Part shown: positions 1 through 64,000 of the stretch, in pieces
Layout of the letters: each line of letters begins with the position of its first letter
How positions within the stretch are numbered: position 1 is the stretch's first letter
Virus record (IMG/VR): IMGVR_UViG_3300032242_003291
Location: 186,001 to 250,000 of that record
Length of the DNA stretch: 64,000 nt
Direction: 5' to 3' (one strand)
The notes under the pieces: model-generated
Told to the model about the DNA's origin: nothing
The model's input: only the letters and a program-made list of their open reading frames with translations
Database searches by the model: none
Program-made: the position numbers and the translations under genes

Positions 1-22
1 TATTGTCCTCCCGATTTCTATA

Positions 23-54
23 CAAAGATAAGAACTTTTTTACAAACCGTCAAA
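23..54 (-). promoter_or_regulatory. Bacteroidota primary-sigma promoter (-33 TTTG / -7 TATCTTTG, 20-nt spacer)
   Basis: Minus strand reads TTTG-acggtttgtaaaaaagttct-TATCTTTG; drives a gene beyond the left edge. Confidence 0.8.
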
Positions 55-134
55 TCTTTTTTTCTGAGTTTGGATACCGAGTATCTTTCATCACCTATAA
101 GTTCCAAACTCATTACAAAGATATAAAAAACTTT

Positions 135-389
135 TTAATTAAACAACATCCATCCCAACTTATTTTGTTCTTGATATTGAGAATAAGTACATTTACGTAA
201 AGACTTATAATCAGGTCTTAATTTTACATGTTCAGGATATTTCTTTTCAGATTCAATCCTTTCTTTCATGATACGTTTATATGCTTCTTTCTTACTCGAA
301 GCCCATACATCGTTAAAACCACCACCAATCCAATTGAATAAATAAAGATATTCTCCTGTTGGACTTCTGAAAAGTTTTTCTTTTGTCAT
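135..389 (-). CDS. hypothetical early protein
   Basis: 84-aa ORF directly downstream of the promoter at 411-442. Confidence 0.75.
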   Translation of the reverse strand: MTKEKLFRSPTGEYLYLFNWIGGGFNDVWASSKKEAYKRIMKERIESEKKYPEHVKLRPDYKSLRKCTYSQYQEQNKLGWMLFN

Positions 390-410
390 ATTGTTTCTCT
401 ATTTGTTTCA

Positions 411-442
411 CAAAGATAAGAACTATTTCTGAATCCACCAAA
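411..442 (-). promoter_or_regulatory. Bacteroidota primary-sigma promoter
   Basis: TTTG-N20-TATCTTTG on the minus strand. Confidence 0.85.
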
Positions 443-517
443 CTTTTTTTTAAGTACAGGGTGGGAATTTTTCCAGTCTCCCACCCCGTGGCTTTTGAGT
501 ATTTTAGAATCAGAATA

Positions 518-549
518 CAAATATAGAAAGTATTTTTTACATCACCAAA
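518..549 (-). promoter_or_regulatory. Bacteroidota primary-sigma promoter
   Basis: TTTG-N20-TATATTTG on the minus strand, followed by a GC-rich hairpin at ~458-487 and no ORF. Confidence 0.7.
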
Positions 550-588
550 TTTTTTTTGAAAGATAGTATTTATTAAAAAATCTAATAC

Positions 589-717
589 ATGGCAAAAGCA
601 AAATCGTCAGGAGAATCAAGAAAGGTAACTTTCGGTAAAAGAAAAACAGGAGCAGCTAAAAAGACTTACAACAAACATTCTCCAAGACCAAAAGCTTACA
701 AAGGTCAAGGAAGATAA
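589..717 (+). CDS. small basic Lys/Arg-rich protein (42 aa, ends YKGQGR)
   Basis: Not in ORF track; MAKAKSSGESRKVTFGKRKTGAAKKTYNKHSPRPKAYKGQGR; TATTTAT at 567-573. Confidence 0.7.
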   Translation: MAKAKSSGESRKVTFGKRKTGAAKKTYNKHSPRPKAYKGQGR

Positions 718-753
718 TCTTCAAAACACAAATTAATTTGCTATATTTTTATC

Positions 754-1041
754 ATGTTAGATAAGAAAAGGAGAATCTTTCGCCTGATTGAAAATTATAT
801 CAACGATTATCAGGGTAACGCTGTACAAACTTTGTATGGTAAAGGAGCTCATATCAAAATTCATAACATAAATTTTTCAGTAACTCAAAAATCAATTTTG
901 ATGAAGGCCGTTATTATCTTAGGTGAATTAATCAACGAAGAAGTAATGGATAGGACTCTTGCTGATATACTAATTAACGACGCAATGACCTATTTTTATC
1001 CCGAATGTTCCGTAAAAACTTATATTAGATTTGATGTATAA
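754..1041 (+). CDS. hypothetical protein
   Basis: 95-aa ORF with A-rich initiation context. Confidence 0.7.
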   Translation: MLDKKRRIFRLIENYINDYQGNAVQTLYGKGAHIKIHNINFSVTQKSILMKAVIILGELINEEVMDRTLADILINDAMTYFYPECSVKTYIRFDV

Positions 1042-1043
1042 TT

Positions 1044-1075
1044 TTTGGTGAATTCACACAAAAATAATATCTTTG
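1044..1075 (+). promoter_or_regulatory. Bacteroidota primary-sigma promoter
   Basis: TTTG(1044-47)-N20-TATCTTTG(1068-75), ATG at 1080. Confidence 0.85.
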
Positions 1076-1079
1076 TATT

Positions 1080-1556
1080 ATGAAAAGAATATTATACATT
1101 TTAATACCGTTACTATTTTTATCTTTTACAAAACCATTTTATATCCGTTATAAAGTTTTGTTCACATTAGAAAATTTCACAATATCGGGTAAAAAAGTGG
1201 AAAATATTAAACCAATTTTATATGAAGTTTTAGATAACACTACAGATGATTTATCGTTTAGTTTACATAGTAAAATTTCAGACATCAAAAGTAGTAAGAA
1301 AGCAAATTGTATTGGTTATACCAAATATTATAATTCTAAATTAATCGAGAAGTTGAAAGAAAAAGGGATTGGAAATATCACAATTTCACATGCTAGAGTT
1401 AAAATATTATTGTTTGGTGTTAATATTCACGTATTTAATTCAAACTCTTGGAAAGACCACGACGTATCTGTTGTAAAAAATAACACGACAGGAGATGTCT
1501 ATTATGTAGACCCAAGTCTGTCTGAGGTATTTGGAGATATAATTGTTAAACAGTGA
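1080..1556 (+). CDS. exported protein, transglutaminase-like/cysteine-protease fold candidate
   Basis: N-terminal signal peptide; ANCIGY...HA...HD...YYVDPS resembles a Cys-His-Asp triad layout. Confidence 0.5.
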   Translation: MKRILYILIPLLFLSFTKPFYIRYKVLFTLENFTISGKKVENIKPILYEVLDNTTDDLSFSLHSKISDIKSSKKANCIGYTKYYNSKLIEKLKEKGIGNITISHARVKILLFGVNIHVFNSNSWKDHDVSVVKNNTTGDVYYVDPSLSEVFGDIIVKQ

Positions 1557-2589
1557 TATTGACAGGATAACCAGGGTATCCATCTCCTTCTTTGAAGGCA
1601 ACTGCATTTCTCACAACACTATATAAAGTTCCTTTACCAGTAAAATAACCCGATAATGCATCTGTGAAATTTTGCATAATTTTTTCTTTTGGTAATCCAA
1701 CACTGTTAAAATCATAGTTGTCTCTTACAGTTACAGATGTTTTGTCTGGGGACACTTTGATTGCTGGTGGGTCAACTTCCCCTAACGTATACATAAACTC
1801 ACCCGCTAAACCAGGGTCGAATAGACTTCCTTGACCCGATGATTTCAAATTTTGGCTTTCTTTTTCAGAACCAGTGGCTGTCATTGCTGTTGGTAAATTT
1901 CCAGCACCTATTGACTTCCAAAGAGGATAAGTTAATCCTTTTTTAGCATTTGCTATTGCAACGCTTTTAAGAAATTCTTGTTCTTTTCTTGTTAAATCGG
2001 CAGCTGTAAATGGCTCAGTTCTACCACCCAAATAATCCATTAAAGCTCTAATGTGTAATGGTAAACTAGATTTTTTTGCTGGCGGAACTTTTTTAAGTTG
2101 TTTCATAAATCCCAAATATTGTTCTTGAGTCATTCCACCATGTGTTTCTCTTTCAAATCTTCCACCTTTACCCAAATAATCACTGTGTAAATTAGCATCA
2201 TCTTTTGGAAATAACGATTTGTTTAGTCCTGCGAACTTTGGATTGAGAGAAACGTCTGTCTTTCCAATCGATTGTTTTTTTTGTGTTTTACCTGTTGTTG
2301 GTTTTGGTGTAAATGGTAAATTGTTCAATGGTGGTAGTCCACCTATGAATCTTTTTAGTGCGGCATCGGTAAGGTTACCAAAATATCCTGTTGGCACCAT
2401 AGAATCGGTTTTAAGGTATCCTGAATCTATTAATTTTTGTTGTAACGCTTTAACATCATCTCCTCTATCACCAAATTTCAAGTTTTTCGGGTTGAGGTTA
2501 ACATAGGGACTTTGGATATATTTTTGTTCCCTCAAAACCTTTTTAACTATTTTAGTTAAGTCCGATTCTTTTAATTTTATTATTTTCAC
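1546..2589 (-). CDS. leader-bearing protein with peptidoglycan-binding (PG_binding_1-like) domain
   Basis: MKIIKLKESDLTKIVKKVLREQ leader; LKFGDRGDDVKALQQKL...TGYFGNLTDAALKRF. Confidence 0.75.
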   Translation of the reverse strand: MKIIKLKESDLTKIVKKVLREQKYIQSPYVNLNPKNLKFGDRGDDVKALQQKLIDSGYLKTDSMVPTGYFGNLTDAALKRFIGGLPPLNNLPFTPKPTTGKTQKKQSIGKTDVSLNPKFAGLNKSLFPKDDANLHSDYLGKGGRFERETHGGMTQEQYLGFMKQLKKVPPAKKSSLPLHIRALMDYLGGRTEPFTAADLTRKEQEFLKSVAIANAKKGLTYPLWKSIGAGNLPTAMTATGSEKESQNLKSSGQGSLFDPGLAGEFMYTLGEVDPPAIKVSPDKTSVTVRDNYDFNSVGLPKEKIMQNFTDALSGYFTGKGTLYSVVRNAVAFKEGDGYPGYPVNITV

Positions 2590-2897
2590 TATAACGAAGA
2601 TTTATTAAGTGATTTATATAGGTCAGAATTTTCTTTTTGTAGATATTCAACTTTGACTGCTAATGCAGCAACTTGTTCAGTCAATTTCAATATAGTCTGT
2701 CTCATTTCATCTTTTTCTTTTGATGAATTTTCTAATAGTGCCTCCAACTTCGATATTCTGTCTTTACAATCGTGACGAATGAATTCTTCATCTCTTTCTT
2801 TTCTTAATGATTTTTTCTCATAAAATCTCCAAGCACTCGCAGAACCTAAAACTCCAACTATAGTAATTAAAACTGTCCAAACATTTTGTTGTTCCAT
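2589..2897 (-). CDS. membrane protein with coiled coil, holin-like
   Basis: One N-terminal TM helix plus charged coiled coil; TATTTAT at 2912-2918; upstream of a PG-binding gene. Confidence 0.5.
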   Translation of the reverse strand: MEQQNVWTVLITIVGVLGSASAWRFYEKKSLRKERDEEFIRHDCKDRISKLEALLENSSKEKDEMRQTILKLTEQVAALAVKVEYLQKENSDLYKSLNKSSL

Positions 2898-3047
2898 TAT
2901 TCTATTTTAGAATAAATATTACACATTCAAAGAAAAAGTGTCTTTTGGTCAGGATGGAAATAATTATTATTCTTTCAGAATAATAATAAGAATTAATAAA
3001 ATACTAAAAAAAAATTAAAAAACTAGTAATACTAGTTCTAGGGAATT

Positions 3048-3341
3048 TTATTGGAAAACTACACCTACCTCAAAACCTAACAAACCTTCGAGTAGTCGTG
3101 TAACTCGATGACTTTCCAAAACATCACCATCACTATTAAAATGATAGTATTGTTGTTTTGGTGGTGGGTTCTTTTTTTTAAGGACTAAAAAGATGGCGTG
3201 AGAATTAGGGACCCACTCTTTGACTTCCTCATCGTATTTTTGAGTTGGAATAATATCCATATCTACAATAGATATGTCATCTCCGTAGGAGGTGTCCAAG
3301 GAGGATTCTACAAGTCGTTTTATTCTGTCTATTTTGTCCAT
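3048..3341 (-). CDS. hypothetical protein (Y-x-G paralog family)
   Basis: 97 aa, ends LLEGLLGFEVGVVF. Confidence 0.7.
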   Translation of the reverse strand: MDKIDRIKRLVESSLDTSYGDDISIVDMDIIPTQKYDEEVKEWVPNSHAIFLVLKKKNPPPKQQYYHFNSDGDVLESHRVTRLLEGLLGFEVGVVFQ

Positions 3342-3484
3342 ATTTTGTCTCTCATTATCTTAACGACTCTTTACCCCAAATGAATAACATCTTTGAAATT
3401 TGATATGTTTATGTTCGTTTGAGACATAAAAAAAGACCCATTAAGGGTCCTTTAAGTATAAGTTATAAATTTTGAAAGTTCAAA

Positions 3485-3982
3485 TTATTTTCCTTTAATC
3501 ATTTCCATTGCATGTTTCAAAAACTCTTTTGCTCTTGGTGCAACATGTTCCATTCCATAAACCTTTTCGATGTCTTTAACTAATTCTTCACCGTGTTCGT
3601 TTTCTTTGTATAACTCGATGATTTTATCCATTGCGGTTCCACACTCTTTTTTAGTTTCGTCAAAATAGTTGTACGGTTTGAATCCTTTTAGGTGATTCAT
3701 AACGTCATACGCCAAATGTTCTCCACCATCTGAAACCTTTGGGTGTAATCTTAAAGTTTTTAACAATTCAAGTTTGTCAACTAGTCCGTGAACACCTTGT
3801 TTTCTTAATTTAACTCCATCGATATAGTCATCTGCATCACCATCACCCATAATTTCTTCTAATGTCTTAACATTTCCACCATGACAGAATTTTCTGTCAT
3901 CTTTTTGTTCTGACTGCTCAACCAAATACAGTTTTTGTATTTGTTGCTTTTCTGATTCTGTTATTTCAAATCTTTTTCCCAT
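3485..3982 (-). CDS. leader-bearing hypothetical protein
   Basis: MGKRFEITESEK...LVEQ; TATTTAT at 3987-3993; terminator at ~3428-3450. Confidence 0.8.
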   Translation of the reverse strand: MGKRFEITESEKQQIQKLYLVEQSEQKDDRKFCHGGNVKTLEEIMGDGDADDYIDGVKLRKQGVHGLVDKLELLKTLRLHPKVSDGGEHLAYDVMNHLKGFKPYNYFDETKKECGTAMDKIIELYKENEHGEELVKDIEKVYGMEHVAPRAKEFLKHAMEMIKGK

Positions 3983-4017
3983 AACAATAAATATATTGAA
4001 GTATTAAATTGTTTTTT

Positions 4018-4731
4018 TTACAAAATATCGTGTAAAAAAGAATTTTTCTTGGTTTCTGATAAATACTCTTTGGTAAATGAAAATGGGTCGTAAGGAATTA
4101 CGTTAAAAACTTTTTTATAATAACAATAAATCCTTTTTGCCGAGTCAAATTCATAAATTTGGTCAAATTTCAAAGGTCTTGTGGTGATAAATCGATTATT
4201 TTCAATTTTTTGACGAATTTTTTCACTATCGATTGAAGAATCCGATTTAATAAAACTTAAATTTTCTAAATCTTCCTTTAAATTTTCCATTCTAATAAAA
4301 TACTCAGGAATTCTACTATCAAAAGTCCATTTTGAAAAAAAATTGTAGTTAATATTATCAGTTTGATTAAATTTTGATAATTCCACTAAAGTTTTTCTTT
4401 TGATAAATGATTCCAATACCCATTCGTTAAACCTTTCTTTTATTTTTTGATAAATTGACTTTTCGATTACCACATCTCCGTATTGAGTTAACAAAAAAAC
4501 AGCAAAAATTCTATCATAAGGGTTCCTAACACTACAAATTAGTTTATAATTCGAGAATTCTTCAGGTATTTGATTAAAATGACTAGTATACCTCTCTTTC
4601 AAAGATATTTCATCATTTGTTTTCGAATTATAAACAAAAAAGTCATAATCGGATAAAATTTCTCTTGTAATTTTTGTACCACACCTTTCAGGTGCCCACC
4701 ATATAACATTATGTTTGTAAGATATGTTCAT
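4018..4731 (-). CDS. sulfotransferase (Sulfotransfer_2-like)
   Basis: PERCGT 5'-PSB-like loop, SVRNPYDR 3'-PB motif, FIRMENLKEDL. Confidence 0.75.
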   Translation of the reverse strand: MNISYKHNVIWWAPERCGTKITREILSDYDFFVYNSKTNDEISLKERYTSHFNQIPEEFSNYKLICSVRNPYDRIFAVFLLTQYGDVVIEKSIYQKIKERFNEWVLESFIKRKTLVELSKFNQTDNINYNFFSKWTFDSRIPEYFIRMENLKEDLENLSFIKSDSSIDSEKIRQKIENNRFITTRPLKFDQIYEFDSAKRIYCYYKKVFNVIPYDPFSFTKEYLSETKKNSFLHDIL

Positions 4732-4767
4732 ACTTTGGAAATATAATCTATTTATAGTAAAAAATAT

Positions 4768-5433
4768 ATGAAAAAATCATTCAAAAAATTTTGGTTACCT
4801 GTATTAGTAGGTTTCAGTCTTTTTATCTTGTCTTTCGTTGGTGCAAAAGCACAAGATGTTGTTGTTTTGAAACACACAAATTACACATCACATTTTAGTA
4901 AATCAAAACACTACCCAGTTATGGTTGAGTGGTGGATTACTAAAGCAAAAGCGGGTTGTGCAAATCAACTTGCAAGAAAAGACAACTTCAAACCTGACCC
5001 TTTATTGTTGAAAGAAACTGATTTAGCGGCAGACTACGTAGGTAGTGGTACTGATAGAGGTCATAATATGCCAGCGGCGGAAAACCAATGTCAGACTGCT
5101 ACAGTTCAAGACGAATGTTTTTACTTCTCAAACATGACACCACAATATCATTCACTAAATGCTGGTGATTGGAAAACATTAGAAGTTTTAGAAAGACAAA
5201 TTGCTAACGATAATGATTCAGTTCACGTTTGGTGTGGAAGTATTGGTGAAGCAAAGAAAATTGGAAAAGTCTCGGTTCCAACTGAATGTTGGAAAGTTAT
5301 TTACGTATTAAAAACTAAAGAATGGATGGCCTATGAGTTTAAGAACACAACTGATAAACCATCAGGGTTAAACTCTCATAAAGTAACTGTTGCAGATATT
5401 ACAAAATTAACAGGATTAAAATTCGTTAAATAA
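4768..5433 (+). CDS. exported DNA/RNA non-specific endonuclease (NucA/Serratia family)
   Basis: Signal peptide; DRGH motif, FYFSNMTPQ, LNAGDWKTLE, VPTECWKV. Confidence 0.9.
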   Translation: MKKSFKKFWLPVLVGFSLFILSFVGAKAQDVVVLKHTNYTSHFSKSKHYPVMVEWWITKAKAGCANQLARKDNFKPDPLLLKETDLAADYVGSGTDRGHNMPAAENQCQTATVQDECFYFSNMTPQYHSLNAGDWKTLEVLERQIANDNDSVHVWCGSIGEAKKIGKVSVPTECWKVIYVLKTKEWMAYEFKNTTDKPSGLNSHKVTVADITKLTGLKFVK

Positions 5434-5646
5434 ATATTTGTTGATATTGTCTATCGTATTCACAGATTCATATCTGTCATAAACAAAGTCCCACAATGTT
5501 TTATTTTTTAAGAACGGGTGGGGCTGTGTTTTAGCCCAAGATTTACCAAGGGAGTAATCCTTGGAACTCCATGTTAATTTTTTAGAAGGTTTTTTTATAA
5601 AAAAACCTTTAATTTTTATTAAAATTTTACACCAAACAGAAGACAT
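5416..5646 (-). CDS. hypothetical protein
   Basis: 76-aa ORF convergent with the nuclease gene. Confidence 0.6.
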   Translation of the reverse strand: MSSVWCKILIKIKGFFIKKPSKKLTWSSKDYSLGKSWAKTQPHPFLKNKTLWDFVYDRYESVNTIDNINKYLFNEF

Positions 5647-5743
5647 ATTAATGTAATTGTACTTATCAGTAGAGCAATGTCAAGTTTACTGATTTTATGT
5701 TTTGTGAGAAACGTTGTTATTATTTTTTTCACATCCATGATAT

Positions 5744-5769
5744 AAAAAACCCCCTATTAGAAGGGGGTT
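5744..5769 (-). terminator. intrinsic terminator
   Basis: aacccc(c)t-loop-agggggtt hairpin with U-tract on the minus strand. Confidence 0.75.
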
Positions 5770-5776
5770 AAATTTT

Positions 5777-6187
5777 TTATTTATTAAAAGAAATATTAAT
5801 TACTGTTGAGTCGTTTAATAAACCCCAATCTAATAATTTTTCATCTGGTCCGTCAGTTTCTAAAGTCACTCTTAACGCAGTTTCAAAAATGTCAGCATCT
5901 AACTTAATGGTGTTTCCTGAAGTTTGTACCCCTCTATTAACATAAACGCCATCGTTTACATTGAACATTAATGATGAATCACAAATACTACCACCATCAC
6001 CTCTTTCATTAGTATAAAAATGGATTTGCTTGTTATCAGTACCTGTCCATTCAATTGTTTTATCTTCAATTGTACTGTTAGGTGCTATCATTGTTTGGTC
6101 GGCAAGTTCAGGTGTATTTACAATACCTGAAATACCATCAACTTTAACAAAAAAGTCTGTGTTATTTCTTAAATTTATTTTTGCCAT
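5777..6187 (-). CDS. hypothetical beta-rich protein
   Basis: 136 aa; TATTTAT at 6203-6209. Confidence 0.75.
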   Translation of the reverse strand: MAKINLRNNTDFFVKVDGISGIVNTPELADQTMIAPNSTIEDKTIEWTGTDNKQIHFYTNERGDGGSICDSSLMFNVNDGVYVNRGVQTSGNTIKLDADIFETALRVTLETDGPDEKLLDWGLLNDSTVINISFNK

Positions 6188-6219
6188 ATTTTTGTTTAAT
6201 TAATAAATATCTACAAATT

Positions 6220-6414
6220 TTATAGATACAGTTTTTGAGTTTCCATTTCCAATCTTTTAGCTTCTCTTTTTAATTGGTCAATTCTTATTTGGTCTTTTGG
6301 AGATACTTCAAAGTTTTCAGCTTGAATTACTCTAATTTGTTCTTGAATTCTTTGGAATTGGAAAAGTAATTTATTATAGGCTTGAGCTTTTTGTTCGTTT
6401 GTAAGTCTTTGCAT
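6220..6414 (-). CDS. hypothetical coiled-coil protein
   Basis: 64-aa helical ORF. Confidence 0.7.
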   Translation of the reverse strand: MQRLTNEQKAQAYNKLLFQFQRIQEQIRVIQAENFEVSPKDQIRIDQLKREAKRLEMETQKLYL

Positions 6415-6455
6415 GATTTTTTCTTTTAATTTAATTAGTAATTCAAAATTGTAAA

Positions 6456-6740
6456 TTACTCTTCGTATTTTATATTCTCAAAATTTTTGTTAATATCATC
6501 CAAATTTTTATCTAGTCTTCCTTGTAATTCTGGATGTAATTTTTTCCCTGTTTTGAACATTGCAAGAAGTTCTTGCAGTTTATCCATTATTTCTTCAACA
6601 GTTTCTTCAACATCTTCGTTACCATTGCTAGTGTCTATTTGCATTGGTTGTGAATAAATATCCAAATCCATAGCAACAGCATTTAAGCCTTGTTCTTGTA
6701 ATTTTTTTAGTTGTAATTCTGTTAAAATATATTTAGCCAT
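6456..6740 (-). CDS. leader-bearing hypothetical protein
   Basis: MAKYILTELQLKKLQEQ. Confidence 0.8.
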   Translation of the reverse strand: MAKYILTELQLKKLQEQGLNAVAMDLDIYSQPMQIDTSNGNEDVEETVEEIMDKLQELLAMFKTGKKLHPELQGRLDKNLDDINKNFENIKYEE

Positions 6741-6749
6741 TTGATATGA

Positions 6750-6761
6750 TATATTTATAAA
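6750..6761. promoter_or_regulatory. palindromic TATTTATAAATA, candidate bidirectional phage-class promoter
   Basis: Sits between divergent genes starting at 6740 and 6777 and gives TATTTAT on both strands. Confidence 0.6.
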
Positions 6762-6776
6762 TATAAAACAATACGT

Positions 6777-7586
6777 ATGAAAAACTTATTTTTGATTTTA
6801 GGAATAATTCCAATCTTGTCATTTGGACAAGTTTCCAATTGGAGAAGTAATCCACCTCAACAACACTCAACACAACAAAGGTCTGTTCCTTCTACACCGA
6901 CACCTTCAAGAAATGATAATGTAAGTTCTTGGAGAGCAACACCTCAACCTCAATCACCTCGAGAAAATAATAGACCAATTATTCGACAAAATAATATACC
7001 GTATCGTTACGGTAATCCTTACTATTACTATGGAACATATGGTTGGTATTATCCATCATATTACTATTGGTATGACCCATATGGATTTAGAAATAGAGGT
7101 CAGGTTTACATTTATGAAAATGGTAAATCAGATACTATCAGAACAACACCGACAAGATTTACTGTTGGTATTCAAAAGTCAAATGACATGTTAGGTGCTT
7201 GGTCAACAATTGGAAATGACGGATTTCTTATTTTAGATTACGTTACAACATACGAACAAGACAAATCCGATTTTTTCCCTTATGGAAAAATAACTCAAGT
7301 TGATTTCCCAATGGTCTCTGACTATGTTCAAAGAAATATATTTTACATAGGTGCTGGTAAAACTTTAGACCACAAATGGAGATTAAGTGCAAGTATTGGA
7401 TTCGGCAATGAAGTTGTTAGATATAGAGGTAAAGACGCAATTGGATACATTACATTTCCAAAATATTCAGGAAATTTTACAACAGTTAAACTTGGATTAA
7501 TTCGTAACTACAAAAAAGTATCTGCTAAGTTTGATTACGACCTAAGTAAAAAATATCTTTCTTTAGGATTAGGTGTAAATTTTTAA
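6777..7586 (+). CDS. exported protein, probable outer-membrane beta-barrel with low-complexity N-terminus
   Basis: Signal peptide, Pro/Gln/Tyr-rich linker, alternating beta strands, terminal LGLGVNF beta-signal. Confidence 0.6.
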   Translation: MKNLFLILGIIPILSFGQVSNWRSNPPQQHSTQQRSVPSTPTPSRNDNVSSWRATPQPQSPRENNRPIIRQNNIPYRYGNPYYYYGTYGWYYPSYYYWYDPYGFRNRGQVYIYENGKSDTIRTTPTRFTVGIQKSNDMLGAWSTIGNDGFLILDYVTTYEQDKSDFFPYGKITQVDFPMVSDYVQRNIFYIGAGKTLDHKWRLSASIGFGNEVVRYRGKDAIGYITFPKYSGNFTTVKLGLIRNYKKVSAKFDYDLSKKYLSLGLGVNF

Positions 7587-7587
7587 G

Positions 7588-7920
7588 ATGATTACAGTTT
7601 CACAAAAAGCACTAAACCACATAATAGAATTAATGATTGAGTCTGACTTAACACCAGACTCTCATCATTTAAGGGTAGGTGTTAAAGGTGGTGGATGTAG
7701 CGGTCTATCTTACGTTATGGAATTTGGTGATGAAGTTGAACCAACAGATGAAATTATTTCTGTCGATGGGGGTTTGAATGTTGTGATTGACCGAAAATCA
7801 GTTTTATATCTTTACGGAACTGAATTAGATTATTCTGATGGACTTAATGGAAAAGGATTTCAATGGATAAATCCAAATGCAAGCCGTGAATGTGGTTGTG
7901 GTTCCTCTTTTGCAATATAA
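7588..7920 (+). CDS. iscA: A-type Fe-S cluster carrier (HesB/IscA/SufA)
   Basis: LRVGVKGGGCSGLSY, GTELDY, NPNASRECGCGSSF. Confidence 0.95.
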   Translation: MITVSQKALNHIIELMIESDLTPDSHHLRVGVKGGGCSGLSYVMEFGDEVEPTDEIISVDGGLNVVIDRKSVLYLYGTELDYSDGLNGKGFQWINPNASRECGCGSSFAI

Positions 7921-7989
7921 GATTACGATTTTACTTTTTTAAGATTAGGATTTTACTATTTTATAAGATATTTATAATAAACATTTTAT

Positions 7990-8568
7990 ATGTGGTTAAA
8001 TAAAATTAAATTAGTTGAAAGTACTTTTATCAAAAAAAACTCAACAGGTAAGTCATTTGAATATAAAAGAAAAAAACAAGTCGCTGAATTAAAATGTGAC
8101 AATTGTGAAAATTTTTTTGACAGAGATATTCACGAATTAGCAACAAATAGAAGAAATAATAATTACAAACATTTTTGTAACGAATGTGATGCAAAAAGTT
8201 TAGGTGGTAAAATGGCTGGTAAAATCAGAAATAAAAAATATGAAGGGGAAATTGGTAAAATAATAAAACCAAAAGGTGGATATTATGAAATTTATGTCAA
8301 AAAAACTCACCAATACAGGCCAGAACAAAATTGGGTTAGACAACACATATTTGTTATGGAAAATAACATCGGTAGAAAATTGTTAGAAGATGAAGTTGTT
8401 CATCATATAGATGGAGATAAATTAAATAATGATATCAAAAATTTAGATGTATGTTCAATATCAGAACACAATAGTTGTCATGCAAAAGCGGAACAAATTG
8501 TTTTTCAATTATACAAAGAAGGTAAAGTTGGATATGATAAAATAAAAAAACTTTATTATATTATCTAA
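7990..8568 (+). CDS. free-standing HNH endonuclease with Zn-binding CxxC pairs
   Basis: VVHHIDGDKLNNDIKNL; CDNC and CNEC; TATTTAT at 7969-7975. Confidence 0.85.
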   Translation: MWLNKIKLVESTFIKKNSTGKSFEYKRKKQVAELKCDNCENFFDRDIHELATNRRNNNYKHFCNECDAKSLGGKMAGKIRNKKYEGEIGKIIKPKGGYYEIYVKKTHQYRPEQNWVRQHIFVMENNIGRKLLEDEVVHHIDGDKLNNDIKNLDVCSISEHNSCHAKAEQIVFQLYKEGKVGYDKIKKLYYII

Positions 8569-8593
8569 TCTAATCAATTAGTATTTATAATAG

Positions 8594-9691
8594 ATGAATT
8601 TAAGAGAAAAAATATCAAAACTTATAAAAGAAGCATTAGGTATACCTGAAAACATTTATGAAACATCTGTTGATGTATACAATGAAGTCTTGAAACAACT
8701 TGACCAACCTCCTCATATAAAACGTGATGATGACGAAGTCAAATTATATTTTATGATTGAAAAGGGTTTGAGAATTTCGGATTTCTTATTACCAAGAATT
8801 TTAATGGAATTTACAATTCATGTTGATGAAGATTACAATGAATTTGAATTAGTTAGTATGAATGTTCAAAGTGAGACGGAAAGACCAACTGAAGACAACC
8901 CATCAAAACTCAAAAAGACAGAAGTTGAAGATTTGATTATAAATTCGGTATTTGTTGGTCCTGAGACTTTTGTTCTTGAAAATTTCAAAAATTTTTTAGT
9001 TTCAATCAAAAGTGAATTTGTATCTAGTGTTTCTCACGAATTGAAACACGCATATGACCACACCAAAGGGGAGTACGAATCAGTAGAATATAGAGCGGGT
9101 TATAATGCAATAGCAGGTAAGAAATTTAACATCAATTGTGTTGACCTATTTTTTCATGACTTGTATTATGTAATGGCTAGTGAAAATTTAGTTAGACCAA
9201 CAGAAATTGCATCTGCAATCAGAGAAAATAAAATCAGTCAAAAAGACTTTTTGAAGTTTTTAACTAATAGTACAACATATCAAAATCTAAAAAGAATCTC
9301 ACAATTCACATTAGAAGGTTTCAAAGATTGTTTAAGAAAAGAAATGAAATCAGTGGATAAATTCTTTTACCACGTAGGTGGTGGTGAAGGATTGAGTGAA
9401 GAAGAAAAAGTTAGTAAGATTATAGAATTAGTTTACATCAATTTGGTCAATTGGAAAATAGATGCTTTTAGAGAAATATTAACCTCAGAATTTATCGAGG
9501 AAATTTTAGGGTTCAGAGGTCAAAAAAAGAAAACACTCGATAACTTTATCAAAAAAACTTTGAGATTTGAAAAAAACCCTGAAGACTTTTTTAGATATGA
9601 AGAAAAGAATTTTAGGGATGTGGGAAACAAAATGATTAGAAAGATATCCAAACTACACTCTATCACTCATCCAAAATCCGTCGATAGTTAA
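8594..9691 (+). CDS. HExxH zincin-like protein
   Basis: VSHELKHAYD and downstream RPTE; N-terminal LIKE; TATTTAT at 8582-8588. Confidence 0.6.
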   Translation: MNLREKISKLIKEALGIPENIYETSVDVYNEVLKQLDQPPHIKRDDDEVKLYFMIEKGLRISDFLLPRILMEFTIHVDEDYNEFELVSMNVQSETERPTEDNPSKLKKTEVEDLIINSVFVGPETFVLENFKNFLVSIKSEFVSSVSHELKHAYDHTKGEYESVEYRAGYNAIAGKKFNINCVDLFFHDLYYVMASENLVRPTEIASAIRENKISQKDFLKFLTNSTTYQNLKRISQFTLEGFKDCLRKEMKSVDKFFYHVGGGEGLSEEEKVSKIIELVYINLVNWKIDAFREILTSEFIEEILGFRGQKKKTLDNFIKKTLRFEKNPEDFFRYEEKNFRDVGNKMIRKISKLHSITHPKSVDS

Positions 9692-10117
9692 ACTTTTACT
9701 TCCACATTTATTCAAACAATCTAAATAGTGTTTAACTATTAAATAACTAAAACCATGTCGGTCCTTCAGTGACCAATAATGTTTTGTGTCATTTATAATT
9801 CCTTCGATATAATATTCATAGTTTGTATTTCTACGCTGAATATTTTTTATCATAAGATAAGGATGTTTTCCAATCCAAGATTTCAAATAAATTTGATACT
9901 CATAATATTTTAATGTGAATACGTTAAAAAATTGATTAAAATATTTTTGATTATACCAAATATCTCCAGTACAAATTATTTCAAAATACCATTCTTTAGT
10001 ATCCAAATCAAGTAACCAAATAGAACGACCAACAGGATAGAATATCTTTCCACCTAATTCATCTGACAATCTTTGGAATATAATTTTTTTTAATCTTTCG
10101 TTTGCAGAGTCCACCAT
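9653..10117 (-). CDS. hypothetical protein (WF paralog family)
   Basis: FNVF...YLKSWIGKH motif. Confidence 0.7.
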   Translation of the reverse strand: MVDSANERLKKIIFQRLSDELGGKIFYPVGRSIWLLDLDTKEWYFEIICTGDIWYNQKYFNQFFNVFTLKYYEYQIYLKSWIGKHPYLMIKNIQRRNTNYEYYIEGIINDTKHYWSLKDRHGFSYLIVKHYLDCLNKCGSKSLTIDGFWMSDRV

Positions 10118-10139
10118 TTTAGAAATATAGTAAATTTCC

Positions 10140-10466
10140 TTAGTGTTTCCAAGTTGTAATTATATTACCATCGGGTCCCCACACAATAAAATTCATAATC
10201 GGCTTATTAATGTCAAAATACGGGAAGTACTGTTTGATATGATATTCAACCAAATAGTGTGGGTCAAAATCCTTATCATACATGTTTTCTTTGGTTATGG
10301 TCGGGTCATTTACAAATATATCAACTTCCAATCCTCCCCACCCTCTTGGGTTATATAAATCTGAATTATAACGAATATCGATATGGTCAACCATAGGATA
10401 AATATTTTTGATTGTACCTGAGTTGGCTAATTTCTCTAATCCTTTTACTTGAAAATCTTTAATCAT
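10140..10466 (-). CDS. hypothetical protein
   Basis: 108 aa in a tightly packed operon. Confidence 0.75.
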   Translation of the reverse strand: MIKDFQVKGLEKLANSGTIKNIYPMVDHIDIRYNSDLYNPRGWGGLEVDIFVNDPTITKENMYDKDFDPHYLVEYHIKQYFPYFDINKPIMNFIVWGPDGNIITTWKH

Positions 10467-10467
10467 G

Positions 10468-10842
10468 TTATTCTATGGTTTTCACAGGTAATTTGAAATT
10501 ATCAGTAAACCATTTCTTGAATGGTTCGTGCCATTTATCACCAAAATATCCATCTAATTTAATGTCGTATGGATGCTCAAGTTGTACTATTGGACAAAGT
10601 TCTTTAGCTTTACTTCCATCATCAAAATATTCACAACCATACCACATAAAACATCCATCTTCATCTCCATTATAATCTCCAATATAAAATAAAATTCTAC
10701 TTTCGTCATCACCTTCTTCACCTGTTTCATCATCTATTATGTCATAGGGATTGGTCCAATTAATATCATCAACATCAAATATATCATCGAGATATGTCAT
10801 GATTACACTTTCTAATTTGGACTCTGTGATTACGTATCTCAT
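10468..10842 (-). CDS. leader-bearing WF-family protein
   Basis: MRYVITESKL; LDGYFG...FKKWFTDNFKLPVK. Confidence 0.8.
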   Translation of the reverse strand: MRYVITESKLESVIMTYLDDIFDVDDINWTNPYDIIDDETGEEGDDESRILFYIGDYNGDEDGCFMWYGCEYFDDGSKAKELCPIVQLEHPYDIKLDGYFGDKWHEPFKKWFTDNFKLPVKTIE

Positions 10843-11441
10843 TATTTATTTTGACTTTTAATCTTTTCTAATGCTTTATTAACTTTCATCCACTGTTTTT
10901 CTCTTTCGGCTCTTTCAAGGTCTTTCTTTTCTTCTCTTTTTCTCCAATTGGCAAAACTATCAGGATTCATTTTTTCTCTTGCTATACGAATCAAATCATC
11001 CTTATTTTGTAATTTTGTTTCAATATCGGCAGTTCTTTTCTTAAACCCTTGTAAATCAAAATCAGGTTCTAATTTATCTTGACGTGTTGCGTGGTGGGGT
11101 TTTCTAACTTTTGCAGGTAAATCTCTTTCTTCACCATGTAATTTTTTGAATTTAATTCCGTACTTAGCAACTCCACTCTTTCCACCAAATTTATCAAAAA
11201 TCCATTTTGTAACATCTTCTCTTAAATCCTTGTCGGAACTAAAAAACAAATTGTCCTTTAATTCATTGAACGCATCCAAAGAAACAATACCACTTGTAGG
11301 TCCTAATTGAGCCATAAGTTTACCATTAACATAAATGTTTCTATGGTCTCCCTCATGTTTAATCTCATAACCATTAAACATATCTTCTAACATAGAAGAC
11401 ATCAATTCGTTGGCTTGTTGTTCTGTTATTATAATTTTCAT
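10842..11441 (-). CDS. leader-bearing WF-family protein with charged tail
   Basis: MKIIITEQQ; VTKWIFDKFG. Confidence 0.8.
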   Translation of the reverse strand: MKIIITEQQANELMSSMLEDMFNGYEIKHEGDHRNIYVNGKLMAQLGPTSGIVSLDAFNELKDNLFFSSDKDLREDVTKWIFDKFGGKSGVAKYGIKFKKLHGEERDLPAKVRKPHHATRQDKLEPDFDLQGFKKRTADIETKLQNKDDLIRIAREKMNPDSFANWRKREEKKDLERAEREKQWMKVNKALEKIKSQNK

Positions 11442-11442
11442 A

Positions 11443-12036
11443 TTAAATCCCCCCTCTTTTTTTTCTGTTTTGACTATCTACAACATCTAAGTAAAGCTCG
11501 TCAAGGTCTGCTCCGCTTGATTTAATTCTATTTATAACCTCTTCTTTTGTATAAAGTGTATGTTTAACAATATATTCAATCATTTCTTCATCTGTAATTC
11601 CTTCAGGTTTAACAGGTTTATCAAGACAATCTTCTTCTCTTGCCAATACATCTATTTCATCCAAACCTAATCCTGATTCACCAGTAATTGCTTCAAATTT
11701 TGGTATCATTGTTTCATCATACCATTCTTCAATCACATGTAAAACATAGGAACGTCTAATACTTAATAACTTGGAAAGTTTATCAATAATTTTATGAGAT
11801 ATTGCTAAATACCCTTTTTCAAATCCATTATCCCCATAATAATAAATCGATTTAAGAGTTTCTTTACCATCAACACACCAAGTTTCACTTGAACTTACTC
11901 TATGACGAGTTTTGGCGGTTACTTTTCTTTTACCCTCACTGATATATTCATTCATATATTTGATGATGGCATTTGTAATACCTTGGCTACTTTTATTAAG
12001 TCTATTGTACTGACTTTCTGTTATGATAATTCTCAT
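11443..12036 (-). CDS. leader-bearing WF-family protein
   Basis: MRIIITESQY; VIEEWYDETM; TATTTAT at 12041-12047. Confidence 0.8.
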   Translation of the reverse strand: MRIIITESQYNRLNKSSQGITNAIIKYMNEYISEGKRKVTAKTRHRVSSSETWCVDGKETLKSIYYYGDNGFEKGYLAISHKIIDKLSKLLSIRRSYVLHVIEEWYDETMIPKFEAITGESGLGLDEIDVLAREEDCLDKPVKPEGITDEEMIEYIVKHTLYTKEEVINRIKSSGADLDELYLDVVDSQNRKKRGGI

Positions 12037-12054
12037 TATTATAAATACATCGTT

Positions 12055-12312
12055 TTATTCTTCCCAACTGATACCCAACCAATAATGTTTGTTGTGCTTT
12101 AATCCTGTATATTTTTCGATTTCTTGCGCAAGTACAGCACTTGAAAAGGTGATTTTAGGTTGTTTTCCTTCGTATATTATTTCAAATGAGGGATAGAGTC
12201 CGTCGTATGTGGAAATGGTCTCATTTTTGATTATTTTGACCTTAAAACCATAATGTATGTGTGATTGCTCAAGATATCTTGAAATTATCTTTTCAACTTG
12301 AGGTATTTCCAT
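12055..12312 (-). CDS. hypothetical protein (Y-x-G family)
   Basis: LAQEIEKYTGL. Confidence 0.7.
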   Translation of the reverse strand: MEIPQVEKIISRYLEQSHIHYGFKVKIIKNETISTYDGLYPSFEIIYEGKQPKITFSSAVLAQEIEKYTGLKHNKHYWLGISWEE

Positions 12313-12313
12313 A

Positions 12314-13033
12314 TTATACCATATTTGAACCTTTGGATACTCCTAACGAAGCATATACAGGTTCTGCAATTGATTTTGCTTGATTAGCTATTTGTTTAAC
12401 TACATTTTCGTAACCGCTACCAGCATATCTTTGATTGTTTGAATTTGTAAAGTTATTCAATAAATCAGATGCTGTTTTACCAACCAAATAATTTTTGGCA
12501 ATTAAATCAAAATAAGTTTGAATACCGTCCTCAACTGAGGAATGATATACATTCTTTCCTGTATCCACGTTCCCAACATTAAATGGATTTTTGGTTCTAA
12601 TTGGTCTTGCATTTGGATTACTTGCAAATCCACCTTCAGTTGCAAGTTGAGCCAAAGCTAATTCAACAGGAACATATTTGTTAAATTTATTGTAAGTATT
12701 TTTTGCTGCACTTGCTAACATATCACCTGTAATCCCTAATAAGTTTGATGACCTTTTAGAAATGAAATTGTCTGCAATTGTTTTATATGCATCATATCCT
12801 TGGCTTGTATTCAAATCTAATGGTGTAAATGTCCCTGAGGTAGACAATCCAGCAGCACTTGATGTTGATGGCGTAGAGTTATCTTGTTTTTTATCAAGTC
12901 CTTTTAAGAATGATGACAAATAACTTGTAAAATCGTTAGGATTTTTATTTTGACCAAGTCCACCTAACATTTGACTGGCAAATAAGTTGGCTAATTCTTG
13001 TTCAGTTAATATTACTTTGAATTTTTTACCCAT
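12314..13033 (-). CDS. leader-bearing glucosaminidase/lysozyme-like cell-wall hydrolase
   Basis: MGKKFKVILTEQEL; ALAQLATEGGF...KNPFNVG...YFDLIAKNY...RYA; start re-assigned to 13033 (TATTTAT at 13038-13044). Confidence 0.75.
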   Translation of the reverse strand: MGKKFKVILTEQELANLFASQMLGGLGQNKNPNDFTSYLSSFLKGLDKKQDNSTPSTSSAAGLSTSGTFTPLDLNTSQGYDAYKTIADNFISKRSSNLLGITGDMLASAAKNTYNKFNKYVPVELALAQLATEGGFASNPNARPIRTKNPFNVGNVDTGKNVYHSSVEDGIQTYFDLIAKNYLVGKTASDLLNNFTNSNNQRYAGSGYENVVKQIANQAKSIAEPVYASLGVSKGSNMV

Positions 13034-13048
13034 ACCAATAAATACAAC

Positions 13049-13075
13049 AAAACCCCTCATTTTGTGAGGGGTTTT
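13049..13075. terminator. intrinsic terminator (bidirectional-looking)
   Basis: aaaacccctca-tttt-gtgaggggtttt. Confidence 0.75.
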
Positions 13076-13080
13076 ATAAA

Positions 13081-13566
13081 TTATTCTGAGCCACCTAATT
13101 CATGTGCAAAAAAATCACTATGGTCATGGTCATCATCAATGATACTAACTGATGTCATTTTATCGCCAGGGACAATCTTATTGATTACATCGAGTCCTTC
13201 TGTAACAATTCCAAAACAAGTATGATTACCATCCAAATGTTGAGTGTTTTGTCTATTGATACAAACAAAAAACTGAGAACCTCCTGTGTCTCTACCTGCG
13301 TGAGCCATAGATAATACTCCTTTGTCGTGAAATTGTCTTTCACCATATACTTCGCATGGAATAGTATAACCTGGTCCACCTCTACCGTCACCGTTAGGAC
13401 ATCCTCCTTGGATTACAAAATTTGGAATAACTCTATGAAAACTTAATCCATCATAGAATTTTTCGTTAATTAGTTTGATGAAATTTTGAACTGTTTTCGG
13501 TGTTTCATTGTCATATAGTTCGGCAATCATATCACCCTTTTCTGTAGAAATTTTAACTTTAGTCAT
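13081..13566 (-). CDS. cyclophilin-type peptidyl-prolyl cis-trans isomerase
   Basis: FYDGLSFHRVIPNFVIQGG, LSMAHAGRDTGGSQFF, HLDGNHTCFG. Confidence 0.95.
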   Translation of the reverse strand: MTKVKISTEKGDMIAELYDNETPKTVQNFIKLINEKFYDGLSFHRVIPNFVIQGGCPNGDGRGGPGYTIPCEVYGERQFHDKGVLSMAHAGRDTGGSQFFVCINRQNTQHLDGNHTCFGIVTEGLDVINKIVPGDKMTSVSIIDDDHDHSDFFAHELGGSE

Positions 13567-13593
13567 ATTATACTTTTTTAGAAATATAATAAA

Positions 13594-14160
13594 CTAATAT
13601 CTACCAGTCAAATAAACCCACATAGTTTCTGGAATTCTTGTACAAGTGGTTTTGTGACCCTTATCATTTTCACAAGGGATGTTTGGTAGGGTCTTAATCA
13701 TGGCTCTCAATTCCTTAGGGGCCCCTTTTAATAATTTTAATACGTCGTTTTTGGGATAAACGTTTTCTCTATTATATTGCTCTTTGATAATATGTTCTTG
13801 TAGTTCATTATCTTCTTCATCACCATCGAAACTATATCCTGAAAAATCTAAAGAATCAATTTCCGCAATTTTCTTCAGTCCTTTAGCAACGAAGGCTTTC
13901 CTGAATGCATCTTTAGTTTGTTCATTATCAAGACCAAATAAATCTCTGATACTTCTGAATAACGAATGACCAATTAAAATATGATAACCCTCACCCTTTA
14001 CCCAATCAGCCTCAATACCATTATCGGCATCATGAGTTCCCTTTGGAAAAAAAGAAAATTCTTTATACTTCTTAAAACGAAAATCAAGATTATTCAACTT
14101 GTCTAATGCAAATTGAAAGGCTAAATTCTCTAATTGTTGTTCTTGTAATATTATTTTCAT
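13594..14160 (-). CDS. leader-bearing WF-family protein with extra C-terminal module
   Basis: MKIILQEQQL; IRDLFGLDN; internal LQE and IKE before the second module. Confidence 0.75.
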   Translation of the reverse strand: MKIILQEQQLENLAFQFALDKLNNLDFRFKKYKEFSFFPKGTHDADNGIEADWVKGEGYHILIGHSLFRSIRDLFGLDNEQTKDAFRKAFVAKGLKKIAEIDSLDFSGYSFDGDEEDNELQEHIIKEQYNRENVYPKNDVLKLLKGAPKELRAMIKTLPNIPCENDKGHKTTCTRIPETMWVYLTGRY

Positions 14161-14161
14161 A

Positions 14162-14770
14162 TTAAAATCCGTTTTCCTCCGAACATGTGATTCTATAAAT
14201 ATCAAAAAGATATTCACCAAACCAATCTTTACACATTTCAACTAAACTATCATGAATATCATCATAATCTTCACTCTCAAACAAATCCTCATCAATAGTT
14301 AAAAAATTACTAACCGCATACTCTATAACATTATCGGCATAATCAAACTCATCACCAAAATCATCACATAATGTGGGATAATTAATCTCACCGTCTGTAA
14401 TAAATTTCCTCATATTTTCTTTGTTTGCTCTTCTTCTGAACCAAAGAGGTGCGTCGGATTCATCGAGAAACTTGTGTTTTGTTTTTTCAATTTGTCTCTT
14501 AATGCTGTATTCTATTCGTTTTTCTTGTTCTTCTTTATTTAATTGAATAAAATCTTCATCTCTCATCACATAAGCCATTTTTCTTTGTTCATCGTATTCG
14601 TAATTAACATAAATAAACTCTTCCTTACGATTCACAACACTATACTTAACAAGACGTCCATTAAAATTAAAGATTCCACCTTTAACATTACGTTCAGGGT
14701 CTTTGGCATGTCTTTTACGAGACGCATTTAACAATCTTTCGTATTGGTCTTCAGTTAAGATATATTTCAT
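14162..14770 (-). CDS. leader-bearing two-module protein
   Basis: MKYILTEDQY; LDE then WFRRR module; TATTTAT at 14776-14782. Confidence 0.8.
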   Translation of the reverse strand: MKYILTEDQYERLLNASRKRHAKDPERNVKGGIFNFNGRLVKYSVVNRKEEFIYVNYEYDEQRKMAYVMRDEDFIQLNKEEQEKRIEYSIKRQIEKTKHKFLDESDAPLWFRRRANKENMRKFITDGEINYPTLCDDFGDEFDYADNVIEYAVSNFLTIDEDLFESEDYDDIHDSLVEMCKDWFGEYLFDIYRITCSEENGF

Positions 14771-14785
14771 TAAAGATAAATACCT

Positions 14786-15103
14786 TTATTTAACAAAGAC
14801 GGCTGGTCTTCTAAATTCTTTAATTCCAACTTTTGTGTTTAGAAAATTTTCAAAGTAATTTCGTATGTACATACTGATTCGTTCAGTAAAACGTTCTCTA
14901 GTATGTAAATTAGCTGAAAGTATATCATTTTCTGCTTCAGGCGTTATATCAAATTCTACCACAATATAAAGGGTATCTGACCATTCACTATAATTTATAG
15001 GTTCAATTTTTAGGTGCGTCATCCAACTTGCTTTGAGCATCGGAACAAAATGTTCCATAGCCCTTTCAAATGAATTGTGTGACCAATTTCTACTACTTGA
15101 CAT
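14786..15103 (-). CDS. hypothetical protein (Y-x-G family, divergent)
   Basis: 105 aa, coupled to the upstream gene. Confidence 0.7.
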   Translation of the reverse strand: MSSSRNWSHNSFERAMEHFVPMLKASWMTHLKIEPINYSEWSDTLYIVVEFDITPEAENDILSANLHTRERFTERISMYIRNYFENFLNTKVGIKEFRRPAVFVK

Positions 15104-15803
15104 ATTCTAATATTGTTTCGGAATAAGAAGGTGAAAAAATAATTAATGGTGTATCCCTATGGTTATTTTCGAACATACAAGTAATTAAGGGCATCATATC
15201 CTCATAAAGTTTTTCTCTAACTTTTCTTTCAATGTTAGGACTCATTAATTCAGAATGATGTGTTGGTGAAACCGTTATGTGAATCTCCAAAGGTCCATAT
15301 ATAATCGACGAACCGTACAAATTACTACCACTAGTACCACCGCTACCCAAGTGAGGTTTAATTCTTACTTCAGTGATATCCAATATCCAAACATACTTTT
15401 TCATTAAAAAATGTTTGAGTGGTAGGTGGTCCAAAACCAAAGGGTCTTTTGGTGCAGTAAGGGTTGATGTGACATCAGTTATAGTTGTACCACACCATCT
15501 ATCATAATGGTATTCAGATAATGATGACGTACCTGTTGGTACATTTCTTGTTTTTTCTTTTTTAATCTTGTATACAATCTCAGCAACCATTGGTGGCGCT
15601 GGCAGCTCCTTAGGTGTTTGAGGTATTGGTGGTGGAGGTGGTTCGGGAATATAAAAACCCCCTCCATTAATTCTTCGGGTAATATCCTCAATTCTTTCAC
15701 CATCATTATCAATATACCCATGATTTCTAGCCATATCAGGATACCCGTTAGGTAATAATGGTGGTCTACCAGTCAATCTACTTAAAAAATTTAATAAATT
15801 CAT
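15093..15803 (-). CDS. Pro-rich hypothetical early protein
   Basis: -7 element TACTTTTG at 15810-15817; PEPPPPPIP tract; start re-assigned to 15803. Confidence 0.75.
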   Translation of the reverse strand: MNLLNFLSRLTGRPPLLPNGYPDMARNHGYIDNDGERIEDITRRINGGGFYIPEPPPPPIPQTPKELPAPPMVAEIVYKIKKEKTRNVPTGTSSLSEYHYDRWCGTTITDVTSTLTAPKDPLVLDHLPLKHFLMKKYVWILDITEVRIKPHLGSGGTSGSNLYGSSIIYGPLEIHITVSPTHHSELMSPNIERKVREKLYEDMMPLITCMFENNHRDTPLIIFSPSYSETILEYVK

Positions 15804-15834
15804 ACTACGCAAAAGTAGTAAAAGTTTTGGAAAT

Positions 15835-15861
15835 AAAAAACCCCACCTTGAGAGTGGGGTT
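15835..15861 (-). terminator. intrinsic terminator
   Basis: aaaaaaccccac-loop-gtggggtt. Confidence 0.75.
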
Positions 15862-15865
15862 GATT

Positions 15866-16732
15866 TTATGATTCTACTCTTAAATAATTAAGATTATAAC
15901 CCATTCCTTTTAATAACTCTTTAATATTTTCTTTTAATGGTCTTCTAGCACTATAAGAATCATCTTTATATGAAAATTCTATAAATCCACCTAAATTTTG
16001 AGTTCCAGGAGTAAATTTAATTGCATGTATTACTCTTTTAGCATCAGGAAGCTCTTTTATTTTTTTCTTAATTACTTTATTCAAATCATTTTTGACCCAT
16101 TCATCAAGTCCAATATATTCTACACTATGAAAACTAAAAATAAGTTGTCCATGAGTTGGGTTTCCAAGTTCAACCCCTAAAAAACCTTTTATTTTGTCAG
16201 TTAAGTCTTTGGAAATTTCATTCATCTTGTATTTTCTATTATCTTCGGATTTGATAAATCTTTCCCAATCAACTTCTAGTTTAGCATAAACTTTGAATGG
16301 TGAATCTTCGGTGATAACAATTTTCATAAATTCAGGTAAATCCAATTGTTCAATAAAAAACTCTAATGGTTTTTTATATCTCTCTGTAAATTTTTCTTGT
16401 GAACGAAGTGATGGTAATTTGTGTTTTCCTAATTCCACCAGTTTTCTTCCTATATTCGATGCATTTGTTAGACTATTTCTCCATGTAACCATAACGTCTT
16501 CAGCTCTCATTCCATTATCATTACAAAAATCTGAAATATATTTTTTTACTAAATAAGATAATGGGTATTCTCCTATTTCATCACCATGATTCTTTTTAAC
16601 CCATGGTCTAAAATAATGTAAGAATACCTCAACAAAATCTTCATCATCATAAATTTCATCATTGAAAGATTCAACAATCCGATTGATAACTTTGATAAGT
16701 TCAGATTCCGTAAGGGTTAATGTTTTTTTCAT
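15866..16732 (-). CDS. leader-bearing hypothetical protein
   Basis: MKKTLTLTESELIKVINRIVES; TATTTAT at 16738-16744. Confidence 0.8.
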   Translation of the reverse strand: MKKTLTLTESELIKVINRIVESFNDEIYDDEDFVEVFLHYFRPWVKKNHGDEIGEYPLSYLVKKYISDFCNDNGMRAEDVMVTWRNSLTNASNIGRKLVELGKHKLPSLRSQEKFTERYKKPLEFFIEQLDLPEFMKIVITEDSPFKVYAKLEVDWERFIKSEDNRKYKMNEISKDLTDKIKGFLGVELGNPTHGQLIFSFHSVEYIGLDEWVKNDLNKVIKKKIKELPDAKRVIHAIKFTPGTQNLGGFIEFSYKDDSYSARRPLKENIKELLKGMGYNLNYLRVES

Positions 16733-16784
16733 CTTATATAAATACCTTTTAAATTAAAAATCCCTCGTAGTGAGGGATTTGTGG

Positions 16785-16895
16785 TTAGGATTTTAATTTC
16801 TTTAATACTTCGTGATTCTTTTTAATCAATTCGGCAGTTTTAACACCTGATTTTTGGCTTCTCATTGCCCTTGGTTTTTTAGCTCTTGTTCCCAT
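16785..16895 (-). CDS. small basic protein (36 aa)
   Basis: Not in ORF track; MGTRAKKPRAMRSQKSGVKTAELIKKNHEVLKKLKS; TATTTAT at 16909-16915, terminator at 16756-16780. Confidence 0.7.
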   Translation of the reverse strand: MGTRAKKPRAMRSQKSGVKTAELIKKNHEVLKKLKS

Positions 16896-16915
16896 ATTAT
16901 TTTAATTGATAAATA

Positions 16916-17299
16916 TTACCAACTTTGACGTTCTACGTGTTTCACAGGTAATCCCGTATGTTTTGTAAACCATCTTTTGAATAATTCTTGCCATCTTGGA
17001 CCAAAGTATCCATCAAGGGCATCATATTTTTTACTATCAATTGTAATCATAGGACATTTATGTTCAGGTAGGGGGTCCTCATTTGGGTTGTCACATAATG
17101 TATAAAACATATGTGGTTCATCACCATTACCTTCAAAATCTGGGTCAAAGAAAAAAAACATCTCATAGCTTGTATCCATTTCATCATGATAACTTTTTTT
17201 ATCTTCCCATCCTCCTCCTGGTACAAGATGACCATCAAAATATTTCAAGATTGTATCTATCAATTTATTATTTTGTTGCTCTGTTATAATGTATTTCAT
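16916..17299 (-). CDS. leader-bearing WF-family protein
   Basis: MKYIITEQQ; LDGYFG...FKRWFTKHTGLPVK; close paralog of 10468..10842. Confidence 0.8.
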   Translation of the reverse strand: MKYIITEQQNNKLIDTILKYFDGHLVPGGGWEDKKSYHDEMDTSYEMFFFFDPDFEGNGDEPHMFYTLCDNPNEDPLPEHKCPMITIDSKKYDALDGYFGPRWQELFKRWFTKHTGLPVKHVERQSW

Positions 17300-17605
17300 T
17301 TAATTATTCCAATTACTGTCACCCAACACACGAGTATTGGTTTTATCGAATACAACATTTATCCCTGTATAATCTTTAATTTTGGACCTCAATTTCATTT
17401 TAACTTGATGACTAAAGGCGGCTCTATTAATGTCATCCATACTACTCCACCACTCTTCAGGGACATAAAACACGGCATGTAATGTAAATTCACCTGGTGC
17501 CGTGTGACGTACGTCAAAGGCAACATGTTTTATTGGGTCAGGTAATATGTTTGGTAATAACTTTTCTAACGTTGATTCTACTTTGTCTTGGTCCATATTA
17601 TTCAA
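17300..17605 (-). CDS. hypothetical protein (Y-x-G family)
   Basis: LRSKIKDYTGINVVF. Confidence 0.7.
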   Translation of the reverse strand: MNNMDQDKVESTLEKLLPNILPDPIKHVAFDVRHTAPGEFTLHAVFYVPEEWWSSMDDINRAAFSHQVKMKLRSKIKDYTGINVVFDKTNTRVLGDSNWNN

Positions 17606-17912
17606 TTATTTGAAATGCAGAAATTACCATATCATCGGGGTAATGTTTATCAAACCACTTTTCCAATAGTTTTTCCGTTTCTCTTTTATCTAAACCAAAT
17701 AAGTTCATCATATGATGAAACAAATGTTCCTCAACACCCAAATGATAATCCATATAACGAAACATTGTTTTCATATCTTTATCAACAATCTCAAAATCTC
17801 CTTCTGTAGCATTGATGTGGTCTAAATCAACTTTTTTAAGTTCTCCGACAGTATCTTTAAGATATTTGTCAACGAAATCCACCAATCTATTTTCTGTTAT
17901 TAGATACTTCAT
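17598..17912 (-). CDS. leader-bearing WF-family protein
   Basis: MKYLITENRL; MNLFG...LEKWFDKHY; start re-assigned. Confidence 0.8.
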   Translation of the reverse strand: MKYLITENRLVDFVDKYLKDTVGELKKVDLDHINATEGDFEIVDKDMKTMFRYMDYHLGVEEHLFHHMMNLFGLDKRETEKLLEKWFDKHYPDDMVISAFQIIE

Positions 17913-17916
17913 TTTA

Positions 17917-18180
17917 TTATACTGCTGGGTCTTTATCGATAAATACAATAAAAATATCAATTCCCATATAGTTCATTATGTCACTTTTAATCTTCTCACG
18001 TATTTTAGTTTCATATTCTGACCTCAAATAATTTTCGGTTAATATAACAATAGTTAATTCTCCATGAGCTTCACCTAATATTAGTCTTGAAACTTTTGAT
18101 ATATTCTGACCTTTAATCACATCTATTATGTATGGTTCAAGTTTTTTATATTTTGATAAATCAGATTTTATTTTCATCAA
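17917..18180 (-). CDS. hypothetical protein (Y-x-G family)
   Basis: IKSDIMNYMGIDIFIVF. Confidence 0.7.
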   Translation of the reverse strand: MMKIKSDLSKYKKLEPYIIDVIKGQNISKVSRLILGEAHGELTIVILTENYLRSEYETKIREKIKSDIMNYMGIDIFIVFIDKDPAV

Positions 18181-18476
18181 TCTACTTTTTTCACTTCAAC
18201 ACCAAATTTATATTCAAAAAACTTTCCAACAAATACACTTGTCTCAATATAGCTTTTACCAAATAAATCCATTAAAGTTTTTCTAAACTCTTTTAGAAAC
18301 CACAATCTACCATCCTCACCGTCATATTCCATTTCAACTTCATTGTTCGCTTCTCCGTTACGATTTTCAAGGACAATAAATCTATCGAATTCAATAATTT
18401 CCTTAGCGTCAATCCACGAATTTATATAATCCGCCATTAACATATCTATCTTACTTTCTTTAATAATATATTTCAT
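18177..18476 (-). CDS. leader-bearing WF-family protein
   Basis: MKYIIKESKI; MDLFG...FFEYKFGVEVK. Confidence 0.8.
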   Translation of the reverse strand: MKYIIKESKIDMLMADYINSWIDAKEIIEFDRFIVLENRNGEANNEVEMEYDGEDGRLWFLKEFRKTLMDLFGKSYIETSVFVGKFFEYKFGVEVKKVD

Positions 18477-18478
18477 AG

Positions 18479-18832
18479 TTACATTCTGTCTACTGTTGTA
18501 CAATTTTCACCTGTAAAGTTATTATACCATTCTAAAAATAATGTACCAATGTGATTAAAATTAAAACCAAAAAGTCTTGAGACCGTATCCCACATTATTG
18601 GCCTTACTAAAAGCATTCTACCTTCTTCAGTTTCATCTTCCTCATCGTCATCAAAATTATAGGCTTCAAACATGGCATCAGATGGATGTTCATTTTTTCC
18701 TCGAACATATAATCTTGTCATATCTTCATATTCGTATCCTTCATCGGAAACCTCCCAATCATAAGAATCAAGATAATTAAAGACCATCTTCTTCATTTTT
18801 TCGTACTGAGATTCTGTTATAATGATTTTCAT
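18479..18832 (-). CDS. leader-bearing WF-family protein
   Basis: MKIIITESQY; SRLFG...FLEWYNNF. Confidence 0.8.
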   Translation of the reverse strand: MKIIITESQYEKMKKMVFNYLDSYDWEVSDEGYEYEDMTRLYVRGKNEHPSDAMFEAYNFDDDEEDETEEGRMLLVRPIMWDTVSRLFGFNFNHIGTLFLEWYNNFTGENCTTVDRM

Positions 18833-18895
18833 AATTTTAAGCAATCATAAATTACATCTTTTTTTTCAAAAAATTTTATCAATAAAATAATTTTT

Positions 18896-20047
18896 TTATA
18901 GTTGTATTAAAATACTACCGTCTGAATTTGACGATACTATCAAATTTACCTGATTTGTTCCTGTATTATAAGAACCACCTCCTCCTGCGCCAGCGCCATT
19001 ACCACCTGCACCACCTCCACTATATCCTCCACCTCCTCCACCACCATCATAAGCTTGACCTGCACCACCACCGAATCCACCATCTCCACCACAAACACTG
19101 TAACCAAGACCGCCCGTAGCATTATTTGTATATGAAAGACCACCACCACCAAATCCTGAACTTGCACCATTTCCCGTGTATCCTCCACCACCATTTCCTG
19201 CAAGTATTGATGCTGTAGTGGTTCCACCTCCACCACCTGAACCGCCAGCATATTGTCCTGACACACCTGTGGTACCTGTAGAGGCATTATACCCGTTTCC
19301 AATGTTAGTATCACCATTCTTTGAAGCCCCTCCTCCACCGCCAGCGGCTAAAATTAATGTTCCGTTTTGTAAGACAAATGAGCCACCACCACCTCCTCCA
19401 TTTTGAGCAATACATGCATTGTTGGCCGATATTCCTTTTTGTCCAACGACCATGGTAATAGTATCTCCAACATTAAATGTAAAAGTACCTTGCATTGAGG
19501 CGGCCAAACCACCTGTTACTCCTGGAGGATACGAATCCGCGCCACCACCTCCGATTGCTCTTACAGTATACGACCCTGCTTTCGTAATTGTCAAAATTTG
19601 TTTACCAGATGAAACCGAAAAATTACCCGATAAGAAAGATTGTCCCGCGTATGCGGTCTGACATTGAGTTAAAGTTGGTCCGTTGACTCCTGTAGCACCT
19701 GCAGGAGTAAATAAATTACTAAATTGTGTTGTTCCCGTAGTTATAAAAACATTATTCGAGTTATTAGCCCATGTAATATTTTGGTCAACAGTGACTCCTG
19801 TTCCTCCTGCGCCAAGTAATATAGAATTTAAACCTGTGGTATCTGTTGCAACTCTTGCAGTCCATCCAGTTGAACCACCAATTTGATAAACGGTAAACCC
19901 ACCAATTGGTGAATCGATACCACTGTAGAATCCAGTACTACTGGTTGGTCCTAAGTCTTTAGTTGAACCTGAGAAGTAACTAAAACTTCCTTTAACTGTT
20001 GCTCCCGCAATTGCAGTTGTTCCCGATTTAATAATAATTATTGACAT
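18896..20047 (-). CDS. glycine-rich putative virion/tail-associated protein
   Basis: GGGG repeats in the C-terminal half with YTVRAIGGGG/VVGQKG pattern; TATTTAT at 20052-20058. Confidence 0.65.
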   Translation of the reverse strand: MSIIIIKSGTTAIAGATVKGSFSYFSGSTKDLGPTSSTGFYSGIDSPIGGFTVYQIGGSTGWTARVATDTTGLNSILLGAGGTGVTVDQNITWANNSNNVFITTGTTQFSNLFTPAGATGVNGPTLTQCQTAYAGQSFLSGNFSVSSGKQILTITKAGSYTVRAIGGGGADSYPPGVTGGLAASMQGTFTFNVGDTITMVVGQKGISANNACIAQNGGGGGGSFVLQNGTLILAAGGGGGASKNGDTNIGNGYNASTGTTGVSGQYAGGSGGGGGTTTASILAGNGGGGYTGNGASSGFGGGGLSYTNNATGGLGYSVCGGDGGFGGGAGQAYDGGGGGGGYSGGGAGGNGAGAGGGGSYNTGTNQVNLIVSSNSDGSILIQL

Positions 20048-20083
20048 ACAAATAAATATCCACAAAAATAAAAATGAAAAAAA

Positions 20084-20386
20084 CTATATATAATGAACAA
20101 ACTTTCTTAAGTCTCTTACCTTTTTCATTTTATATTTGTCCCCAAACCAAGTTTTAATAAATTTTGCCGCATCATCTTCACTAACTGAAAACAAACCACT
20201 AATGGTACGACAAAGTGGTGGGTATCTATATAGTTTTATGAATTCCCAATCATCTTTTGTTCTGAACGAAAAAATATGAGTGTTATTGTTTGAATAAACG
20301 GCATAGTAATCGTGTTGACATTTTAATTTAACACCAGGGCCAACTACCTCCTCCAAAAAATTATAAATTATTTGTTCCATGAGCAC
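20084..20386 (-). CDS. WF-family protein without leader
   Basis: ISGLFS...FIKTWFGDKY. Confidence 0.75.
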   Translation of the reverse strand: MLMEQIIYNFLEEVVGPGVKLKCQHDYYAVYSNNNTHIFSFRTKDDWEFIKLYRYPPLCRTISGLFSVSEDDAAKFIKTWFGDKYKMKKVRDLRKFVHYI

Positions 20387-20555
20387 TTTTATTAGTTATA
20401 CCCTCAATACAACGGTCCATTTTATCATTAAATTTTTTTTCAGCCAATTCTATTTCTTTCGTAAGGTCAACACGTACTTTTTCTTGGATTTCTCTGAGTA
20501 ATTCCATATCAATTTCATGTTTAATCCTTTCTTCTAATATTTTTACTGCATCCAT
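20361..20555 (-). CDS. hypothetical coiled-coil protein
   Basis: 64 aa, overlapping operon. Confidence 0.65.
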   Translation of the reverse strand: MDAVKILEERIKHEIDMELLREIQEKVRVDLTKEIELAEKKFNDKMDRCIEGITNKSAHGTNNL

Positions 20556-20929
20556 TATTCTACAAGATAATTTGTTATTCTTCCATCTCTATAAGGTATT
20601 AATGTATTATACCGATTATAATCTCCATTTGCTATCACAATACAATTAGGATATAGTTTTTTATTTGTTTTATTTTTCCATATGTTAAGGCAAAAATCCA
20701 TAAACTCATTATGAGCATCAGTATATGCCATTAACTTAGCAATATCTACATCACAAGAAAGTTCACCATTATCATATATGCGAACATAACTATTATTTTC
20801 GATAAATAAATTTCTTTTTGATGGATAAAAAAGTATAGACCCAATATAATTCTTACCTATAAAAACAACAGGTGGACAATCAATCTTAACCGTCCAATAA
20901 TCGAAAAATTTATCGTACATTGTTTTCAT
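20555..20929 (-). CDS. hypothetical protein
   Basis: 124 aa, operonic. Confidence 0.7.
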   Translation of the reverse strand: MKTMYDKFFDYWTVKIDCPPVVFIGKNYIGSILFYPSKRNLFIENNSYVRIYDNGELSCDVDIAKLMAYTDAHNEFMDFCLNIWKNKTNKKLYPNCIVIANGDYNRYNTLIPYRDGRITNYLVE

Positions 20930-21143
20930 TTATTTTATGAATAGCATTGTGCCGTTTAATCATTAAATCGGGTATAAACATAATATAATAATCAAATGCT
21001 TCAGTTGTTAAATCTTTCCATGGACCCCACACTTTAGTACGTATTCCCATAATTCGGTCCTTAAGGTTACCCATATCAACTTCATATTTTTTCATGTAGG
21101 ATTCACCAAAATAATCATCAACCTCAAATATTAAATCTTTCAT
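20910..21143 (-). CDS. hypothetical protein
   Basis: 77 aa, operonic. Confidence 0.65.
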   Translation of the reverse strand: MKDLIFEVDDYFGESYMKKYEVDMGNLKDRIMGIRTKVWGPWKDLTTEAFDYYIMFIPDLMIKRHNAIHKINENNVR

Positions 21144-21146
21144 ACA

Positions 21147-21956
21147 CTATAATTTTACTCCACCTTCAATAACCTTGCCAGCTTCAAACTCATCAGACCA
21201 ATCATACTCTCCCGAATTTTGGTCAGGATAGATATTCTTTATACCTTCTTCAATAACCATCCATATGTCCGTAGTGTTTGCACTACAGCCTGGGTCATAA
21301 TAAAATCTATCCATTCCCTGAGCAGGAACAACCACACGGTGAGGTTTAACATCCTTAACGATTCTTGGTATTAAATTCTGTGCTCTCATCTGCCTATGAG
21401 TTGAACTTGAATCATATACTTCTTTAAGACCATAATTCATCACATTACGAACATTAAATTCAGCATTACTATTCAATCCTTCAACTCCCTTAACACCGTT
21501 ACCAATCACAGCTCGAGTATGCCATTCGAATTCATCACCATGATTTTTACCGTGTTGTCCAATCTTTTTTATTCCCTCATCAACAACCTTATCAATATAA
21601 TCCTTACCCAATGCTCGTGTACTACTAACATTCTTTATTCCATTTTCGAGAACATTCGGGGTTTCGTTTCTACCTTTATCACGAGGATATGCAATCGTAC
21701 GATGAGCGCAGTCCTTATAGAAGAAATCATTAGCCCACTGTATAATATACCCATCCATTTCGGTTCCAACAGTTATTGAAACATATTTGAATATATCGTT
21801 GAAGAACTTATAGTTATACCATAAGGTCCCCTCATCGGTCAACTCAACAACCCATCTTGTTTGATTTGTAAAGATTAACCATGTGGCATTTTTCCACCGA
21901 TAAACATCTACTCCTTTAATTGAAGAAGTTATAAGCTCATTGACAATTTTTTGCAT
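21147..21956 (-). CDS. early WF-family domain fused to short tandem repeats
   Basis: -7 TATCTTTG at 21961-21968; repeated V-[IL]-x-x-G-[IV]-K units. Confidence 0.75.
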   Translation of the reverse strand: MQKIVNELITSSIKGVDVYRWKNATWLIFTNQTRWVVELTDEGTLWYNYKFFNDIFKYVSITVGTEMDGYIIQWANDFFYKDCAHRTIAYPRDKGRNETPNVLENGIKNVSSTRALGKDYIDKVVDEGIKKIGQHGKNHGDEFEWHTRAVIGNGVKGVEGLNSNAEFNVRNVMNYGLKEVYDSSSTHRQMRAQNLIPRIVKDVKPHRVVVPAQGMDRFYYDPGCSANTTDIWMVIEEGIKNIYPDQNSGEYDWSDEFEAGKVIEGGVKL

Positions 21957-21985
21957 AACACAAAGATACAAAAATATTTTGATAT

Positions 21986-22011
21986 AAAAAACCCACCTTA
22001 AGGGTGGGATT
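21986..22011 (-). terminator. intrinsic terminator
   Basis: aaaaacccacc-ttaag-ggtggg. Confidence 0.75.
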
Positions 22012-22285
22012 ATATTTTATCTACTGCTTTTGTAAACTTGTGACATTTTTCGGATACACCTCCTTCTTCATGGTCAGTAATGGATAATTTTACATTATCA
22101 TAATGAACGGTCATATCAGGATGGTGATTTTGTTTATCTGCAATTTTCATTACCGAATTAACAAATGGCATAACCTCTTTATAGTCTTTGAAATAGAATG
22201 TTTTAATAAGTTTATTACCACTTTCTTTCCAATCACTTTTATTCATAATTGTTCTTTTTTGTTGTTCTGTGATAATATATTTCAT
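22010..22285 (-). CDS. pterin-4-alpha-carbinolamine dehydratase (PhhB-like) with N-terminal leader
   Basis: W..SGNKLIKTFYFKDY..VMPFVN.V...ADKQNHHPD...ITDH..GGVSE; MKYIITEQQ leader. Confidence 0.85.
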   Translation of the reverse strand: MKYIITEQQKRTIMNKSDWKESGNKLIKTFYFKDYKEVMPFVNSVMKIADKQNHHPDMTVHYDNVKLSITDHEEGGVSEKCHKFTKAVDKI

Positions 22286-22297
22286 AATGAGACTACT

Positions 22298-22780
22298 TTA
22301 CCAAGTTCTACATGCCCAATAACGTGGCTTCCATCTTGGTCCAGGATTATCACAATTCATTCTCGCTCTAAAGTTTCTTCTACGTTCGGGATTATTCTTT
22401 TTAATTGTCATTCTTTTACCGTGAGCAGATTTTCCACCAAACCCAAAGTTAACCTTAACAACCTTACCCTTATCATTTTTAACATATACCTTGGACTTCT
22501 TCACATCACCTTGCATAATCTTTCCAAGTTGAACTTTACGTCCTTGATATTCAGCCTCATTTATGGAACCTTCTTCAAATTCTGTTTCTTCAACTGAACC
22601 ATACTCATCTTCATATAAAGTTTCATTTTTAGGCTTTATACCTTTTTTCTTCATGTTGATGGCAATTGCTGCTTGTTGTGCAGGACTTGATGCTTCGTCC
22701 ATTTCATTTTCAGATTCTTTAAGAACACGTTTAACCAATTTCATCAAATCGGATTCTGTAAGTCTAACTATCTTTGGCAT
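22298..22780 (-). CDS. leader-bearing multi-module protein
   Basis: MPKIVRLTESDLMKLVKRVLKES; modules after MDE and INE; C-terminal RARMNCDNPG...YWACRTW; TATTTAT at 22796-22802. Confidence 0.8.
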   Translation of the reverse strand: MPKIVRLTESDLMKLVKRVLKESENEMDEASSPAQQAAIAINMKKKGIKPKNETLYEDEYGSVEETEFEEGSINEAEYQGRKVQLGKIMQGDVKKSKVYVKNDKGKVVKVNFGFGGKSAHGKRMTIKKNNPERRRNFRARMNCDNPGPRWKPRYWACRTW

Positions 22781-22813
22781 AATAAATGTTTTATTATAAA
22801 TACATACGGAAAT

Positions 22814-22837
22814 AAAAAACCCACCATAAAGGTGGGT
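22814..22837 (-). terminator. intrinsic terminator, near-identical to 24325-24349
   Basis: aaaaaacccaccataaaggtggg. Confidence 0.75.
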
Positions 22838-22846
22838 CAATATTTA

Positions 22847-24286
22847 CTATTGTTCTAACAAATTAAGTTGTGATTTCAAATACTCTGATTGTTTTGCAAT
22901 TTTCTTTAAAAATTCTTGATAATATTTTTTATTATACTGATAAAGTCCATTTAGATGTTGGGAACCTTTGTTTCCCAATAATTCAAGACTTTCTTTTGAT
23001 AATGAATTTTTACCTGAGGCATATCCAATTAAATTATCCAATTCTTGTTTAGCACCTTTAGCTCCGACTTTTTGAACTAAACCATTAATTTCGCTTGTCA
23101 TATTATTTAAAATCATCTGATTATTTGCAACTATTTCTTGTGGATGATAAAGATATTGTTGATATAAATCTTTATACTTTTCACCAGCATTTATTGCGTT
23201 ATCAATACCTTGACCTGTTTCAGACGCTTTAGCATATGCTGATTTATAGTTAGATAATTCAGTTTGTTTAGCGTTTTGAATGGCTTCATAAGAATTATTC
23301 AATTTTGGACTAACCAAAGATGGGTCCTTGATGTGAGTTGCTTCATGATTTAAAACTTGTCTTATTTCTTCTTCACTCTTACCTGCCAATGCGTCCAAGT
23401 TCATATAAATTTTATTTCTACCAACAGCTTCACCAGCAAAAGTTTCGCCAGGAAAACTTTTAACAATCACATCAACTTCTTTTGTAGTACCATTAACAAT
23501 CAAATCCAATTTTAAAAAACGTTGTTCCCCTTGTTTAATTATTGGGACCAATTGTGAAATTTGATTTAATTCTGATTCTGCAAATTTAATTCCTCCTTGA
23601 ACTGCCATTCTGGCCAACTTATATGTATTGCCTGACGCGGACTTCAAATTATTTAAAAATCCTTCTTTGGTTATTTTATTTGAAAGAAATTGTTGGAGTA
23701 ATTCATTATATTTTTGTTGTCCAAATTTTGAAATAAAATTTGGTTTTAATGATTCGACACTATTAACAATGGGAGTAAGTTTTGTTGACGCACTTTCTAA
23801 ACCTTGTTTGACTAAGACCTCATTTTCTTTAATAGCATTCAAAGCAGTTGCTTCCGCAGGAGAGAAAATTTTCACACCTTTAGCAATTTTGCTTCCCAAT
23901 GCTGCCATTGCCTTTGAACCTAATTGTTTTACACCAGGAATCTCACCAATGAAAGGTAACAAAGAAAAGGCTGCGGTTATACCCGCAGCTTTTGTATCTC
24001 CTTCATTGTAATAAATTGCTGAATCAGCCAATCCAATACCCGCAGAAATAAATGGACCTACAGCAGGAATAAAGGCCGTACCGATGGCGAGAAATCCCAT
24101 AAGTGTATGTACATCAAATGGTACCCCTTTGCCGTTTGTTGGGTCAATTGTTCCTGATTTAACATTTGTTGTTGGCTGAAGAAAATTTGATGGTGCTGAT
24201 GGTGTAAGAGTTGCGGCAGGTTTGACTCCCTTAACTTGTTCAGATAAGACTCTATTAAATTGTGATTCTGTGACAATAATTTTCAT
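22847..24286 (-). CDS. leader-bearing polymorphic-toxin-like protein with hydrophobic pre-toxin segment and HExxH motif
   Basis: MKIIVTESQF..VLSEQ; AIGTAFIPAVGP...EGD...AAFSLLPFIG; LNHEATHI; TATTTAT at 24292-24298. Confidence 0.6.
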   Translation of the reverse strand: MKIIVTESQFNRVLSEQVKGVKPAATLTPSAPSNFLQPTTNVKSGTIDPTNGKGVPFDVHTLMGFLAIGTAFIPAVGPFISAGIGLADSAIYYNEGDTKAAGITAAFSLLPFIGEIPGVKQLGSKAMAALGSKIAKGVKIFSPAEATALNAIKENEVLVKQGLESASTKLTPIVNSVESLKPNFISKFGQQKYNELLQQFLSNKITKEGFLNNLKSASGNTYKLARMAVQGGIKFAESELNQISQLVPIIKQGEQRFLKLDLIVNGTTKEVDVIVKSFPGETFAGEAVGRNKIYMNLDALAGKSEEEIRQVLNHEATHIKDPSLVSPKLNNSYEAIQNAKQTELSNYKSAYAKASETGQGIDNAINAGEKYKDLYQQYLYHPQEIVANNQMILNNMTSEINGLVQKVGAKGAKQELDNLIGYASGKNSLSKESLELLGNKGSQHLNGLYQYNKKYYQEFLKKIAKQSEYLKSQLNLLEQ

Positions 24287-24324
24287 TAACAATAAATATA
24301 CCGACCCATTTGTTTGATATAAAT

Positions 24325-24349
24325 AAAAAACCCACCATAAAGGGTGGGT
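24325..24349 (-). terminator. intrinsic terminator
   Basis: aaaaaacccaccataaagggtggg. Confidence 0.75.
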
Positions 24350-24372
24350 CTTAATATAGAATTATGTTTTAT

Positions 24373-24930
24373 TTAATTATTTTTACGTTTTGCAAACTCT
24401 GAAAGTTCATATAGTTTAGCAAGGATTGAATCAACGTTCCCACTTAAAAGAATTGTTTCTGTTGTTGGTTGATATCCGTTTCCAACTATCTCAACAAAAA
24501 TACCTTTATAAAGTTTTCTCATGGCAAAAGTTGGGGTATAATTTTGTACTGTAATAGGATTTATATTGGCAGTACTATTAGGATATAAAGAATACACTAA
24601 TGGTTTACCATATTCAAATTCCATTCTACTAGGAAACATTATATTATCCGTGTTAACATCACTTTTGGTTAAAACCAATGGACTATAAGTTGAGGTTGCA
24701 TATTGACTTTTTGAATTTAACAACCAAGGAAACCCGCGGCGTCCGTTATTCATTACTAACCCTTTTAAGAACTTTGTTACCTCTTGTTTTTCTTGTGGAG
24801 TTAATCCCTTTACCGCAGAATTAACATTTGCAGCAGAAGTTGCCGCAACATCGTCTTCTTTTAATAATCTTTTTTCCAATTTAAGATTAGCCTCTTGCAT
24901 GTGTCTAATCTTACTCATACTTCTATTCAT
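24373..24930 (-). CDS. hypothetical protein with variant leader
   Basis: MNRSMSKIRHMQEANLKLEKRLLKED; TATTTAT at 24945-24951. Confidence 0.75.
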   Translation of the reverse strand: MNRSMSKIRHMQEANLKLEKRLLKEDDVAATSAANVNSAVKGLTPQEKQEVTKFLKGLVMNNGRRGFPWLLNSKSQYATSTYSPLVLTKSDVNTDNIMFPSRMEFEYGKPLVYSLYPNSTANINPITVQNYTPTFAMRKLYKGIFVEIVGNGYQPTTETILLSGNVDSILAKLYELSEFAKRKNN

Positions 24931-24971
24931 AAAATTTCTTTATAATAAATATATTGTCAGACCCATTTGTT

Positions 24972-25286
24972 TTATTCAGCCGCATCATAGGATTGAATAT
25001 TTTCTTCAACTACTTCATCAATCATTGGTTGGTCTTCCAACTCTTCAATAACAATGTTAATTGCTTCAGGATAATTACAACTATATGACTGAAAGTATAT
25101 CCCCGCAAGACCCAATACCTCATTGTTAATGTAGTGACGATTCTTACCTTTACCTTTTAATATTTCGTGGTCCATCGACACATCATTCCAATCACCCAAT
25201 ACACATCTATGTCCACCTTTTTCTTTGTGTAATAGTCTAACGACATTATTATGACTGAAGTTTTCAATAAATTCTTTTAGTTTCAT
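24972..25286 (-). CDS. hypothetical protein
   Basis: 104 aa, last gene of an early operon. Confidence 0.7.
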   Translation of the reverse strand: MKLKEFIENFSHNNVVRLLHKEKGGHRCVLGDWNDVSMDHEILKGKGKNRHYINNEVLGLAGIYFQSYSCNYPEAINIVIEELEDQPMIDEVVEENIQSYDAAE

Positions 25287-25287
25287 A

Positions 25288-25458
25288 TTAGTTATGTATT
25301 ATTTTTGGTTCTTTAATTCCACGAAGTTCTGTAAGATGTTTTTTAGCGTCTTCAATTGATTTGTGTGATTTGTAAGGCCATGCAGGTCTAACCGAGCTTT
25401 GTGATGTGTATATGTGAATTGATTCACTACAACTGAATGTTATTATTCTTTCTCCCAT
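25288..25458 (-). CDS. small hypothetical protein (56 aa)
   Basis: Not in ORF track; MGERIITFSCSES...; shares the junction motif of its neighbours. Confidence 0.6.
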   Translation of the reverse strand: MGERIITFSCSESIHIYTSQSSVRPAWPYKSHKSIEDAKKHLTELRGIKEPKIIHN

Positions 25459-25459
25459 A

Positions 25460-25642
25460 TTATTTGATTAAAAAATTGATGATTAATAGTGCAACGACTC
25501 CCCCAATAACGAATCCACGCAAAAAATATGTAAATCTTTCAACTTGTAAAATTTCTTTTAGATGTTTTGTTGCATAATCTACACTATGTTCTTGTTTTGA
25601 AACAAGTCTTAAAATTGATTTAATTAAATCTATTGTTTTCAT
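25460..25642 (-). CDS. small membrane protein
   Basis: C-terminal hydrophobic helix. Confidence 0.65.
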   Translation of the reverse strand: MKTIDLIKSILRLVSKQEHSVDYATKHLKEILQVERFTYFLRGFVIGGVVALLIINFLIK

Positions 25643-25656
25643 ATTATTTGTTTTAT

Positions 25657-25851
25657 CTAATACATACCTTTATTTTCTTTTGTCCTTTTGAATAATTTCC
25701 AATCATAATCTGTTAATTCTCTTGAATATAACACGTGAGTGTCTCTTCCTAACTCTTTCTCTATGAGTATAAAATTTTCTATTGATGTCATTTCACCAAA
25801 AATAGTTTCGTGCTTTCCCTCTCTTAAAATTGTTAAATGATATGCTTTCAT
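25657..25851 (-). CDS. hypothetical protein
   Basis: 64 aa. Confidence 0.65.
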   Translation of the reverse strand: MKAYHLTILREGKHETIFGEMTSIENFILIEKELGRDTHVLYSRELTDYDWKLFKRTKENKGMY

Positions 25852-25852
25852 A

Positions 25853-25969
25853 TTATTTGTTTTTTGATTTTCTTATTTTAATTTCAGACACCATAAAAAA
25901 TAGTAAAAACATTAATGTAACTCCACTCCAAAAGTATATCCAAACAAGCGACTCTTGATGTAAATTCAT
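25853..25969 (-). CDS. small membrane protein (38 aa)
   Basis: Not in ORF track; MNLHQESLVWIYFWSGVTLMFLLFFMVSEIKIRKSKNK. Confidence 0.6.
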   Translation of the reverse strand: MNLHQESLVWIYFWSGVTLMFLLFFMVSEIKIRKSKNK

Positions 25970-25972
25970 AGG

Positions 25973-26527
25973 TTATTTGTTTTTAACAATTTGAATCATT
26001 CTTTTAAGACACGCAAGTTGTGCATCATCATAATTCAAAGTGGTTTCTTTATAGATTTTTCTCTTGGATGGAAATTCGTAGATTGGTATGAGATTATGAT
26101 TGATATTAGATGTAAAGGATGTTGATTCAGGTGTCACATGAATTTCATATCCATTAAAATATATCAATGGCAATAACGTAAATTGTCCTTCCAAATAACT
26201 TGATTCATCACTAATGCGAGTTATAATCATCTCTCTCAAAAACTTAAATGCTTGTTGGTAGAGTGGTGCTGATATAATTAATATCTCAGTTGTATTAAAA
26301 ATATCATTTATTGATGTGATTAGTTCATTACCTACATAATACCCAAAGCATTGCTCATCAAAACCTAATTCTTTAAGTTCTAATGCTTGTTCATATGGGA
26401 TAAATTGATTGTTCATATTATTTGTTTTTAATGTAGCATTAAAATTGTAATGTACACCACCGTTTTCGTCTTTAGTTGGTTCTATTCCTGTACCTGCAAA
26501 TAGTTCTTCAAATGTTTTAGGTTTCAT
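25973..26527 (-). CDS. hypothetical protein, probably with an internal start at 26416
   Basis: FIPYEQALELKELGFDEQCFGYY...APLYQQAF; -7 element TATCTTTG at 26557-26564. Confidence 0.7.
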   Translation of the reverse strand: MKPKTFEELFAGTGIEPTKDENGGVHYNFNATLKTNNMNNQFIPYEQALELKELGFDEQCFGYYVGNELITSINDIFNTTEILIISAPLYQQAFKFLREMIITRISDESSYLEGQFTLLPLIYFNGYEIHVTPESTSFTSNINHNLIPIYEFPSKRKIYKETTLNYDDAQLACLKRMIQIVKNK

Positions 26528-26654
26528 ATTATTTATTTTATATTACAAAACTAATACAAAGATATGATATATCCATCAGTATTTATACTGAATTTTTTTC
26601 GGGGTCGGGTTAATCTGAGATGGTCATAATGAGGGGGTGATTATATGAACCAAT

Positions 26655-26727
26655 CCGAACCACCGAAGGTGGTCGGGGACCGTCGGTCAAAAACGGGGGA
26701 AAATATCGACGAAGTCGTTTTCGTCGG
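26655..26727. repeat. cluster of GC-rich hairpins with GAA triloops
   Basis: accaccGAAggtggt and cgacGAAgtcg in a non-coding gap. Confidence 0.6.
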
Positions 26728-26757
26728 CGAATATCTGGTTAAAAGCAGAATTAATTC

Positions 26758-27057
26758 TTACTGATGCCCATATACACCATCAGTTTCAAGAACATCTTCA
26801 TTAAGTGTGTGAGCAACCCATCTCTTCATATACCAATCAACTTCTTCCACACTAAGAGAAAACATATCCATAATTGCAACCTGAATATGTTGCATATAGT
26901 TAAATTGTTTGCGGGCATAAATTAATGCGCCGACAACATAAAAATTATCATGATATAGAATAAGGTGGTTATTCTGAAGTGCAGTTTTATAATCACCGAA
27001 CCTATCCGTTATGAACTGTAGTATCAACTTTTCCATGAATTTTTTCATTTCCTCCAA
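26758..27057 (-). CDS. WF-family protein without leader
   Basis: IMDMFS...YMKRWVAHTL. Confidence 0.7.
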   Translation of the reverse strand: MEEMKKFMEKLILQFITDRFGDYKTALQNNHLILYHDNFYVVGALIYARKQFNYMQHIQVAIMDMFSLSVEEVDWYMKRWVAHTLNEDVLETDGVYGHQ

Positions 27058-27217
27058 ATTTATATCTAAGCTGAAAAAGTTTCATTATTTTATCATATTC
27101 ATCCTCGATTTCTTGCCAATATTTTTTTGCATACAAATCACCTTCCTCTGTAGCAACACCACCTAAACTTTTCAACTTCTCAACGTGTGGAAATCTATCT
27201 TCTGTTACTATATTCAT
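27002..27217 (-). CDS. tandem-array paralog (DRFPH...R.KFGG..IH)
   Basis: MNIVTEDRFPH...RYKFGGNEKIH. Confidence 0.75.
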   Translation of the reverse strand: MNIVTEDRFPHVEKLKSLGGVATEEGDLYAKKYWQEIEDEYDKIMKLFQLRYKFGGNEKIHGKVDTTVHNG

Positions 27218-27395
27218 TATGTATTTTTTTATTACCACCGATTCTAAATCTTTCCAAAGTATTTTCCATAATGAAATCAGATTCTATGATAAATTCCGAA
27301 TAGTTGTCATTATAATACTTTTCCGCTTCTATAGTTTCACCCAACTTCATTAAATTATAATGGTGCGGGAACCTATCTTTGTTTGCTATTGTCAT
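27195..27395 (-). CDS. tandem-array paralog
   Basis: DRFPHH...RFRIGGNKKIH. Confidence 0.75.
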   Translation of the reverse strand: MTIANKDRFPHHYNLMKLGETIEAEKYYNDNYSEFIIESDFIMENTLERFRIGGNKKIHNEYSNRR

Positions 27396-27585
27396 TATGA
27401 ATTATTTTATTACCACCAAATGTTTGTCTAATTGTTACGGTTTCCACGAGGAATTCATATTCTTTATTCAACAGGTCACTATACACCTGATTATACCATC
27501 TAGCTTCATCAGTAGTTCCACCAAGTCTCATCAATTCTTTATAGTGGGGGAATCTATCTTTATTTGATATTGTTGCTATTGTCAC
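27373..27585 (-). CDS. tandem-array paralog
   Basis: DRFPHYKEL...RQTFGGNKIIH; GTG start. Confidence 0.75.
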   Translation of the reverse strand: MTIATISNKDRFPHYKELMRLGGTTDEARWYNQVYSDLLNKEYEFLVETVTIRQTFGGNKIIHNDNSKQR

Positions 27586-27772
27586 TATTAATTATTTTAT
27601 GAATAAATTCACTTCCACCCAATTGTTTTCTAAACCTATTTTCATCAATAAGTCTATCATATTCTTTATTTATCACATATTGATTTTGTTCTGTATACAA
27701 ACGACCTTCAGCAGTTTCAGAATTACCCAAACGAAATAACTCTTTAATGTGGGGGTACTTATCTATAATCAT
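27560..27772 (-). CDS. tandem-array paralog
   Basis: DKYPHIKEL...RKQLGGSEFIH. Confidence 0.75.
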   Translation of the reverse strand: MIIDKYPHIKELFRLGNSETAEGRLYTEQNQYVINKEYDRLIDENRFRKQLGGSEFIHKIINSDNSNNIK

Positions 27773-27968
27773 ATTTAACGTATTTGTGAATAGCTTTATT
27801 TCCACCAAACTTATATCTTAATTCAACATCATATAAATCCAAGTAGTTACCACGATTTTTCATGGAAGGAATACCATACATTCCTGCTGAAAGAACAAAC
27901 TTGCGTCTCCTTATTTGATTTTTGGCATCAAGATACTTGTTCCACTGTTTTACTTCTTCTTGTTTCAT
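27759..27968 (-). CDS. tandem-array paralog (C-terminal motif only)
   Basis: LRYKFGGNKAIH. Confidence 0.7.
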   Translation of the reverse strand: MKQEEVKQWNKYLDAKNQIRRRKFVLSAGMYGIPSMKNRGNYLDLYDVELRYKFGGNKAIHKYVKYDYR

Positions 27969-28119
27969 TTTTAATTAATTCATGTATTGCTCGGTCCCCA
28001 CCCAATTTAAGTCTGAGATTATACATCTGCAATTTTTTTACAGCATCCGTCAACTCAAACCATAAAGAACCATTCGGGTTAACAAAATATAAACGTTCGT
28101 TATAACTATTCTCTTTCAT
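27928..28119 (-). CDS. tandem-array paralog (C-terminal motif only)
   Basis: LRLKLGGDRAIH. Confidence 0.7.
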   Translation of the reverse strand: MKENSYNERLYFVNPNGSLWFELTDAVKKLQMYNLRLKLGGDRAIHELIKNETRRSKTVEQVS

Positions 28120-28399
28120 ATACGCATTCAGTTGGTTTATTCTTCTCCCACATATCAAATATAAAATCCAAAAATTCGGGACCTACTGCAAAGTAATCCA
28201 AAAAGTCGTGAACAGATGCATACTCACACATTCTACCATGTTTATAATTATCGTATAATCCAATATTCACTCTCTCCCCCTCCTTATAAAAGATATTCTT
28301 CTTCGTTGCAACAAGTGTCACGGTCCCCAACTTATCTGACCTATTGGATAATACATCAAGATAACATCTTTGAAATGTGAAAAATTTATTGAAGTCCAT
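28106..28399 (-). CDS. hypothetical protein
   Basis: 97 aa, head of the array operon. Confidence 0.7.
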   Translation of the reverse strand: MDFNKFFTFQRCYLDVLSNRSDKLGTVTLVATKKNIFYKEGERVNIGLYDNYKHGRMCEYASVHDFLDYFAVGPEFLDFIFDMWEKNKPTECVYERE

Positions 28400-28848
28400 A
28401 TACTATTTTCTTTTATCCATTTTTTCATCCACAATGGTCCATACAAATATAACAACCACCATCCCGAAAAAGATAATCATTGAGTAGTCCATATTATCTT
28501 TTTTTGAATAGGTTAATAAATCCACTTATAGTTGAAAATACCAACACATAGTATAATCCAATTACAATCCATTTAACAATTTCCATAATATAATTTTTAC
28601 AAACATAGTATATTCCACAAAATTTTCCAAAAATTTTTTTTCTCGTTGGGTGAGTATAATAAAAGTGGGGGGTCATGTTCTTAAATAAGTTACCTATTGT
28701 TCTTAACTCAAGAGGTGATGCACTTAAATTGGAAATATATTTCTAAATTATTAAAATTAAATAATGACTTGTTATTTTTTAGGTTGTAAACATATAATAA
28801 TAATTTACAATTGGAAATATGTTTCTAATATTAAGTATATTTATTAGT

Positions 28849-29421
28849 ATGAGTAATTTTTTAATATATGGATTGAGATGTCCAAAAACAGATGACTACA
28901 AATATATCGGTAAAAGTAGTTCAGGATATGAAAGAGCAAAGGCTCACTTAACCTTTTCACATAATAATTCAGTTAATCTTTGGGTGAGTGAATTGAGAGA
29001 AGAAGGACTGTCCCCACTAATTGATGTCCTTGAAGAATGTGATGAAAATAATCTCACAATTAAAGAACAATTTTGGATACAATTTTATGATGATAAAGGA
29101 TGTAAATTAATGAACCACATAAAGTATGATGGTAAAGCAATTCATAAATTGAAACAAGACATTTTAATCGAACAAGAAAAACTTAATAAAGAATTAGAGA
29201 CCGCTAAAAATAATTTACAAGAGTTTTCTAACATTTCTTTATTCATAAAAAAAAGAAGAAAACAATTAAACATAAATCAAATTGACTTATCAGAAATGGT
29301 AGGTATAACTAATAGAACCCTCACCATGATTGAGAATGAAACAGGTAATCCTTCATACTCCACAATTGTATCATTGTTAGATACCCTTGGATACAAATTG
29401 GTCCCAATATTGAAGACATAA
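28849..29421 (+). CDS. GIY-YIG endonuclease with C-terminal XRE/HTH_3 domain
   Basis: LIYGLRCP...YKYIGKS...RAKAH; IKKRRKQLNINQIDLSEMVGITNRTLTMIENETGNPS; TATTTAT at 28838-28844. Confidence 0.85.
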   Translation: MSNFLIYGLRCPKTDDYKYIGKSSSGYERAKAHLTFSHNNSVNLWVSELREEGLSPLIDVLEECDENNLTIKEQFWIQFYDDKGCKLMNHIKYDGKAIHKLKQDILIEQEKLNKELETAKNNLQEFSNISLFIKKRRKQLNINQIDLSEMVGITNRTLTMIENETGNPSYSTIVSLLDTLGYKLVPILKT

Positions 29422-29448
29422 AAAAAACCCCACCTAAAAGATGGGGTT
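29420..29448. terminator. intrinsic terminator between convergent genes
   Basis: aaaaaaaccccacc-loop-atggggtt. Confidence 0.7.
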
Positions 29449-29474
29449 AAAATTTTCATGCACAAATTTTAAGA

Positions 29475-29756
29475 CTATTCAGAATCTTCTTCTGACTCCT
29501 CTTCATCTTCGTCCTCATCATCTGAATAAACATCATCCTCTAAATCAGAAACTCTCTCTTCTAAATCATAGATTTTTTCTTTTAACATAGAGATTTCTAA
29601 AGCTGATGAGTTCTCCACTTCATCCTCTTCAGTTTCATCATCAGAAGTTGTTTCTTCTGTTTCTTCCTCAGTTGTTTCTTCGTCAGTTGTGTCAACTGTT
29701 TCTTCAGCCAATTCCTCATCAGCTGGTAATACTTGTTCATCATCTAAATTTAACAT
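29475..29756 (-). CDS. highly acidic protein with short coiled coil
   Basis: Asp/Glu-dominated sequence, LEISMLKEKIYDLEERVSDLE. Confidence 0.7.
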   Translation of the reverse strand: MLNLDDEQVLPADEELAEETVDTTDEETTEEETEETTSDDETEEDEVENSSALEISMLKEKIYDLEERVSDLEDDVYSDDEDEDEEESEEDSE

Positions 29757-29840
29757 GTTAAAATGGGTTTTGTTTTATTTATGTTTTAACACTAATAAAT
29801 AGTTTTTGGACATGACCCATAATGTAAATTTATTGTTAAT

Positions 29841-29867
29841 AAAAAACCCCACCTGAGGAGTGGGGTT
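29841..29867 (-). terminator. intrinsic terminator
   Basis: aaaaaaccccacc-tgagga-gtggggtt. Confidence 0.75.
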
Positions 29868-29891
29868 CTTAATATCATTTAATATGTGGGG

Positions 29892-30725
29892 TTACATTTT
29901 CATACCCGATTGATTCAAACACTCAACCAATCTACGTAATTCTTCTGCAGCTGCAGGGTCTTTTTTAATTCCAAAGGTTACAAGTAAATCCACAACAATA
30001 TTATCCAATTGTTTAGTTTCTTCTCTTTTCATAAATTCAGAAATTTTAGGGTAACCACCTTTTGCAATACACGCTTTAATTGCTGGCATTGCATTTGCAA
30101 TTGGTTTAGCAATTGCAGAATTCATTTTGTTCTTGATTGATGGTAATGCATTTGCGATTGGTTCATCAATAACTGATTTTAAACTTGGTTGATAAGGTAA
30201 TTGTTGTTCATTAAGTCCAGCAACTCCAAGTAATGCTCCTTTTGCCACATCACCCCATGAACCACCTGATGATTGAGGTTTGTTTCCCATTCCTGATTGC
30301 ATTTGTTTGATGAATGGTGCTGCAATTCCCGTAAGACTTGTTGCAATGTTAGAAAGGGTTTTTGAAATATCTCCCCCTGTTACAGCATTTTTCAATGTTT
30401 GATAATGTTGACCCAATCTTGATTTCTCTTGGTCAAGAACTTGATTAAAAGATTTAGCATCTCCGCTTGCCGCCGATTTAATCATGTTAAACAATGAAGT
30501 TGTTGGTAATGTTTGAAGAATGACATTTCCTAATTGACCATTTATTTCAAGGCCATTTCCAACAGCGCCTAACGAACTTTGTTCATTAACCAATGGTTTA
30601 GAATCCCCAAGTTTAGAGTTAATTAATTTAGAAAAATTCTCAGTCATTACTTTCATTCCTCCTGAGTGTTGTTCACGGATTGCATTTTTTTCTTCTTCCG
30701 TTAAGTTATTCAATATGTGCTTCAT
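29892..30725 (-). CDS. leader-bearing helical protein with internal L-N-E junctions
   Basis: MKHILNNLTEEEKNAIREQH; LVNEQ, LNEQ; TATTTAT at 30740-30746. Confidence 0.8.
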   Translation of the reverse strand: MKHILNNLTEEEKNAIREQHSGGMKVMTENFSKLINSKLGDSKPLVNEQSSLGAVGNGLEINGQLGNVILQTLPTTSLFNMIKSAASGDAKSFNQVLDQEKSRLGQHYQTLKNAVTGGDISKTLSNIATSLTGIAAPFIKQMQSGMGNKPQSSGGSWGDVAKGALLGVAGLNEQQLPYQPSLKSVIDEPIANALPSIKNKMNSAIAKPIANAMPAIKACIAKGGYPKISEFMKREETKQLDNIVVDLLVTFGIKKDPAAAEELRRLVECLNQSGMKM

Positions 30726-30749
30726 AAAATTTGTTTAATATAAATATAA

Positions 30750-31184
30750 CTAAAATCCTTTAATAATCTTTTTAACCAATCTGTTGATATCAGATTCATC
30801 AATCTTCTTGAACTTACTAACTCTATGGTTTTTATAATAATTTAATAAGTCTTCCAACTTAAGTCCCATATAAGCAATTCTTAATTGACCTTCAACTTCA
30901 AATGGATTTATTACACGACCAATTTCATCAGATACTCTTAATGGTTCATCTTCTCCAAGTGGATTCTTAACACCACTCGGTAATAATATCAAATATTTCT
31001 TTGGAGGTACGGAAACATAAAAGAATTGTCCCAACTTTGAATAGTGGTCCCAAAACCCTGGACCAAATACCTGTGGATTTCTAAACTCCTTTGGTAATTC
31101 CTTATAAGAATTAATCATTTTAATTTGGTTCCAAAAATGTTTTCCAAATTCTTTCTTTAATAGTTTAATCATCATTTCATTCAT
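30750..31184 (-). CDS. hypothetical protein with leader-like motif at the C-terminus
   Basis: Ends KKIDESDINRLVKKIIKGF; TATTTAT at 31189-31195. Confidence 0.75.
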   Translation of the reverse strand: MNEMMIKLLKKEFGKHFWNQIKMINSYKELPKEFRNPQVFGPGFWDHYSKLGQFFYVSVPPKKYLILLPSGVKNPLGEDEPLRVSDEIGRVINPFEVEGQLRIAYMGLKLEDLLNYYKNHRVSKFKKIDESDINRLVKKIIKGF

Positions 31185-31222
31185 ATCAATAAATACAAAA
31201 TTTTTCCAGAAATTTTTTAATT

Positions 31223-31252
31223 AAAAAACCCCCTTCGTAATTGAAGAGGGTT
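31223..31252 (-). terminator. intrinsic terminator
   Basis: aaaaaacccccttc-loop-gaagagggtt. Confidence 0.7.
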
Positions 31253-31274
31253 AGTGTTATAATATAGAACAAAA

Positions 31275-31736
31275 TTAGAATTGACTAGTTGCACCTGTTG
31301 CACCCCCACCATATTGTGTTTGGTTAGGAGCTCCTCCAGTTGCTTTGTTTGGGTATAATTTATTTTTTAATTGAAGTGCATATGCAATTGCGTTTTGAGA
31401 TGCTTTTTGTGAATTAGGTGAAACATTAAAAGATTTCACACCTTTATTACCTTGATAAAAAACTTCTAGAGTCCATGGATTTCTTGATGGGTCATCTCCA
31501 CAATTTAAAAATACGTTAATACCTGTACTGTGGTTGTTGAAATACATATACTTACAACAAGCATATGGACATTTTTTCCATGTTGTTGCTTTGGACTCAT
31601 CAACCAATTTGAATCCCTCTTTAGTTAATTGAGGTACGATTAATTTATTCCAATAATCGAAATCTTCTTGCTCTTTAATTACTCTATTCACCAAACGAAC
31701 CAAATCGTTTTCTGTTAATCTTATTATTTTACTCAT
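31275..31736 (-). CDS. leader-bearing hypothetical protein
   Basis: MSKIIRLTENDLVRLVNRVIKEQ; TATTTAT at 31752-31758. Confidence 0.8.
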   Translation of the reverse strand: MSKIIRLTENDLVRLVNRVIKEQEDFDYWNKLIVPQLTKEGFKLVDESKATTWKKCPYACCKYMYFNNHSTGINVFLNCGDDPSRNPWTLEVFYQGNKGVKSFNVSPNSQKASQNAIAYALQLKNKLYPNKATGGAPNQTQYGGGATGATSQF

Positions 31737-31809
31737 AAAAAATATTTTATAATAAATATATCGAAAAGGTCATTTTTTTCCCAAAAATTTTTTTTGCGTA
31801 ACTCAAGGT

Positions 31810-32015
31810 ATTATCCCCCCCAAATGACATTCTGACAGTATAGTAAGGGGGGATACGGGGGGAGGGGGGGTGCCTACCCCATGCCAAGGGGGGTATATGG
31901 GGGAGGTAGTTATCCACATTTAGTCCCCACCCCTCCCGTTGTCGGTGTGGATAACAAACACCCCCTCCTGACATGTTGTCTCATAAAAAGTTATCCCCAT
32001 ATGGGATGGGGATAA
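31810..32015. other. candidate replication origin/terminus element: G-run tract plus paired DnaA boxes
   Basis: TTATCCACA at 31910-31918 (+) and 31946-31954 (-); TTATCCCCA pair at 31991-31999 and 32007-32015; multiple G5-G7 runs. Confidence 0.55.
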
Positions 32016-32020
32016 GTTTA

Positions 32021-32052
32021 TTTGGTTGTGTGAAAGCTATGTTGTATCTTTG
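32021..32052 (+). promoter_or_regulatory. Bacteroidota primary-sigma promoter, antisense to 32057..32503
   Basis: TTTG-N20-TATCTTTG. Confidence 0.8.
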
Positions 32053-32056
32053 TAGG

Positions 32057-32503
32057 TTATTCAGGTATGGTGTGAGTGTCCTTGTAGCCAGCGGGGACAA
32101 TCCATCTACCGATAGATAGTCTTCTTGTGCCAGGTAGCTTAAGGTCGTAAGGCATTGCTGCGGACTTATGAATACCTTTGATTGTATCTTCTATCTCGTT
32201 TGTTACTTCTTTGGCGTCTTCGTATGTACATTTGAATCCTGTGGACAGATATGGGGAGTTATATTCTCTACCATGTTCGATAGAACTTACAAGCCAACTT
32301 GCAAGACCCCAACCATATTCATCCTCTATCAAGTAGGGGTCGAAGTAAACGTCAATGAAGATAAGGTTATATTCATTTATTCTATCCTCTTCCACCCCGA
32401 CATCAAGTATCCATGGGTATTCACGTTTCAGCGCTTTAGCTGTAACCTTATACTCATAGTTGTCATATAATTCCTGTGGGGTCATTGGGTCCGATACTGC
32501 CAT
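32057..32503 (-). CDS. hypothetical protein
   Basis: 148-aa ORF. Confidence 0.7.
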   Translation of the reverse strand: MAVSDPMTPQELYDNYEYKVTAKALKREYPWILDVGVEEDRINEYNLIFIDVYFDPYLIEDEYGWGLASWLVSSIEHGREYNSPYLSTGFKCTYEDAKEVTNEIEDTIKGIHKSAAMPYDLKLPGTRRLSIGRWIVPAGYKDTHTIPE

Positions 32504-32546
32504 AATGGTAAAACCACATTTGGTTTAGAATGTGGGGATAACTTCT

Positions 32547-32578
32547 TTTGGTTATATCATAAATACTACATACCTTTG
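32547..32578 (+). promoter_or_regulatory. Bacteroidota primary-sigma promoter
   Basis: TTTG-N20-TACCTTTG. Confidence 0.8.
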
Positions 32579-32682
32579 TATTGTTCGAAGCGGGAGTGTA
32601 GAACGGGCGGGGGCAATGTGTCAGCTGAAGAAATCAGAGGTAGGCTATTTGGTCCCCACCCCAAACAGACGAGGGCGTAATA

Positions 32683-32714
32683 CAAAGGTACGTCTTTTTT
32701 CTGTAACTACCAAA
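32683..32714 (-). promoter_or_regulatory. Bacteroidota primary-sigma promoter convergent with 32547-32578
   Basis: TTTG-N20-TACCTTTG on the minus strand. Confidence 0.8.
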
Positions 32715-32750
32715 TCTTTTTTTCGGGATTATTTCGTATCTTTGTACCCT

Positions 32751-33143
32751 ATGAGACTGACAGATAAGATATATAATATGGACCTATCATACAGGGTGGT
32801 GAACTTGACCATTAAGTGGTGTGAGAAGTTCTTTACTGCTCCACACATTAAAAGACGTAGGGAACTTCTTGTCATGATATATCATTCCCCCACCCATCAG
32901 GTGTTCGGACAATACTGTGATAAGAACCATTGGTTGAGTATTAACATACATAACTGTCCGACAGTTAGGGACCTTATTAAAACTACCATCCATGAATATA
33001 CCCACGTATGTCAGGACCTGAAGGAATATGCTCTTATGAATAAGATGGTGGGGTATGATAAGAATCCTCTTGAAGTCGAAGCAAGATTGAATGAGGACAC
33101 ATACTATAAGAATTGTTGGAGGAGCATTAAATCGAAGCTTTAA
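32751..33143 (+). CDS. small HExxH metallopeptidase-like protein
   Basis: TIHEYTHVCQ...YDKNPLEVEAR; -7 TATCTTTG at 32737-32744; start re-assigned. Confidence 0.7.
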   Translation: MRLTDKIYNMDLSYRVVNLTIKWCEKFFTAPHIKRRRELLVMIYHSPTHQVFGQYCDKNHWLSINIHNCPTVRDLIKTTIHEYTHVCQDLKEYALMNKMVGYDKNPLEVEARLNEDTYYKNCWRSIKSKL

Positions 33144-33387
33144 TTAACTCCTGACACTTAGCCACAATATCCTTGGGAGTAATCTCTTCCCCACCATGGA
33201 CATATAGTCCTTCCACCTTTGCATCCACACAGGCCCATCCATCTAATCCTATGGGTTTCCTTGAGAAGGACCTCTTAGCCTTCTCGAAATATAAGGTCCC
33301 TAACTCCACTTCCCCACCCATCATCGTGACCACGACCCTGATTCTGTCAGGGTCTAACTGTGTTAACTCATAAGATAATTTGTCCAT
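33127..33387 (-). CDS. hypothetical protein
   Basis: MDKLSYEL... start re-assigned. Confidence 0.65.
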   Translation of the reverse strand: MDKLSYELTQLDPDRIRVVVTMMGGEVELGTLYFEKAKRSFSRKPIGLDGWACVDAKVEGLYVHGGEEITPKDIVAKCQELIKASI

Positions 33388-33421
33388 GTGTATAAGTATA
33401 CTTACGGAACACATAAAAATA

Positions 33422-33551
33422 AAGTTATCCACAGGTGGGGAATGGTCCTGACGATATGACAGGGTGGAAAAAAAGTTGGGGATGTGGATAACTTTGGGGG
33501 TAAAATATTTGGATTTGTCAGAATGTCAGGGGACCGTTACGATGGGGATAA
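33422..33551. other. second inverted DnaA-box pair
   Basis: TTATCCACA at 33425-33433 (+) and 33483-33491 (-); TTATCCCCA at 33543-33551 (-). Confidence 0.6.
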
Positions 33552-34161
33552 TCCCTCGACACACTTTTCCCCCACTTTCTACCACTATTGTTTCCCACAT
33601 TTTACCACCGAAATAGTCCCCACGTATATAAAAACACCACTTTTTCCCCTCTGTAGGGGTCTACAGGACCAGTTTTTTACTATATATAAAACCTAGCAAA
33701 AAAAGGAGTAATAAGTGTGAGACGCGGGGAAACGAACGTAGTGAGTGTTTCATGACTATTCAGTCATGGTTTAACCCCCCTTCAAGGAGGGAACCGATAT
33801 GTTTTATTACCTCCAACGAGGTGACAACTCAGTCCCCCACTCGTGGTGGAGACCTGTAGTCTGTGATAATATATCGTGTAAATGTATGATATTTCATTTT
33901 ATCGTGGGAATCCACGATGCTTATATATCATCTCATCCACATATGTAATGTGTCATAAGTAAACTTATAGCTTGACCCGTAGGGATGTTTTGTAAAGTTA
34001 TAGCTTGACACACTATATCACATATTAAAGTCTCTTCATATATGTGGGGAATATATTTGGTGGGGGATGTTCCCGACATGGATGTCGGAGACATATGGAT
34101 ATCCATATTTATCCGCAAATATACGATTGCATATCCGATATTATGTTATACCTTTGTGATT

Positions 34162-34446
34162 ATGAGAAGATTGATATGGGAGTTCCTTAATATGAAGTAT
34201 AAAGATATTGTAATATATCATCAGGTCTTTGACCTTGATAACAGACGCACTGAAAAGTTTGTCACTGAAAGTTATCAGAGCATTATGGAATTTACTTATT
34301 TCTATAGTGGCAAAGATGTAAGGACTCATATAACTCCTGATATTAGAAAAAATATACAGAACTATTTCTGTGTTAATGCTTTAGATGTTGAATCATATAT
34401 TCTTGAATGGTGCCGTGATAAAAGTTATAAGACTATTGAAATGTAA
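34162..34446 (+). CDS. early WF-family protein without leader
   Basis: -7 TACCTTTG at 34149-34156; IQNYF...YILEWCRDK. Confidence 0.7.
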   Translation: MRRLIWEFLNMKYKDIVIYHQVFDLDNRRTEKFVTESYQSIMEFTYFYSGKDVRTHITPDIRKNIQNYFCVNALDVESYILEWCRDKSYKTIEM

Positions 34447-34447
34447 T

Positions 34448-34765
34448 ATGGATGAAGAATTAAACTTTGGTGAAAAGATTAAGATTGTGCTTAATAAGAT
34501 GGTTGTACCTGACTATGATGCTATTGACCGCGTGGAGTATACAAAGTTTGGTGATATAGGTGAAAGTCGATATTATGAAATCATATATATAGTCAAAAAA
34601 GGTTGCTATAGTGACTTAGATATTAATATAGGTACTGAAATCATTGAAAAAACTCAGAGAATTGTTCCTATGGTTGGATTGTTACCTCATGAAGGTTATA
34701 ATGTTTTGTTTCGTATCGATGGAAAGAAATATAATACATTGGAAGGAATGGGATTATACGATTAA
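34448..34765 (+). CDS. hypothetical protein
   Basis: MDEELNF..., coupled to the upstream stop. Confidence 0.7.
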   Translation: MDEELNFGEKIKIVLNKMVVPDYDAIDRVEYTKFGDIGESRYYEIIYIVKKGCYSDLDINIGTEIIEKTQRIVPMVGLLPHEGYNVLFRIDGKKYNTLEGMGLYD

Positions 34766-34767
34766 TG

Positions 34768-34825
34768 AAAGAAGTGAGGGACATCCACGGAACGTAGTGT
34801 AGTGGATTGTTCTTGTCCCGAACTG
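34768..34825. repeat. nested hairpin with GAACGTAGTG loop
   Basis: gggaca/tgtccc and tccac/gtgga stems; the same loop motif occurs at ~33735-33747. Confidence 0.55.
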
Positions 34826-34862
34826 AGTGAATTAATTGGATAATCTAAAAGTATTTATTCAT

Positions 34863-35183
34863 ATGAAGATAATCATCACAGAAGAACAATACGACAAAAT
34901 CATTAGTCAGAAATCTCTTTTTTGGATTAAGAGAAGAATTGATTTGGTTAAAGACGGATTGAAAGAAACCTTTGAACTTATGGAGTATGATATTTGTCGA
35001 ATCGATGATTATTATAAGTTTGAAAAGAAATTCTTCTCTGTATTAATGGATGGTCTTCATCCATATTTTTATGATGATGAAAGTTTTGACCACGCAGAAT
35101 ATGATGCTATGTATAATACATTAAAGGATTTATACTATGTTGAGTGTACCGAGTTTTATTTTGACGGTAGAGAACGCTGCTAA
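34863..35183 (+). CDS. leader-bearing WxKRR-module protein
   Basis: MKIIITEEQY; FWIKRR; TATTTAT at 34852-34858. Confidence 0.8.
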   Translation: MKIIITEEQYDKIISQKSLFWIKRRIDLVKDGLKETFELMEYDICRIDDYYKFEKKFFSVLMDGLHPYFYDDESFDHAEYDAMYNTLKDLYYVECTEFYFDGRERC

Positions 35184-35187
35184 TTTT

Positions 35188-35219
35188 TTTGATTCTCACA
35201 CCCTTTTTTCATACCTTTG
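35188..35219 (+). promoter_or_regulatory. Bacteroidota primary-sigma promoter
   Basis: TTTG-N20-TACCTTTG. Confidence 0.8.
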
Positions 35220-35235
35220 TATTGTGGAAAAACTT

Positions 35236-35538
35236 ATGCATTTATATCTGAAAACAATTTATCCTAAAGCTTATGTTTATAAATCTAAGTTTGGTTCCCT
35301 TATTTATAATATGGATGAATCTACTAGCTTTTGTTTGAAGTTTAATACTAAATTTCACATTAACAAAAAACCAGTTGTGAATCAATTGATTCACCTATTT
35401 TGTTGTGACGAAAATGTTGCTGAAAATGTTTATTATAATTGGTTTGAAAGTCTCCCCGTATATGTTATGGGTAAAAACTTAACTTGTGAAGATGTTCTTG
35501 TACCATTGGTAACTGAATGTAATTCTACTGTCAGTTAA
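35236..35538 (+). CDS. early WF-family protein without leader
   Basis: LIHLF...VYYNWFES. Confidence 0.7.
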   Translation: MHLYLKTIYPKAYVYKSKFGSLIYNMDESTSFCLKFNTKFHINKKPVVNQLIHLFCCDENVAENVYYNWFESLPVYVMGKNLTCEDVLVPLVTECNSTVS

Positions 35539-35582
35539 TAATAACTTAATATTCCCCGACAAAGTATATCCTATTTATCTAT

Positions 35583-36281
35583 ATGGTTAAAGATTTTCTT
35601 ACTATTGTAATCCCCACAAAAAATGAGAGTGAACTTATCGATATCACTCTTTGTCATCTGAATAAACAAACCGATATAAACGGCACTAAAGTTATAATTT
35701 GTGATTGTTCTGACGATAATACTGTGGAAGTTATTAAAACGGGTAATTACAAAAACTTAGATATTGTTTTTACTGATGGTGGACTTCCGAGCGTTGCCAG
35801 AAATAACGGTGCCAAGTTATGTGATACTCCTTATGTTTTATTCTTGGATGCTGATATCTTCTTGGTGAATATTAATACCATAAAAGATACTCTTAATCTT
35901 ATTAAGAACAATAATCTTTATTTGGTAACAACTAAGTTCAGAGTCAGAGGTATCTATTCATTTGTATTCCCTATCTTCGAATTCTTTAGAGACTTAACCG
36001 TATATAAAGCCCCATGTGCTGTCGGAGGTTTCATGCTCTTTGACATATTCGAATTTAATCGTCTTGGAGGATTTAATAATGAAGATAAGTTTGCCGAGGA
36101 CTTTCATATCAGCTTGAAGGTTAATCCATTCAGATTTCATGTATCCCCACATAAGATATACACAACAGATAGACGTTTCAAAAAGAAAGGTTTGTTCTAT
36201 ATGTTGAAGATGTCTTTCCTCTCTTATATCAATAGAGATAATCCTGAGTTCTTTAAGAACGACCACAAATATTGGAACTAA
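35583..36281 (+). CDS. glycosyltransferase family 2
   Basis: LTIVIPTKNE, ICDCSDDNT, ARNNGA, VLFLDAD, FAED. Confidence 0.9.
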   Translation: MVKDFLTIVIPTKNESELIDITLCHLNKQTDINGTKVIICDCSDDNTVEVIKTGNYKNLDIVFTDGGLPSVARNNGAKLCDTPYVLFLDADIFLVNINTIKDTLNLIKNNNLYLVTTKFRVRGIYSFVFPIFEFFRDLTVYKAPCAVGGFMLFDIFEFNRLGGFNNEDKFAEDFHISLKVNPFRFHVSPHKIYTTDRRFKKKGLFYMLKMSFLSYINRDNPEFFKNDHKYWN

Positions 36282-36383
36282 TATGGAAGATTGGATTGGA
36301 TTCTTTTATATGTTAATAATTAAAGGAATGTTATCAGCTCTAATTGTGATTGGAGTTTATGCCCTTATTAAAAGAAAAAGAAA

Positions 36384-37124
36384 ATGAATTATAAAGCCGT
36401 TGTAATGTCTGACCTTCATTTGGGTATGAAGGACTGCAAACCACAAAAGATATTGGACTTCTTGGATTCTATGAGGACCGACATCTTAATATTAAATGGA
36501 GACGTTATCGACTTTGATGCTCTTCGCAGAGGAAGCAAATGGAAAAATAAACATACAAAAGTTATTACCAAGATATTAGATATTTCTCGTCATGTTCCCG
36601 TGGTTTATATTCGCGGGAACCATGATGATGATATCCGTGAGTTCTTCGGAATGGAAATTGGTAACATACAATTTACAGATGAATATATTATTGATACTAA
36701 AGAATGGGTTGAAAATGATGTCTATCACAATAGAAGATATCTTGTTTTTCACGGTGACCAAATTGATGTCACATCCAAGTTCAAACTACTTACTCAGATT
36801 GGCTCTGTGGGCTACGACCTGGCTCTAAGATTGAATACAATCTATAACCGTTACAGAGAATGGAGAAAACTTCCTTATTATTCCATATCAAAAAGGATTA
36901 AAGAAAACTTTAAGAAAGCATTGAGCTTCATTAATAACTTTGAAGATAATGCCGTTCAGTATGGTAAAAGAAAAGGATGTAATGGTGTGATATGTGGGCA
37001 CATACATATTCCTGTGATGAAAGAAATTAACGGAGTTAACTATTATAACTCAGGTGATTGGGTTGAAAACTTTACAGCAGTTGTTCTTACTACAGATTAC
37101 AAATGGGAGTTAATTCATTTATAA
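36384..37124 (+). CDS. LpxH-like metallophosphoesterase (UDP-2,3-diacylglucosamine diphosphatase family)
   Basis: SDLHLG, NGDVID, RGNHD, FHGD, CGHIH, NSGDWVE. Confidence 0.85.
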   Translation: MNYKAVVMSDLHLGMKDCKPQKILDFLDSMRTDILILNGDVIDFDALRRGSKWKNKHTKVITKILDISRHVPVVYIRGNHDDDIREFFGMEIGNIQFTDEYIIDTKEWVENDVYHNRRYLVFHGDQIDVTSKFKLLTQIGSVGYDLALRLNTIYNRYREWRKLPYYSISKRIKENFKKALSFINNFEDNAVQYGKRKGCNGVICGHIHIPVMKEINGVNYYNSGDWVENFTAVVLTTDYKWELIHL

Positions 37125-37757
37125 ATTTTCTCTTATTATTTTACAAGGTGAACCGTACGCAATTACGTTATCGGGAATGTCTTTTGTTACGACTGAACCC
37201 GCACCTATGATTGTGTTCTTTCCTATCTTTACTTCATGTAATATGTTTGTCCCCATCCCTATTGTTGTACCTTTACCTATGGTCACGTTTCCTGCGATGT
37301 TGGTACCAGGATTGATTGAACAATAATCACTTATGATTGTATGATGACCTATGGAAACATGTCTATTAATGGATACAAAATTACCTATCTTTGTTTGTGC
37401 TGCAATTGATACTTTGGAATTGATTAATACCCCACATCCTATTTTGCTTGTATGGGAAATATCTAAACCACTATGAATTACACTAATAAACTTGTTGAAG
37501 TCAGGATTTAATTCTTGTATTATTTTTATTTTATGTTGAGGTTGATATACCCCGAGAACAAATGCTGTGTAGTCATCTAAGTTAACTTCATTCAAAACTT
37601 CTATGTTAAATCTGTCGTGATTAAACGTATTCAGTATTGGTAAATCTAAATTGTTATAGATTGTTATCTTTGGCATTTGATGAATTGAATATAAGTTATC
37701 TAATATCATCGTGACAATATTATCTCCTTTACCTATAACTAATAATTTTGTTCCCAT
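37119..37757 (-). CDS. NeuD/PglD-like hexapeptide sugar acyltransferase
   Basis: Left-handed beta-helix repeats, IGHHT, IGAGSVVTKDIP, AYGSPCK. Confidence 0.9.
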   Translation of the reverse strand: MGTKLLVIGKGDNIVTMILDNLYSIHQMPKITIYNNLDLPILNTFNHDRFNIEVLNEVNLDDYTAFVLGVYQPQHKIKIIQELNPDFNKFISVIHSGLDISHTSKIGCGVLINSKVSIAAQTKIGNFVSINRHVSIGHHTIISDYCSINPGTNIAGNVTIGKGTTIGMGTNILHEVKIGKNTIIGAGSVVTKDIPDNVIAYGSPCKIIRENL

Positions 37758-38556
37758 ATCCTTTTTTTCTTAATTCGTATGATGTGTAATGAGTCATATC
37801 TAATTCATTCATTATTCTATGTGCTCGTTTTAATAACTCTATGTTGGTTGTCTTTTCCTTATCTTTGAAATATAAGTTATCTTCTAATCCGATTCTTATT
37901 CCATCGAAATCTAACAGACCATAAGTTGTGCTTTTTAGTTGTTGTGAACCTATCCCACCTAAACAAACGTATGAATTTGTTGGTAGATTAGATTTTATTG
38001 TTGATAATGTTCCGAAGTCACACTGACCGTTATATATGTTTCCCAATATAACGTTAATGTGATATGGTGGATTTAATCTGTTCTTTGAAATAAGGTAATT
38101 GGTATAGTTTAACATCCCTGTATCAAAACATTCTATCTCAGGCTGAACCCCGTGTTTGTTCATCTCTTCTATCAAAGATAGTATCATCTCAGGTTGATTT
38201 AGAGATGCTCCTGATGGGAAGTTTAATGATGACATCGTTAATGAACCCATGTCAGGATATAATTGTAATACTTCTGCTCTTTGTTCTAATTCAGGAAAGT
38301 TTCTTCCAGTTAGTGAGACGCAAATCAATAATTCAGGACAATGTTTTTTTACACCTTCTATAATCTTTTGATACACTTCTTTCTTGTAAGTGTTCTTTAA
38401 TGTATTTTCATCCCGAGCATGTAAATGCACAATCGATATACCCACTTCATGTGCGTTATGAATTTCCTCTATTATTTCGTTCGGTAATAGTGGAGCAAGA
38501 GAATTATCCCTTGTTGTTTGAGTACCTGTTGGTGTGAAATTGATTATTTTATGCAC
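37729..38556 (-). CDS. beta-keto acid cleavage enzyme (BKACE/Kce, DUF849)
   Basis: IINFTPTG, GISIVHLHARD, PEIECFDTGM, IRIGLEDN; probable GTG start overlapping the upstream stop. Confidence 0.9.
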   Translation of the reverse strand: MHKIINFTPTGTQTTRDNSLAPLLPNEIIEEIHNAHEVGISIVHLHARDENTLKNTYKKEVYQKIIEGVKKHCPELLICVSLTGRNFPELEQRAEVLQLYPDMGSLTMSSLNFPSGASLNQPEMILSLIEEMNKHGVQPEIECFDTGMLNYTNYLISKNRLNPPYHINVILGNIYNGQCDFGTLSTIKSNLPTNSYVCLGGIGSQQLKSTTYGLLDFDGIRIGLEDNLYFKDKEKTTNIELLKRAHRIMNELDMTHYTSYELRKKGYGNKIISYR

Positions 38557-39499
38557 TTGTAATATATGATTTGATTTTGAACACTTCCCTAAATTGATTA
38601 TCGAATGCTTTTTCATAAATAACTTTTTGTGAGTTATCAACTCTTACGTGATTGATATCATCAAAAATTCCCAAAGGTCTTATGTGCCAGTGGTAAGGTT
38701 TTGTTGTTATGTTAACAATTGTAGATTTATTTACAATTACAACAATTTCTTCAGAGGTGTCTTTCACGGATTTATAAAAAATGTTCAATGTTTTGTCTGA
38801 TGGATTATAGTACAAAGTGAAATGGACCCCCCTATGAAAAACTTTATCTCCCCTTTGAAATTTATCTTCCAAAGGTTCATCTTTGAATAATATTTTTCCC
38901 GAGTTTAATAGAAGGTTTTTTGTGAAATGCTCTAATTGGGTTTCTTTCATTTTTTTCATTTCTCTTTCAATATATTCCTTGTCATAATTTTTTATTTTTT
39001 CAGGTAAAGAACTTACTTTCATAGACTTGAAAGAACCAAAAAGAAACCCGTCTTCTTGCCCATTATTAGTATAAATTACAGAATCATACCTTTCTAAAAA
39101 ATTACTATTTTCGTCAACTAAATTTTTATCTAACAGCAAACAATCATACTCGATATGATGAATATTTTGATATCCAAAATTTATTGCTATTTGGCAAGCA
39201 ATCGATAACATTCTATAAATCGCAAATCCATAAAAATATTTATTAAAAAATCTTGATTTTATTTTTGAATTTCCAAATTCGAAATACATGTAGCCTAACA
39301 AATCATAATCCTCTGAAATTTCATTTTTATAATCATAAACATAATAATGACATTTTTTTTGAATATGAATTGGAACATGCGAATGAGAAACTAACGCAAT
39401 ATGTTTACCACATTCTAAAACAGAATTAATACATTTTTCTAAAATTATTTCTTGTTCTTCTGTTGGACAATAAGCAGAAATAAAAATTAAATCTTTCAT
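38549..39499 (-). CDS. hypothetical glycan-modification protein (GT-like N-terminus)
   Basis: IALVSHS, HHIEYDC; TATTTAT at 39509-39515. Confidence 0.6.
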   Translation of the reverse strand: MKDLIFISAYCPTEEQEIILEKCINSVLECGKHIALVSHSHVPIHIQKKCHYYVYDYKNEISEDYDLLGYMYFEFGNSKIKSRFFNKYFYGFAIYRMLSIACQIAINFGYQNIHHIEYDCLLLDKNLVDENSNFLERYDSVIYTNNGQEDGFLFGSFKSMKVSSLPEKIKNYDKEYIEREMKKMKETQLEHFTKNLLLNSGKILFKDEPLEDKFQRGDKVFHRGVHFTLYYNPSDKTLNIFYKSVKDTSEEIVVIVNKSTIVNITTKPYHWHIRPLGIFDDINHVRVDNSQKVIYEKAFDNQFREVFKIKSYITSA

Positions 39500-39566
39500 T
39501 CCCCAAAAATAAATAAAAATAGTTTTTAATCAATAAAATGTTTTACCCTAAAAAGTATTTATTAAT

Positions 39567-39884
39567 ATGGACTATATTATGAACCAAAGACAACTTGATA
39601 AGTTGATGAAACCATATTGGGATATGCATTTTAATGATGCATACTTTGGTAAAGTTAATTTGAGTGGTGAAGATTGGGTAGGTTTGATTAAAAAAGATTC
39701 TAAAGGTATTCCTGAATTATTGTTGGGACATCCTGAAGATAGAGAAGAAATGATGTGGTATTGTAATGGACCAACTTTTAATGGTGGACATACACTTTTT
39801 AGTATTAAGCGTAGTGCATTTAATGAATCTATGAAAAGATATGTTAAGGATAGATTTAACATTACAACAAAAGATATTATGTAA
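39567..39884 (+). CDS. WF-family protein with degenerate leader
   Basis: MDYIMNQRQL; TLFS...MKRYVKDRF; TATTTAT at 39556-39562. Confidence 0.7.
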   Translation: MDYIMNQRQLDKLMKPYWDMHFNDAYFGKVNLSGEDWVGLIKKDSKGIPELLLGHPEDREEMMWYCNGPTFNGGHTLFSIKRSAFNESMKRYVKDRFNITTKDIM

Positions 39885-40139
39885 CTACTTCTTTTTTACC
39901 TTAACACAATTTGGGTATCTCTTTCCGAACATTGTCTTCATCCCCTTTTGAGTATATCCTTTCCAACATCTCTCAGTTATTTCTGATTCATTATTCTCAT
40001 GTTTGAAGTGTTCGTGGTCGGGCTCCATTTCGAATGCTGGTGCTGCGTAAGCCCCAACGCCTTCTTTTTCTTCTTGTTCTTTCGAAGGTAAATTGTTCTC
40101 AATGTGTTCCCTGAGTATTTTTTTGATAAGTTGTCTCAC
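39885..40139 (-). CDS. leader-bearing multi-module small protein
   Basis: MRQLIKKILREH; ITE then RCWKGYTQKGMKTMFGKRYPNCVK; TATTTAT at 40144-40150. Confidence 0.8.
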   Translation of the reverse strand: MRQLIKKILREHIENNLPSKEQEEKEGVGAYAAPAFEMEPDHEHFKHENNESEITERCWKGYTQKGMKTMFGKRYPNCVKVKKK

Positions 40140-40167
40140 AATAATAAATATCCTATATTTGAATTAG

Positions 40168-40470
40168 ATGGAAAGATTAATCAATTCTTTTTTGGAAACT
40201 AAATACACTGATAAACTCCGTATTAAAACTAGATATATTACTGAAGGTATAAAGTGTATTGAATATAATATATCATCAGGTTATGATGATATAATAACTG
40301 TTTATCTTTATTCCGAACACCAAAAAGGTTTTAAGGTTTTTGGTCCTTTAGCTAAAGAATTGGAATCATGGTTCGATATTAAATTTAGAGGGAAAGTAGA
40401 AGAGCTTGTATTCTCTTGGTGTAAAACCAAAATAGATTTTAATAATAAAAACCTAGAATATTTTGTATAG
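40168..40470 (+). CDS. WF-family protein without leader
   Basis: LESWF...LVFSWCKTK. Confidence 0.7.
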   Translation: MERLINSFLETKYTDKLRIKTRYITEGIKCIEYNISSGYDDIITVYLYSEHQKGFKVFGPLAKELESWFDIKFRGKVEELVFSWCKTKIDFNNKNLEYFV

Positions 40471-40583
40471 TGTTAATGTCTATAATGTGGATGATGTTTG
40501 TGCCAATGACGATGATGTTTTGTGGTTACACATGAAACCATTAAAATTGAAATGATTGATATTAAAAATAACTTTTTCATAAT

Positions 40584-41672
40584 TTACCAATTAAAATCTG
40601 TATTAGTATTTGTTGATTCGTAATTAATTATTAGTGGCATCCCCGTTGATATTCGTAGTCTTTTCTCTAATTCATAAGCTATATCATCAGCATCAAAATC
40701 ACCCCTCCTTATTGAAGAATAGTAAACCATAAGTTTTATATGCATGTACTTTTGTTCTATGGTCTTATTGCTATGCATAATTGTAACCCAATCCGCATCG
40801 TTAACCTCAATTTTTTCTAATTCTTCGAGTTGGTTACAATGTTCATCATTACTGTAATCAGGATAATCAATCATACCATCTTCACATTCTTTTCGAATGT
40901 GTTTTATCTCTCTATCAATAACTTCTTGGAATAATTGTCTATATTTTTGTGATTCTAAAATAAGATTATATTGTGATTCTGTTACGATGTATTTTTTTTT
41001 AGATTCTTTGATATCATCAATTAACATTGATTCGTATGGAATACCAAGTTTGTCCAAACTCCAAAGTATTTGATTATATTTTCCATCATAAAGATTTTTT
41101 GAAAAATCTTTACCTTTCCAATGTTTTGTTGGTGCTGAACGAGTAACGGCTTTGTGAATCCAACTGTCGGGACTTGAATGTTTTACGTTGTGTAATGTAA
41201 TTAAATGAGTACTAGGTTCGTTAAGAAATTTTTTATAATCTTTTGAGTTTGGGTCACCCTCAATTGCTGGTGTAACAAATACCGCGCCAGCGTCAACTAA
41301 TTTGTTTATATCAAATGGTAATCTTTCAGGAGATTCATTTCTACCCTCTTGATAATCATAAACAATTGATTCGTTCAAACCATGTGTCTCTCTATATCTT
41401 CTGTTAATGTATCCAGCAAATTTTTTATAAAGGTACCAATATAATTCGTCTTTTTCTGCAAGACTTACTTTACGACCTGTTTGTTCCCATATATAATCGA
41501 GAATTTTCTCATTCAACCAATTACACACCTCTTCCACACAATCTGTGGCATCGCTAAATGCACCCAAATCTAAATCATAATCTAATACGACGTTTAATTC
41601 ATCCAACAATTCACCATCATCCAATCTTCTTTTAACATGTGGAGACATTGACTCAAACAAAGATATTCCCAT
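40584..41672 (-). CDS. polyprotein-like three-module protein with an internal leader copy
   Basis: LFES / LNES / IKESKKKYIVTESQYNLILESQ junctions; TATTTAT at 41678-41684. Confidence 0.8.
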   Translation of the reverse strand: MGISLFESMSPHVKRRLDDGELLDELNVVLDYDLDLGAFSDATDCVEEVCNWLNEKILDYIWEQTGRKVSLAEKDELYWYLYKKFAGYINRRYRETHGLNESIVYDYQEGRNESPERLPFDINKLVDAGAVFVTPAIEGDPNSKDYKKFLNEPSTHLITLHNVKHSSPDSWIHKAVTRSAPTKHWKGKDFSKNLYDGKYNQILWSLDKLGIPYESMLIDDIKESKKKYIVTESQYNLILESQKYRQLFQEVIDREIKHIRKECEDGMIDYPDYSNDEHCNQLEELEKIEVNDADWVTIMHSNKTIEQKYMHIKLMVYYSSIRRGDFDADDIAYELEKRLRISTGMPLIINYESTNTNTDFNW

Positions 41673-41692
41673 ACAATATAAATATAGAATAA

Positions 41693-41881
41693 TTACTTCT
41701 TGTCTTCAGGTAATATTCTGAAGTTCATTACACGTTTACCATTCACTGTGGGCATACCATATTCATCTTTACCAATAGTTTTAACTGTGGTTTTTTTATT
41801 TCTGAATCTACCTGTATATATTATATCACCTACCTTCAAAGGAATATAAATGCCGTCTATTCTGTTTTCTTTTGAACTCAT
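41693..41881 (-). CDS. small basic beta-barrel-like protein
   Basis: IPLKVGDIIYTGRFRNK...KTIGKDEYGMPTVNG. Confidence 0.7.
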   Translation of the reverse strand: MSSKENRIDGIYIPLKVGDIIYTGRFRNKKTTVKTIGKDEYGMPTVNGKRVMNFRILPEDKK

Positions 41882-41898
41882 AGTTTTATTTTTAATGA

Positions 41899-42522
41899 AT
41901 GAAATCTTGGTTTGTTAACATTTCTGAACAATATAAATATTTTACATGGACCCCTGAAAGAACGGGTTCAACTCATTTTACTAATGTAATATCAAAACTT
42001 GGTTTTAAGTCTGCAGATGTTGTTGATTATAAAATTGTTTCATACGTAGATAATGTTCGTCATAATCATTTTTGTTCTCTTTTTGAAAACCATTGGGATT
42101 ATAAATTAATAATAACAACTAGGAATCCTTACTCAATGGTTATATCAAGGTCAGGTGCGTCTTCACTCAATAATATATCTGATGTTCAATCTGAAATAGA
42201 ATTAAGAATTGAAAATATGATGCAAAATCCCGTTGACAGTCCTTTTTGTTGTCAATGCTTTCAAGATAGAAAACCTGATTATTTCTTGAGGTTGGAAAAT
42301 TTATATGAGGATTGGCTCAAAATACCATTTGTTCAAACACATGAATTTAATCTTTCAGGTGAATTAAAAAAATTAACATCAATCAGGTTGAATGAACAAA
42401 AAAATACTGAAAACATTAATTATTGGAAAAAATATTACAACAAAAGGATTGCTGATTTAGTTTACTATAATTTCCCAAACAATTTCGAATTATTTGGATA
42501 TGATAAAGATTCTTGGAAATAA
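41899..42522 (+). CDS. sulfotransferase (Sulfotransfer_2-like)
   Basis: PERTGS, TTRNPYS, YFLRLENLYED. Confidence 0.75.
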   Translation: MKSWFVNISEQYKYFTWTPERTGSTHFTNVISKLGFKSADVVDYKIVSYVDNVRHNHFCSLFENHWDYKLIITTRNPYSMVISRSGASSLNNISDVQSEIELRIENMMQNPVDSPFCCQCFQDRKPDYFLRLENLYEDWLKIPFVQTHEFNLSGELKKLTSIRLNEQKNTENINYWKKYYNKRIADLVYYNFPNNFELFGYDKDSWK

Positions 42523-42524
42523 GA

Positions 42525-42965
42525 TTACATTTGGTTCAAGACCATATGTTCAATCTCATTTTTATTAATCAAATATACAGGTAAGTGTGTCAAGTGTTTT
42601 ATATTAATTGCTTTGTATAACCTATTTAATCCATCTGAAACTGATAAATTACCATCTTTTTCTTTTACCACTAATAAGGGATAAGATAAATCTGCCTTCA
42701 AAACTCTATTCTTATCGTTAGGATTACTAATGTCATAACTTAAGTCCCACCATTCCAAATTATGTTTAATTTTACTTAATGGAAATTTTTTATGTAAATA
42801 TTTTTCGGGGTTACTTTCAACAAAATCATATATGGATTTTACACTAAAAAGATTGCCATCGTCATCGGCAAATTTACTATCCTCAAAAGGTTCATTAACA
42901 TCTCTATCTAATTTATCTTCATATAAGATACTTTTGATTCTTGATATTTCTTCGTGAAGTTTCAT
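42525..42965 (-). CDS. leader-bearing ParB/Srx-like domain protein
   Basis: MKLHEEISRIKSILYE; ADLSYPLLV...SDGLNRLYKA. Confidence 0.65.
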   Translation of the reverse strand: MKLHEEISRIKSILYEDKLDRDVNEPFEDSKFADDDGNLFSVKSIYDFVESNPEKYLHKKFPLSKIKHNLEWWDLSYDISNPNDKNRVLKADLSYPLLVVKEKDGNLSVSDGLNRLYKAINIKHLTHLPVYLINKNEIEHMVLNQM

Positions 42966-43369
42966 TATTTTTCTCCGTACATTAATTCTTCATATTTGAA
43001 AAAATCTTTTTCAAATGATTTAATAAAAATACTAGCCAATACGTTAGCCATATTTTCTTCAGGTCCACCAATATCTTTTATTGGTTGGTCGTCTCTTAAT
43101 CCCATTTTTTGATGTTGATATTCATGTACCCATTCATGTGCAATTGTTTTGAGAACATCGATTAATAGACGATGTGCAGATAAAACATATATTTCATGAT
43201 TAGGAAGTCTAACTCCTGTAGTCATTGGCTCAACTCTTTTTTCTAAAAATGTAAAAGTGACATCCTCAGTAAGTTGTAGTTTGGTTTGAATAAATTTAAT
43301 AAAATCTTTAATCACTTTTATTTCGTCAGGATTAAATAACTTTTTGGTATTTTTAAGACAGACTCTCAT
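42965..43369 (-). CDS. small HExxH metallopeptidase-like protein
   Basis: TIAHEWVHEYQH...GPEENMAN. Confidence 0.7.
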   Translation of the reverse strand: MRVCLKNTKKLFNPDEIKVIKDFIKFIQTKLQLTEDVTFTFLEKRVEPMTTGVRLPNHEIYVLSAHRLLIDVLKTIAHEWVHEYQHQKMGLRDDQPIKDIGGPEENMANVLASIFIKSFEKDFFKYEELMYGEK

Positions 43370-44474
43370 GATTATAAATATCTGTAATCATTTTTAATGC
43401 CTGAGCAATTATTTGATGCATGTCGTAATACACATATGTTGCCAATCTGCCACCAAATATAACGTTTTTAAGACCCTTAGTTAGTTCGTGATACCTATTA
43501 TAGACCTGAGTGTTTTTATCGTCTCTAATTGGGTAATATGGTTCGTTATGACCATCGTATTCTTCAGGGAACTCGTAACTTATGATTGTACCTTTTTGAC
43601 CTTGATAGTCAAACCATTTATGTTCTAATATTCTGGTAAAAAGAGTTGTGGAATCTGTATAATTAACCACAGGATTACCTTGGAAATTACCTTCATCTAT
43701 CGTAACATTGGTCCAACTCAAACTTCTGTAATCTAACTTACCAAACTGATAATCAAAATATCTGTCTATCGGTCCTGTATATATTATTTTCTCTGCAAGA
43801 TTGTCATAATATTCACGGTTATCGAAATAATCTTGACCTAAAGAAACATCAATACCTTCTAACATTTTTTCAAATATTTGAGTATATCCACCTATAGGTA
43901 TTCCAGTATATTTGTCATTAAAGTAATTACTATCCCACGTGAATCTTATAGGTAATCTTTTAATAATTGATGCTGGTAATTCACTACAGGGTCTACCCCA
44001 TTGTTTAGTGGTATAGCCATTGATAAGTTTTTCGTAAATATCATCACCAACAATTGACCTTGCTTGTTCTTCGAGATTTTTAACTTCGCCTTTATACCTT
44101 TGTTTTTTGATGATTTCTTTTGCATCTTCTTCGGTTTTAACACCCCACAGTTGGTTAAAGGTCCACATGTTGAATGGGAGTGTGAACATTTCTCCGTTGT
44201 AATTCGCAATAACATTATGACTATATTGTTTAAATTCAGCAAATTGATTTATGTAATCCCAAATATATTTTTCATTAGTGTGGAATATATGTGCCCCGTA
44301 TCTGTGAACATGAATACCATTAACATTTTCAGTGTAACAATTTCCTCCAAGAGTGTTTCTTTTATCAATGACTAAACAAGATTTACCTCTCTTAGTAAGT
44401 TCATAAGCACAAACGGAACCATAAGGTCCCGCTCCTATTATGAGGTAATCATATTTTTTATCGATTAAAATCAT
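43353..44474 (-). CDS. glf: UDP-galactopyranose mutase
   Basis: IIGAG, GGNC, HRYGAHIFH, YTGPID, TRILEHK, EPYYP, GRLATYVYYDMHQ. Confidence 0.97.
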   Translation of the reverse strand: MILIDKKYDYLIIGAGPYGSVCAYELTKRGKSCLVIDKRNTLGGNCYTENVNGIHVHRYGAHIFHTNEKYIWDYINQFAEFKQYSHNVIANYNGEMFTLPFNMWTFNQLWGVKTEEDAKEIIKKQRYKGEVKNLEEQARSIVGDDIYEKLINGYTTKQWGRPCSELPASIIKRLPIRFTWDSNYFNDKYTGIPIGGYTQIFEKMLEGIDVSLGQDYFDNREYYDNLAEKIIYTGPIDRYFDYQFGKLDYRSLSWTNVTIDEGNFQGNPVVNYTDSTTLFTRILEHKWFDYQGQKGTIISYEFPEEYDGHNEPYYPIRDDKNTQVYNRYHELTKGLKNVIFGGRLATYVYYDMHQIIAQALKMITDIYNHESLS

Positions 44475-45628
44475 TTGAAATCAAATTTAATTGAATCTAA
44501 ATTAATTGAAAATTCTCCAACCTTTTTTTCTATTTTGTTTTTCCAATCAACAAGATGGTTGCTTGAATTGTAATAAGCTCTATCTTCAATAAGGAACGCA
44601 AGTGTTGGGAATGGATTAACTCTTTCAGGTTGTAACATTTTTTTAAAATGAGGAATCATTTCTTCTAACTTTCCTTTTCTTTCTAAATGTTCACACAAAT
44701 AGAGTAAATGTTCATTTCTTTGTGGTTGGAATTGTTCAGCCAATAAATAATGTTCTTCAGCAGATTTATTGTCTCCAATAAAACTATGTGCATGTCCCAT
44801 CGTACAAAGAGCAAAATAACACATTTCATCTTCATGTTTAGCAGTCTTAGAGTTAGACCAATCATGAGTTAATTCTAAAAATCTTTCATAGTACCATATT
44901 GAACGTCTAGCATATTCATCGGAATGTTTTTTACCAAAGGGTAGTTCACTTGGATTACCATAACAATCAGCATAACTTTTGGCAATATACCATAAATGAT
45001 AATAGTCTTCCAAAACTTTATTTCCAACAACCTTATCTTTCTCTAATTCCAACGCATCATTTAGAAATTTTCTTGGTACGTGCCAAGTTTCACCATCTTG
45101 TGATACCTTGTGTCTAAACCCCCATGGCATTCCAACTCTTTGAAACCCTTCTCCGATTTCAGGTAAATGAATTGTCTCGTGTCTTTTATCATGTTGGAAA
45201 AACCAAGGTAATTTAGCATTCCAAAGCCATGTTCTAAAATATTTGGTATCACCAGCTTCAGCACCAATATTGAAACTTTGTATTGATGTGTTATCAAATA
45301 TAGACCAATCAAAATCTTCATCAACATGAAGTCTTTCATCAGCATCCATTCTTAAAATCCAATCACATCCATGTAAAGTTTTAAGTGCTTCTTGCAGGGT
45401 ATGGTCTCTGTTAAATCCAGGAAAGTTCCATTCAGTAAAATAAGTAAATCCTGGTATTTTTTTTTCTTCAAAGAAATTATCAATAACTTCTTTTGTGTTA
45501 TCTTCGGTTCCATTACATTGGATTACATAATAATCTATATATGGTGCAACTGACTCCAACATTCTTGTAATGGTCTTAGACTCATTGCCGACCATAGCAT
45601 TCAAACAAATTTTTGTTTTTTTATTCAT
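44471..45628 (-). CDS. glycosyltransferase family 2 with helical/TPR-like C-terminus
   Basis: CLNAMVGNE, NRDHTL, WILRMDADE, RHETIH. Confidence 0.85.
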   Translation of the reverse strand: MNKKTKICLNAMVGNESKTITRMLESVAPYIDYYVIQCNGTEDNTKEVIDNFFEEKKIPGFTYFTEWNFPGFNRDHTLQEALKTLHGCDWILRMDADERLHVDEDFDWSIFDNTSIQSFNIGAEAGDTKYFRTWLWNAKLPWFFQHDKRHETIHLPEIGEGFQRVGMPWGFRHKVSQDGETWHVPRKFLNDALELEKDKVVGNKVLEDYYHLWYIAKSYADCYGNPSELPFGKKHSDEYARRSIWYYERFLELTHDWSNSKTAKHEDEMCYFALCTMGHAHSFIGDNKSAEEHYLLAEQFQPQRNEHLLYLCEHLERKGKLEEMIPHFKKMLQPERVNPFPTLAFLIEDRAYYNSSNHLVDWKNKIEKKVGEFSINLDSIKFDFK

Positions 45629-46868
45629 AAATGTAATTCATAACTTGTTCTTCTTTGAAGAACTTTTTAACGGGTTGATGATTCTGAAATTTATGAGAAT
45701 GTTCTCTTTCTTCATCCCAACACCAATCTTCAAATCCTAATTCTTGGATTCTTTTATGTATTGCCTTGTCATAATAATCTCTTATCAATCTGGCTCTTCT
45801 GTTTATATCTTGTGCATTATTATCAACTGTACTATTTCTATTGTTATATTGTAAGTATAACATTCGTTTTACGTGAATAAACCTTGTATGTAAAAAACTC
45901 TTAACAATCATTTCAAAATCATCAGCAACGGGGGTATTTTTGTTATGTCCACCGATTTTGTGGTAAAGATTTCTTTCCCACATTCTAACGTGGTCTGGCA
46001 TTGAAATATTGAATCTTATTGTTAAAGGATTTATATCAGGGTACCAATGAGCTAAATAATCTTTACCGTCAGCGTTAACCCATGTATGACCAGCATATCC
46101 AAAATCAAAATAGTTATCATGTCTTCCGTACCAATTACCTGACCAATCGTGGTCATATGTTTTCATTTCTCCATCATCATATAATTCACAAACATCGCTA
46201 TATAAAAATCCTGCATCAGGATGTTTTAAAATTGCGTCATTACATATCTCAAGACACTTATTTACAAATTTATCATCGTGGTCTAACTCAACCAACCAAT
46301 CGCCATCACATAACATTGCCGCCCTATGTTTAGCAAGTCCGACATTACCACCTGATACTGGTAATATTTTATGTATTTTTACCCTATAATCATTTTTAGA
46401 TATATCTTGGATAATATTCCATGTCTCATCATCAGGTGAATCATCAACAATAACCCATTCCCAATTTGTCCACGTTTGATTAACCAAACCTTGATAGGTT
46501 CTTTTAATTCTTTCTCCTGTTTGATATGTTGGAGTAAAAATTGAGAATCTCGGTCTGTTGACTTTAGTATGTCTAAAAACTGTTTGACACACTATAACAT
46601 TTGCCAACACATTATCGCCCAACATCTCATCATAATGAATGTGCATTTGTCTCAATTGGTGATGAGGAATTTCGATTAGTTCATTAAAAGATATAATTAA
46701 ATCAGGTTGATAATTTGTATAATCACCGACAACATCATTGTTATAAGGTAAAGAATAGACAACAACGTCGTCAAACAAAGATTCTTCAAAATAAACATCA
46801 GAAACTAAAGTTATTTCTCCTTTGATTTCTAGTCCATAAACAATTGCGCTTGGTTTTTTTGTCTTCAT
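45621..46868 (-). CDS. glycosyltransferase family 2 (C-terminal domain)
   Basis: FSIFTPTY, WVIVDDS, ELDHDD, VADD. Confidence 0.9.
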   Translation of the reverse strand: MKTKKPSAIVYGLEIKGEITLVSDVYFEESLFDDVVVYSLPYNNDVVGDYTNYQPDLIISFNELIEIPHHQLRQMHIHYDEMLGDNVLANVIVCQTVFRHTKVNRPRFSIFTPTYQTGERIKRTYQGLVNQTWTNWEWVIVDDSPDDETWNIIQDISKNDYRVKIHKILPVSGGNVGLAKHRAAMLCDGDWLVELDHDDKFVNKCLEICNDAILKHPDAGFLYSDVCELYDDGEMKTYDHDWSGNWYGRHDNYFDFGYAGHTWVNADGKDYLAHWYPDINPLTIRFNISMPDHVRMWERNLYHKIGGHNKNTPVADDFEMIVKSFLHTRFIHVKRMLYLQYNNRNSTVDNNAQDINRRARLIRDYYDKAIHKRIQELGFEDWCWDEEREHSHKFQNHQPVKKFFKEEQVMNYIYE

Positions 46869-47194
46869 GTTTCGTAAGGGTCATTCAAATCCCAACTTGT
46901 TAATACAAATTCTAATTGAAGAAAAGTAATTTGTCCATAGTCATCTTTAATTGCGGTCGCTTTTAACCCTCCGCTTGAAACAAAATATTCTTCTTCAGGT
47001 GAAGCATATAATAAACAATTTTTGATTACTGATTCGAGTCTTTCTCGGGCCGCTATTCTTACATCGTCAACAGTTGGAATTCCGTTTGGATACCATATCC
47101 ATTCGAGGCATGTCATAGCTTTTTGAATTTTTTCGTATTCAAAATTGTTCATTATATCAAACATCATCTTCTGATGTCTCTCCCTATGTTTCAT
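46865..47194 (-). CDS. hypothetical protein
   Basis: 109 aa. Confidence 0.7.
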   Translation of the reverse strand: MKHRERHQKMMFDIMNNFEYEKIQKAMTCLEWIWYPNGIPTVDDVRIAARERLESVIKNCLLYASPEEEYFVSSGGLKATAIKDDYGQITFLQLEFVLTSWDLNDPYET

Positions 47195-47398
47195 TAGTTT
47201 AACTTATATTTGATGCCATCACCAAACTTAATCCAACCTTTTTTCTTTTTCATTCCAAAATGGTCTAATACCATTTTATAATTTCTTGGGTCAAGTACGT
47301 TGTTTTTTGAAAGTTTTTTTAATGTTGATAAAAATTCAACGACTTCCATTTCAGATATTTCGTTGTTCTCAATTAATTCTTTTAGATTAGATTTCATA
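47194..47398 (-). CDS. hypothetical early protein
   Basis: -7 TACCTTTG at 47412-47419; start re-assigned. Confidence 0.7.
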
Positions 47399-47425
47399 CT
47401 ATTAGTTTTTACAAAGGTAATAAAT

Positions 47426-47455
47426 AAAAAACCCCTAATCAAATGTTAGGGGTTT
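47426..47455 (-). terminator. intrinsic terminator
   Basis: aaaaacccctaa-loop-ttaggggttt. Confidence 0.7.
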
Positions 47456-47472
47456 GTTTATTGATTGTTTTG

Positions 47473-47958
47473 TTAAAGATTTTTTGGTTTACCAGCTCCT
47501 CTGTATGCTTTCTTATAATTTGGTTCATTCAGACTACTAATTTTAACACCTTCATATTTATTTGAAGCATGGACAAACATTGTTTCACCTATGTAAGTTC
47601 CGCAATGCCATTTGGATGGAGATGCCTTACTTTTGAAAAAAACAATATCACCGACCTGTAAACTATCCTTCTTTACTCTTTCCGTTGTCTCCCATTGTAA
47701 AATACAGGTATTTTCAATGTTTATCTTATAAACATCCGAAGCCAGTCTTTTGTTAAATTGAGAGCAATCAATACCTTTCTCGGTACTTCCTCCCAATTTG
47801 TATGGTTTTCTTAACCAATAGGTAATAAAATTATTCAAATTAGAATCTACTGCGAATCTGGGTTTAGTTTCAAATATTTGTGTTGGAACAAACACCTGAG
47901 CGTTTAGTTTTGTTGTAAATAAAAGTACAATAACTGTACTAAAAATAAGTTTTTTCAT
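47473..47958 (-). CDS. exported NlpC/P60 peptidoglycan peptidase
   Basis: Signal peptide; PYKLGG...GIDCS, GDIVFF, HCGTYIG...FVHAS. Confidence 0.92.
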   Translation of the reverse strand: MKKLIFSTVIVLLFTTKLNAQVFVPTQIFETKPRFAVDSNLNNFITYWLRKPYKLGGSTEKGIDCSQFNKRLASDVYKINIENTCILQWETTERVKKDSLQVGDIVFFKSKASPSKWHCGTYIGETMFVHASNKYEGVKISSLNEPNYKKAYRGAGKPKNL

Positions 47959-47999
47959 TTTATAAATTAAATTAAGGGGACGTTTCTGTCCCCTTTTAA

Positions 48000-48740
48000 T
48001 TACATTGTTTTCAGGATTGATTCAGTCATACCTGTCCACTTCTTGATTTGTTTTCTTGGAATCCAAAACTCCATCTCTCCAATTTCCTCGACTCTTTTCA
48101 AGTAGTCTTCACGAAAACGAGCCGCTTCAGAAGCATCCTTGATGTAAGGTACTCTCATATGATTTGCACATATCTTACCCATACCTGTTAACATTGAAAA
48201 CTCATCTGTCAAATCCTTCATACAAGAAGTACAGATTTTACCACGTTTGATAGTCATCTTACCAGCAAATTTAACTGCCTTTGGACTAACCGCTAATAAC
48301 TTTGTGATATCCAATAAAGTTGGATTGAATTGTAATCCGTAAGTTTCTTTTAACTCTTGACCAATTTTGCGACCAATGATGATTGTTTCGCTAGGAGTTG
48401 GCCAATTCATTCGAATGGTTTTTTCTTGGTCTTCCTCTTTTTGAATCTGAGCTAAAGCCGCTGACTTTTGTTTGTCGGTCAAGGTTCCGTACTTTTGTAA
48501 CTTCTCAGCAATATCCTTAACAAATTTATTCTCACCTGTATAATCAACAATACGTTTCGTATCTTCAGTCATTTCTTCAGTTTTAACAGTCGCAACAGCG
48601 TTAAGACACTTCTCAACTGCTGCTAATTGGTTTGGTGTTAATCCGTTATACTTAGTAACAACGGTTTTCATTTTCAATACAAATGAGTTATTACCTTCGT
48701 AGTTTCTAACTCTGTCTAAAGTGGTAGTGGTAGTAGTCAT
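48000..48740 (-). CDS. early protein with DUF6011-like Zn ribbon
   Basis: CTSCMKDLTDEFSMLTGMGKICA; promoter at 48762-48793; start re-assigned. Confidence 0.65.
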   Translation of the reverse strand: MTTTTTTLDRVRNYEGNNSFVLKMKTVVTKYNGLTPNQLAAVEKCLNAVATVKTEEMTEDTKRIVDYTGENKFVKDIAEKLQKYGTLTDKQKSAALAQIQKEEDQEKTIRMNWPTPSETIIIGRKIGQELKETYGLQFNPTLLDITKLLAVSPKAVKFAGKMTIKRGKICTSCMKDLTDEFSMLTGMGKICANHMRVPYIKDASEAARFREDYLKRVEEIGEMEFWIPRKQIKKWTGMTESILKTM

Positions 48741-48761
48741 ATTTTTATCGTTTTGTGAATA

Positions 48762-48793
48762 CAAAGATAAGACCTTTATACGAATCCACCAAA
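48762..48793 (-). promoter_or_regulatory. Bacteroidota primary-sigma promoter
   Basis: TTTG-N20-TATCTTTG. Confidence 0.85.
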
Positions 48794-48800
48794 TGTTTTT

Positions 48801-49022
48801 TTAACTTAAATCTTTGATGATTTTAGATATCTTTTTTTCATAATATGATTTAATCATACTAAGAACATTCATTATTGCAAACAGAATGAATACCCCACCC
48901 ATTAGTCTGATTACTATGGTAGATGTGATTGGTCGAGCATAAATAAGGTAATCAAGTCCTCCGACAAGATATAGTAATGTGGTTGGAATTAACCACCAAT
49001 ATGACTTAGTAAAGTTTTTCAT
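48801..49022 (-). CDS. small two-TM membrane protein
   Basis: Two hydrophobic helices; coupled to the downstream end of the muramidase-like gene. Confidence 0.65.
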   Translation of the reverse strand: MKNFTKSYWWLIPTTLLYLVGGLDYLIYARPITSTIVIRLMGGVFILFAIMNVLSMIKSYYEKKISKIIKDLS

Positions 49023-49597
49023 TATAATTTTGTACTTGGAGTTTTACGTTTTATGATTTTTTTTTTATGTGTAGGGGTTTTTTTTGTTTTAGGTTTTATT
49101 GTTTCATCCCACTCCTTTGGTAAATCCAATCGTTTGATAATATCCTCTAATTGACGTGAATAACTCGAACCGACCTCACTGTAGGTACTATTGAGATACT
49201 TCATATATTCGTCCCTGGATGTCCTTATAATCGATTCCCTGACTGATTGTAAGAGGTAATAATCAACAACAGACATTTTCCAATTTGAATAATGAGCATA
49301 TGCACCAACTGTAGTGTCAGATGTTGAAATCCTACTATATGACCTTCTCATACCAAACAAGTTATTGTTGTTAATACAGTTTTGAGATTTGAACCATCCT
49401 GTTTCAAGGATTGCCTGAGCAACAACAATATTTTTATGTTTGAATGGGAGTGCCCATATTGTTAAAATTAAATTATCAACCGTTAAGGTATCTCCCATCG
49501 CAATTTGTGGTGCTTTAGGTCCGTTTTTCTTTTTTGTTACTTCAGTGAATGAACATGCCATTATACCAAAAGTTAATATCAATAAAAATTTCTTCAT
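49022..49597 (-). CDS. exported glucosaminidase-family (FlgJ-like) hydrolase, possible lipoprotein
   Basis: GIMAC lipobox-like; IVVAQAILETGWF...NNLFGM. Confidence 0.8.
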   Translation of the reverse strand: MKKFLLILTFGIMACSFTEVTKKKNGPKAPQIAMGDTLTVDNLILTIWALPFKHKNIVVAQAILETGWFKSQNCINNNNLFGMRRSYSRISTSDTTVGAYAHYSNWKMSVVDYYLLQSVRESIIRTSRDEYMKYLNSTYSEVGSSYSRQLEDIIKRLDLPKEWDETIKPKTKKTPTHKKKIIKRKTPSTKL

Positions 49598-49644
49598 TAT
49601 TCAATGATACAAAAAAAAATCCCCTATTTCAAGGGGATTATATT

Positions 49645-50115
49645 TTAATTTTGAACGAATGCTTTGTCCGCCCATGTTTTTGTATTAACCAACTCCCACA
49701 ATTTCATATCACACATATCAGGAAAAGATTGTCTCATAGTTCCAACTGTAATCACTTCAAGAAATCCACGGTCAATTGAGTACCACTTACCTCCTTTAGT
49801 TGTAAACACATTGTGCCAAATTACACGTCCATCTTCCCATGTATGTTTCACTTGAATATTAACAAGAGAATTTTTAGACCATCCTCTCATCATGTCAGAT
49901 GCCGTACCTTTACTATCGTGGATGTTAATGAAACCCGCTTGACATTTGTTTGCGATACGGAATTCATACTCTTGATTCACATCTTTGATGTGGTTGGAAA
50001 CCAAAACTTTGATTAACTTGTTCTTTACTGTGGTGTTGAAAGAGCCGTAGAAAACGTCTCCTGCTAATGTACCTGTTGTTAACTTTACTGCTGGAATTGT
50101 AGGTGTGTTTGTCAT
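49645..50115 (-). CDS. hypothetical early protein
   Basis: Promoter at 50137-50168; start re-assigned. Confidence 0.75.
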   Translation of the reverse strand: MTNTPTIPAVKLTTGTLAGDVFYGSFNTTVKNKLIKVLVSNHIKDVNQEYEFRIANKCQAGFINIHDSKGTASDMMRGWSKNSLVNIQVKHTWEDGRVIWHNVFTTKGGKWYSIDRGFLEVITVGTMRQSFPDMCDMKLWELVNTKTWADKAFVQN

Positions 50116-50136
50116 ATATCTTGTGTTTTGTGAATA

Positions 50137-50168
50137 CAAAGATAAGGAGACTATTTCAAACCGCCAAA
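50137..50168 (-). promoter_or_regulatory. Bacteroidota primary-sigma promoter
   Basis: TTTG-N20-TATCTTTG; downstream leader TATTCACAAAAC shared with 48762. Confidence 0.85.
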
Positions 50169-50175
50169 ACTTTTT

Positions 50176-50592
50176 TTATTTATTATAACAATCCATACAT
50201 AATTGGCCTGAACCGTCCACATAACCTATTCTCATATCCACGTGTGTGGAACGTAAATAAGCCGTTTCTTTTCCACATAGTACACATTTATCTAATGTGT
50301 TAGGGTCTTCTGCCTCCTGTTTCAAAACACATCCCAAATGGTCGTACCCCACCAAATAGTCGTATTCCACGTTTGATGTATCTTCGCCACAGATAGAACA
50401 GGTATATGGACGGACTATAGACTTAACAAGACCATCTTCTCCGATAATGATACCGAAGTGTTCATCATCATATTGAGGTCCTTCTTGGTCCCTTCTGGCT
50501 TGCCAGTATTTATTTCTTGTTAATTCACCTAACATTGCATCGTTTGGTGTATCAAGGATTTCTTTTTCTGTTAAAGTAACTTTAATTGACAT
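50176..50592 (-). CDS. Cys-rich Zn-binding hypothetical protein
   Basis: CSIC...HLGC and CVLC...LCMDC. Confidence 0.7.
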   Translation of the reverse strand: MSIKVTLTEKEILDTPNDAMLGELTRNKYWQARRDQEGPQYDDEHFGIIIGEDGLVKSIVRPYTCSICGEDTSNVEYDYLVGYDHLGCVLKQEAEDPNTLDKCVLCGKETAYLRSTHVDMRIGYVDGSGQLCMDCYNK

Positions 50593-50651
50593 ATGTTATT
50601 TTTGAAAAAAACTAATTGAAATTTTTTTATAAGTCAAATCTATTTATTACT

Positions 50652-51041
50652 ATGATTAACAAAGAATCTTTGGTCGAGAAGTTAAAATATTTGATTACTG
50701 TAAATGGGAAATCTAAAATGTTTGACATAATGAACGTTTATATTGAACTAAACTTTGTTGACCAAGAACAAACTAAGTTAACAGGTTATGATTTGGATGT
50801 CAAATTTGATTATCAAGGAGCATTTGATTTTGAAATGTCCACTTTTTTATATGATATTCAAAAGATGGAACAAAAACTAAGAGAATTTGTTGGTGAATAT
50901 GTTTTAACTCCTGATGGTAAAATTGTAAGTCGTGCAAACACAGACGTTTCAATGTCAGACGCAAAGGTTTTTAGCATAGAGTTTGCCGTGGACGAAAAAC
51001 ACATCTTTGATTTAGGATATAGCTTTTATTTTGGAGAATAG
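50652..51041 (+). CDS. hypothetical protein
   Basis: TATTTAT at 50641-50647; start re-assigned. Confidence 0.75.
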   Translation: MINKESLVEKLKYLITVNGKSKMFDIMNVYIELNFVDQEQTKLTGYDLDVKFDYQGAFDFEMSTFLYDIQKMEQKLREFVGEYVLTPDGKIVSRANTDVSMSDAKVFSIEFAVDEKHIFDLGYSFYFGE

Positions 51042-51042
51042 T

Positions 51043-51885
51043 ATGAGTGATAAATTAAAAAGATTAGCCAAGAACCTTTCGGAACTATCATTAGCCGAGG
51101 TTGACAACCTACAAGAGGTTTACATCAGACTATGCGGTGTGATGTCCAATCAAAAAGAATACTTCGAACATCTCGGAACTTCCAACGTAATCAAATTACT
51201 TTTTTATATTTGGTCTTACAAACAAACAGGTCAGTTTGAAATGGGTGATAAGATGATAAATCAAATTGCCTTTGCAATCCTTATCACAACAGAAGGTGAC
51301 AATTATGTTGAATCCTGTGATGGTTGTGCAGGCGATGGTTACGTCAGATGTGATGTTTGTGATGGAACTGGTGGAGTAGAATGTTCAGAATGTGATGGAA
51401 CAGGTGAAGAAAATTGTTATCAATGTGATGGTGAAGGTGAAGTTGGTGGTGAAACTTGTGATGAATGTGAGGGTACAGGTAGTATGACATGTACAAATTG
51501 TGATGGTGATGAAAATTTACAATGTTCTGAATGTGATGGTGGAGATAAAACATGTGATACCTGTGACGGGAATGGTGATGTTCAAACAGATGAGTACGAA
51601 TATAAAAAATATTATATAGTGACTTGGAGCAAACTAATCAAAGACAGATGTGAGATAACCGAGGGTGATACTGACATCACAATGAGTGAATATGATTTTG
51701 ATAGACTAAGAGAAAAATATGTAGTATTACATCTTGAAAACTTACATGATGAATTTCAAGAGTATGTTCAATCTAATGAAATGTATTGTACAACCTATAC
51801 AGATACCCCAAGATTATACTTCACACAACATATGGAACAATACTTCAAAGAAGACCGTGACGTAATAAAAAACTATATCGTCTAA
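51043..51885 (+). CDS. protein with eight DnaJ-type CxxCxGxG repeats, no J-domain
   Basis: CDGCAGDG, CDVCDGTG, CSECDGTG, CYQCDGEG, CDECEGTG, CTNCDGDE, CSECDGGD, CDTCDGNG. Confidence 0.8.
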   Translation: MSDKLKRLAKNLSELSLAEVDNLQEVYIRLCGVMSNQKEYFEHLGTSNVIKLLFYIWSYKQTGQFEMGDKMINQIAFAILITTEGDNYVESCDGCAGDGYVRCDVCDGTGGVECSECDGTGEENCYQCDGEGEVGGETCDECEGTGSMTCTNCDGDENLQCSECDGGDKTCDTCDGNGDVQTDEYEYKKYYIVTWSKLIKDRCEITEGDTDITMSEYDFDRLREKYVVLHLENLHDEFQEYVQSNEMYCTTYTDTPRLYFTQHMEQYFKEDRDVIKNYIV

Positions 51886-51887
51886 CC

Positions 51888-52385
51888 ATGAGTGACTTAA
51901 ATATATTCTTAAAAGCATTAAAAAAAGTTGGTTATCCAAATCCTGATGTAGTTTCTATTGCCCGAATGATGGATTACGACTTGGAACAATTCTTACCTGA
52001 TTTAGTCGATGAAGTTGGCGAAGAAAAAGCTGACGAGTTCACTGAAAAAGCACTGAATAAAATAACACCAAAAGAAGGTATTAGAGTTAATCTTTATGAC
52101 GACCCAAACCAATATGCCTACATCCATATACATAATCCACGTCTTGATTTAGAAAATGACGAGACAACAGTACTATGTGATTGGAGTTGGGGAGAAACAC
52201 AAATTTTACATCAAGACGAAGATGGTAATGAAACTTATAAATCAATCGATGAAATAAGCGAAGACCTTGGTATGGGAGATTGGGCAGAATATGATGAGTT
52301 AGTTGACGGAATCAAAGCAGATTGTAGTGATATTGTTTTCAACAATTGTGGTTTCGGTGTATGGTGGGATGACTATAAATATTAA
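51888..52385 (+). CDS. acidic hypothetical protein
   Basis: 165 aa, followed by a hairpin at 52384-52411. Confidence 0.75.
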   Translation: MSDLNIFLKALKKVGYPNPDVVSIARMMDYDLEQFLPDLVDEVGEEKADEFTEKALNKITPKEGIRVNLYDDPNQYAYIHIHNPRLDLENDETTVLCDWSWGETQILHQDEDGNETYKSIDEISEDLGMGDWAEYDELVDGIKADCSDIVFNNCGFGVWWDDYKY

Positions 52386-52449
52386 AAAAAGAGAGACCGA
52401 AGTCTCTCCTTTGAGGCCGTACAGTTTTGTACAGATTCCACCACCAAGT

Positions 52450-52743
52450 TTAACGAACTTGGAAACCTTTTCCAAATATTTTATTAAGGAGTTCTGTTAA
52501 ATCTTCTCCTTTCATATAACCAACAACGTCATCGCTTCCTTCGGGATAAAAAAACTTTGTGATAAATTCATCACTTTTTCTGTCAAATATTGCCAGTTCA
52601 AAATCTTTTTCGAAGTCACCATACAATCCACTTCTTCCACCAACGATTGAAGCCTCAACTTCTTCGTTAAAGATACGAGTCATTTTACCACCTTCTAATT
52701 GGTGTGGCTTAGACCATTCAATTATGTTTTCTACTGTTATCAT
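52450..52743 (-). CDS. hypothetical protein
   Basis: 97 aa. Confidence 0.7.
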   Translation of the reverse strand: MITVENIIEWSKPHQLEGGKMTRIFNEEVEASIVGGRSGLYGDFEKDFELAIFDRKSDEFITKFFYPEGSDDVVGYMKGEDLTELLNKIFGKGFQVR

Positions 52744-53009
52744 TTTTTACCTAGTATTTGATTCAGTTTAACCTGAAGTAATTCAATATTATATCTATCC
52801 TTTTGAGTTTTATTGGGTTTATTTTTAATTTCACGAATCAAATCAAGAATATAATCTTCTTCACTGTTTGAATCAAATTCAACAATTGGTTCTGCTTTTG
52901 GTTGTGGATTAACGTTTGTTTGTTTTCCACTACTTTGTCCAGCTTTATATGCACCATACACAACTGCTGCAAATAAACCCAACTTTACTATATTTTTTAA
53001 TGTACTCAT
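52740..53009 (-). CDS. small membrane-anchored protein
   Basis: N-terminal hydrophobic helix. Confidence 0.7.
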   Translation of the reverse strand: MSTLKNIVKLGLFAAVVYGAYKAGQSSGKQTNVNPQPKAEPIVEFDSNSEEDYILDLIREIKNKPNKTQKDRYNIELLQVKLNQILGKK

Positions 53010-53287
53010 TTTGTTTCTAATGCCTCCATTTTTGATTTGTTAATTAAATGTTCCGCTAAAGTATATGTATCCACATTAGTTGTAATTATTGAATTTACTA
53101 ATTGTTTGTGTGGAATGTGAACTAAAAAATCCACACCATTGAAGAATGTTAAATCATTTTTCATTTCAATACATCCTTGTACCATTTTCAAAAACAATTT
53201 GAATTGTGTTGGGTTAACAAAAGTTTCATTCAAAAGAACACCAAATGTCTCGTGTTGAATTTTGATAATGTGTTGTGGTAGATTCAT
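53006..53287 (-). CDS. hypothetical early protein
   Basis: -7 TATATTTG at 53306-53313, TTTG 19 nt upstream. Confidence 0.75.
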   Translation of the reverse strand: MNLPQHIIKIQHETFGVLLNETFVNPTQFKLFLKMVQGCIEMKNDLTFFNGVDFLVHIPHKQLVNSIITTNVDTYTLAEHLINKSKMEALETK

Positions 53288-53337
53288 ATGTCTTTATTTA
53301 GATTACAAATATAGTAAATTTATTTGAAACAACAAAA

Positions 53338-54003
53338 ATGAACAATTTTTTTTTATTTTCTGAAAAACATGAGTCTTTTGTATGGCTTCCATCGAGAACA
53401 GGAAGTAATCATTCATTTAGTATTCTAAAGTCTTTCGAGTTTGAAAATTATACATATTCAAAAAAAACTAATATGTTGGAACGTTCAAATACTTTTGGTT
53501 ATGGGCATTCACTTAATCGATTTCCAAACGATGAAAATTATTGTTTGATAAGTACCGCAAGGCATCCATATACAAGATTGGTTTCTTTTTTCAAGATTTC
53601 AAGATGTTTCAAATATAAAAATAGTTATTCAATAAATTATACGATGGATGAACCTCTGAACGAAAGAAAATTAAAATTCAAAAATTTTTTAGATGGTATA
53701 TTAAATAATCCATCTATAATTCATCCTGCACTTAGAAGTTATACTTTAGATAGAATTCCTAACTTTTTTTTAAGGGTTGAAAATTTGTATGAAGACTATA
53801 TTAAAATTCCCTTCATATCATCAAGTGAATTTAATTTGAGTGGTGAATTAGAAAAAAAATGTTTAATAAAAGAAAACCCAAACAAAATCGATTTGACTCC
53901 TTGGCGAGAATATTTTGACCAATCAGTCGCAGATTTGATTTACAGTAAAACTGAACAATATTGTAACTTATTAGGTTATGAAAGGGATATTTGGAAGAAT
54001 TAA
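53338..54003 (+). CDS. sulfotransferase (Sulfotransfer_2-like)
   Basis: PSRTGS, TARHPYTR, FLRVENLYED. Confidence 0.75.
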   Translation: MNNFFLFSEKHESFVWLPSRTGSNHSFSILKSFEFENYTYSKKTNMLERSNTFGYGHSLNRFPNDENYCLISTARHPYTRLVSFFKISRCFKYKNSYSINYTMDEPLNERKLKFKNFLDGILNNPSIIHPALRSYTLDRIPNFFLRVENLYEDYIKIPFISSSEFNLSGELEKKCLIKENPNKIDLTPWREYFDQSVADLIYSKTEQYCNLLGYERDIWKN

Positions 54004-54524
54004 TTCTTGATAGGATTTTGAATATCCGACATAAGTCTATAAGTTCTTATGATACCTAAATCAGTTAAAGTAACTCTTTCAACTTCTATTCCCCAATCTT
54101 TTGCCAATACTTTAACCTCTTCTGTAATGACATCATTAACATCAACCAAGTCATTCCAGTCTGTTCTTTCAACAATATCTCTAATAACTCCTTGAGTGGT
54201 GTCAACAAGGACATCCGCAGCGTGATTAACACTCATTAGAAATTTTTTCACATCATACACATGATATCTTATTATTGATTTTAATACAATATTTTTTTCA
54301 TCCTGTGTAGTTAAAGTTTGAGGTTGGAGATGTACTGTTTGTGTGATAACATATGATGTCCAAATATGGTCTAAAAACGGGATTTTGAATCTAATTCCAG
54401 GTTTTATAATTCTTAAAAACTTTCCGCCTCTCATGTGAATTCCTCCCATCCATTCACTAACAATAACCACAGGTATTAGTTCATCTTTTAAGTTTAACAG
54501 GAAATCTATCAGTTTATCGAACAT
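54000..54524 (-). CDS. SPFH/band-7 domain protein
   Basis: PGIRFKIPF, QTLTTQD, WGIEVERVTLTD; promoter at 54543-54574. Confidence 0.85.
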   Translation of the reverse strand: MFDKLIDFLLNLKDELIPVVIVSEWMGGIHMRGGKFLRIIKPGIRFKIPFLDHIWTSYVITQTVHLQPQTLTTQDEKNIVLKSIIRYHVYDVKKFLMSVNHAADVLVDTTQGVIRDIVERTDWNDLVDVNDVITEEVKVLAKDWGIEVERVTLTDLGIIRTYRLMSDIQNPIKN

Positions 54525-54542
54525 ATATTTTAATTTGAAATA

Positions 54543-54574
54543 CAAAGATAAACATTTTTTCTTAAATCAACAAA
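54543..54574 (-). promoter_or_regulatory. Bacteroidota primary-sigma promoter
   Basis: TTTG-N20-TATCTTTG. Confidence 0.8.
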
Positions 54575-54596
54575 AAACCCTCCAATTGGAGGGTTT
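54572..54596 (-). terminator. intrinsic terminator
   Basis: aaaaaaccctcc-aatt-ggagggttt. Confidence 0.75.
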
Positions 54597-54604
54597 CTAT
54601 TATT

Positions 54605-55642
54605 TTAATACCATGTTTGTCTTTTCTCATCAAACGTCCAACCATCTCTTTGTTCTCCAGGTTCTCCTGTACCTGTTGGTGGTTGTGGTGATTTTTGTGT
54701 TGTTTGCTCAGGTGCTTGTTGTGCTGATTGTTGCGCTTGTTGTGGCGCTGGTTGTGTTGTATCATTATCCCCTTCAACACCTTGTTTTGTTGTATTTCCA
54801 CTATCTTCAACAGCTGTGTAGTCACTGTATGGATTATTATTCTGAGTTTGGCCACCTTTCAAATATTCATCTTTATATGACGCCCATGCCTTTGTTGTTC
54901 TTGGACCCATTCTACCATAACCCGCACCTGTTTTGTTCAAAATATTATTAGCATACCCTGTAGCCCAACCTGCCTTGTTTTCATCTAACCAATCTTGGAA
55001 AGCCTTTACTCCTTTAATATCTTTTAATTCAGGTGGCGTCGGAGTTACACTTGAAGTAGAGCCACCCCCGCCACTTTTTTTATTAGTATCACTTTTCCAT
55101 TTTTTTGTCGCAGAAGTAAAACTATCACCATCAGCAGTGTTTATTATTAGATTAGTTCCATCTACTTTCCAAGTTCCAGTCCATGTGTCAGATACTGCTT
55201 TTCTAGCTAAAAGATTATCCCATCCATCAGAAATATAAAATTTTCCATCAGGCATAAATCCATAATAATACTTTTCATTCTCACCAGTTCTTTGTGCAGC
55301 AAGTAATCCAGTGTCTTTATTTCTCACAGTTGGATAATGAATAACCTTAAAATAAGATGTATCTTTTAGGAAAGCCATCAAAATAGGAAATTTGTCAAAC
55401 CATCCTGTAGTTGAGGCAACATTATATTTAGCGTCAAGTTCTGCTTGCTTTTTGTTAGCTGCGGCAATGTCGTCAGCAGTTCTGTGTTCAGTACCAGGGT
55501 CTATTTTGTTTAGTTCCGCTCTTTCATAACTACCAATCACATCTTCATTAAATTCTTGTTCAGAAATTACTCTACCTCTTTGATATCCAAATAAGGATTT
55601 CATTCTTGTGATATCTTCATTAATCAATTTTTTTGAATCCAT
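54605..55642 (-). CDS. leader-bearing protein with PG-binding-like segment and Gln/Pro/Thr tail
   Basis: MDSKKLINEDITRMKSL...VISEQ; VKAFQDWLD...GPRTTKAW; TATTTATAAATA at 55651-55662. Confidence 0.7.
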   Translation of the reverse strand: MDSKKLINEDITRMKSLFGYQRGRVISEQEFNEDVIGSYERAELNKIDPGTEHRTADDIAAANKKQAELDAKYNVASTTGWFDKFPILMAFLKDTSYFKVIHYPTVRNKDTGLLAAQRTGENEKYYYGFMPDGKFYISDGWDNLLARKAVSDTWTGTWKVDGTNLIINTADGDSFTSATKKWKSDTNKKSGGGGSTSSVTPTPPELKDIKGVKAFQDWLDENKAGWATGYANNILNKTGAGYGRMGPRTTKAWASYKDEYLKGGQTQNNNPYSDYTAVEDSGNTTKQGVEGDNDTTQPAPQQAQQSAQQAPEQTTQKSPQPPTGTGEPGEQRDGWTFDEKRQTWY

Positions 55643-55674
55643 GTCTATTTTATTTATAAATATTCAATAAAACA

Positions 55675-55705
55675 AAAAACCCCATCCGTAGAAACGGACA
55701 GGGTT
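55675..55705 (-). terminator. intrinsic terminator after the large ncRNA
   Basis: aaccc-tgtccgt..acggatgggtttttt on the minus strand. Confidence 0.7.
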
Positions 55706-55716
55706 AAGGCAAAAAA

Positions 55717-56480
55717 GGTTGAGAATACACCAAATTGAGAGAGTCTTTACAGGAGATTATTTTGATTCCTCCGATTTCCACTTCCTTTTGAGAAGTAACT
55801 CTCAGTCACGGTCAATTAGATTAACCAATCCTTAAGTCGTAATATACTCTATTCTTACTCATCACTCTTCGAGGTTGCCACCCCAATTAATCCTTGCGAG
55901 ATTAGAGAACTTTCAAAACAATCGTATCGGGTTTGGGACCCTCTACGGCCATGAACAACTCATGACTAAGTAGTGACCTGTCTACCACGACTGATGAACA
56001 CTTTTCCTTGTATTATTAATTGATTTGTTAGAATCCAAATTTTAACAAAGGTTGTGATTTGTGGATGATAGATGTAGCGGTTCATCAAACCAGCCATCTC
56101 ATCTTTTGAACGAGACGATACTGAACTACACCTTGAAGTCTCCCGACCTCCATATCTCAAGTTTACTTCATAACTCCTACCTTGGTAGGTGAAGAGTAAG
56201 GAGAACAACAGCACCACCTGTACGAACCCATACCTTTCGGTTTTAAGTCTACTCTAATATTGAACTCCGTAATTGTATAGTTGGATGACCATACTTCTTA
56301 CAACAGCTCTACGAGTTATTCTTATTGGAGTTCCCTCCTCAACCAAACGACCCACATCGCTTGGTCACCCAACCACTTTCCCTACAGTGTTACCCTCAGT
56401 ACTAAAGGTCAGATGATATCCCGCTTGTCTACTCGAGCTCCCTTTCGGAAGCCGCAACCGTTCCAATCAAGAACGAATCA
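55717..56480 (-). ncRNA. large structured ncRNA (~760 nt), probably GOLLD class
   Basis: GC-richer tract without credible CDS; own promoter (56626-56657) and boxA-like site; long-range helices 56336-56344/55717-55725 and 56217-56222/55748-55753; next to a tRNA; 5' end approximate. Confidence 0.6.
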
Positions 56481-56625
56481 CTTTATACTACTTTCATAGT
56501 TTATTTTATGGATTATAGACCACCCAATATTTTTATTCAAAGAACTATCAAATTTGAAGGAGAGAGGAAACTTTACGACCAAGTAAACTTGGAACCTTTA
56601 CTACCTCTTTCCTTCATTTGTCTTA

Positions 56626-56657
56626 CAAAGATAAGATTGTTTTTGGAAACAATCAAA
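56626..56657 (-). promoter_or_regulatory. Bacteroidota primary-sigma promoter for the large ncRNA
   Basis: TTTG-N20-TATCTTTG; AGTTCTTTGAA at ~56536-56546 downstream. Confidence 0.85.
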
Positions 56658-56689
56658 TCTTTTAAGAGATTTTTTAACATAATAACTGA

Positions 56690-56770
56690 TTTAGTTATTC
56701 TCCATTGAAGATGTGTTATTCACCTTCAATCACCCCCTACTCGTAATAGGACAGGTTAACTTTCTCTCCG
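56690..56770 (-). ncRNA. small structured RNA of unknown class
   Basis: Own promoter (56806-56837) and boxA-like AGTTCTTTAACA (56771-56782); two hairpins; no ORF. Confidence 0.5.
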
Positions 56771-56805
56771 TGTTAAAGAACTAACAACTCTCGTCGTTTG
56801 TTTTT

Positions 56806-56837
56806 CAAAGATAAGAAGAACTTTTCAATTCGTCAAA
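56806..56837 (-). promoter_or_regulatory. Bacteroidota primary-sigma promoter
   Basis: TTTG-N20-TATCTTTG. Confidence 0.85.
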
Positions 56838-56893
56838 TCTTTTTTTAAAAATAGGGAACCTCGATTTTACGACCATAGTCAACCCATTCTTAG

Positions 56894-56965
56894 TTGCGAG
56901 GGATGGATTCGAACCACCGACCTAAAGGTTATGAGCCTTCCGAGCTACCTCTGCTCTACCTCACG
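56894..56965 (-). tRNA. tRNA-Met(CAT), initiator type
   Basis: Cloverleaf with CAT anticodon, TTCGAAT T-loop, C1:A72 mismatch, A11:U24; no encoded CCA. Confidence 0.92.
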
Positions 56966-56977
56966 ATATATCTTAAT

Positions 56978-57045
56978 GATTACAAACCCACTTCCCCACG
57001 GTCACCTATCCACGTCATGCGCTGGTTGTACCAGCGGGTGTAATC
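56978..57045 (-). ncRNA. tRNA-sized structured RNA of unknown class
   Basis: 7-bp closing stem GATTACA/TGTAATC, internal CGCTGGT/ACCAGCG hairpin, between a boxA-like site and tRNA-Met. Confidence 0.5.
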
Positions 57046-57131
57046 AAATTTATTAAAGAACTATCTCAAAAAGAAGTCCCACAAGCTTCAGTATTTCTCT
57101 CGAATCACACACTCGTGGGACATTTGTTTTA

Positions 57132-57163
57132 CAAAGGTAAGTGATAGTTTTGACACTGTCAAA
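57132..57163 (-). promoter_or_regulatory. Bacteroidota primary-sigma promoter for the tRNA unit
   Basis: TTTG-N20-TACCTTTG; leader hairpin 57077-57120; AGTTCTTTAA at 57053-57062. Confidence 0.85.
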
Positions 57164-57263
57164 TTTTTATAAAACTTTTTTTGGGGATGTTTGTCCATTC
57201 GGACTTGGATATATAAATATATCCGTTTTCATCAAAGTCTCACAAAGATAGATAAATTTTTCA

Positions 57264-57683
57264 CTATTGTAAAATAATTTCAGCTAATTTGTAAAAATAT
57301 TCTCCTGATGTCTCAGGTTTTATCTCTTTCAGAGTAAAATAACCACACTCTGTATGTTCATCTCCATCTATTGCATTCAACAGGTCAGGGTATAATGGAG
57401 TCTCAATTTCTAATAAATAAACATACATAAAACCTTTTACTTTTTTTCCGTCTCGGGTATGTCTTGGGATTAATCCGACAAACTTTAATTCAAGGTCACC
57501 AATATTAATATTTGTTTCCTCGAGAAACTCTCTTTTAGCGCCCTCTTGTGTTGTTTCATTTTCTTCTAACTTGCCACCAGGTATAGACCACATACCAGGA
57601 TATGACCCCTGATTATTTCTTTTACATAAAAGAAGTTTGTTTTTATATTTTACAGCAACCCCGACGTATCTTTTTTTATCCAT
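57264..57683 (-). CDS. NUDIX hydrolase
   Basis: WSIPGGKLEENETTQEGAKREFLEETNI Nudix box. Confidence 0.95.
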   Translation of the reverse strand: MDKKRYVGVAVKYKNKLLLCKRNNQGSYPGMWSIPGGKLEENETTQEGAKREFLEETNINIGDLELKFVGLIPRHTRDGKKVKGFMYVYLLEIETPLYPDLLNAIDGDEHTECGYFTLKEIKPETSGEYFYKLAEIILQ

Positions 57684-57697
57684 GGTATTTATATTAT

Positions 57698-58045
57698 ATG
57701 AAAGTTAAAATTAACGAAAATATTATTAAAGTAAAAACATTAATTGACAAACATTCTCAAGCAATTGGTATGATGGGAAAAAAATTTGACAAATCATTTA
57801 ATGGTTTATTATTTTTAATGGGTGGAAAAAAACAATGCTTTTGGATGAAGAATTGTATCATCCCATTAGACATAATAATAATAAAAAATAATGTAATAGT
57901 TAATATACATCAAGATTGTCCTCCTTGTAATGAAGAACCTTGTCCTTCTTATTGTGGAAGAGGTAATATAGTTTTAGAACTTGCTGGTGGTAGTTGTGAG
58001 AGTCTTAACATACAACCTGGTGATTCTGTTGAATATCTATTTTAA
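57698..58045 (+). CDS. DUF192 family protein
   Basis: GMMG, GLLF, FWMKNCIIPLDII, VLELAGG...NIQPGD; TATTTAT at 57686-57692. Confidence 0.9.
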   Translation: MKVKINENIIKVKTLIDKHSQAIGMMGKKFDKSFNGLLFLMGGKKQCFWMKNCIIPLDIIIIKNNVIVNIHQDCPPCNEEPCPSYCGRGNIVLELAGGSCESLNIQPGDSVEYLF

Positions 58046-59449
58046 TTTAGATTCTTTTTCTTCTTCAATCTTTTCTTTTAGTTTTGTTTTGAATTCGTTG
58101 GCTATCATCTTTGTAAATTTAACATAAGGGTGGTCTTCGCTCTCAGGATTATAACGATAAGAACCTTGAGGTGGTCTTGTACCTCTACCCAAATAACTTA
58201 ATCCTCCAATGTTTGTGATACATTTATGCCCACCTGAATTAGATTGAATTAAATCCCATGCATTTACCAAGATACTGTCTAAAATGTTTTTTTCTCTATC
58301 AGTCAAATCTTTGAATGGTTTCTCCATCATCTCCCTAATCTTATCTAAAGCTTCCTCCCCTTTTGGAATACCTATGAATTTACCACCATATATCGCATCA
58401 AAATCTTGGAACGTATACCCAATACTTTCAGGACCAACACTAGTCTCGCTAATCCATTTAATTGTAGATAATGGTATTTTCTTGTCTTTGAGTTGACCTT
58501 CCCATTTTGATAATACTTCTTGTGCTATCTCACCTAAATTTACGCCTTTAAGTCCTCGGTCTTTTTTGAAGGGATTACAAGATGCTTGAACTAATCCCAT
58601 GGGCCAAGCCATAATCAAAAAATCGGATTCAGGATTATTTCTGAATGGTGTGTATCTATCATAAGAACCTGGTTTGAACATACTACCACCACCATATTGA
58701 TAAATTATATTATCACTAACCTGAGGAAAATCCTTCATTTGTTGTGCATAATCATCTGCATTTGATTGTAATTCTTCAGGACCTACTGAATTGGTCTTTT
58801 TCATCCACTCTTTGATGTTTCCTAATATTGAAAGTAATGATGGTTCCGAATCCATAACCAATCCTTCCAAAAAACCTGGCTTATTTTTGAATGCTAAAAT
58901 TAATTTGTTAATGACCAAACCTAACAACATTTTATTTTTTTGTAATGATTTGTCTTTATCGAATCTGTATATATAATTTACGACTTCATCAGGAGTAATA
59001 TTGTGTTTAATAAAATCCGCAGAGTCTACAGTATTAATTAACAAAACATCTGATGTTGGAAACAAATCTTTTGTTGATACTACTTGAGATATCGTTTCGA
59101 CATTTGAACGTGCACCTCTAAATTGTTTTGATGTTCCCTTTTCAACCCCTACTTGTGTGTCATGATGGTCAGTATGAATTTTGAACATTGGTTTACCGTG
59201 AGCAAAATCTACAAGGACAGGCATTGTATCACCTGTTGCATCATTTTTTTTAACTGAAAACTCCTTGTCACCATATTGAATTACATGAGCCCCAACAACA
59301 TCAATACCATTATCTTCAAGATATTTTTTCATTGCAATTGCTGTTGTAACACCATCTAAGTCCTGATGAAAATAAATTTCGGCTTTGGGATATCTTTTCC
59401 TCAAAGCCGAAATATCTCTTATACCGCTTTCGTTAATTAATTTTTTCAT
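58037..59449 (-). CDS. DHH-family phosphoesterase-like protein with short leader
   Basis: MKKLINE-SG; YFHQDLDG, VDFAH, HTDHH, INTVDSAD, SGGH. Confidence 0.75.
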   Translation of the reverse strand: MKKLINESGIRDISALRKRYPKAEIYFHQDLDGVTTAIAMKKYLEDNGIDVVGAHVIQYGDKEFSVKKNDATGDTMPVLVDFAHGKPMFKIHTDHHDTQVGVEKGTSKQFRGARSNVETISQVVSTKDLFPTSDVLLINTVDSADFIKHNITPDEVVNYIYRFDKDKSLQKNKMLLGLVINKLILAFKNKPGFLEGLVMDSEPSLLSILGNIKEWMKKTNSVGPEELQSNADDYAQQMKDFPQVSDNIIYQYGGGSMFKPGSYDRYTPFRNNPESDFLIMAWPMGLVQASCNPFKKDRGLKGVNLGEIAQEVLSKWEGQLKDKKIPLSTIKWISETSVGPESIGYTFQDFDAIYGGKFIGIPKGEEALDKIREMMEKPFKDLTDREKNILDSILVNAWDLIQSNSGGHKCITNIGGLSYLGRGTRPPQGSYRYNPESEDHPYVKFTKMIANEFKTKLKEKIEEEKESKLK

Positions 59450-59814
59450 TAAAGTCCAATCCAATTTAGGAATCTATCCATTAAACCTCCTTCATCTGCA
59501 ACAAGGTCTTGTAATTGTTTTCTGTCTTGTGGTGGCATTTTACTCCAAGTTTCTTCACCCCACACTCCATCAGGTCTTCTACAACCAATACTTGATTGAT
59601 ATCTCGATATTGCTTGTGATGTTTGTGATGTTTGATTGATGTCCGTTTTACCGTCAACAGTCAGTGGTTGTCTATTATCACCTGTAATTTTTTTATTATT
59701 CAAGAATCTTTGAATTGCTCTAATGAATTGTCTATCCATGTTTTGTTCTGAAATAACTCTTTTAACAAGATTAGTTAAATCGTTTTCTGTAAGTCTTATT
59801 ATTTTTTTTGCCAT
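59449..59814 (-). CDS. leader-bearing peptidoglycan-binding domain protein
   Basis: MAKKIIRLTENDLTNLVKRVISEQ; IRAIQRFLN...LTVDG...AISRYQ...PDGVWGEETW. Confidence 0.8.
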   Translation of the reverse strand: MAKKIIRLTENDLTNLVKRVISEQNMDRQFIRAIQRFLNNKKITGDNRQPLTVDGKTDINQTSQTSQAISRYQSSIGCRRPDGVWGEETWSKMPPQDRKQLQDLVADEGGLMDRFLNWIGL

Positions 59815-59829
59815 GTTATTGTTTTTATA

Positions 59830-61002
59830 TTAAACTGCTGCTAATGCCGATTTAGCCACTTGACTACCAAATAGTGATGAGAAAAAGTCTCCCACAGGAT
59901 TTGATGATGATGTTGATTGTGTTGTTGATTGTGAAGGTTGTGTTTGTTGTTGAGTTCCTTGAGGTGTTTCTGTACCAAAACTATCTTTAAAATATTGTTG
60001 TGCTTGTGGTGTCTGATTATATTGTGCAACTTTAGACTCAAACTTATCTTGACCCATTTTTTCAACTGCTTCCTCAGGTCCTACAAAATTTCCTATTCCC
60101 ATCCAATCTAAAAAACCCAACCACCATTTGGTTTGTCTTGCTAAAGCTCTAACTGATTTGTTTCTACCCATCAACTGTGGCATGCCACCAAATAAAGTTT
60201 TCCAAGATAAAGCACCTTTAGTTGTCCTATATGATGTAAAGAGTCCTCCCGCTTCTTTGGACATTTTAATTAAATTTTCTAAGTTTTTAACTTGGTCAGC
60301 TTTGCTCAGTCTCAATATACCAGCACCACCCGCAGGAATTCCTTTAATTTTTGCCGCTAAATCAACACCAGCAGTTCTTATAGCCGCTCCTTTAGTTGCT
60401 CCTTTTTCAAATAATTCAATCCATTGTAATATTGTGTTTTTTAACCCTTTAAATGGTCCCATCGGCATTTTTTCGATGAAACCTTTCATTTTACTTCCAA
60501 TTCTACCCATTCCCTCTGTAAATTTACCAATAATTCCACCACCTTTAGTAAGTTTTTCAAGTTCAGCTGCCGCTTCTACAGATTTACCTGCTTCAGATAA
60601 TTTTAACACTCCCTCCAAAGCTTTGGCACTCGGTGCTCCAAGTTTTAATGCCCCCATCACAGGTTTTGCAACAATATCACCAATATATGGAACCGCAGAC
60701 ACTAAAGATAAAAATCCAAATAACTTATCTCCTTGAGAGATGTAAGAAATTCCATTAACTAAATCTACAACACCAGTTGGGTCAAAAATTCCAACAATAT
60801 CACCCAATGTATTATACCAATGACTTTCATTTAATTTTTTGGCTTTTTTTGGATACAAAACTTTTAAGAATTCTACAACAAATTCTTTTTCGTTAGTTGA
60901 AAATTTTTCCCAATTTTCAGTTGCTAATTTCCTATTATTTTCTTTTGAAATGTTTTCTTGAATTACTGCAAGTTGTTTTGTGGATATAATAATTTCCGCC
61001 AT
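59830..61002 (-). CDS. pre-toxin TG (PT-TG)-like domain protein
   Basis: LGDIVGIFDPTGVVDLVNG...QGD...LSLVSAVPYIGD; variant leader; TATTTAT at 61017-61023. Confidence 0.65.
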   Translation of the reverse strand: MAEIIISTKQLAVIQENISKENNRKLATENWEKFSTNEKEFVVEFLKVLYPKKAKKLNESHWYNTLGDIVGIFDPTGVVDLVNGISYISQGDKLFGFLSLVSAVPYIGDIVAKPVMGALKLGAPSAKALEGVLKLSEAGKSVEAAAELEKLTKGGGIIGKFTEGMGRIGSKMKGFIEKMPMGPFKGLKNTILQWIELFEKGATKGAAIRTAGVDLAAKIKGIPAGGAGILRLSKADQVKNLENLIKMSKEAGGLFTSYRTTKGALSWKTLFGGMPQLMGRNKSVRALARQTKWWLGFLDWMGIGNFVGPEEAVEKMGQDKFESKVAQYNQTPQAQQYFKDSFGTETPQGTQQQTQPSQSTTQSTSSSNPVGDFFSSLFGSQVAKSALAAV

Positions 61003-61033
61003 TTTTATTTTTCTTTATAAATATCCAAGAAAC

Positions 61034-61058
61034 AAAAAAAGGGTCATTCGACCCTTTT
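61034..61058 (-). terminator. intrinsic terminator
   Basis: aaaaaaagggtc-attc-gacccttt. Confidence 0.75.
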
Positions 61059-61059
61059 A

Positions 61060-61911
61060 TTATAAACCTAATTCTAATTGTTTGTTCAAATCAACAAAAT
61101 GTTGTACTCTTTCTTTTGCAATTTTGGTATAAGCATCACTTAATTCAATCCCAATCCACCTTCTGTTCCATATTTCAGCAGCACAAATACTTGTACCTGA
61201 ACCTGTAAATGGGTCTAACACAATATCATTTTTATATGATAGTATTTTGATGGCTTTGACTGGAATATCCATTGAGAATGTTGCCTTAGTCAATTGCTTG
61301 GTATCTGCAAAGTAATCCCATTGACCATAAACTAAATCCATAAATTCTTTCTTATCATCTTCTTGATATACATTTTTCTTTTTTACTGCACCGTCCTCCT
61401 GCTCGACGTCAATAATTTGTCCTTTCCATTGAGGTTCACCTTTAATTTTCTTAATGTGTGTTTTTTTGTAAGCCAACAATACACATTCTTTTGGATTATA
61501 TATGTATGGTGCCGATGGTGACATCCAAGAACCCCACGCTGTGGTTTTACTCCTATGTGGAGATTCTTCTTCCAAATCAACTATACCATAAAACTTATAA
61601 CCAATGTTTTTCATAATCTGCCAAAGTTCTGATACCATTAAAATTCTCCCACCTTTATCCTGTCTGTTAATTTCATAAGGAATGTTTAGGGCTATCCTCC
61701 CATCATCTTTCAATACTCTGTACGCCTCTCTTAACCAATTAGCACTGAAAACTTTGTATTGTTCAAATTCTATATCATCATCAAATGTATCATATTTGAT
61801 TCCAACACCGTAAGGTGGTGATGTTACGATTAGGTCTACGGAAGACTCAGGCATTTTTGCCATGACTTCAATACAATCCCCATTAATTACTTTACCTATA
61901 TAATCTTCCAT
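61060..61911 (-). CDS. orphan beta-class amino DNA methyltransferase (SPPY, likely N4-cytosine)
   Basis: DLIVTSPPY (motif IV) before VLDPFTGSGT (motif I); start re-assigned. Confidence 0.9.
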   Translation of the reverse strand: MEDYIGKVINGDCIEVMAKMPESSVDLIVTSPPYGVGIKYDTFDDDIEFEQYKVFSANWLREAYRVLKDDGRIALNIPYEINRQDKGGRILMVSELWQIMKNIGYKFYGIVDLEEESPHRSKTTAWGSWMSPSAPYIYNPKECVLLAYKKTHIKKIKGEPQWKGQIIDVEQEDGAVKKKNVYQEDDKKEFMDLVYGQWDYFADTKQLTKATFSMDIPVKAIKILSYKNDIVLDPFTGSGTSICAAEIWNRRWIGIELSDAYTKIAKERVQHFVDLNKQLELGL

Positions 61912-61916
61912 TATTT

Positions 61917-62150
61917 TTATTTTACTATTACTACGTCGCCCTTCCAAATGACTTCATTTGCCTGACAACTCATATGATGTTTATCCACTCGTTCACCTCT
62001 TTTATTATCCCAAACTAAATCTCTTGTGGTGTGTAAAGGTATCTCAACTATTACGTTAGATGCTGTCCATTCTACGCCATCAATTAGAATTCTCCAAAAC
62101 ATGTGATTATCTTCACACAAGGTATTCCATCTTATTTTAACGTCTATCAT
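61917..62150 (-). CDS. hypothetical protein
   Basis: 77 aa, operonic. Confidence 0.7.
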   Translation of the reverse strand: MIDVKIRWNTLCEDNHMFWRILIDGVEWTASNVIVEIPLHTTRDLVWDNKRGERVDKHHMSCQANEVIWKGDVVIVK

Positions 62151-62548
62151 AACTTACCTTCTTGCTTTAGTTGTTCTCTGATTTTGGTTGCGGAGATTTC
62201 ACTAACTTCTTGTGGTGGTATATGTTCGATAACATCATAACCGACTCCCCTTCCGAAATTAACTGACTCTATATCTGGGATTTTAATAACTTCAACCCTT
62301 CCTTCACTGATTAAATCCAACAATTCAACAGTTATGTTTGAATGAACTTGATTGGCTGTGAAAGGATTTTTTTCATCAGGTTCAACATCCCTAATACAAA
62401 TTAAAACATTTTTTCCTTGTTCTAATCTTTGGTCTATTAACCATCTATGACCTGCGTGCCATGGCTGCCATCTTCCAATAAACATTGAATATTGTTTACC
62501 GACGCTGTTTTTTAATTTTGGGTCTCCCTCTACGTGTATTTTTTCCAT
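62147..62548 (-). CDS. small HxGH nucleotidyltransferase (cytidylyltransferase/NadM-like)
   Basis: FIGRWQPWHAGH, KNPF, ISATKIR. Confidence 0.85.
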   Translation of the reverse strand: MEKIHVEGDPKLKNSVGKQYSMFIGRWQPWHAGHRWLIDQRLEQGKNVLICIRDVEPDEKNPFTANQVHSNITVELLDLISEGRVEVIKIPDIESVNFGRGVGYDVIEHIPPQEVSEISATKIREQLKQEGKL

Positions 62549-62549
62549 A

Positions 62550-62993
62550 TTAATATTCGTACGCCAGAATTGTTCTAGCACATTCTTGAACCGTTTTATT
62601 ATCAGTATTGATATCTACGAAAAGCTCAGTTGGAGCTTCATAGTTTTCTACAAAGAAATTTTCACGTCCTCTCACCTCTGTTGTATGAACGTAAAATTCA
62701 ACAAGATTATCTCCCATTTTTTTCTTGAAGTTCTCTCTTTGGTCTTTATACGGTGAAACTAACGACACAATAACATTATGTCCTTTAGATACTAGATATT
62801 GTGAAAGTTGTTGAGCCAACTCGATATTCTTTCTTCTACCTTGTTCCGAATAATCTTTATTATCAAATAATTCTCTGATGTCATCACCATCAACATTGAA
62901 TGAATTTTGAGTTAAAAGATTATTACAAATGTATTTTGCAATTGTAGTTTTTCCTGCTCCAGGTTGTCCTGTTAGCCAATAAATTTTAGCCAT
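62550..62993 (-). CDS. cysC: adenylyl-sulfate (APS) kinase
   Basis: WLTGQPGAGKTT, VDGDDIR, GRRKNI, VSLVSPY, YEAP. Confidence 0.9.
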   Translation of the reverse strand: MAKIYWLTGQPGAGKTTIAKYICNNLLTQNSFNVDGDDIRELFDNKDYSEQGRRKNIELAQQLSQYLVSKGHNVIVSLVSPYKDQRENFKKKMGDNLVEFYVHTTEVRGRENFFVENYEAPTELFVDINTDNKTVQECARTILAYEY

Positions 62994-63216
62994 TGTTTTC
63001 TAAGTTTTTTATTTTTCTATCTAAATAGAATGCCGCTTTCTTGAGGTCTTCCAATTCTTTTGCAGGGTCTTTCTTACCCGCTCTTGCAACATATTTAACT
63101 ACATTGAATAGGTACGCATCATAATCTAATCCCCAAGCTTCACAGACTTTTATTACTTCGTATGGATTATCTGCCCCACCATAGTGAGAAGGTCCATTTA
63201 CCATTTCTTTACTCAT
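62986..63216 (-). CDS. DUF3310-like phage protein
   Basis: VNGPSHY...NVVKYVARAGKK...EDLKKAAFYL. Confidence 0.85.
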   Translation of the reverse strand: MSKEMVNGPSHYGGADNPYEVIKVCEAWGLDYDAYLFNVVKYVARAGKKDPAKELEDLKKAAFYLDRKIKNLENNG

Positions 63217-63321
63217 TTTTTATTCCCCCATTTTTTTTCCATGTACTCAATATACCTGTCAGTTTTATTACCGTTGTATAAGAAATATACAAAATAATAA
63301 TCCCAAATCCAGTCTAATTTT

Positions 63322-63609
63322 TTAAGAAACTTTTTCATTTTTCTTCTTTTTCTTTTCTTTATCTTTTTGGTATTGTGCCGCGGTGTTTAAAGAAACTGCT
63401 GCCGCCTCATCGATTAAAACTTTATCAGTTTCGTGATTAGGATTAACTTCCGTTTCAACAACTTTCTTTCCTTTTGATAACTTCCACTCTGTTTTGGAAA
63501 TATATTGCCAGCTGCTGCCGACCATATTCATTGCAGTTTTTTCATCAACTCTTTTGATGTCACCTACATCTACGCCTTTAGACGCTCTGATTGCTTTGAT
63601 ACACTTCAT
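63322..63609 (-). CDS. hypothetical protein
   Basis: 95 aa, basic tail. Confidence 0.7.
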   Translation of the reverse strand: MKCIKAIRASKGVDVGDIKRVDEKTAMNMVGSSWQYISKTEWKLSKGKKVVETEVNPNHETDKVLIDEAAAVSLNTAAQYQKDKEKKKKKNEKVS

Positions 63610-63817
63610 TGGTTTTTTCCTCCATGTTTTTTTTGTTATTTATAATAGATAGAATCTCTTCATCAGTTTTTCCCTGAATGAATAGTTCATATATTTCTAC
63701 GCTTTCATCATCTTCGAAAGTGAGTCCATCACTTTTTCCGTAATACTTTCTTAAACCGCCTTCGCTCAAGGCTCTATAACTTCTTTCAAAGTCTACATAT
63801 CGTTGATTGAATCCCAT
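63578..63817 (-). CDS. hypothetical early protein
   Basis: Promoter at 63822-63853. Confidence 0.75.
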   Translation of the reverse strand: MGFNQRYVDFERSYRALSEGGLRKYYGKSDGLTFEDDESVEIYELFIQGKTDEEILSIINNKKNMEEKTNEVYQSNQSV

Positions 63818-63821
63818 ACAA

Positions 63822-63853
63822 CAAAGATAGTAAAATTATAATTCAGAGTCAAA
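63822..63853 (-). promoter_or_regulatory. Bacteroidota primary-sigma promoter
   Basis: TTTG-N20-TATCTTTG. Confidence 0.85.
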
Positions 63854-64000
63854 ATTACTTATCTTTTGAAAATTAACTACCTGAAAGACATATTGCATAA
63901 TTTTACGTTTCATAATTGGAATTAACGTTTCTTGCATTGGAAATGATTGTGAACATCTTGTTTCAAAGATTGGGAACTCTTTGTAATTTTCAACATTTGT

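Follow-up and report, generated by a model that had tools for sequence, protein, structure and literature searches.

Two types of enzyme are established for the activation of sulfate to APS: the homo-oligomeric ATP sulfurylase (Sat, PF01747), which has a catalytic domain of about 210 aa plus a PUA-like domain and is also found fused with APS kinase (bacterial Sat-CysC, animal PAPS synthase); and the heterodimeric CysDN (and NodPQ, RaxPQ), which acts with CysC and in which CysD is a PP-loop ATP pyrophosphatase coupled to the GTPase CysN. Dedicated PAPS supplies for sulfotransferases, such as NodPQ-NodH and RaxPQ-RaxST, are the established precedent, and viruses carry auxiliary sulfur genes (cysC, cysH and others) as well as glycan-modifying enzymes. 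We analysed a 64,000-nucleotide stretch (the window; positions 186,001 to 250,000 of IMG/VR record IMGVR_UViG_3300032242_003291) of a freshwater phage genome, in which a CysC-like APS kinase, sulfotransferase-like genes and a small HxGH nucleotidyltransferase (NTase) are encoded. It resembles the known cases in being a phage with host-like sulfur-metabolism and glycan genes; it differs from them in that a complete activation-plus-transfer route (activator, kinase and several transferases) appears to be encoded, with a candidate first enzyme for which our full-text literature searches found no description.

Components of the candidate sulfation module

An earlier note, made from the sequence alone, had pointed out three dispersed Sulfotransfer_2-like paralogs, an APS kinase and, directly downstream of it, a ~133-aa HxGH NTase, with no Sat or CysDN in the window. 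This observation holds: all five genes are where the note placed them (Table 1). The window lies in a genome of 317,259 bp, rated 100% complete by CheckV, and no Sat (PF01747), CysD/CysH (PF01507) or Nampt was found in the window or anywhere in this genome. The presence of a canonical sat elsewhere in the genome had been named in advance as an outcome that would count against the idea; neither sat nor cysDN is there.

Table 1. Features of the module and associated genes (window coordinates, except the last two rows, which are positions in the complete phage genome)
Feature	Position	Strand	Length
APS kinase (CysC-like, short lid)	62550..62993	-	147 aa
HxGH nucleotidyltransferase, candidate minimal sulfate adenylyltransferase	62147..62548	-	133 aa
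ORF, possible accessory gene of the module	61917..62150	-	77 aa
Predicted sulfotransferase-fold paralog 1	4018..4731	-	237 aa
Predicted sulfotransferase-fold paralog 2, next to the glycan genes	41899..42522	+	207 aa
Predicted sulfotransferase-fold paralog 3	53338..54003	+	221 aa
UDP-galactopyranose mutase plus two GT2 glycosyltransferases (likely makers of the glycan acceptor; inferred)	43353..46868	-	
Sulfotransferase-fold paralog elsewhere in the genome	136308-136934		
Sulfotransferase-fold paralog elsewhere in the genome	137268-137864		

The kinase matches Pfam APS_kinase at 4.7e-19 (69.4 bits, gathering score 21.1), and its best PDB matches are all APS kinases, with GQPGAGKTT (the P-loop), VDGDDIR (DGDxxR), GRRKN (within S-x3-R-x2-N, the Arg/Asn of the APS site) and VSPY aligned; but it scores only 80.6 bits against the TIGR00455 equivalog cut-off of 138.7, and its mobile lid is about 25 residues shorter, so that neither the model matches nor the motifs settle whether it is a full CysC. 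The same short type is the only APS-kinase-like gene in a closed 0.97-Mb bacterial chromosome (G005) that also encodes Sulfotransfer_5. The NTase ORF can be read from a GTG (62147-62581), but its thousands of relatives are 133 aa long, so the real start is the ATG one base after the kinase stop (TAATATG). Stops and starts overlap or are 1 nt apart from a DUF3310 gene through the 77-aa ORF (the start of the neighboring DNA methylase gene is less certain).

The sulfotransferase-like genes are real paralogs (BLASTP 3e-8 to 5e-32, the latter between paralogs 2 and 3), and five are present in the genome. Pfam support is only sub-threshold: paralog 3 matches Sulfotransfer_2 at E 0.003 (18.2 bits against 22), the other two in the window have no Pfam match, and paralog 1 matches phrog_3347 (Gal-3-O-sulfotransferase) at 1.4e-4; thus "Sulfotransfer_2-like" describes the fold and motifs, not a Pfam-threshold match. 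An AF2 model of paralog 3 (pLDDT 82) gave PAPS sulfotransferases as all of its top 25 matches (VIA) among 48,161 PDB representatives (Z 9.3-5.3; HS 3-OST 9.3 over 190 aa, 2-OST 8.6, NDST 8.5), followed by P-loop kinases at Z 5 or less, and the top Foldseek hits were also sulfotransferases. Two motifs define this family, the 5'-phosphosulfate loop and the 3'-phosphate R-x7-S; the 5'-PSB-like PxRTGS and R-x7-S motifs are conserved here, with P18, xRTGS and R75...S83 invariant or nearly so across 14 family members, paralog 1 carries PERCGT and RNPYDR-x3-S-type motifs, and paralog 2 has the shared motifs. Paralog 2 lies 3 bases from the operon that contains Glf (GLF, 2e-76) and two GT2 genes, one matching Glycos_transf_2 at 2.8e-18 and the other weakly (4.9e-4).

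A nucleotidyltransferase family linked to CysC

The NTase matches CTP_transf_like at 5e-6, and its AF2 model (pLDDT 90) has an HxGH nucleotidyltransferase fold. By sequence and structure its nearest solved relatives are archaeal NMNAT (1f9a, Z 10.8) and PPAT (Z 10.4), ahead of the ATP sulfurylase catalytic domains (Z 6-8 over about 115 residues; for example, 1v47, Z 8.1). It is not an ordinary NMNAT, however. The N-terminal 75 residues resemble NadM-type and archaeal NMNAT in GRxQPxHxGH and NPFT, and the GRFQPxHxGH ATP site and the ISxTxIR helix are present, as FIGRWQPWHAGH and ISATKIR; but the scores are far below the NCBIfam cut-offs (37.4 bits against 127 for NF002243, and 33.2 against 181 for TIGR01527), and phmmer and Foldseek alignments to NMNATs end near residue 106 or superpose only about 80 residues at 2.2-2.6 A. 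The roughly 45-residue NMN-side segment is replaced by a 22-residue loop (a segment about 23 residues shorter) with its own invariant GRxVGY motif. An identity as an NMN transferase had been set out beforehand as a possible refutation, and this replacement of the NMN-binding half speaks against it.

The NTase is not a member of the Sat family either. There is no PF01747 hit; HAGH is preceded by GRWQP instead of QxRNP; there is no GRDHAG loop, and a different invariant loop, NYGRxVGY, follows strand 3. Comparison (hhalign) of our family alignment with eight Sat domains gives only a local, out-of-register match (85% probability, E 6e-6) driven by the xxIxxRD and ISxTxxR stretches, although both belong to the HxxH superfamily, share an (I/L)S(A/G)TxxR C-terminal motif, and are fused to or adjacent to APS kinase in both orders. 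By sequence the protein descends from the NadM/NMNAT branch rather than from Sat; with CysD it shares neither fold nor GTP coupling.

It belongs instead to a distinct family with the signature GR(W/F)QPxHxGH, VRD, NPFT, NYGRxVGY and ISATxIR. The window protein carries every invariant and near-invariant residue (G25, R26, H31, G33, H34, R53, N61, P62, D92, G99, R100, V102, G103, Y104, S119, T121 and R124). An exhaustive search found 1,194 representatives, many of which are single proteins with the NTase joined to a full-length APS kinase that passes the TIGR00455 cut-off (for example, protein P0170, 257 bits against 138.7), in both orders, kinase-NTase and NTase-kinase. In 80 loci from GTDB species genomes (Marinimicrobia, Bacteroidota, Acidobacteriota, Patescibacteria, Poseidoniales and others), 70 have an APS kinase, and in 66 it is immediately upstream or fused; the same holds for 69 of 79 viral loci, and the adjacency is conserved across many phyla and hundreds of viral contigs. 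Three Marinoscillum loci have the NTase with no adjacent kinase.

The family sits in polysaccharide loci, where neighbors include Sulfotransfer_5 (19 loci), Sulfotransfer_1/3, a CysQ-like Inositol_P gene, Wzx, Wzi, Wza-like exporters, Wzz, ABC-2 exporters and glycosyltransferases. Co-occurrence of the NTase, cysC and sulfotransferases, which the earlier note had proposed to examine, was also seen in viruses: the sulfotransferase family occurs together with the module in 7 of 10 large related viral records, including both complete ones, which carry six paralogs each. In Nitrospiraceae the gene order is Rrf2, sulfite reductase, APS reductase (CC...CxxC...ECGLH, the Fe-S type that uses APS directly), then the NTase, with no kinase; that is, the NTase is in the slot where an ATP sulfurylase would be expected.

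The distribution of the family complements that of Sat and CysD among genomes with an APS kinase. In Marinimicrobia, 91 of 95 kinase genomes without the NTase have Sat or CysD, against 0 of 4 carriers in the sample and 0 of 12 carriers overall (Fisher 2e-5 and 7e-13); in Flavobacteriales it is 45 of 45 against 0 of 2 in the sample and 0 of 8 carriers overall (9e-4 and 1e-9), and there CysD normally sits next to cysC, in the position that the NTase holds in carriers. Over these two phylum-level samples, 136 of 140 APS-kinase genomes without the NTase have Sat or CysD, and none of the 20 Marinimicrobia and Bacteroidota carriers does. These tests are not corrected for phylogeny, and most carrier genomes are MAGs or SAGs. 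The closed chromosome G005 has the kinase, the NTase and Sulfotransfer_5 and no Sat, CysD or CysN, and a closed 4.5-Mb chromosome (G031) lacks Sat, CysD, CysH and sulfite reductase. Among 50 carrier genomes, Sat occurs in 5 and CysD in about 6, so in about 11 of them, including the Nitrospiraceae, the NTase is not the only candidate.

Proposed sulfation route and alternative readings

The earlier note inferred that the small NTase next to cysC could make APS, completing a PAPS supply for sulfating virion glycans or the host surface, and our analysis supports this interpretation through five independent kinds of comparative evidence: the fusions, the conserved adjacency, the sulfotransferase, CysQ-like and capsule gene neighbors, the Nitrospiraceae operon and the complementary distribution. 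In our preferred reading, which is strong genomic inference without biochemistry and to which we give a probability of roughly 0.7, the NTase acts as a minimal sulfate adenylyltransferase (ATP + sulfate -> APS + PPi), using the HxGH/ISxTxxR chemistry common to this superfamily; the translationally coupled kinase would phosphorylate APS at once to PAPS, pulling the unfavourable first step; and the five sulfotransferase-fold paralogs would then move sulfate from PAPS to acceptors, most likely phage-made or phage-modified glycans (Glf, GT2 and carbamoyltransferase genes lie nearby), with PAP disposal left to the host. The genes, their families and folds (the latter from predicted models), the operon structure, the family-wide linkage and the complementary distribution come directly from our data, whereas the sulfurylase activity, for which there is no enzymatic evidence, roles for the conserved Arg26, Arg53 and Arg100 in binding sulfate or PPi, and the identity of the acceptor (virion glycan, host surface or something else) are inferences from genomics. 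It seems somewhat more likely than not that the protein represents a third, previously unrecognised class of sulfate adenylyltransferase, a minimal offshoot of the NadM-type nucleotidyltransferases that replaces Sat or CysDN in jumbo and other phages and in streamlined or non-assimilating bacteria and archaea of at least eight phyla.

Two alternatives are unlikely, and about equally so. In the first, the host supplies APS, the kinase alone completes PAPS synthesis, and the NTase activates some other phosphorylated or anionic compound for glycan synthesis (for example, a CDP/ADP-alditol or sugar, TagD/HldC-like), or works with the kinase on an adenylylated substrate other than APS. Many bacteria do make APS, many of the loci are polysaccharide loci, and minimal HxGH enzymes such as TagD, HldC and Fom1 CyTase are structural neighbors (Z 6-7.6); but this does not explain the fusions to equivalog-grade CysC in both orders, the place after APS reductase and sulfite reductase in Nitrospiraceae, or the loss of Sat/CysD precisely in carriers that keep CysC and sulfotransferases, and carriers such as G005 have no known way to make APS.

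In the second, the pair does make APS and PAPS, but mainly as an auxiliary metabolic module that boosts host sulfur assimilation during infection, and the sulfotransferase-like paralogs are unrelated to it or are not sulfotransferases. Fused kinase-NTase genes occur in cultured Xylella, Xanthomonas and Stenotrophomonas phages among early and DNA-metabolism genes, with no sulfotransferase among the annotated neighbors shown (for example, Sano and DLP_6); in the window the module sits between the DUF3310 gene and the DNA methylase, not beside the sulfotransferase-like genes, whose Pfam hits are sub-threshold. However, the phage has no CysH or sulfite reductase of its own, its five paralogs have intact PAPS-binding motifs, the two gene families co-occur in related viruses, and in cells the module is typically in sulfotransferase loci.

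The least likely reading, that the NTase is an NMN (or NaMN) adenylyltransferase for NAD salvage or counter-defence whose place next to the kinase has nothing to do with sulfate, rests on its best PDB and NCBIfam hits and on JGI annotations that often call it NMNAT, but is opposed by the low scores and replaced NMN side, by the absence of Nampt from the phage, by the ties to CysC and sulfur metabolism, and by source names for it that disagree (NMNAT, PPAT, FAD synthase, cytidyltransferase).

Other genes may belong to the module. A small DUF2061 membrane protein, with which the NTase may work, is fused or adjacent to it in several lineages. In the phage, the start of the 77-aa ORF overlaps the NTase stop (ATGA); it has no Pfam or PHROG match and its link to the module is weak, but a homologue lies between the kinase and the NTase in one other locus (L047; tblastn 5e-9).

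Proposed sulfation genes in the phage genome

The window is bases 186,001-250,000 of a 317,259-bp IMG/VR virus record that was rated complete by CheckV. The GC content is about 31%, and two near-identical complete relatives exist, of 321 kb (with terminal repeats) and 317 kb. A DNA search of the phage collection found only two short hits, to Pelagibacter phages, and the host was not identified; sequencing runs that contain the module come from freshwater and lake metagenomes in 17 studies. All five genes named in the earlier note (three sulfotransferase (ST)-like genes, an APS kinase, and a small HxGH nucleotidyltransferase, or NTase) are real ORFs at the places it gave, so its observation holds. 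The coordinates of the features discussed here are listed in the table.

Features of the phage genome and of related loci (G000, the complete phage genome; L-numbers, loci retrieved from other genomes or records, or excerpts of G000)
Sequence	Feature	Coordinates	Strand
Window	DNA/RNA non-specific endonuclease, beside ST 4018	4768-5433	+
Window	2-kb bin of 41% GC	32001-34000	
Window	UDP-galactopyranose mutase (Glf) and two GT2 glycosyltransferases, one operon next to ST 41899	43353-46868	-
Window	SPFH/Band 7 protein, beside ST 53338	54000-54545	-
Window	tRNA-Met (CAT)	56893-56965	-
Window	N6/N4 DNA methylase, flanking the module	61060-61947	-
Window	NTase	62147-62548	
Window	APS kinase	62550-62993	-
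Window	DUF3310 protein, flanking the module	62986-63216	-
G000	129-aa ORF beside the DUF2061 gene	128487-128876	
G000	DUF2061 membrane protein (L178:1821-2228)	128821-129228	
G000	ST-fold paralog (L089:6308-6934)	136308-136934	-
G000	ST-fold paralog (L089:7268-7864)	137268-137864	-
L089 (G000 130001-144000)	NodU/CmcH-type carbamoyltransferase	11367-13040	+
L006	DUF2061 protein	9034-9261	
L003 (Xylella phage Sano)	gp35, kinase-NTase fusion	4584-5321	
L004 (Stenotrophomonas phage DLP_6)	gp227, kinase-NTase fusion	3590-4321	
L056	Kinase-NTase pair among methyl-cycle genes	4954-9615	
L053	Kinase-NTase pair among methyl-cycle genes	5921-14770	
L066	Kinase-NTase pair among methyl-cycle genes	7413-15858	
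L058, L061, L067 (Nitrospiraceae)	Operon ending in the NTase	about 4200-8441	
L030, L033, L035 (Marinoscillum SAGs)	NTase without adjacent kinase	7551-8336	

The three ST-like proteins are paralogs (BLASTP 3e-8 to 5e-32), and the genome holds two more outside the window. Profile searches of the ST-like proteins with Pfam and NCBIfam gave nothing above threshold (the best was Sulfotransfer_2 at E 0.003, below the cut-off), while PHROGs gave Gal-3-O-sulfotransferase at 1.4e-4 for one of them; we therefore turned to a fold search. An AF2 model (pLDDT 82) was compared with 48,161 PDB representatives, and its 25 best matches are all PAPS sulfotransferases (heparan sulfate 3-O, 2-O, N and 6-O sulfotransferases, SULTs, TPST, StaL and Stf), with Z from 9.3 down to 5.3, followed by unrelated P-loop kinases at Z 5 or less; Foldseek agrees, with weak E-values. 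In addition, an alignment of 14 family members keeps a PxRTGS loop and an R-x7-S motif (R75, S83), which are the PAPS 5′-phosphosulfate and 3′-phosphate binding elements of sulfotransferases. We therefore accept these proteins as sulfotransferases by predicted fold and motifs, though not by Pfam threshold.

The kinase matches APS_kinase (4.7e-19), its best PDB matches are exclusively APS kinases, and the P-loop, DGDxxR, the Arg/Asn of the APS site and the (I/V)SPY motif all align. It scores below the CysC equivalog cut-off (80.6 against 138.7 bits) because the lid is about 25 residues shorter. However, the same short form (150-158 aa) is the partner of the NTase in Marinimicrobia, and it is the only APS-kinase-like gene in the closed chromosome G005 (a carrier from that phylum), which also encodes Sulfotransfer_5; the short form is therefore very probably functional.

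The long ORF of the NTase starts at a GTG, but the 120 listed best of at least 8,000 metagenomic relatives (80-94% identical) are nearly all 133 aa, so the start is the ATG at 62548. The upstream DUF3310 gene, the kinase, the NTase and a 77-aa ORF are joined by overlapping or 1-nt-spaced stops and starts, which suggests one translationally coupled operon. An N6/N4 DNA methylase follows, the longest ORF of which, from a TTG, overlaps the 77-aa ORF by about 30 nt (this junction was not examined). A predicted complex of the kinase and the NTase returned no answer (score 0.01), which is not evidence either way.

Pfam detects only CTP_transf_like (5e-6) in the NTase, and NCBIfam NMNAT models score 33-37 bits against cut-offs of 127-181. 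The first 75 or so residues resemble archaeal NMNAT (GRxQPxHxGH, NPFT), after which the alignment stops. The AF2 model (pLDDT 90) is a minimal HxGH fold, of which only about 80 residues superpose tightly on NMNAT or PPAT in Foldseek; in an exhaustive VIA structure search, NMNAT scores Z 10.8, PPAT 10.4, and Thermus ATP sulfurylase 8.1 over 115 residues. Structure therefore fixes the superfamily, which includes Sat, but not the substrate. Profile-profile comparison (hhalign) of the NTase family against Sat domains gave only an out-of-register local match, so it could not map a sulfate site.

The NTase family in cells and viruses

An exhaustive phmmer search found 1,194 representatives of the family, 519 of them at E 1e-10 or better. 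Among the 20 long representatives that we scanned, most are fusions with APS kinase, in both orders, and the kinase halves of five of them pass the CysC equivalog cut-off (138.7 bits) by a wide margin: P0170 at 257 bits, P0243 at 217, P0241 at 202, P0191 at 184 and P0147 at 183. Other members are fused to DUF2061, a small membrane domain, or to DUF6717. The family alignment defines a signature that NMNATs lack, in addition to GRxQPxHxGH and ISATxIR: Arg53 is near-invariant in a VRD motif after strand 2, and in a loop after strand 3 Gly99 and Tyr104 are invariant, and Arg100, Val102 and Gly103 near-invariant. The cultured Xylella, Xanthomonas and Stenotrophomonas phages Sano, Salvo, Bacata, Seregon and DLP_6 carry kinase-NTase fusions; we checked the signature in Sano gp35 and DLP_6 gp227. 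These fusions (243-245 aa) are annotated only as “kinase” or hypothetical, and they sit among early and DNA-metabolism genes (MazG, a “cysteine dioxygenase”, topoisomerase; ligase, Fe(II) oxygenase).

A scan of GTDB species representatives with an alignment of eight sequences confirmed 198 loci. The best 80 come from Marinimicrobia/SAR406 (60-71% identical to the phage protein), marine and freshwater Bacteroidota, Poseidoniales and other archaea, Acidobacteriota, Nitrospiraceae, Patescibacteria and others, and many lie on contigs of 0.1-4.5 Mb. An APS kinase is present in 70 of the 80 loci; it is immediately upstream or fused in 66, and fused in 12. In Marinimicrobia the module lies inside capsule loci, next to Sulfotransfer_5 (7.8e-48) and with Wzi, a Wza-like exporter, GT4, epimerases and aminotransferases. 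In Flavobacteriales the order is kinase, NTase, other genes, a CysQ-like Inositol_P gene, a Wzx flippase, then two or three Sulfotransfer_1/3 genes. The module also lies between an ABC-2 exporter and a GT4 in a Patescibacteria MAG, next to Wzz/GNVR in a Pelagibacteraceae-binned contig, and next to a weak Sulfotransfer_3 match in a closed Pyrinomonadaceae chromosome. In three Marinoscillum loci the NTase has no adjacent kinase; we asked if the upstream 138-aa gene is a divergent kinase, but it has no P-loop, so it is not.

In Nitrospiraceae the NTase likewise has no kinase. Instead, the operon runs Rrf2 regulator, sulfite reductase (NIR_SIR, fused to HEPN and TusA domains), a PAPS_reduct protein, and then directly the NTase. 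The PAPS_reduct protein carries the ECCRIRK, SIGCAPCT and KECGLH motifs, which mark the Fe-S APS reductases that take APS directly, and the step missing from that operon is ATP sulfurylase. These genomes also hold a 580-aa canonical Sat elsewhere, so they have two candidate sulfurylases.

Among viruses, more than 570 IMG/VR stretches encode the family, and the kinase is immediately upstream in 69 of 79 loci. The ST family is present in 7 of 10 large related records, with six paralogs in both complete genomes. The phage has no CysQ, so PAP removal would fall to the host.

Distribution of Sat and CysD, and interpretation

Of 50 carrier genomes, 5 have Sat and about 6 have CysD. G005, a closed 969,550-bp chromosome, has no Sat, CysD or CysN, only EF-Tu-like GTPases and one borderline PP-loop hit; G031, a closed 4.5-Mb chromosome, lacks CysH and sulfite reductase too, like four other carriers. 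In these organisms the APS kinase can only serve sulfation, and they have no known source of APS. In an even sample of 151 genomes from the phylum of G005 (at least 80% complete), 99 have a strong APS kinase: of the 95 without the NTase, 91 have Sat and/or CysD, whereas none of the 4 with it has either (Fisher 1.9e-5); with all 12 Marinimicrobia carriers the result is 0 of 12 (7e-13). In 91 Flavobacteriales-order genomes (at least 90% complete), 47 have an APS kinase: all 45 without the NTase have CysD, usually right beside cysC, and the 2 with the NTase have none (9e-4); with the 8 Bacteroidota carriers the result is 0 of 8 (1e-9). These tests ignore phylogeny and lean on MAGs, but the pattern nevertheless repeats in two phyla and in closed genomes.

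The simplest account of these data is that the small NTase makes APS from ATP and sulfate, and we put a probability of about 0.7 on this function; we are more confident still of the weaker claim that the NTase works with APS kinase in APS/PAPS metabolism. The central proposal of the earlier note, that this NTase could complete a PAPS supply, is thus supported. In this view the kinase, co-translated or fused, would pull the unfavorable reaction by making PAPS, which in the phage would feed five sulfotransferases that probably act on glycans. The fusions, the gene order and the complementary distribution are observed, whereas the sulfurylase activity is inferred from them, and roles for Arg26, Arg53 and Arg100 in binding sulfate or PPi are inference only; it was not examined if the three residues cluster in the model.

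Alternatively, the NTase may be a true NMNAT, it may activate another substrate while the APS is made by the host, or the module may serve host assimilation rather than the STs. NAD reconstitution by the phage was considered and rejected, as there is no Nampt in the phage and the family context is sulfur; likewise, CoA synthesis (PPAT plus dephospho-CoA kinase logic) was rejected because the kinases of fused members are equivalog-grade CysC.

Only two enzyme types are known for sulfate activation, a textbook step. A third type, of 110-170 residues, would fill a pathway hole in abundant aquatic microbes that have an APS kinase and sulfotransferases but no known sulfurylase (SAR406/Marinimicrobia, marine Flavobacteriales, Poseidoniales and some Acidobacteriota); those genomes could then be re-annotated, and sulfated polysaccharide production would be predictable from them. 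It would also provide a very small enzyme for PAPS regeneration in biotechnology. For phage biology, it would show a virus carrying a complete sulfate-to-sulfate-ester route, which implies sulfated virion or host-surface glycans. The reaction and the superfamily are known, but the enzyme family and a phage-encoded complete sulfation route appear to be new: full-text literature searches found no description of either, although the literature searched was incomplete and this does not prove novelty. Pfam and NCBIfam have no specific model for the family, and source annotations disagree (NMNAT, PPAT, FAD synthase, cytidyltransferase).

Associated and neighboring genes

A small DUF2061 membrane protein is genetically tied to the NTase. 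It is fused to it in the representative P0169, adjacent to it in a phage contig carrying P0170, and adjacent in several MAG loci (it is found in L006, and just downstream of the NTase in L013, L028, L046 and L047). The phage encodes one too, 120 kb from the module, beside a 129-aa ORF that travels with it. The protein could be a membrane anchor or a sulfate-uptake partner.

Of the five phage sulfotransferases, ST 41899 lies beside the operon of UDP-galactopyranose mutase (2e-76) and two GT2 genes, and the phage appears to make a galactofuranose-containing glycan. The two paralogs outside the window flank a DUF6915 gene and lie 3.5 kb from the NodU/CmcH-type carbamoyltransferase, with ClpP, a nitroreductase and HNH endonucleases nearby.

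In Poseidoniales (MGII/III) archaea and some marine Bacteroidota, the kinase-NTase pair is not in polysaccharide loci but is embedded, for reasons that are unexplained, among methyl-cycle genes: AdoHcy hydrolase, SAM synthetase, SHMT and homocysteine S-methyltransferase. The window itself has a single tRNA, and one 2-kb bin has an unexplained GC content of 41%, against about 31% elsewhere.

What the first reader, a model, noticed from the sequence alone, without database searches (positions are those of the whole stretch)
9653..40470. A 16-member divergent paralog family deployed both as early genes and as leader-tagged cargo
Seen: a ~100-aa domain ending [LM]F-[GS]-x8-10-[FIL]xxW[FY]xxx[FY] recurs in 9653, 10468, 10842, 11443, 13594, 16916, 17598, 18177, 18479, 20084, 21147, 26758, 34162, 35236, 39567 and 40168. 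The copies at 10468 and 16916 are clearly close. Copies behind host-sigma elements (21147, 34162, 35236) lack the leader, while many others have it. Inference: one scaffold diversified against a variable host target, with leader gain or loss switching between early expression and pre-loading. Remote members are assigned by eye.
Basis: partly seen in the sequence, partly recalled or inferred. Interest (0 to 1): 0.72.

Follow-up and report, generated by a model that had tools for sequence, protein, structure and literature searches.

The report
Leader-tagged paralog family in jumbo phage
A 317-kb T4-like freshwater phage carries at least 13 diverged copies of a previously undescribed ~85-residue protein domain, about half of them behind a 7-residue N-terminal tag (MKYIITE) that looks like the T4 signal for loading proteins into the capsid, so the phage probably delivers one protein scaffold both pre-packed in the virion and made early from host-type promoters.

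Summary
A profile built without the leader, starting from orthologues of the 17598 gene, converged with no decoy hits. 10842 is weak. Leader-stripped profile-profile comparison agrees (88-100% to the two hub profiles; controls at most 18%). AlphaFold2 gives a confident alpha/beta fold (pLDDT 92.5) with no match in PDB, Pfam or PHROGs. The family has 2,221 clusters in metagenomes.

The leader M-K-Y-I-I-T-E is separable from the domain. It also heads unrelated proteins, including a pterin-4a-dehydratase-like one, and is conserved at the amino-acid level, not the codon level. Genome-wide it occurs only in this 25-kb stretch. It ends in I-T-E, the tripeptide before the cleavage point of T4 IPI. 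The genome encodes a gp21-type prohead protease, and its capsid protein keeps an I-N-E|A site aligned with T4's.

Leader genes sit behind the TATTTAT motif shared with head genes. Five leaderless copies sit behind TAnnTTTG (Bacteroidota-type) boxes.

Best reading (about 0.6): T4-style capsid-targeted internal proteins plus early-expressed leaderless paralogues. Packaging, cleavage and the host target are not shown. Gene-wide dN/dS is below 1.

The parts
17598..17912 (-). Family member, 104 aa, leader MKYLITE. This is the hub sequence and the one modelled.
   Evidence: HMM E 3e-21. AF2 pLDDT 92.5, pTM 0.82: coil 1-6, then H-E-E-E-E-H-H-E. 83 orthologue clusters at 55-100% identity.
18177..18476 (-). 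Family member, 99 aa, leader MKYIIKE.
   Evidence: HMM E 6e-16. hhalign 100% to 17598.
18479..18832 (-). Family member, 117 aa, leader MKIIITE, acidic insert.
   Evidence: HMM E 8e-8. hhalign 96-99% to 17598, 18177 and 16916. Domain charge about -16.
16916..17299 (-). Family member, 127 aa, leader MKYIITE. Close paralogue of 10468.
   Evidence: blastp E 1e-13 and 32% identity to 10468. HMM E 3e-13.
10468..10842 (-). Family member, 124 aa, leader MRYVITE, very acidic.
   Evidence: HMM E 8e-13. Domain charge about -20.
11443..12036 (-). Family member, 197 aa, leader MRIIITE. Domain at about residues 12-98, plus a C-terminal extension. TATTTAT box 11 nt upstream.
   Evidence: HMM E 1e-13. hhalign 95-96% to the hubs. 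Motif at 12041-12047.
13594..14160 (-). Family member, 188 aa, leader MKIILQE, with a C-terminal extension.
   Evidence: HMM E 1e-6. hhalign 96-98% to the hubs.
20084..20380 (-). Family member, 98 aa, leaderless, lies inside an operon.
   Evidence: HMM E 3e-15. hhalign 98% to the hubs.
21147..21956 (-). Family member, 269 aa, leaderless. N-terminal domain plus a repeat-bearing C-terminal extension. TATCTTTG box 12 nt upstream, just after a terminator hairpin.
   Evidence: HMM E 1.5e-11. phmmer E 1e-6 to 9653. Motif at 21961-21968.
9653..10117 (-). Family member, 154 aa, leaderless, with a C-terminal extension.
   Evidence: HMM E 2.5e-10. hhalign 97% to the hubs and 100% to 21147.
26758..27048 (-). 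Family member, 96 aa, leaderless. TAAATTTG box 14 nt upstream.
   Evidence: HMM E 2.6e-9. hhalign 96% and 88% to the hubs. Motif at 27055-27062.
34162..34446 (+). Family member, 94 aa, leaderless. TACCTTTG box 13 nt upstream.
   Evidence: HMM E 7e-9. hhalign 97% to the family profile. Motif at 34149-34156.
39567..39884 (+). Family member, 105 aa, degenerate leader MDYIMNQ. TATTTAT box 11 nt upstream.
   Evidence: HMM E 3e-8. hhalign 96% to the family profile. Motif at 39556-39562.
40168..40470 (+). Probable family member, 100 aa, leaderless. TATATTTG box 14 nt upstream.
   Evidence: HMM E 0.012 over the full length. phmmer E 3e-4 to 34162. hhalign 85% to 34162 and 73% to the family profile. 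Motif at 40154-40161.
35224..35538 (+). Likely starts at GTG 35224. TACCTTTG box 12 nt upstream.
   Evidence: HMM E 0.004. hhalign 77% to the family profile, but only over the two C-terminal helices. AF2 uninformative, pLDDT 46. Motif at 35212-35219.
10842..11441 (-). Leader-tagged protein (MKIIITE), 199 aa. Membership of the domain family is doubtful.
   Evidence: Leader-stripped HMM E 0.75. hhalign 60-76% to the hubs and 43% to the family profile. Matches at 8.8e-7 only when the leader columns are included.
22010..22285 (-). Leader (MKYIITE) fused to an unrelated domain: pterin-4a-carbinolamine dehydratase (PCD/DCoH)-like, 91 aa.
   Evidence: Pfam PF01329 E 9e-20 over residues 7-90. hhalign 0% to the family.
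22847..24286 (-). Leader (MKIIVTE) on a 479-aa protein with no recognised domain. TATTTAT box 12 nt upstream.
14162..14770 (-). Leader (MKYILTE) on a 202-aa non-family protein. TATTTAT box 12 nt upstream.
   Evidence: (0-1%).
34863..35183 (+). Leader (MKIIITE) on a 106-aa non-family protein. TATTTAT box 11 nt upstream.
12314..13033 (-). Leader-like N-terminus (MGKKFKVILTE) on a 239-aa protein of unknown family. TATTTAT box 11 nt upstream.
15866..16732 (-). Leader-like N-terminus (MKKTLTLTE) on a 288-aa protein. TATTTAT box 12 nt upstream.

Best explanation
The window lies in a 317-kb T4-like jumbo myovirus from freshwater metagenomes; its promoter boxes suggest a Bacteroidota host. It holds a 30-kb accessory region built from two independent modules.

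Module 1 is a previously undescribed ~85-residue alpha/beta domain (helix, four strands, two helices, strand). Only its hydrophobic core is conserved, so it looks like a non-enzymatic binding scaffold. It is present in 13 secure and up to 16 copies.

Module 2 is a 7-residue N-terminal leader, consensus M-K-Y-I-I-T-E. I read it as a T4-type capsid-targeting propeptide. On this reading, leader-tagged proteins are made late with the head proteins and bind the scaffolding core of the prohead. The gp21-type prohead protease cuts them after the glutamate (I-T-E|S/N). They stay in the filled head and enter the host with the DNA. Leaderless paralogues are instead transcribed from host-type promoters early after infection and supply the same kind of activity from inside the cell.

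Shown here: the homology of the copies; the modularity and amino-acid-level conservation of the leader; the presence of the protease; the conserved cleavage site in the capsid protein; and the two promoter-like motif classes.

Inferred: packaging, cleavage, injection, expression timing, and that the scaffold binds host (defence or take-over) targets.
For: Family:
- hhalign matrix with controls at or below 18%.
- Confident AF2 model in which residues 1-6 are coil (the first ten residues average pLDDT 74) ahead of helix 1.
- 2,221 clusters in the 1.84-billion-protein library.

Leader as a separable tag:
- 13 ORFs in the genome carry it, all within window 10.4-35.2 kb.
- 241 non-identical leader ORFs occur in 62 related loci; 144 of the 227 domain hits carry it.
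- It sits in a fixed register 12 residues before HMM position 1.
- It is also fused to a Pterin_4a domain and to other non-family proteins.
- Its codons vary synonymously, so selection acts on the peptide.

Protease logic:
- A PF03420 gp21-type protease and a PF07068 capsid protein are present.
- The capsid protein's S-F-L-I-N-E60|A aligns with T4 S-F-L-T-E65|A. T4 removes 65 residues there (PMC9958956).
- The T4 IPI propeptide ends I-T-E, IPII and IPIII end I-A-E, and Alt starts M-E-L-I-T-E. The 10-residue T4 CTS is sufficient for packaging (PMC9026906).
- This phage's own protease starts M-K-N-L-R-I-L-E.
- Five related jumbo genomes all have the protease and 3-11 leader patterns, against 0 for the reversed control pattern.

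Timing:
- TATTTAT lies within 45 nt upstream of 76 of 380 genes (1.3% background), including the protease, scaffold and portal genes and seven leader or leader-like genes at -11/-12.
- TAnnTTTG lies at -12 to -14 before five leaderless copies.

Weak support: metagenomic multi-domain relatives carry I-[TSN]-E in the linkers between domain copies.
Against: - No direct evidence of packaging or cleavage exists; no virion proteome, isolate or RNA data are available.
- The leader has no sequence homology with the T4 CTS beyond format. At 7 residues it is shorter than the 10-19-residue IP propeptides.
- [IL]-x-E is a short motif and common by chance.
- The domains are mostly acidic (median pI 4.7), whereas to my knowledge the abundant T4 internal proteins are basic.
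- Across related loci the leader and late-motif association is only a trend.
- The promoter classes are inferred from motif enrichment and position, not from mapped transcripts.
- Gene-wide dN/dS is below 1, so there is no sign of an ongoing arms race.
- The structure-based test of protease with substrate gave no answer.
Confidence: 0.6

Rival explanations
1. The proteins are packaged through the leader as proposed, but they are structural or physical head contents (an inner-body-like or DNA-organising mass, or scaffold accessories needed for a 317-kb genome). They would not be host-directed effectors, and the leaderless copies would serve unrelated roles.
For: Large paralogue families of internal head proteins are documented in giant phages, for example the 20-member family B and the processed family A of SPN3US (PMC5694885). 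Orthologues here are under ordinary purifying selection. No conserved polar or catalytic residues are present.
Against: Acidic 10-kDa domains are odd DNA-condensing agents. The existence of leaderless, apparently early-promoter paralogues argues that the domain acts in the infected cell, not only inside the head. Copy number and membership vary between related phages.
Confidence: 0.2
2. The leader is not a targeting or cleavage signal. It is an N-terminal element kept for expression or folding, for example a favourable A/U-rich start for the near-leaderless late mRNAs implied by boxes only 11-12 nt from the ATG, or a cap for helix 1. On this view the proteins are ordinary intracellular late proteins.
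For: Both promoter-like boxes sit 11-14 nt from start codons and no Shine-Dalgarno sequences are visible, so coding-sequence starts could matter for translation. All leader codons are A/T-rich.
Against: Other genes behind the same late box, including head genes, lack the leader. Conservation is residue-specific (T6 and E7 dominate at a fixed register) while codons vary. The leader is coil with lower confidence, not part of the fold. Leaderless members fold into the same domain family. The leader is confined to one accessory region. Its end matches the protease site format also kept in the capsid protein.
Confidence: 0.15
3. The family is an artefact of eye-matching low-complexity, A/T-rich coding sequence. 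On this view the ORFs are not homologous.
For: Pairwise identities are 11-30% and most pairwise BLAST or phmmer E-values are not significant. The literal motif matches only 2 ORFs.
Against: The iterative profile drew no reversed or shuffled decoy and no other genome ORF. Profile-profile probabilities are 80-100% against at most 18% for neighbouring genes. The fold prediction from the family alignment is confident. BFVD and ESM Atlas hits are to the same kind of phage proteins.
Confidence: 0.02

Closest known systems
T4 internal proteins IPI, IPII, IPIII and Alt with their capsid targeting sequence (CTS)
   Same: A short N-terminal propeptide is shared by otherwise unrelated small proteins. It ends in [I/L]-x-E before the cut (T4 IPI ends I-T-E; IPII and IPIII end I-A-E). 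A gp21-type prohead protease and a T4-type capsid protein with a conserved cleavage site are present. The genes lie in a variable accessory region. The precedent is that such cargo counters host defence (IPI* against GmrSD; PMC3012670, PMC9026906).
   Different: The leader sequence differs and is shorter (7 against 10-19 residues). The cargo domain is unrelated to IPI, IPII or IPIII (hhalign at or below 2%; no PDB fold match). There are 10-15 tagged genes rather than 3-4. Most cargo is acidic. Leaderless paralogues lie behind host-type promoters, which to my knowledge has not been described for T4 internal proteins. Packaging is not demonstrated here.
Paralogue families of head, inner-body or ejection proteins in phiKZ-like giant phages (SPN3US families A and B; phiKZ gp93/94/95/162/163)
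   Same: Many diverged paralogues of internal head proteins occur in a jumbo phage. Their numbers vary between relatives. Some share identical N-terminal propeptides removed by a gp21-related protease after glutamate (PMC5694885).
   Different: The phage lineage is different (T4-type, not phiKZ-type). There is no Pfam match, including to the pfam12699 family named for those proteins. Those propeptides are often over 100 residues and use A/S/G-x-E sites. Here the tag is 7 residues with I-x-E.
Uncharacterised proteins of 'uncultured Caudovirales phage' in BFVD (A0A6J5L9Q5 and ten neighbours in accession) and three viral clusters of the ESM Atlas
   Same: Same predicted fold: TM 0.55-0.74 in BFVD and above 0.9 in the Atlas. 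The BFVD hits are eleven entries with neighbouring accessions.
   Different: None of these has a name, function or publication that I could find. They are further members, not an explanation.

Membership tests
T4-type CTS-tagged internal (capsid-delivered) proteins | A short N-terminal propeptide shared by proteins whose mature parts are unrelated. | tested here: met
   The leader sits on the domain family and also on Pterin_4a-like and other non-family proteins. It keeps a fixed register.
T4-type CTS-tagged internal (capsid-delivered) proteins | The propeptide ends in the prohead-protease site [L/I]-x-E. | tested here: met
   The consensus ends I-T-E, with variants I-S-E, I-K-E and L-Q-E. The T4 IPI propeptide ends I-T-E; IPII and IPIII end I-A-E.
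T4-type CTS-tagged internal (capsid-delivered) proteins | The genome encodes a gp21-family prohead protease and a T4-type head whose capsid protein is cut at such a site. | tested here: met
   PF03420 E 1e-22 and PF07068 E 3e-62. I-N-E60|A aligns with T4 L-T-E65|A. Five relatives also carry the protease.
T4-type CTS-tagged internal (capsid-delivered) proteins | Expressed together with head proteins (late). | tested here: inconclusive
   The TATTTAT box is shared with head genes and lies at -11/-12 before seven leader or leader-like genes. No transcript data exist.
T4-type CTS-tagged internal (capsid-delivered) proteins | Physically present in virions in processed form and injected with the DNA. 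| not testable with these tools
   No isolate carries the family and no proteome is available. The complex prediction gave no answer.
T4 IPI / IPII / IPIII protein families (homology of the mature protein) | Sequence or fold similarity of the mature domain. | tested here: not met
Any curated protein family (Pfam-A, PHROGs), including the giant-phage head paralogue family pfam12699 | A match above threshold. | tested here: not met
   94 members were scanned. Only isolated sub-threshold hits appeared, and no family was shared by more than one member. The PDB sequence profile search gave nothing below E 0.1.

The most novel reading that the evidence does not exclude
A clade of freshwater jumbo T4-like phages uses a minimal 7-residue capsid-loading tag (M-K-Y-I-I-T-E, cut after E). 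The tag can be swapped on and off a new, highly expandable binding scaffold. The same anti-host module is then delivered either pre-packed with the DNA, acting before any phage gene is expressed, or from host-type early promoters. This would be a two-channel deployment of one counter-defence or take-over family, with repeated switching between channels during evolution.
Probability: 0.35. Interest if true: 0.75.

Novelty: new variant of a known kind. Interest (0 to 1): 0.6.

Why it matters
If the reading holds, it extends the T4 capsid-targeting principle, known from a few coliphage proteins, to a distant lineage of uncultured jumbo phages with a shorter tag and ten or more cargo genes. It would define a large protein family that is absent from Pfam, PHROGs and the PDB (2,221 clusters at 50% identity). 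It would give a concrete case in which one scaffold is routed either into the virion or to early expression. That makes an open question directly testable: how phages cover the first minutes of infection against host defences. The tag could also serve as a small packaging handle for phage engineering in Bacteroidota-type systems. The practical limit is that no cultured phage carrying the family was found.

Tried and rejected
- The literal motif regex matches only 2 of the 16 ORFs, so I replaced it with profiles.
- Single-sequence BLAST and phmmer link only a few pairs.
- Pfam, PHROGs and a PDB sequence profile search found nothing.
- AF2 of 35236 with 11 orthologues failed (pLDDT 46) and cannot decide its membership.
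- The complex prediction of the gp21 homologue with the 17598 protein returned 'no answer'. It counts neither for nor against.
- Gene-wide dN/dS showed no positive selection. dS is 0.4-2.3, so it is partly saturated.
- I suspected that the small genes interleaved with the family (10140, 12055, 14786, 17300, 17917) form one second family. Only 17300, 14786 and part of 17917 are linked.
- An NCLDV origin, prompted by a related contig labelled GVMAG, is rejected: no NCLDV capsid was found but a T4 gp23-type capsid was.
- A nucleotide-level recombination or regulatory element in the leader is rejected because synonymous codons vary.
- The nearest cultured relatives by capsid protein (Flavobacterium phage immuto, Microcystis phage Mel-JY01) lack the family, and a positive control on the window's own genome worked.
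- tblastn of 17598 against 50,697 phage genomes found nothing.
- Only DNA metagenome runs hold the sequence, so I did not lay reads.
- The GC-rich stretch at 32.5-34.2 kb has no tRNA or Rfam match.

Full report
**Context**

The window is bases 186,001-250,000 of a 317,259-bp IMG/VR virus record with about 31% G+C. The genome encodes a T4 gp23-type major capsid protein (PF07068, E 3e-62) and a gp21-type prohead protease (PF03420, E 1e-22). No NCLDV capsid was found. It is therefore a T4-like jumbo myovirus.

The nearest cultured relatives by capsid protein are distant: Flavobacterium phage immuto at 41.6%, Microcystis phage Mel-JY01 at 42.5% and Rhodothermus phage RM378 at 37%. The sequence is held only by freshwater and lake DNA metagenomes. 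Start codons lack Shine-Dalgarno sequences, and many genes are preceded by TAnnTTTG, the form of the Bacteroidota -7 promoter box as I know it. A Bacteroidota host is therefore likely but not shown.

**Is the family real?**

Pairwise searches are weak. Only 10468/16916 (E 1e-13), 9653/21147 (about 1e-6) and 34162/40168 (3e-4) stand out.

I collected relatives in two steps. The first was 83 orthologue clusters of the 17598 protein. The second was 62 loci from other IMG/VR jumbo-phage contigs, fetched with the orthologue alignment.

To keep the shared leader from driving the result, I removed the first nine alignment columns. I then iterated hmmbuild and hmmsearch against all ORFs of the loci and of the whole genome, together with reversed and shuffled copies of every ORF. 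The search converged at 227 proteins with no decoy accepted in 12 rounds.

| ORF | E-value |
|---|---|
| 17598 | 3e-21 |
| 18177 | 6e-16 |
| 20084 | 3e-15 |
| 11443 | 1e-13 |
| 16916 | 3e-13 |
| 10468 | 8e-13 |
| 21147 | 1.5e-11 |
| 9653 | 2.5e-10 |
| 26758 | 2.6e-9 |
| 34162 | 7e-9 |
| 39567 | 3e-8 |
| 18479 | 8e-8 |
| 13594 | 1e-6 |
| 35236 | 0.004 |
| 40168 | 0.012 |
| 10842 | 0.75 |

Nothing else in 317 kb scores better than 0.03.

Leader-stripped profile-profile comparison gives 88-100% probability between the two deep hub profiles (17598, 18177) and ten others, counting 94% and 80% for 34162. Seventeen neighbouring unrelated genes score 0-18%.

After adding their own orthologues, the remote members score as follows:
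- 40168 reaches 85% to 34162 and 73% to the family profile.
- 35236 reaches 77% to the family profile, but only over the two C-terminal helices.
- 10842 reaches 43%.

My tally is 13 secure members, 40168 probable, 35236 possible and 10842 doubtful as a domain member, although 10842 clearly carries the leader. The motif as literally written matches only two ORFs. Its positions are nevertheless the conserved core positions of the profile.

**What the domain is**

AlphaFold2 on a 94-sequence family alignment gives a confident model (pLDDT 92.5, pTM 0.82). Residues 1-6 are coil, followed by helix 7-22, four strands, helices 62-72 and 76-90, and a final strand.

Fold and family searches gave the following:
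- Foldseek against PDB found nothing below E 0.1.
- AFDB clusters gave only uncharacterised proteins.
- BFVD returned eleven uncharacterised proteins of 'uncultured Caudovirales phage' with neighbouring accessions.
- The ESM Atlas returned three purely viral hypothetical clusters at TM above 0.9.
- Pfam and PHROGs have no family for any of the 94 members.

A profile search of 1.84 billion representative proteins found 2,221 clusters at E 1e-3 or better and 717 at 1e-10 or better. Some of these proteins hold two to four copies of the domain.

All strongly conserved profile positions are hydrophobic, with W76 the strongest. No conserved polar residue is present. This fits a binding scaffold rather than an enzyme. 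The domains are mostly acidic: median pI is 4.7 with the leader and 5.3 without, and 10468 and 18479 carry about -20 and -16 net charge.

**The leader**

Genome-wide, 13 ORFs begin with M-[KR]-[IY..]-[IVL]-[IVL]-[TKQ]-E. All lie between window positions 10,468 and 35,183. In the related loci there are 241 non-identical ORFs of this kind, with consensus M-K-Y-I-I-T-E-S/N-Q/K/R-L.

A count that does not use the regular expression shows the leader in a fixed register: M at -12 and E at -6 relative to profile position 1. Of the 227 domain proteins, 144 carry it.

Several observations show it is a separable module:
- It also heads proteins with other domains. Window 22010 is a complete pterin-4a-carbinolamine-dehydratase-like domain behind M-K-Y-I-I-T-E (PF01329, E 9e-20).
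- 14162, 22847 and 34863 carry it but are not family members.
- Synonymous codons vary freely within the leader, so the conservation is on the peptide and not on a DNA or RNA element.
- On a tree of the 227 domains, the leader state needs at least 31 changes, against 60-75 for shuffled labels. It is clade-structured but was changed repeatedly. The tree of so short a domain is poorly resolved and cannot tell gain from loss.

**Why I read the leader as a capsid-targeting propeptide**

In T4, the first 10 residues of IPIII suffice to load foreign proteins into the prohead, and gp21 removes them (PMC9026906, section 2.6; PMC3012670). Internal proteins of T-even phages are diverse apart from this conserved sequence (PMC3012670).

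From the T4 record I read these N-termini:
- IPII and IPIII: M-K-T-Y-Q-E-F-I-A-E|A.
- IPI: a 19-residue N-terminus ending I-T-E|A, which leaves the 76-residue IPI*.
- Alt: starts M-E-L-I-T-E.
- gp24: starts M-A-K-I-N-E.
- gp21: starts M-N-E-P-Q-L-L-I-E.

The leader here ends in the same I-T-E. This phage's own protease begins M-K-N-L-R-I-L-E. Its capsid protein has S-F-L-I-N-E60|A-S aligned by BLASTP to T4 S-F-L-T-E65|A-E, the site where T4 removes 65 residues (PMC9958956). The site format recognised by the protease therefore appears to be conserved.

The scaffold-like protein between the protease and capsid genes has 14 [IL]-x-E sites against 7.6 expected, similar to T4 gp22 with 16 against 5.9. 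Five related genomes of 195-326 kb all carry the protease and 3-11 exact leader patterns, with none for the reversed control pattern. In several metagenomic multi-domain relatives the linkers between domain copies contain I-T-E, I-S-E, I-N-E or L-N-E. This is suggestive only, because the motif is short.

**Expression classes**

TATTTAT occurs within 45 nt upstream of 76 of 380 genes, against 1.3% of random 45-nt windows. It peaks at -11/-12 and at -19 to -24. It precedes the protease, scaffold, portal and many large structural genes. I take it to be the late promoter element, but it has not been mapped.

In the window it lies at -11/-12 before 11443, 12314, 14162, 15866, 22847, 34863 and 39567. 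These are all leader, leader-like or degenerate-leader genes. It lies further upstream of 13594 and 17598.

TAnnTTTG lies at -12 to -14 before 21147, 26758, 34162, 35236 (counted from GTG 35224) and 40168. All five are leaderless. That gives 7 to 0 against 0 to 5.

Across all related loci the association is weaker: 54 late to 12 early with the leader, and 17 to 10 without.

**Evolution**

Orthologues of each paralogue are conserved and syntenic in related phages. Nei-Gojobori dN/dS against two relatives is 0.09-0.46 for family members and 0.05-0.44 for neighbouring genes, with dS of 0.4-2.3. The duplications are old. There is no gene-wide signal of positive selection, and site-wise tests were not run.

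**Conclusion**

The best explanation (about 0.6) is a T4-style system of capsid-targeted internal proteins built on a new scaffold domain, with leaderless paralogues expressed early. The two main rivals are these:
- The packaged proteins are structural head contents rather than host-directed effectors (about 0.2).
- The leader serves expression or folding and not targeting (about 0.15).

Relative to what is known, this is a new variant of the CTS and internal-protein principle. It is also a parallel to the head paralogue families of phiKZ-like phages (PMC5694885). It is not a member of any described protein family. Packaging, cleavage, timing and target remain to be shown, and no cultured phage with the family was found.

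Noticed in passing
window 14786-15103, 17300-17596, 17917-18177 (all minus strand): A second, smaller paralogue family of leaderless ~90-100-aa proteins is interleaved with the leader genes. An iterative HMM links 17300 and 14786 (E 1e-24 to 1e-28) and part of 17917 (2e-6). 10140 and 12055 look similar by eye but are not linked. Their function is unknown, and they often directly follow a leader-tagged gene.
   Followed up: partly
window 13081-13566 (-): A cyclophilin-type peptidyl-prolyl isomerase (PF00160, E 4e-42) sits in the middle of the leader-gene cluster. It is conserved there in related phages (94% identity in L009). It has no leader. It might help fold cargo, but this is speculation.
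   Followed up: partly
window-wide; e.g. 12041-12047, 14776-14782, 21961-21968, 34149-34156: Both promoter-like boxes (TATTTAT and TAnnTTTG) peak only 11-14 nt upstream of start codons, and no Shine-Dalgarno sequences are seen. This implies leaderless or nearly leaderless mRNAs for many genes of this phage.
   Followed up: partly
window 32500-34160: This is the divergent switch region between the minus-strand and plus-strand gene blocks. It is G+C-rich (41% against 31%) and holds 7 of the window's 15 TCCCCAC/GTGGGGA copies (4.7 expected window-wide), plus several TAnnTTTG boxes. No tRNA or Rfam match was found. It could be an origin or a regulator-binding array.
   Followed up: partly
window 18896-20047 (-): A 383-aa glycine-rich protein with long GGxGG-type runs and no Pfam match. 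A TATTTAT-like box lies just upstream.
   Followed up: no
window 21147-21956 (-), residues ~95-269: The C-terminal extension of the leaderless member 21147 contains about six copies of a short x-G-[IVL]-K-x-[VI] motif spaced 25-45 residues apart. No family match was found.
   Followed up: no
window 35583-36281, 36384-37124, 43353-46868: These are sugar-related auxiliary genes: a family-2 glycosyltransferase, a calcineurin-like phosphoesterase, a UDP-galactopyranose mutase (PF03275, E 2e-76) and two further glycosyltransferases.
   Followed up: no
L004/L016 (IMGVR_UViG_GVMAG-S-3300010160-96_000001): An 18.7-kb contig filed under a giant-virus MAG label carries the same leader-gene cluster at 63-68% identity. 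It is evidently a fragment of a T4-like phage and not of a nucleocytoplasmic large DNA virus.
   Followed up: partly
proteins P0094, P0142, P0158, P0182, P0227 (metagenomic): These 500-800-aa proteins hold three or four copies of the domain. Their linkers carry I-T-E, I-S-E, I-N-E or L-N-E, as if they were polyproteins meant to be cut by the prohead protease. P0142 also matches Kyano_Gp96 (PF23790).
   Followed up: partly
L010 and L011 (related Logan contigs): The syntenic clusters of related phages include genes whose products hit Endonuclease_NS, TseH-like, Peptidase_C92 and Peptidase_C39 domains. I did not check whether these carry the leader.
   Followed up: no

Follow-up and report, generated by a model that had tools for sequence, protein, structure and literature searches.

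Small interchangeable modules joined at prohead-protease-type motifs in predicted cargo proteins of a T4-like jumbo phage

We examined a 64,000-nucleotide window of a 317,259-bp T4-like jumbo phage that encodes a gp23-type capsid protein, a gp20 portal and a gp21-type Peptidase_S77 prohead protease. The window carries many small genes in which one to several compact protein modules follow a conserved N-terminal leader. In this phage and in thousands of uncultured relatives, nearly every joint carries a hydrophobic-x-Glu motif of the kind that the T4-type head protease cuts. We recognized four leaders: type A, MKYIITESQYxx[LI]xE; type B, MxKIIRLTESDLxRLVKRV[IL]KE; type C, MNLQENIxRI[LK]xE; and type D, a 48-aa leader ending KP[LI]VNE. 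The features are listed below in window coordinates (↓ marks a joint, the putative cut position).

40584..41672 (-), three-module gene of 362 aa: short N-peptide MGISLFE↓S, then M1, an LNE↓S linker, M2, an internal leader and M3
41379..41648 (-), module M1 (aa 9-98), helical, of the x-[KR]-R-R superfamily
41367..41378 (-), joint LNES (aa 99-102), in a linker of lower model confidence
41013..41366 (-), module M2 (aa 103-220), alpha/beta; when it stands alone elsewhere it sits behind a different leader, MNLQENIxRI..
40950..41012 (-), connector (aa 221-241) with IKE↓S, IVTE↓S and LILE↓S, a full type-A leader placed internally, model pLDDT about 48-50
40587..40949 (-), module M3 (aa 242-362); elsewhere a free-standing 123-145-aa protein starting with the same leader
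14162..14770 (-), two-module gene of 202 aa: type-A leader plus N module (14459-14770), joint KFLDE↓S, then a W-F-R-R-R C module (14165-14458)
34863..35183 (+), type-A leader plus a single W-I-K-R-R module (106 aa)
22298..22780 (-), type-B leader (aa 1-22, ending LKE), SSPAQQAAIAINMKKKG cassette (aa 30-53), acidic spacer ending INE (aa 54-75) and basic terminal domain (aa 76-160 = 22301-22555; phrog_7595 / DUF5872-like)
39885..40139 (-), small gene whose last 28 aa (39888-39971) are the mobile CWKGY...PNCVK mini-cassette, following ITE
29892..30725 (-), type-D leader (aa 1-48 = 30582-30725, ending LVNE↓Q) plus cargo
10468..12036 (-), three consecutive small genes (10468-10842, 10842-11441, 11443-12036), each starting with a type-A leader
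15866..18832 (-), run of further leader-bearing genes, with starts at 16732, 17299, 17912, 18476 and 18832
22010..24286 (-), two more type-A leader genes flanking the 22298 gene: 22010-22285 (91 aa) and 22847-24286 (479 aa, cargo without an assigned function)
31275..31736 (-), type-B leader gene (153 aa)
1546..2589 (-), type-B-like leader followed by a peptidoglycan-binding domain (347 aa)
59449..59814 (-), type-B leader plus a peptidoglycan-binding-like cargo (121 aa)

An initial annotation, made from the sequence alone, had described several of these genes as polyprotein-like concatenations of modules at [IL]-x-E junctions, and this observation held, with every motif it listed present where it had been placed. 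We first dissected the 362-aa gene, in which LFE lies at aa 5-7, LNE at 99-101 and IKE at 221-223, and an internal leader, KKKYIVTESQYNLILES, spans aa 225-241. An exhaustive phmmer search found 118 cluster representatives whose matches fall into three blocks, aa ~5-98, ~103-220 and ~227-362. Among the hits, the architectures were M2 (52), M3 (35), M1 (16), M1-M3 (11), M1-M1-M3 (3) and M1-M2-M3 (1), such that the modules occur alone, duplicated or in other orders. An AlphaFold2 model (mean pLDDT 86.9) likewise gave three folded domains, 9-96, 120-222 and 241-362, and the low-confidence linkers 97-119 and 223-240 are exactly where the motifs lie. The internal leader is retained in M1-M3 fusions down to about 30% identity.

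The genes at 14162, 22298, 34863 and 39885 behave the same way, as does the first of two breaks claimed in 29892. Homologues of the 22298 gene differ by whole cassettes inserted exactly after the leader (LKE22), after MDE29 and between NE[ST] and LYE, and the terminal domain starts after INE75; MDE is not a canonical [IL]xE. The CWKGY...PNCVK piece of the 39885 gene is a mobile mini-cassette found in many other contexts, usually after [ILM]-T-E. The first 48 aa of the 29892 gene, ending LVNE, form a leader up to 96% conserved that homologues fuse to many unrelated cargos, with 24 alignment ends piling up at aa 49-51. In contrast, the second break claimed there (LNE, aa 171-173) is not supported, since the real break is near aa 153. 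In a syntenic 329-kb relative, the two halves of the 14162 gene are two separate genes, each with its own leader, and the joint keeps KFLxE↓S.

The initial annotation had also proposed that a W/H-x-[KR]-R-R module recurs in the 14162, 34863 and 40584 genes. In-genome blastp and phmmer searches did not link the three copies, but profile-profile comparison did, matching the M1 family to the 14162 C-module family (probability 93%, E 3.5e-7) and the 14162 family to the 34863 protein (probability 93%, E 2.6e-7). The direct comparison of the M1 family with 34863 was not significant.

Because [IL]xE is a common tripeptide, occurring once per 82 aa in the proteome, we asked whether its placement could reflect chance in an AT-rich, Ile/Leu/Glu-rich proteome. 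Per-gene enrichment is weak (p 0.03-0.25 by shuffling), so raw counts are not beyond chance. Position relative to module starts, which the initial annotation had set as a test, is far from random: the motif lies directly before M1 in 27/33 homologues (background 0.04), within 5 aa of M3 in 37/47 (background 0.08) and before the terminal domain of the 22298 family in 55/55, whereas it directly precedes M2 in only 4-7/22. The sequences are related, so binomial p-values overstate their independence, but these placements, together with P1 being Glu in 68/76 across homologues, refute the chance explanation, which we regard as extremely unlikely. In the internal leader and its homologues, column counts are E232 36/43, [LI]238 37/39 and E240 35/40. 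At joints, P3 (aliphatic) and P1 (Glu) are conserved at the protein level while P2 and the flanks vary.

We next considered whether the joints are DNA-level recombination sites, with the peptide motif a by-product. Consistent with this possibility, cassettes are flanked by repeated short sequences (KES..E.[TD]E on both sides of the CWKGY cassette and NE[ST]LYE on both sides of the acidic cassette), and the 14162 fusion point lies inside a leader. However, before the terminal domain of the 22298 family, the best-sampled joint, P3 is Leu or Ile in 55/55 using seven codons, P1 is Glu in 55/55 (GAA 40, GAG 15) and P1' is Ala in 55/55 using all four codons, while P2 varies. Selection therefore acts on the protein, and the motif persists at about 30% protein identity. 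Microhomology may well help shuffling but cannot explain the conservation, and these codon data largely refute this very unlikely alternative.

The phage carries a T4-type head module comprising a gp23-type capsid protein (PF07068, 7e-71), a gp20-type portal and a Peptidase_S77 (PF03420, 9e-22; phrog_207, 2.5e-43; T4 gp21 structure 5JBL, E 1.4e-12), with the protease flanked by the portal and capsid genes. Proteins of the head module served as internal positive controls. The first 60 aa of the capsid protein hold 4 of its 7 [IL]xE (Fisher p 0.0025), with INE↓A 11 residues and LYE↓N 20 residues before the first block that aligns with mature T4 gp23, which there has 27 preceding residues, so the exact site is uncertain. 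The two scaffold-like proteins next to the protease are among the most [IL]xE-enriched in the genome (14 versus 7.8 and 13 versus 5.9 expected), and the protease has ILE-8, like LIE-9 of T4 gp21 (PMC9026906). Docking of the protease with a joint peptide gave no answer.

A further link to the protease came from the terminal domain of the 22298 family, a widespread module. It carries an N-terminal extension ending in [ILVM]xE in 11/11 S77-positive genomes but starts directly at Met in 5/5 complete S77-negative podo- and siphoviruses (Fisher 2.3e-4). This comparison mixes a few lineages (T4-like versus podo- and siphoviruses), so shared ancestry could produce it. In Kyanoviridae phage C48C1, the extension starts MKKFKQYIDE, with aromatic residues at positions 4 and 7, Ile at 8 and Glu at 10, the positions that matter in the T4 capsid targeting sequence (CTS), MKTYQEFIAE (PMC8442874, PMC9026906). 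Only this extension matches these key positions, the leaders of the window being unrelated to the CTS in sequence. In two relatives, the leader gene lies within two genes of the capsid gene (one short ORF between, on the opposite strand). In this genome, a module-bearing gene starting MNKRRINE↓A lies three genes downstream of the capsid gene (two ORFs between, one of them on the opposite strand), and a type-B leader gene abuts the head cluster.

It remains possible, although doubtful, that another phage or host Glu-specific protease cuts the chains in the cytoplasm to give ordinary intracellular proteins. The leader genes sit in a hyperplastic region of small genes among sugar-modification genes, 80-140 kb from the head module, and many cargos are acidic. 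On the other hand, we noticed no other protease candidate, the motif equals the T4 gp21 specificity, the extension tracks S77 presence and leader genes lie next to capsid genes in relatives.

With moderate confidence, we read the flagged genes as part of a set of about 25 leader-bearing genes, most at window 1,500-41,700, that encode precursors of capsid-internal, probably ejected, cargo proteins of the T4 kind. In this view, the leader would take the chain into the assembling prohead core, as the 10-aa T4 CTS does, and the S77 protease would then cut after each exposed [ILVM]-x-Glu in the flexible joints, removing leaders and acidic spacers and freeing the modules. Because fused and separate genes would then give the same products, gene fusion, fission and cassette exchange at the joints would be nearly neutral, which would explain the rampant shuffling. 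Peptidoglycan-binding cargos behind leaders B and D fit proteins that act on entry. The initial annotation's interpretation, that modules are shuffled between genes and released as separate peptides by the prohead protease, is partly supported. Our analysis establishes the autonomy of the modules, their shuffling across hundreds of homologues, the conserved motif at joints, the presence of the protease and the co-occurrence of extensions with it; targeting into the head, presence there, cleavage itself and delivery into the host are inferred from sequence alone, although release by the protease passed every indirect test we ran. Some joints are non-canonical, including MDE and KNE (P3 Met or Lys) and many V-x-E, and no T4-type late promoter pattern was seen.

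Alternatively, the leaders and connectors could be functional peptide elements, such as short amphipathic helices for oligomerisation or docking to a partner, or simply flexible linkers, within chains that stay intact; the conserved Glu and aliphatic residues would then serve binding or helix capping. Conservation does extend beyond the putative cut (T231, Q234 and Y235 in leader A, including SQY; the whole helix of leader B, including SDLxRLVKRV), which is not the case for T4 internal proteins, so the leader does more than carry a cut site. AlphaFold also predicts a short helix at aa 232-239, leader-like motifs also occur at C-termini, and the modules are acidic, unlike known packaged T4 proteins. 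We nonetheless consider this reading unlikely, as the same hydrophobic-x-Glu precedes unrelated modules (M1, M3, CWKGY, the terminal domain and the capsid pro-region) and is kept by very short N-peptides such as MNLFE↓S or MRNINE↓T. Furthermore, free-standing versions in S77-negative phages lack it entirely, and extensions otherwise unrelated in sequence always end in it.

The closest known system is that of the T4 internal proteins IPI/IPII/IPIII and Alt, which shares the T4-type head module with an S77 protease and in which a conserved short leader on otherwise unrelated, fast-evolving cargo genes ends in Ile/Leu-x-Glu, with processing determinants at CTS residues 8 and 10 (PMC9026906, PMC8442874). 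T-even phages carry varied CTS-bearing proteins (PMC9026906). Here, the leaders all end in [ILV]-x-E, but they comprise four unrelated types of 7-48 aa, none homologous to the T4 CTS, on about 25 genes instead of 3-5. Several modules per chain are linked by internal leaders and connectors, whereas T4 internal proteins are cut only once (PMC8442874). T4 internal proteins are also highly basic (PMC8442874), whereas most modules here are acidic (net -8 to -18): M1, M3 and the W-x-R-R-R modules have pI 4.1-4.8, and only the terminal domain of the 22298 gene is basic (pI 10.9). High basicity is a feature of T4 internal proteins but not of all gp21 substrates, Alt being one example.

The inner-body and ejection proteins of the jumbo phages phiKZ, 201phi2-1 and SPN3US are numerous head-internal proteins cut after Glu at a three-residue motif by gp21-like proteases, with long propeptides carrying several redundant sites and paralogous families sharing N-termini (PMC5694885, PMC9026906, PMC10052503). 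Their motif has a small P3 residue (S/A/G-x-E or A-x-E), whereas P3 here is Leu, Ile, Val or Met, as in T4 aliphatic; there, propeptides are discarded to leave one mature product, whereas here several autonomous modules would be released. We found no sequence relation to those proteins and no hits in cultured phages. Polyvalent proteins of phages and conjugative elements similarly combine two to fifteen independent, shuffled domains, and are proposed to enter the host with the DNA and be released by proteolysis (PMC5512222). Our chains hold two to six modules. However, polyvalent proteins are large, with recognisable enzymatic or anti-restriction domains and often their own peptidase, whereas these modules are 25-130 aa with no Pfam or PHROG function and no structural match, the protease is a separate head gene and the joints carry a defined motif. 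Lastly, viral polyproteins such as those of picornavirus-like viruses also concatenate functional units separated by short protease recognition sites in flexible linkers. In this dsDNA tailed phage, the protease would act in trans and, by analogy with T4, only inside the prohead, and the same units are also encoded as separate genes in close relatives.

The window, at bases 186,001-250,000, lies in a single 317,259-bp contig with 33% G+C, which represents a distant T4-like jumbo myovirus. The genome encodes a gp23-type major capsid protein (PF07068, 7e-71), a gp20-type portal (PF07230, 3e-78), a T4-type large terminase and a gp21-type prohead protease (Peptidase_S77, PF03420, 9e-22; T4 gp21 structure 5JBL, E 1.4e-12). 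The nearest capsid proteins in cultured or deposited phages, from an uncultured 484-kb phage, Microcystis phage Mel-JY01 and Flavobacterium phage immuto, are only 42-44% identical. Megablast of 5.4 kb of the region and tblastn of the 362-aa product of the gene at 40584-41672 against 50,697 phage records returned no match. The initial annotation had assumed a T4-type head protease, which is therefore correct for this genome; that enzyme cuts after Glu in Leu/Ile-x-Glu (PMC5694885, PMC9026906).

Counting the motif alone provides weak evidence. [IL]-x-E occurs 1,207 times in about 99,300 residues of a crude proteome, or one per 82 aa, which is 1.27 times the composition expectation. Shuffling each flagged protein gave only p = 0.03 for the 40584 gene (10 observed vs 5.5), 0.04 for the 29892 gene, 0.19 for the 14162 gene and 0.25 for the 34863 gene. 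What matters is where the motif sits. We therefore asked whether motif positions coincide with module boundaries, a check proposed at the outset, and found that they largely do: the concatenation of modules at such junctions described in the initial annotation holds, with one proposed break in the 29892 gene as an exception.

We first established that the modules are real. An exhaustive phmmer search of 1.84 billion cluster representatives with the 362-aa product returned 118 proteins, whose matches fall into three non-overlapping blocks (M1, M2 and M3, in order along the chain). Re-scoring with the three pieces revealed M2 alone or with foreign parts in 52, M3 in 35, M1 in 16, M1-M3 in 11, M1-M1-M3 in 3 and M1-M2-M3 in 1. 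Recurrence of the same architecture in homologues P0069, P0070, P0072 and others led us to reject a sequencing or frameshift artefact as the source of the internal leader. MAFFT alignments of whole or cut homologues misplaced modules, so a separate, curated alignment was used for structure prediction. AlphaFold2 (mean pLDDT 86.9) predicts three compact domains, 9-96, 120-222 and 241-362, separated by a linker of pLDDT 66-76 (97-119) and one of pLDDT about 48-50 (223-240). Four of the ten [IL]xE of this protein (E7, E101, E223, E240) lie in the 49 linker residues (Fisher p 0.03). Foldseek of the three-domain model against PDB and AlphaFold DB clusters found nothing significant, and Pfam and PHROGs searches of the flagged proteins yielded only phrog_7595 (unknown function), phrog_22713 and peptidoglycan-binding hits.

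The joints are conserved across homologues. M1 is directly preceded by [IL]-x-E-[SNTQ] in 27 of 33 distinct occurrences, against a background of 0.04, whether it is N-terminal (as in MNLFE|S or MRNINE|T) or internal. M3 is always preceded by the type-A leader, one of four conserved leader types (A-D), whether it opens a free-standing 123-145-aa protein or lies inside a fusion; in fusions it is itself preceded by [LI]-[KS]-E-S-K-K. Column counts in this region are E232 36/43, [LI]238 37/39 and E240 35/40. M2 is an exception: when free-standing it carries another leader (MNLQENIxRI[LK]xE), and only 4-7 of 22 occurrences have the motif right at its start.

We next turned to the other flagged genes. 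Sixty-eight homologues of the 14162 gene show its C-terminal W-x-[KR]-R-R module in three settings: alone behind a type-A leader (112-118 aa), including on 323- and 330-kb contigs; behind the same N module as in the window; and in front of three other C modules, with joints such as G-LHE|Q, M-FE|S and ITE|RCWKGY. In a syntenic 329-kb relative, the two halves are separate genes of 99 and 113 aa, each with its own leader. The window gene is their fusion, and the joint retains KFLxE|S from the second leader. Profile-profile comparison links this module to M1 (prob 93%, E 3.5e-7) and to the 34863 protein (prob 93%, E 2.6e-7). These links support the claim in the initial annotation that a W/H-x-[KR]-R-R module recurs in the three genes, although in-genome blastp and single-sequence phmmer failed to connect them and M1 vs 34863 directly is not significant.

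The 22298 gene belongs to a family of more than 7,900 homologues. Aligned length variants differ by whole cassettes inserted exactly at the joints that had been proposed from the sequence. These are the CWKGY...PNCVK mini-module after the leader, an 85-aa acidic helical cassette between NE[ST] and LYE and, in IMG/VR versions, further cassettes and internal type-A-like connectors. The basic terminal domain (phrog_7595; DUF5872-like by language-model neighbours) is preceded by [IL]-x-E|A in all 55 distinct nucleotide versions. P3 is Leu or Ile through seven different codons, P1 is Glu through GAA (40) and GAG (15), and P1' is Ala through four codons, while P2 and P4-P8 vary. The constraint therefore acts on the peptide, and we rejected DNA microhomology as its explanation on this codon evidence. 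A 379-aa relative chains six such modules, with KNE|T, VNE|V, LNE|S, ISE|E, LAE|A and VYE|A between them.

In the 29892 gene, the first 48 aa (type-D leader, ending KPLVNE|Q) are up to 96% identical in proteins whose remainder is unrelated, including peptidoglycan-binding, OmpA-like and annexin-like cargos, and 24 alignment ends pile up at aa 49-51. A second break placed at LNE 171-173 in the initial annotation is not supported, because 55 alignments end at aa 152-153. Profiles of the four leaders find about 25 leader-bearing ORFs in the genome, about 20 of them in the window. Nearly all leaders are at N-termini, the internal copy being in the 40584 gene.

We then asked whether the protease of this phage is likely to use the same rule. 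The capsid protein has 4 of its 7 [IL]xE in the first 60 residues (p 0.0025). INE|A lies 11 residues, and LYE|N 20 residues, before the first block that aligns with mature T4 gp23, but that block starts at mature residue 28 in T4, so these distances do not place the exact cleavage site. The two scaffold-like proteins beside the protease are among the most motif-enriched proteins of the genome. The protease itself, at genome 106,397-107,113, starts MKNLR-ILE, like LIE-9 in T4 gp21 (PMC9026906). A predicted complex of the S77 protease with the aa 212-256 joint peptide scored 0.28 against a mark of 0.34, and we do not use it as evidence either way.

The terminal domain of the 22298 family also occurs in cultured phages, which enabled a comparative test. 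In complete genomes without S77 it starts directly MAKY[KQ]GR or MATYKGK (80-93 aa); these are Pelagibacter siphovirus Kolga, podoviruses HTVC202P, HTVC111P and HTVC026P, and Roseobacter phage CRP-901. In every S77-positive genome it carries an N-terminal extension that ends in hydrophobic-x-Glu. These genomes are this phage, six IMG/VR contigs of 217-336 kb that are 65-100% complete, and four cultured carriers: Pelagibacter phage HTVC008M (LEE|A), phage C48C1 (LTE|A), Flavobacterium phage immuto (LDE|G) and Methylophilales phage Melnitz (MME|S, at the end of a 650-aa multi-module protein). The proteins in the cultured carriers are AGE60465 of HTVC008M, CDS0096 of C48C1, gene 171 of immuto (vB_FspM_immuto) and gene 18 of Melnitz. 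The resulting contrast is 11/11 against 0/5 (Fisher 2.3e-4), although the lineages are not independent. Contigs of 45-60 kb that seemed to carry extensions without S77 are only 11-31% complete fragments and hence uninformative. Among 76 IMG/VR relatives of the Kolga protein, 68 have Glu at P1 and 7 start at Met; P3 is I or L in 35 and mostly V or M otherwise. The extensions are unrelated to each other except for their last three residues. The C48C1 extension opens MKKFKQYIDE, sharing aromatic residues at 4 and 7, Ile at 8 and Glu at 10 with the T4 capsid targeting sequence (CTS) MKTYQEFIAE, in which residues 4 and 7 govern targeting and residues 8 and 10 govern processing (PMC8442874, PMC9026906).

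The Melnitz protein (Melnitz-3, MZ577098.1 14914-16866), annotated as a hypothetical protein, chains a nucleotidyltransferase-like N domain, a CWDTHKQVG...PNCVP mini-module, further modules and the terminal domain after MME|S. An Atlas cluster of 724 members combines DUF5824 with CTP_transf_like. The same basic terminal domain occurs as a free-standing 83-aa ORF in an archaeal spindle-shaped virus (Nitrosopumilaceae spindle-shaped virus, BK067787.1 ORF8), so the module crosses virus realms.

Gene neighbourhoods provide a further connection to the head. In two large relatives, the leader-plus-terminal-domain gene lies within two genes of the capsid gene, with one short ORF between them and the gene on the opposite strand. 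In this genome, a 226-aa module-bearing gene starting MNKRRINE|A (genome 100306-100986, minus strand, outside the window; positions 306-986 of sequence L006) lies three genes downstream of the capsid gene, with two ORFs between them, one on the opposite strand. It carries the KVNGKHPPCGR...YPKCR module that relatives fuse in front of an internal leader, and it ends in a leader-like motif, LTDIIRRVIRENFN, at its C-terminus. Together with a second C-terminal example at genome 216753-217220, this indicates that leader-like elements are not only N-terminal. A type-B leader gene abuts the head cluster, and two leader-B genes in the window carry peptidoglycan-binding domains.

The best reading of these data is a T4-style capsid-targeting and processing system extended to multi-module chains. 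In this view, leaders would bring the chains into the prohead, the S77 protease would cut at exposed aliphatic-x-Glu joints, leaders and acidic spacers would be lost, and the modules would stay with the DNA to be ejected. Processing would make fused and split genes equivalent, which would explain the fusion, fission and cassette traffic. Our analysis demonstrates module autonomy, shuffling, motif placement, protein-level constraint and co-occurrence with S77, whereas targeting, cleavage and ejection are inferred from sequence alone. The interpretation offered in the initial annotation, that modules are shuffled between genes and released as separate peptides by the prohead protease, is thus supported only in part. 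Several features count against the reading: some joints are non-canonical, leader residues beyond the putative cut site are conserved, and cargos are mostly acidic, unlike the basic T4 internal proteins (PMC8442874). The T4 late-promoter motif TATAAATA is not enriched before leader genes or head genes, so it offers no basis for inferring expression timing. The M1, M3 and W-x-R-R-R modules are strongly acidic (pI 4.1-4.8, net charge -8 to -18), in the range of DNA-mimic anti-restriction proteins, but this is a resemblance in charge only.

The closest known system is the T4 internal proteins and Alt, with the CTS and gp21. Ejection proteins of the phiKZ and SPN3US type share cleavage after Glu and multi-cut propeptides, but they use a small residue at P3 (PMC5694885, PMC10052503). 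Polyvalent proteins (PMC5512222) share the idea of many shuffled domains delivered with the DNA. A search of the available literature on DUF5824 and DUF5872 in connection with prohead proteases and propeptides found no description of this arrangement. We regard the chains as a putative extension of the T4 scheme and not as demonstrated members of it, since their presence in the virion and their cleavage remain inferences.

If the inference holds, the T4 capsid-targeting and processing pathway, known from a handful of internal proteins, would be a large and evolvable delivery platform in abundant environmental phages. It would also give a simple sequence rule for finding proteins that enter the host with the DNA, which are likely first-line counter-defence or take-over factors in uncultured phages, and it would explain why these genes fuse, split and swap cassettes so freely. 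A broader possibility, which we raise tentatively, is that T4-like phages of aquatic bacteria, from 140-kb Kyanoviridae to 300-kb jumbo phages, run a general 'cargo cassette' system. Dozens of small accessory domains would be free-standing genes in podo- and siphoviruses, whereas in S77-encoding phages they would be placed behind capsid-targeting leaders and strung into chains, which the prohead protease would cut into individual proteins injected with the DNA. The protease-site connectors would also serve as the joints at which cassettes are exchanged. If so, hydrophobic-x-Glu-delimited modules behind a conserved leader would be a sequence rule for predicting the packaged proteome of uncultured T4-like phages.

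A sugar-modification gene set, which may modify DNA or the cell surface, sits among the leader genes at window 35583-39499 and 43353-46868:
35583-36281, GT2 glycosyltransferase
36384-37124, metallophosphoesterase
37119-37757, hexapeptide acyltransferase
37729-38640, beta-keto acid cleavage enzyme (BKACE; PF05853 5e-60)
43353-44474, UDP-galactopyranose mutase (PF03275 2e-76)
44471-46868, GT2 glycosyltransferase

G+C rises locally to 41% at window 32001-34000, against about 31% elsewhere; the ORFs there (32532-33143, 32057-32503) have no Pfam hit, and there is no tRNA. The window also contains an N6/N4 DNA methyltransferase at 61060-61947 (PF01555 2e-32) and a single tRNA-Met gene at 56893-56965.
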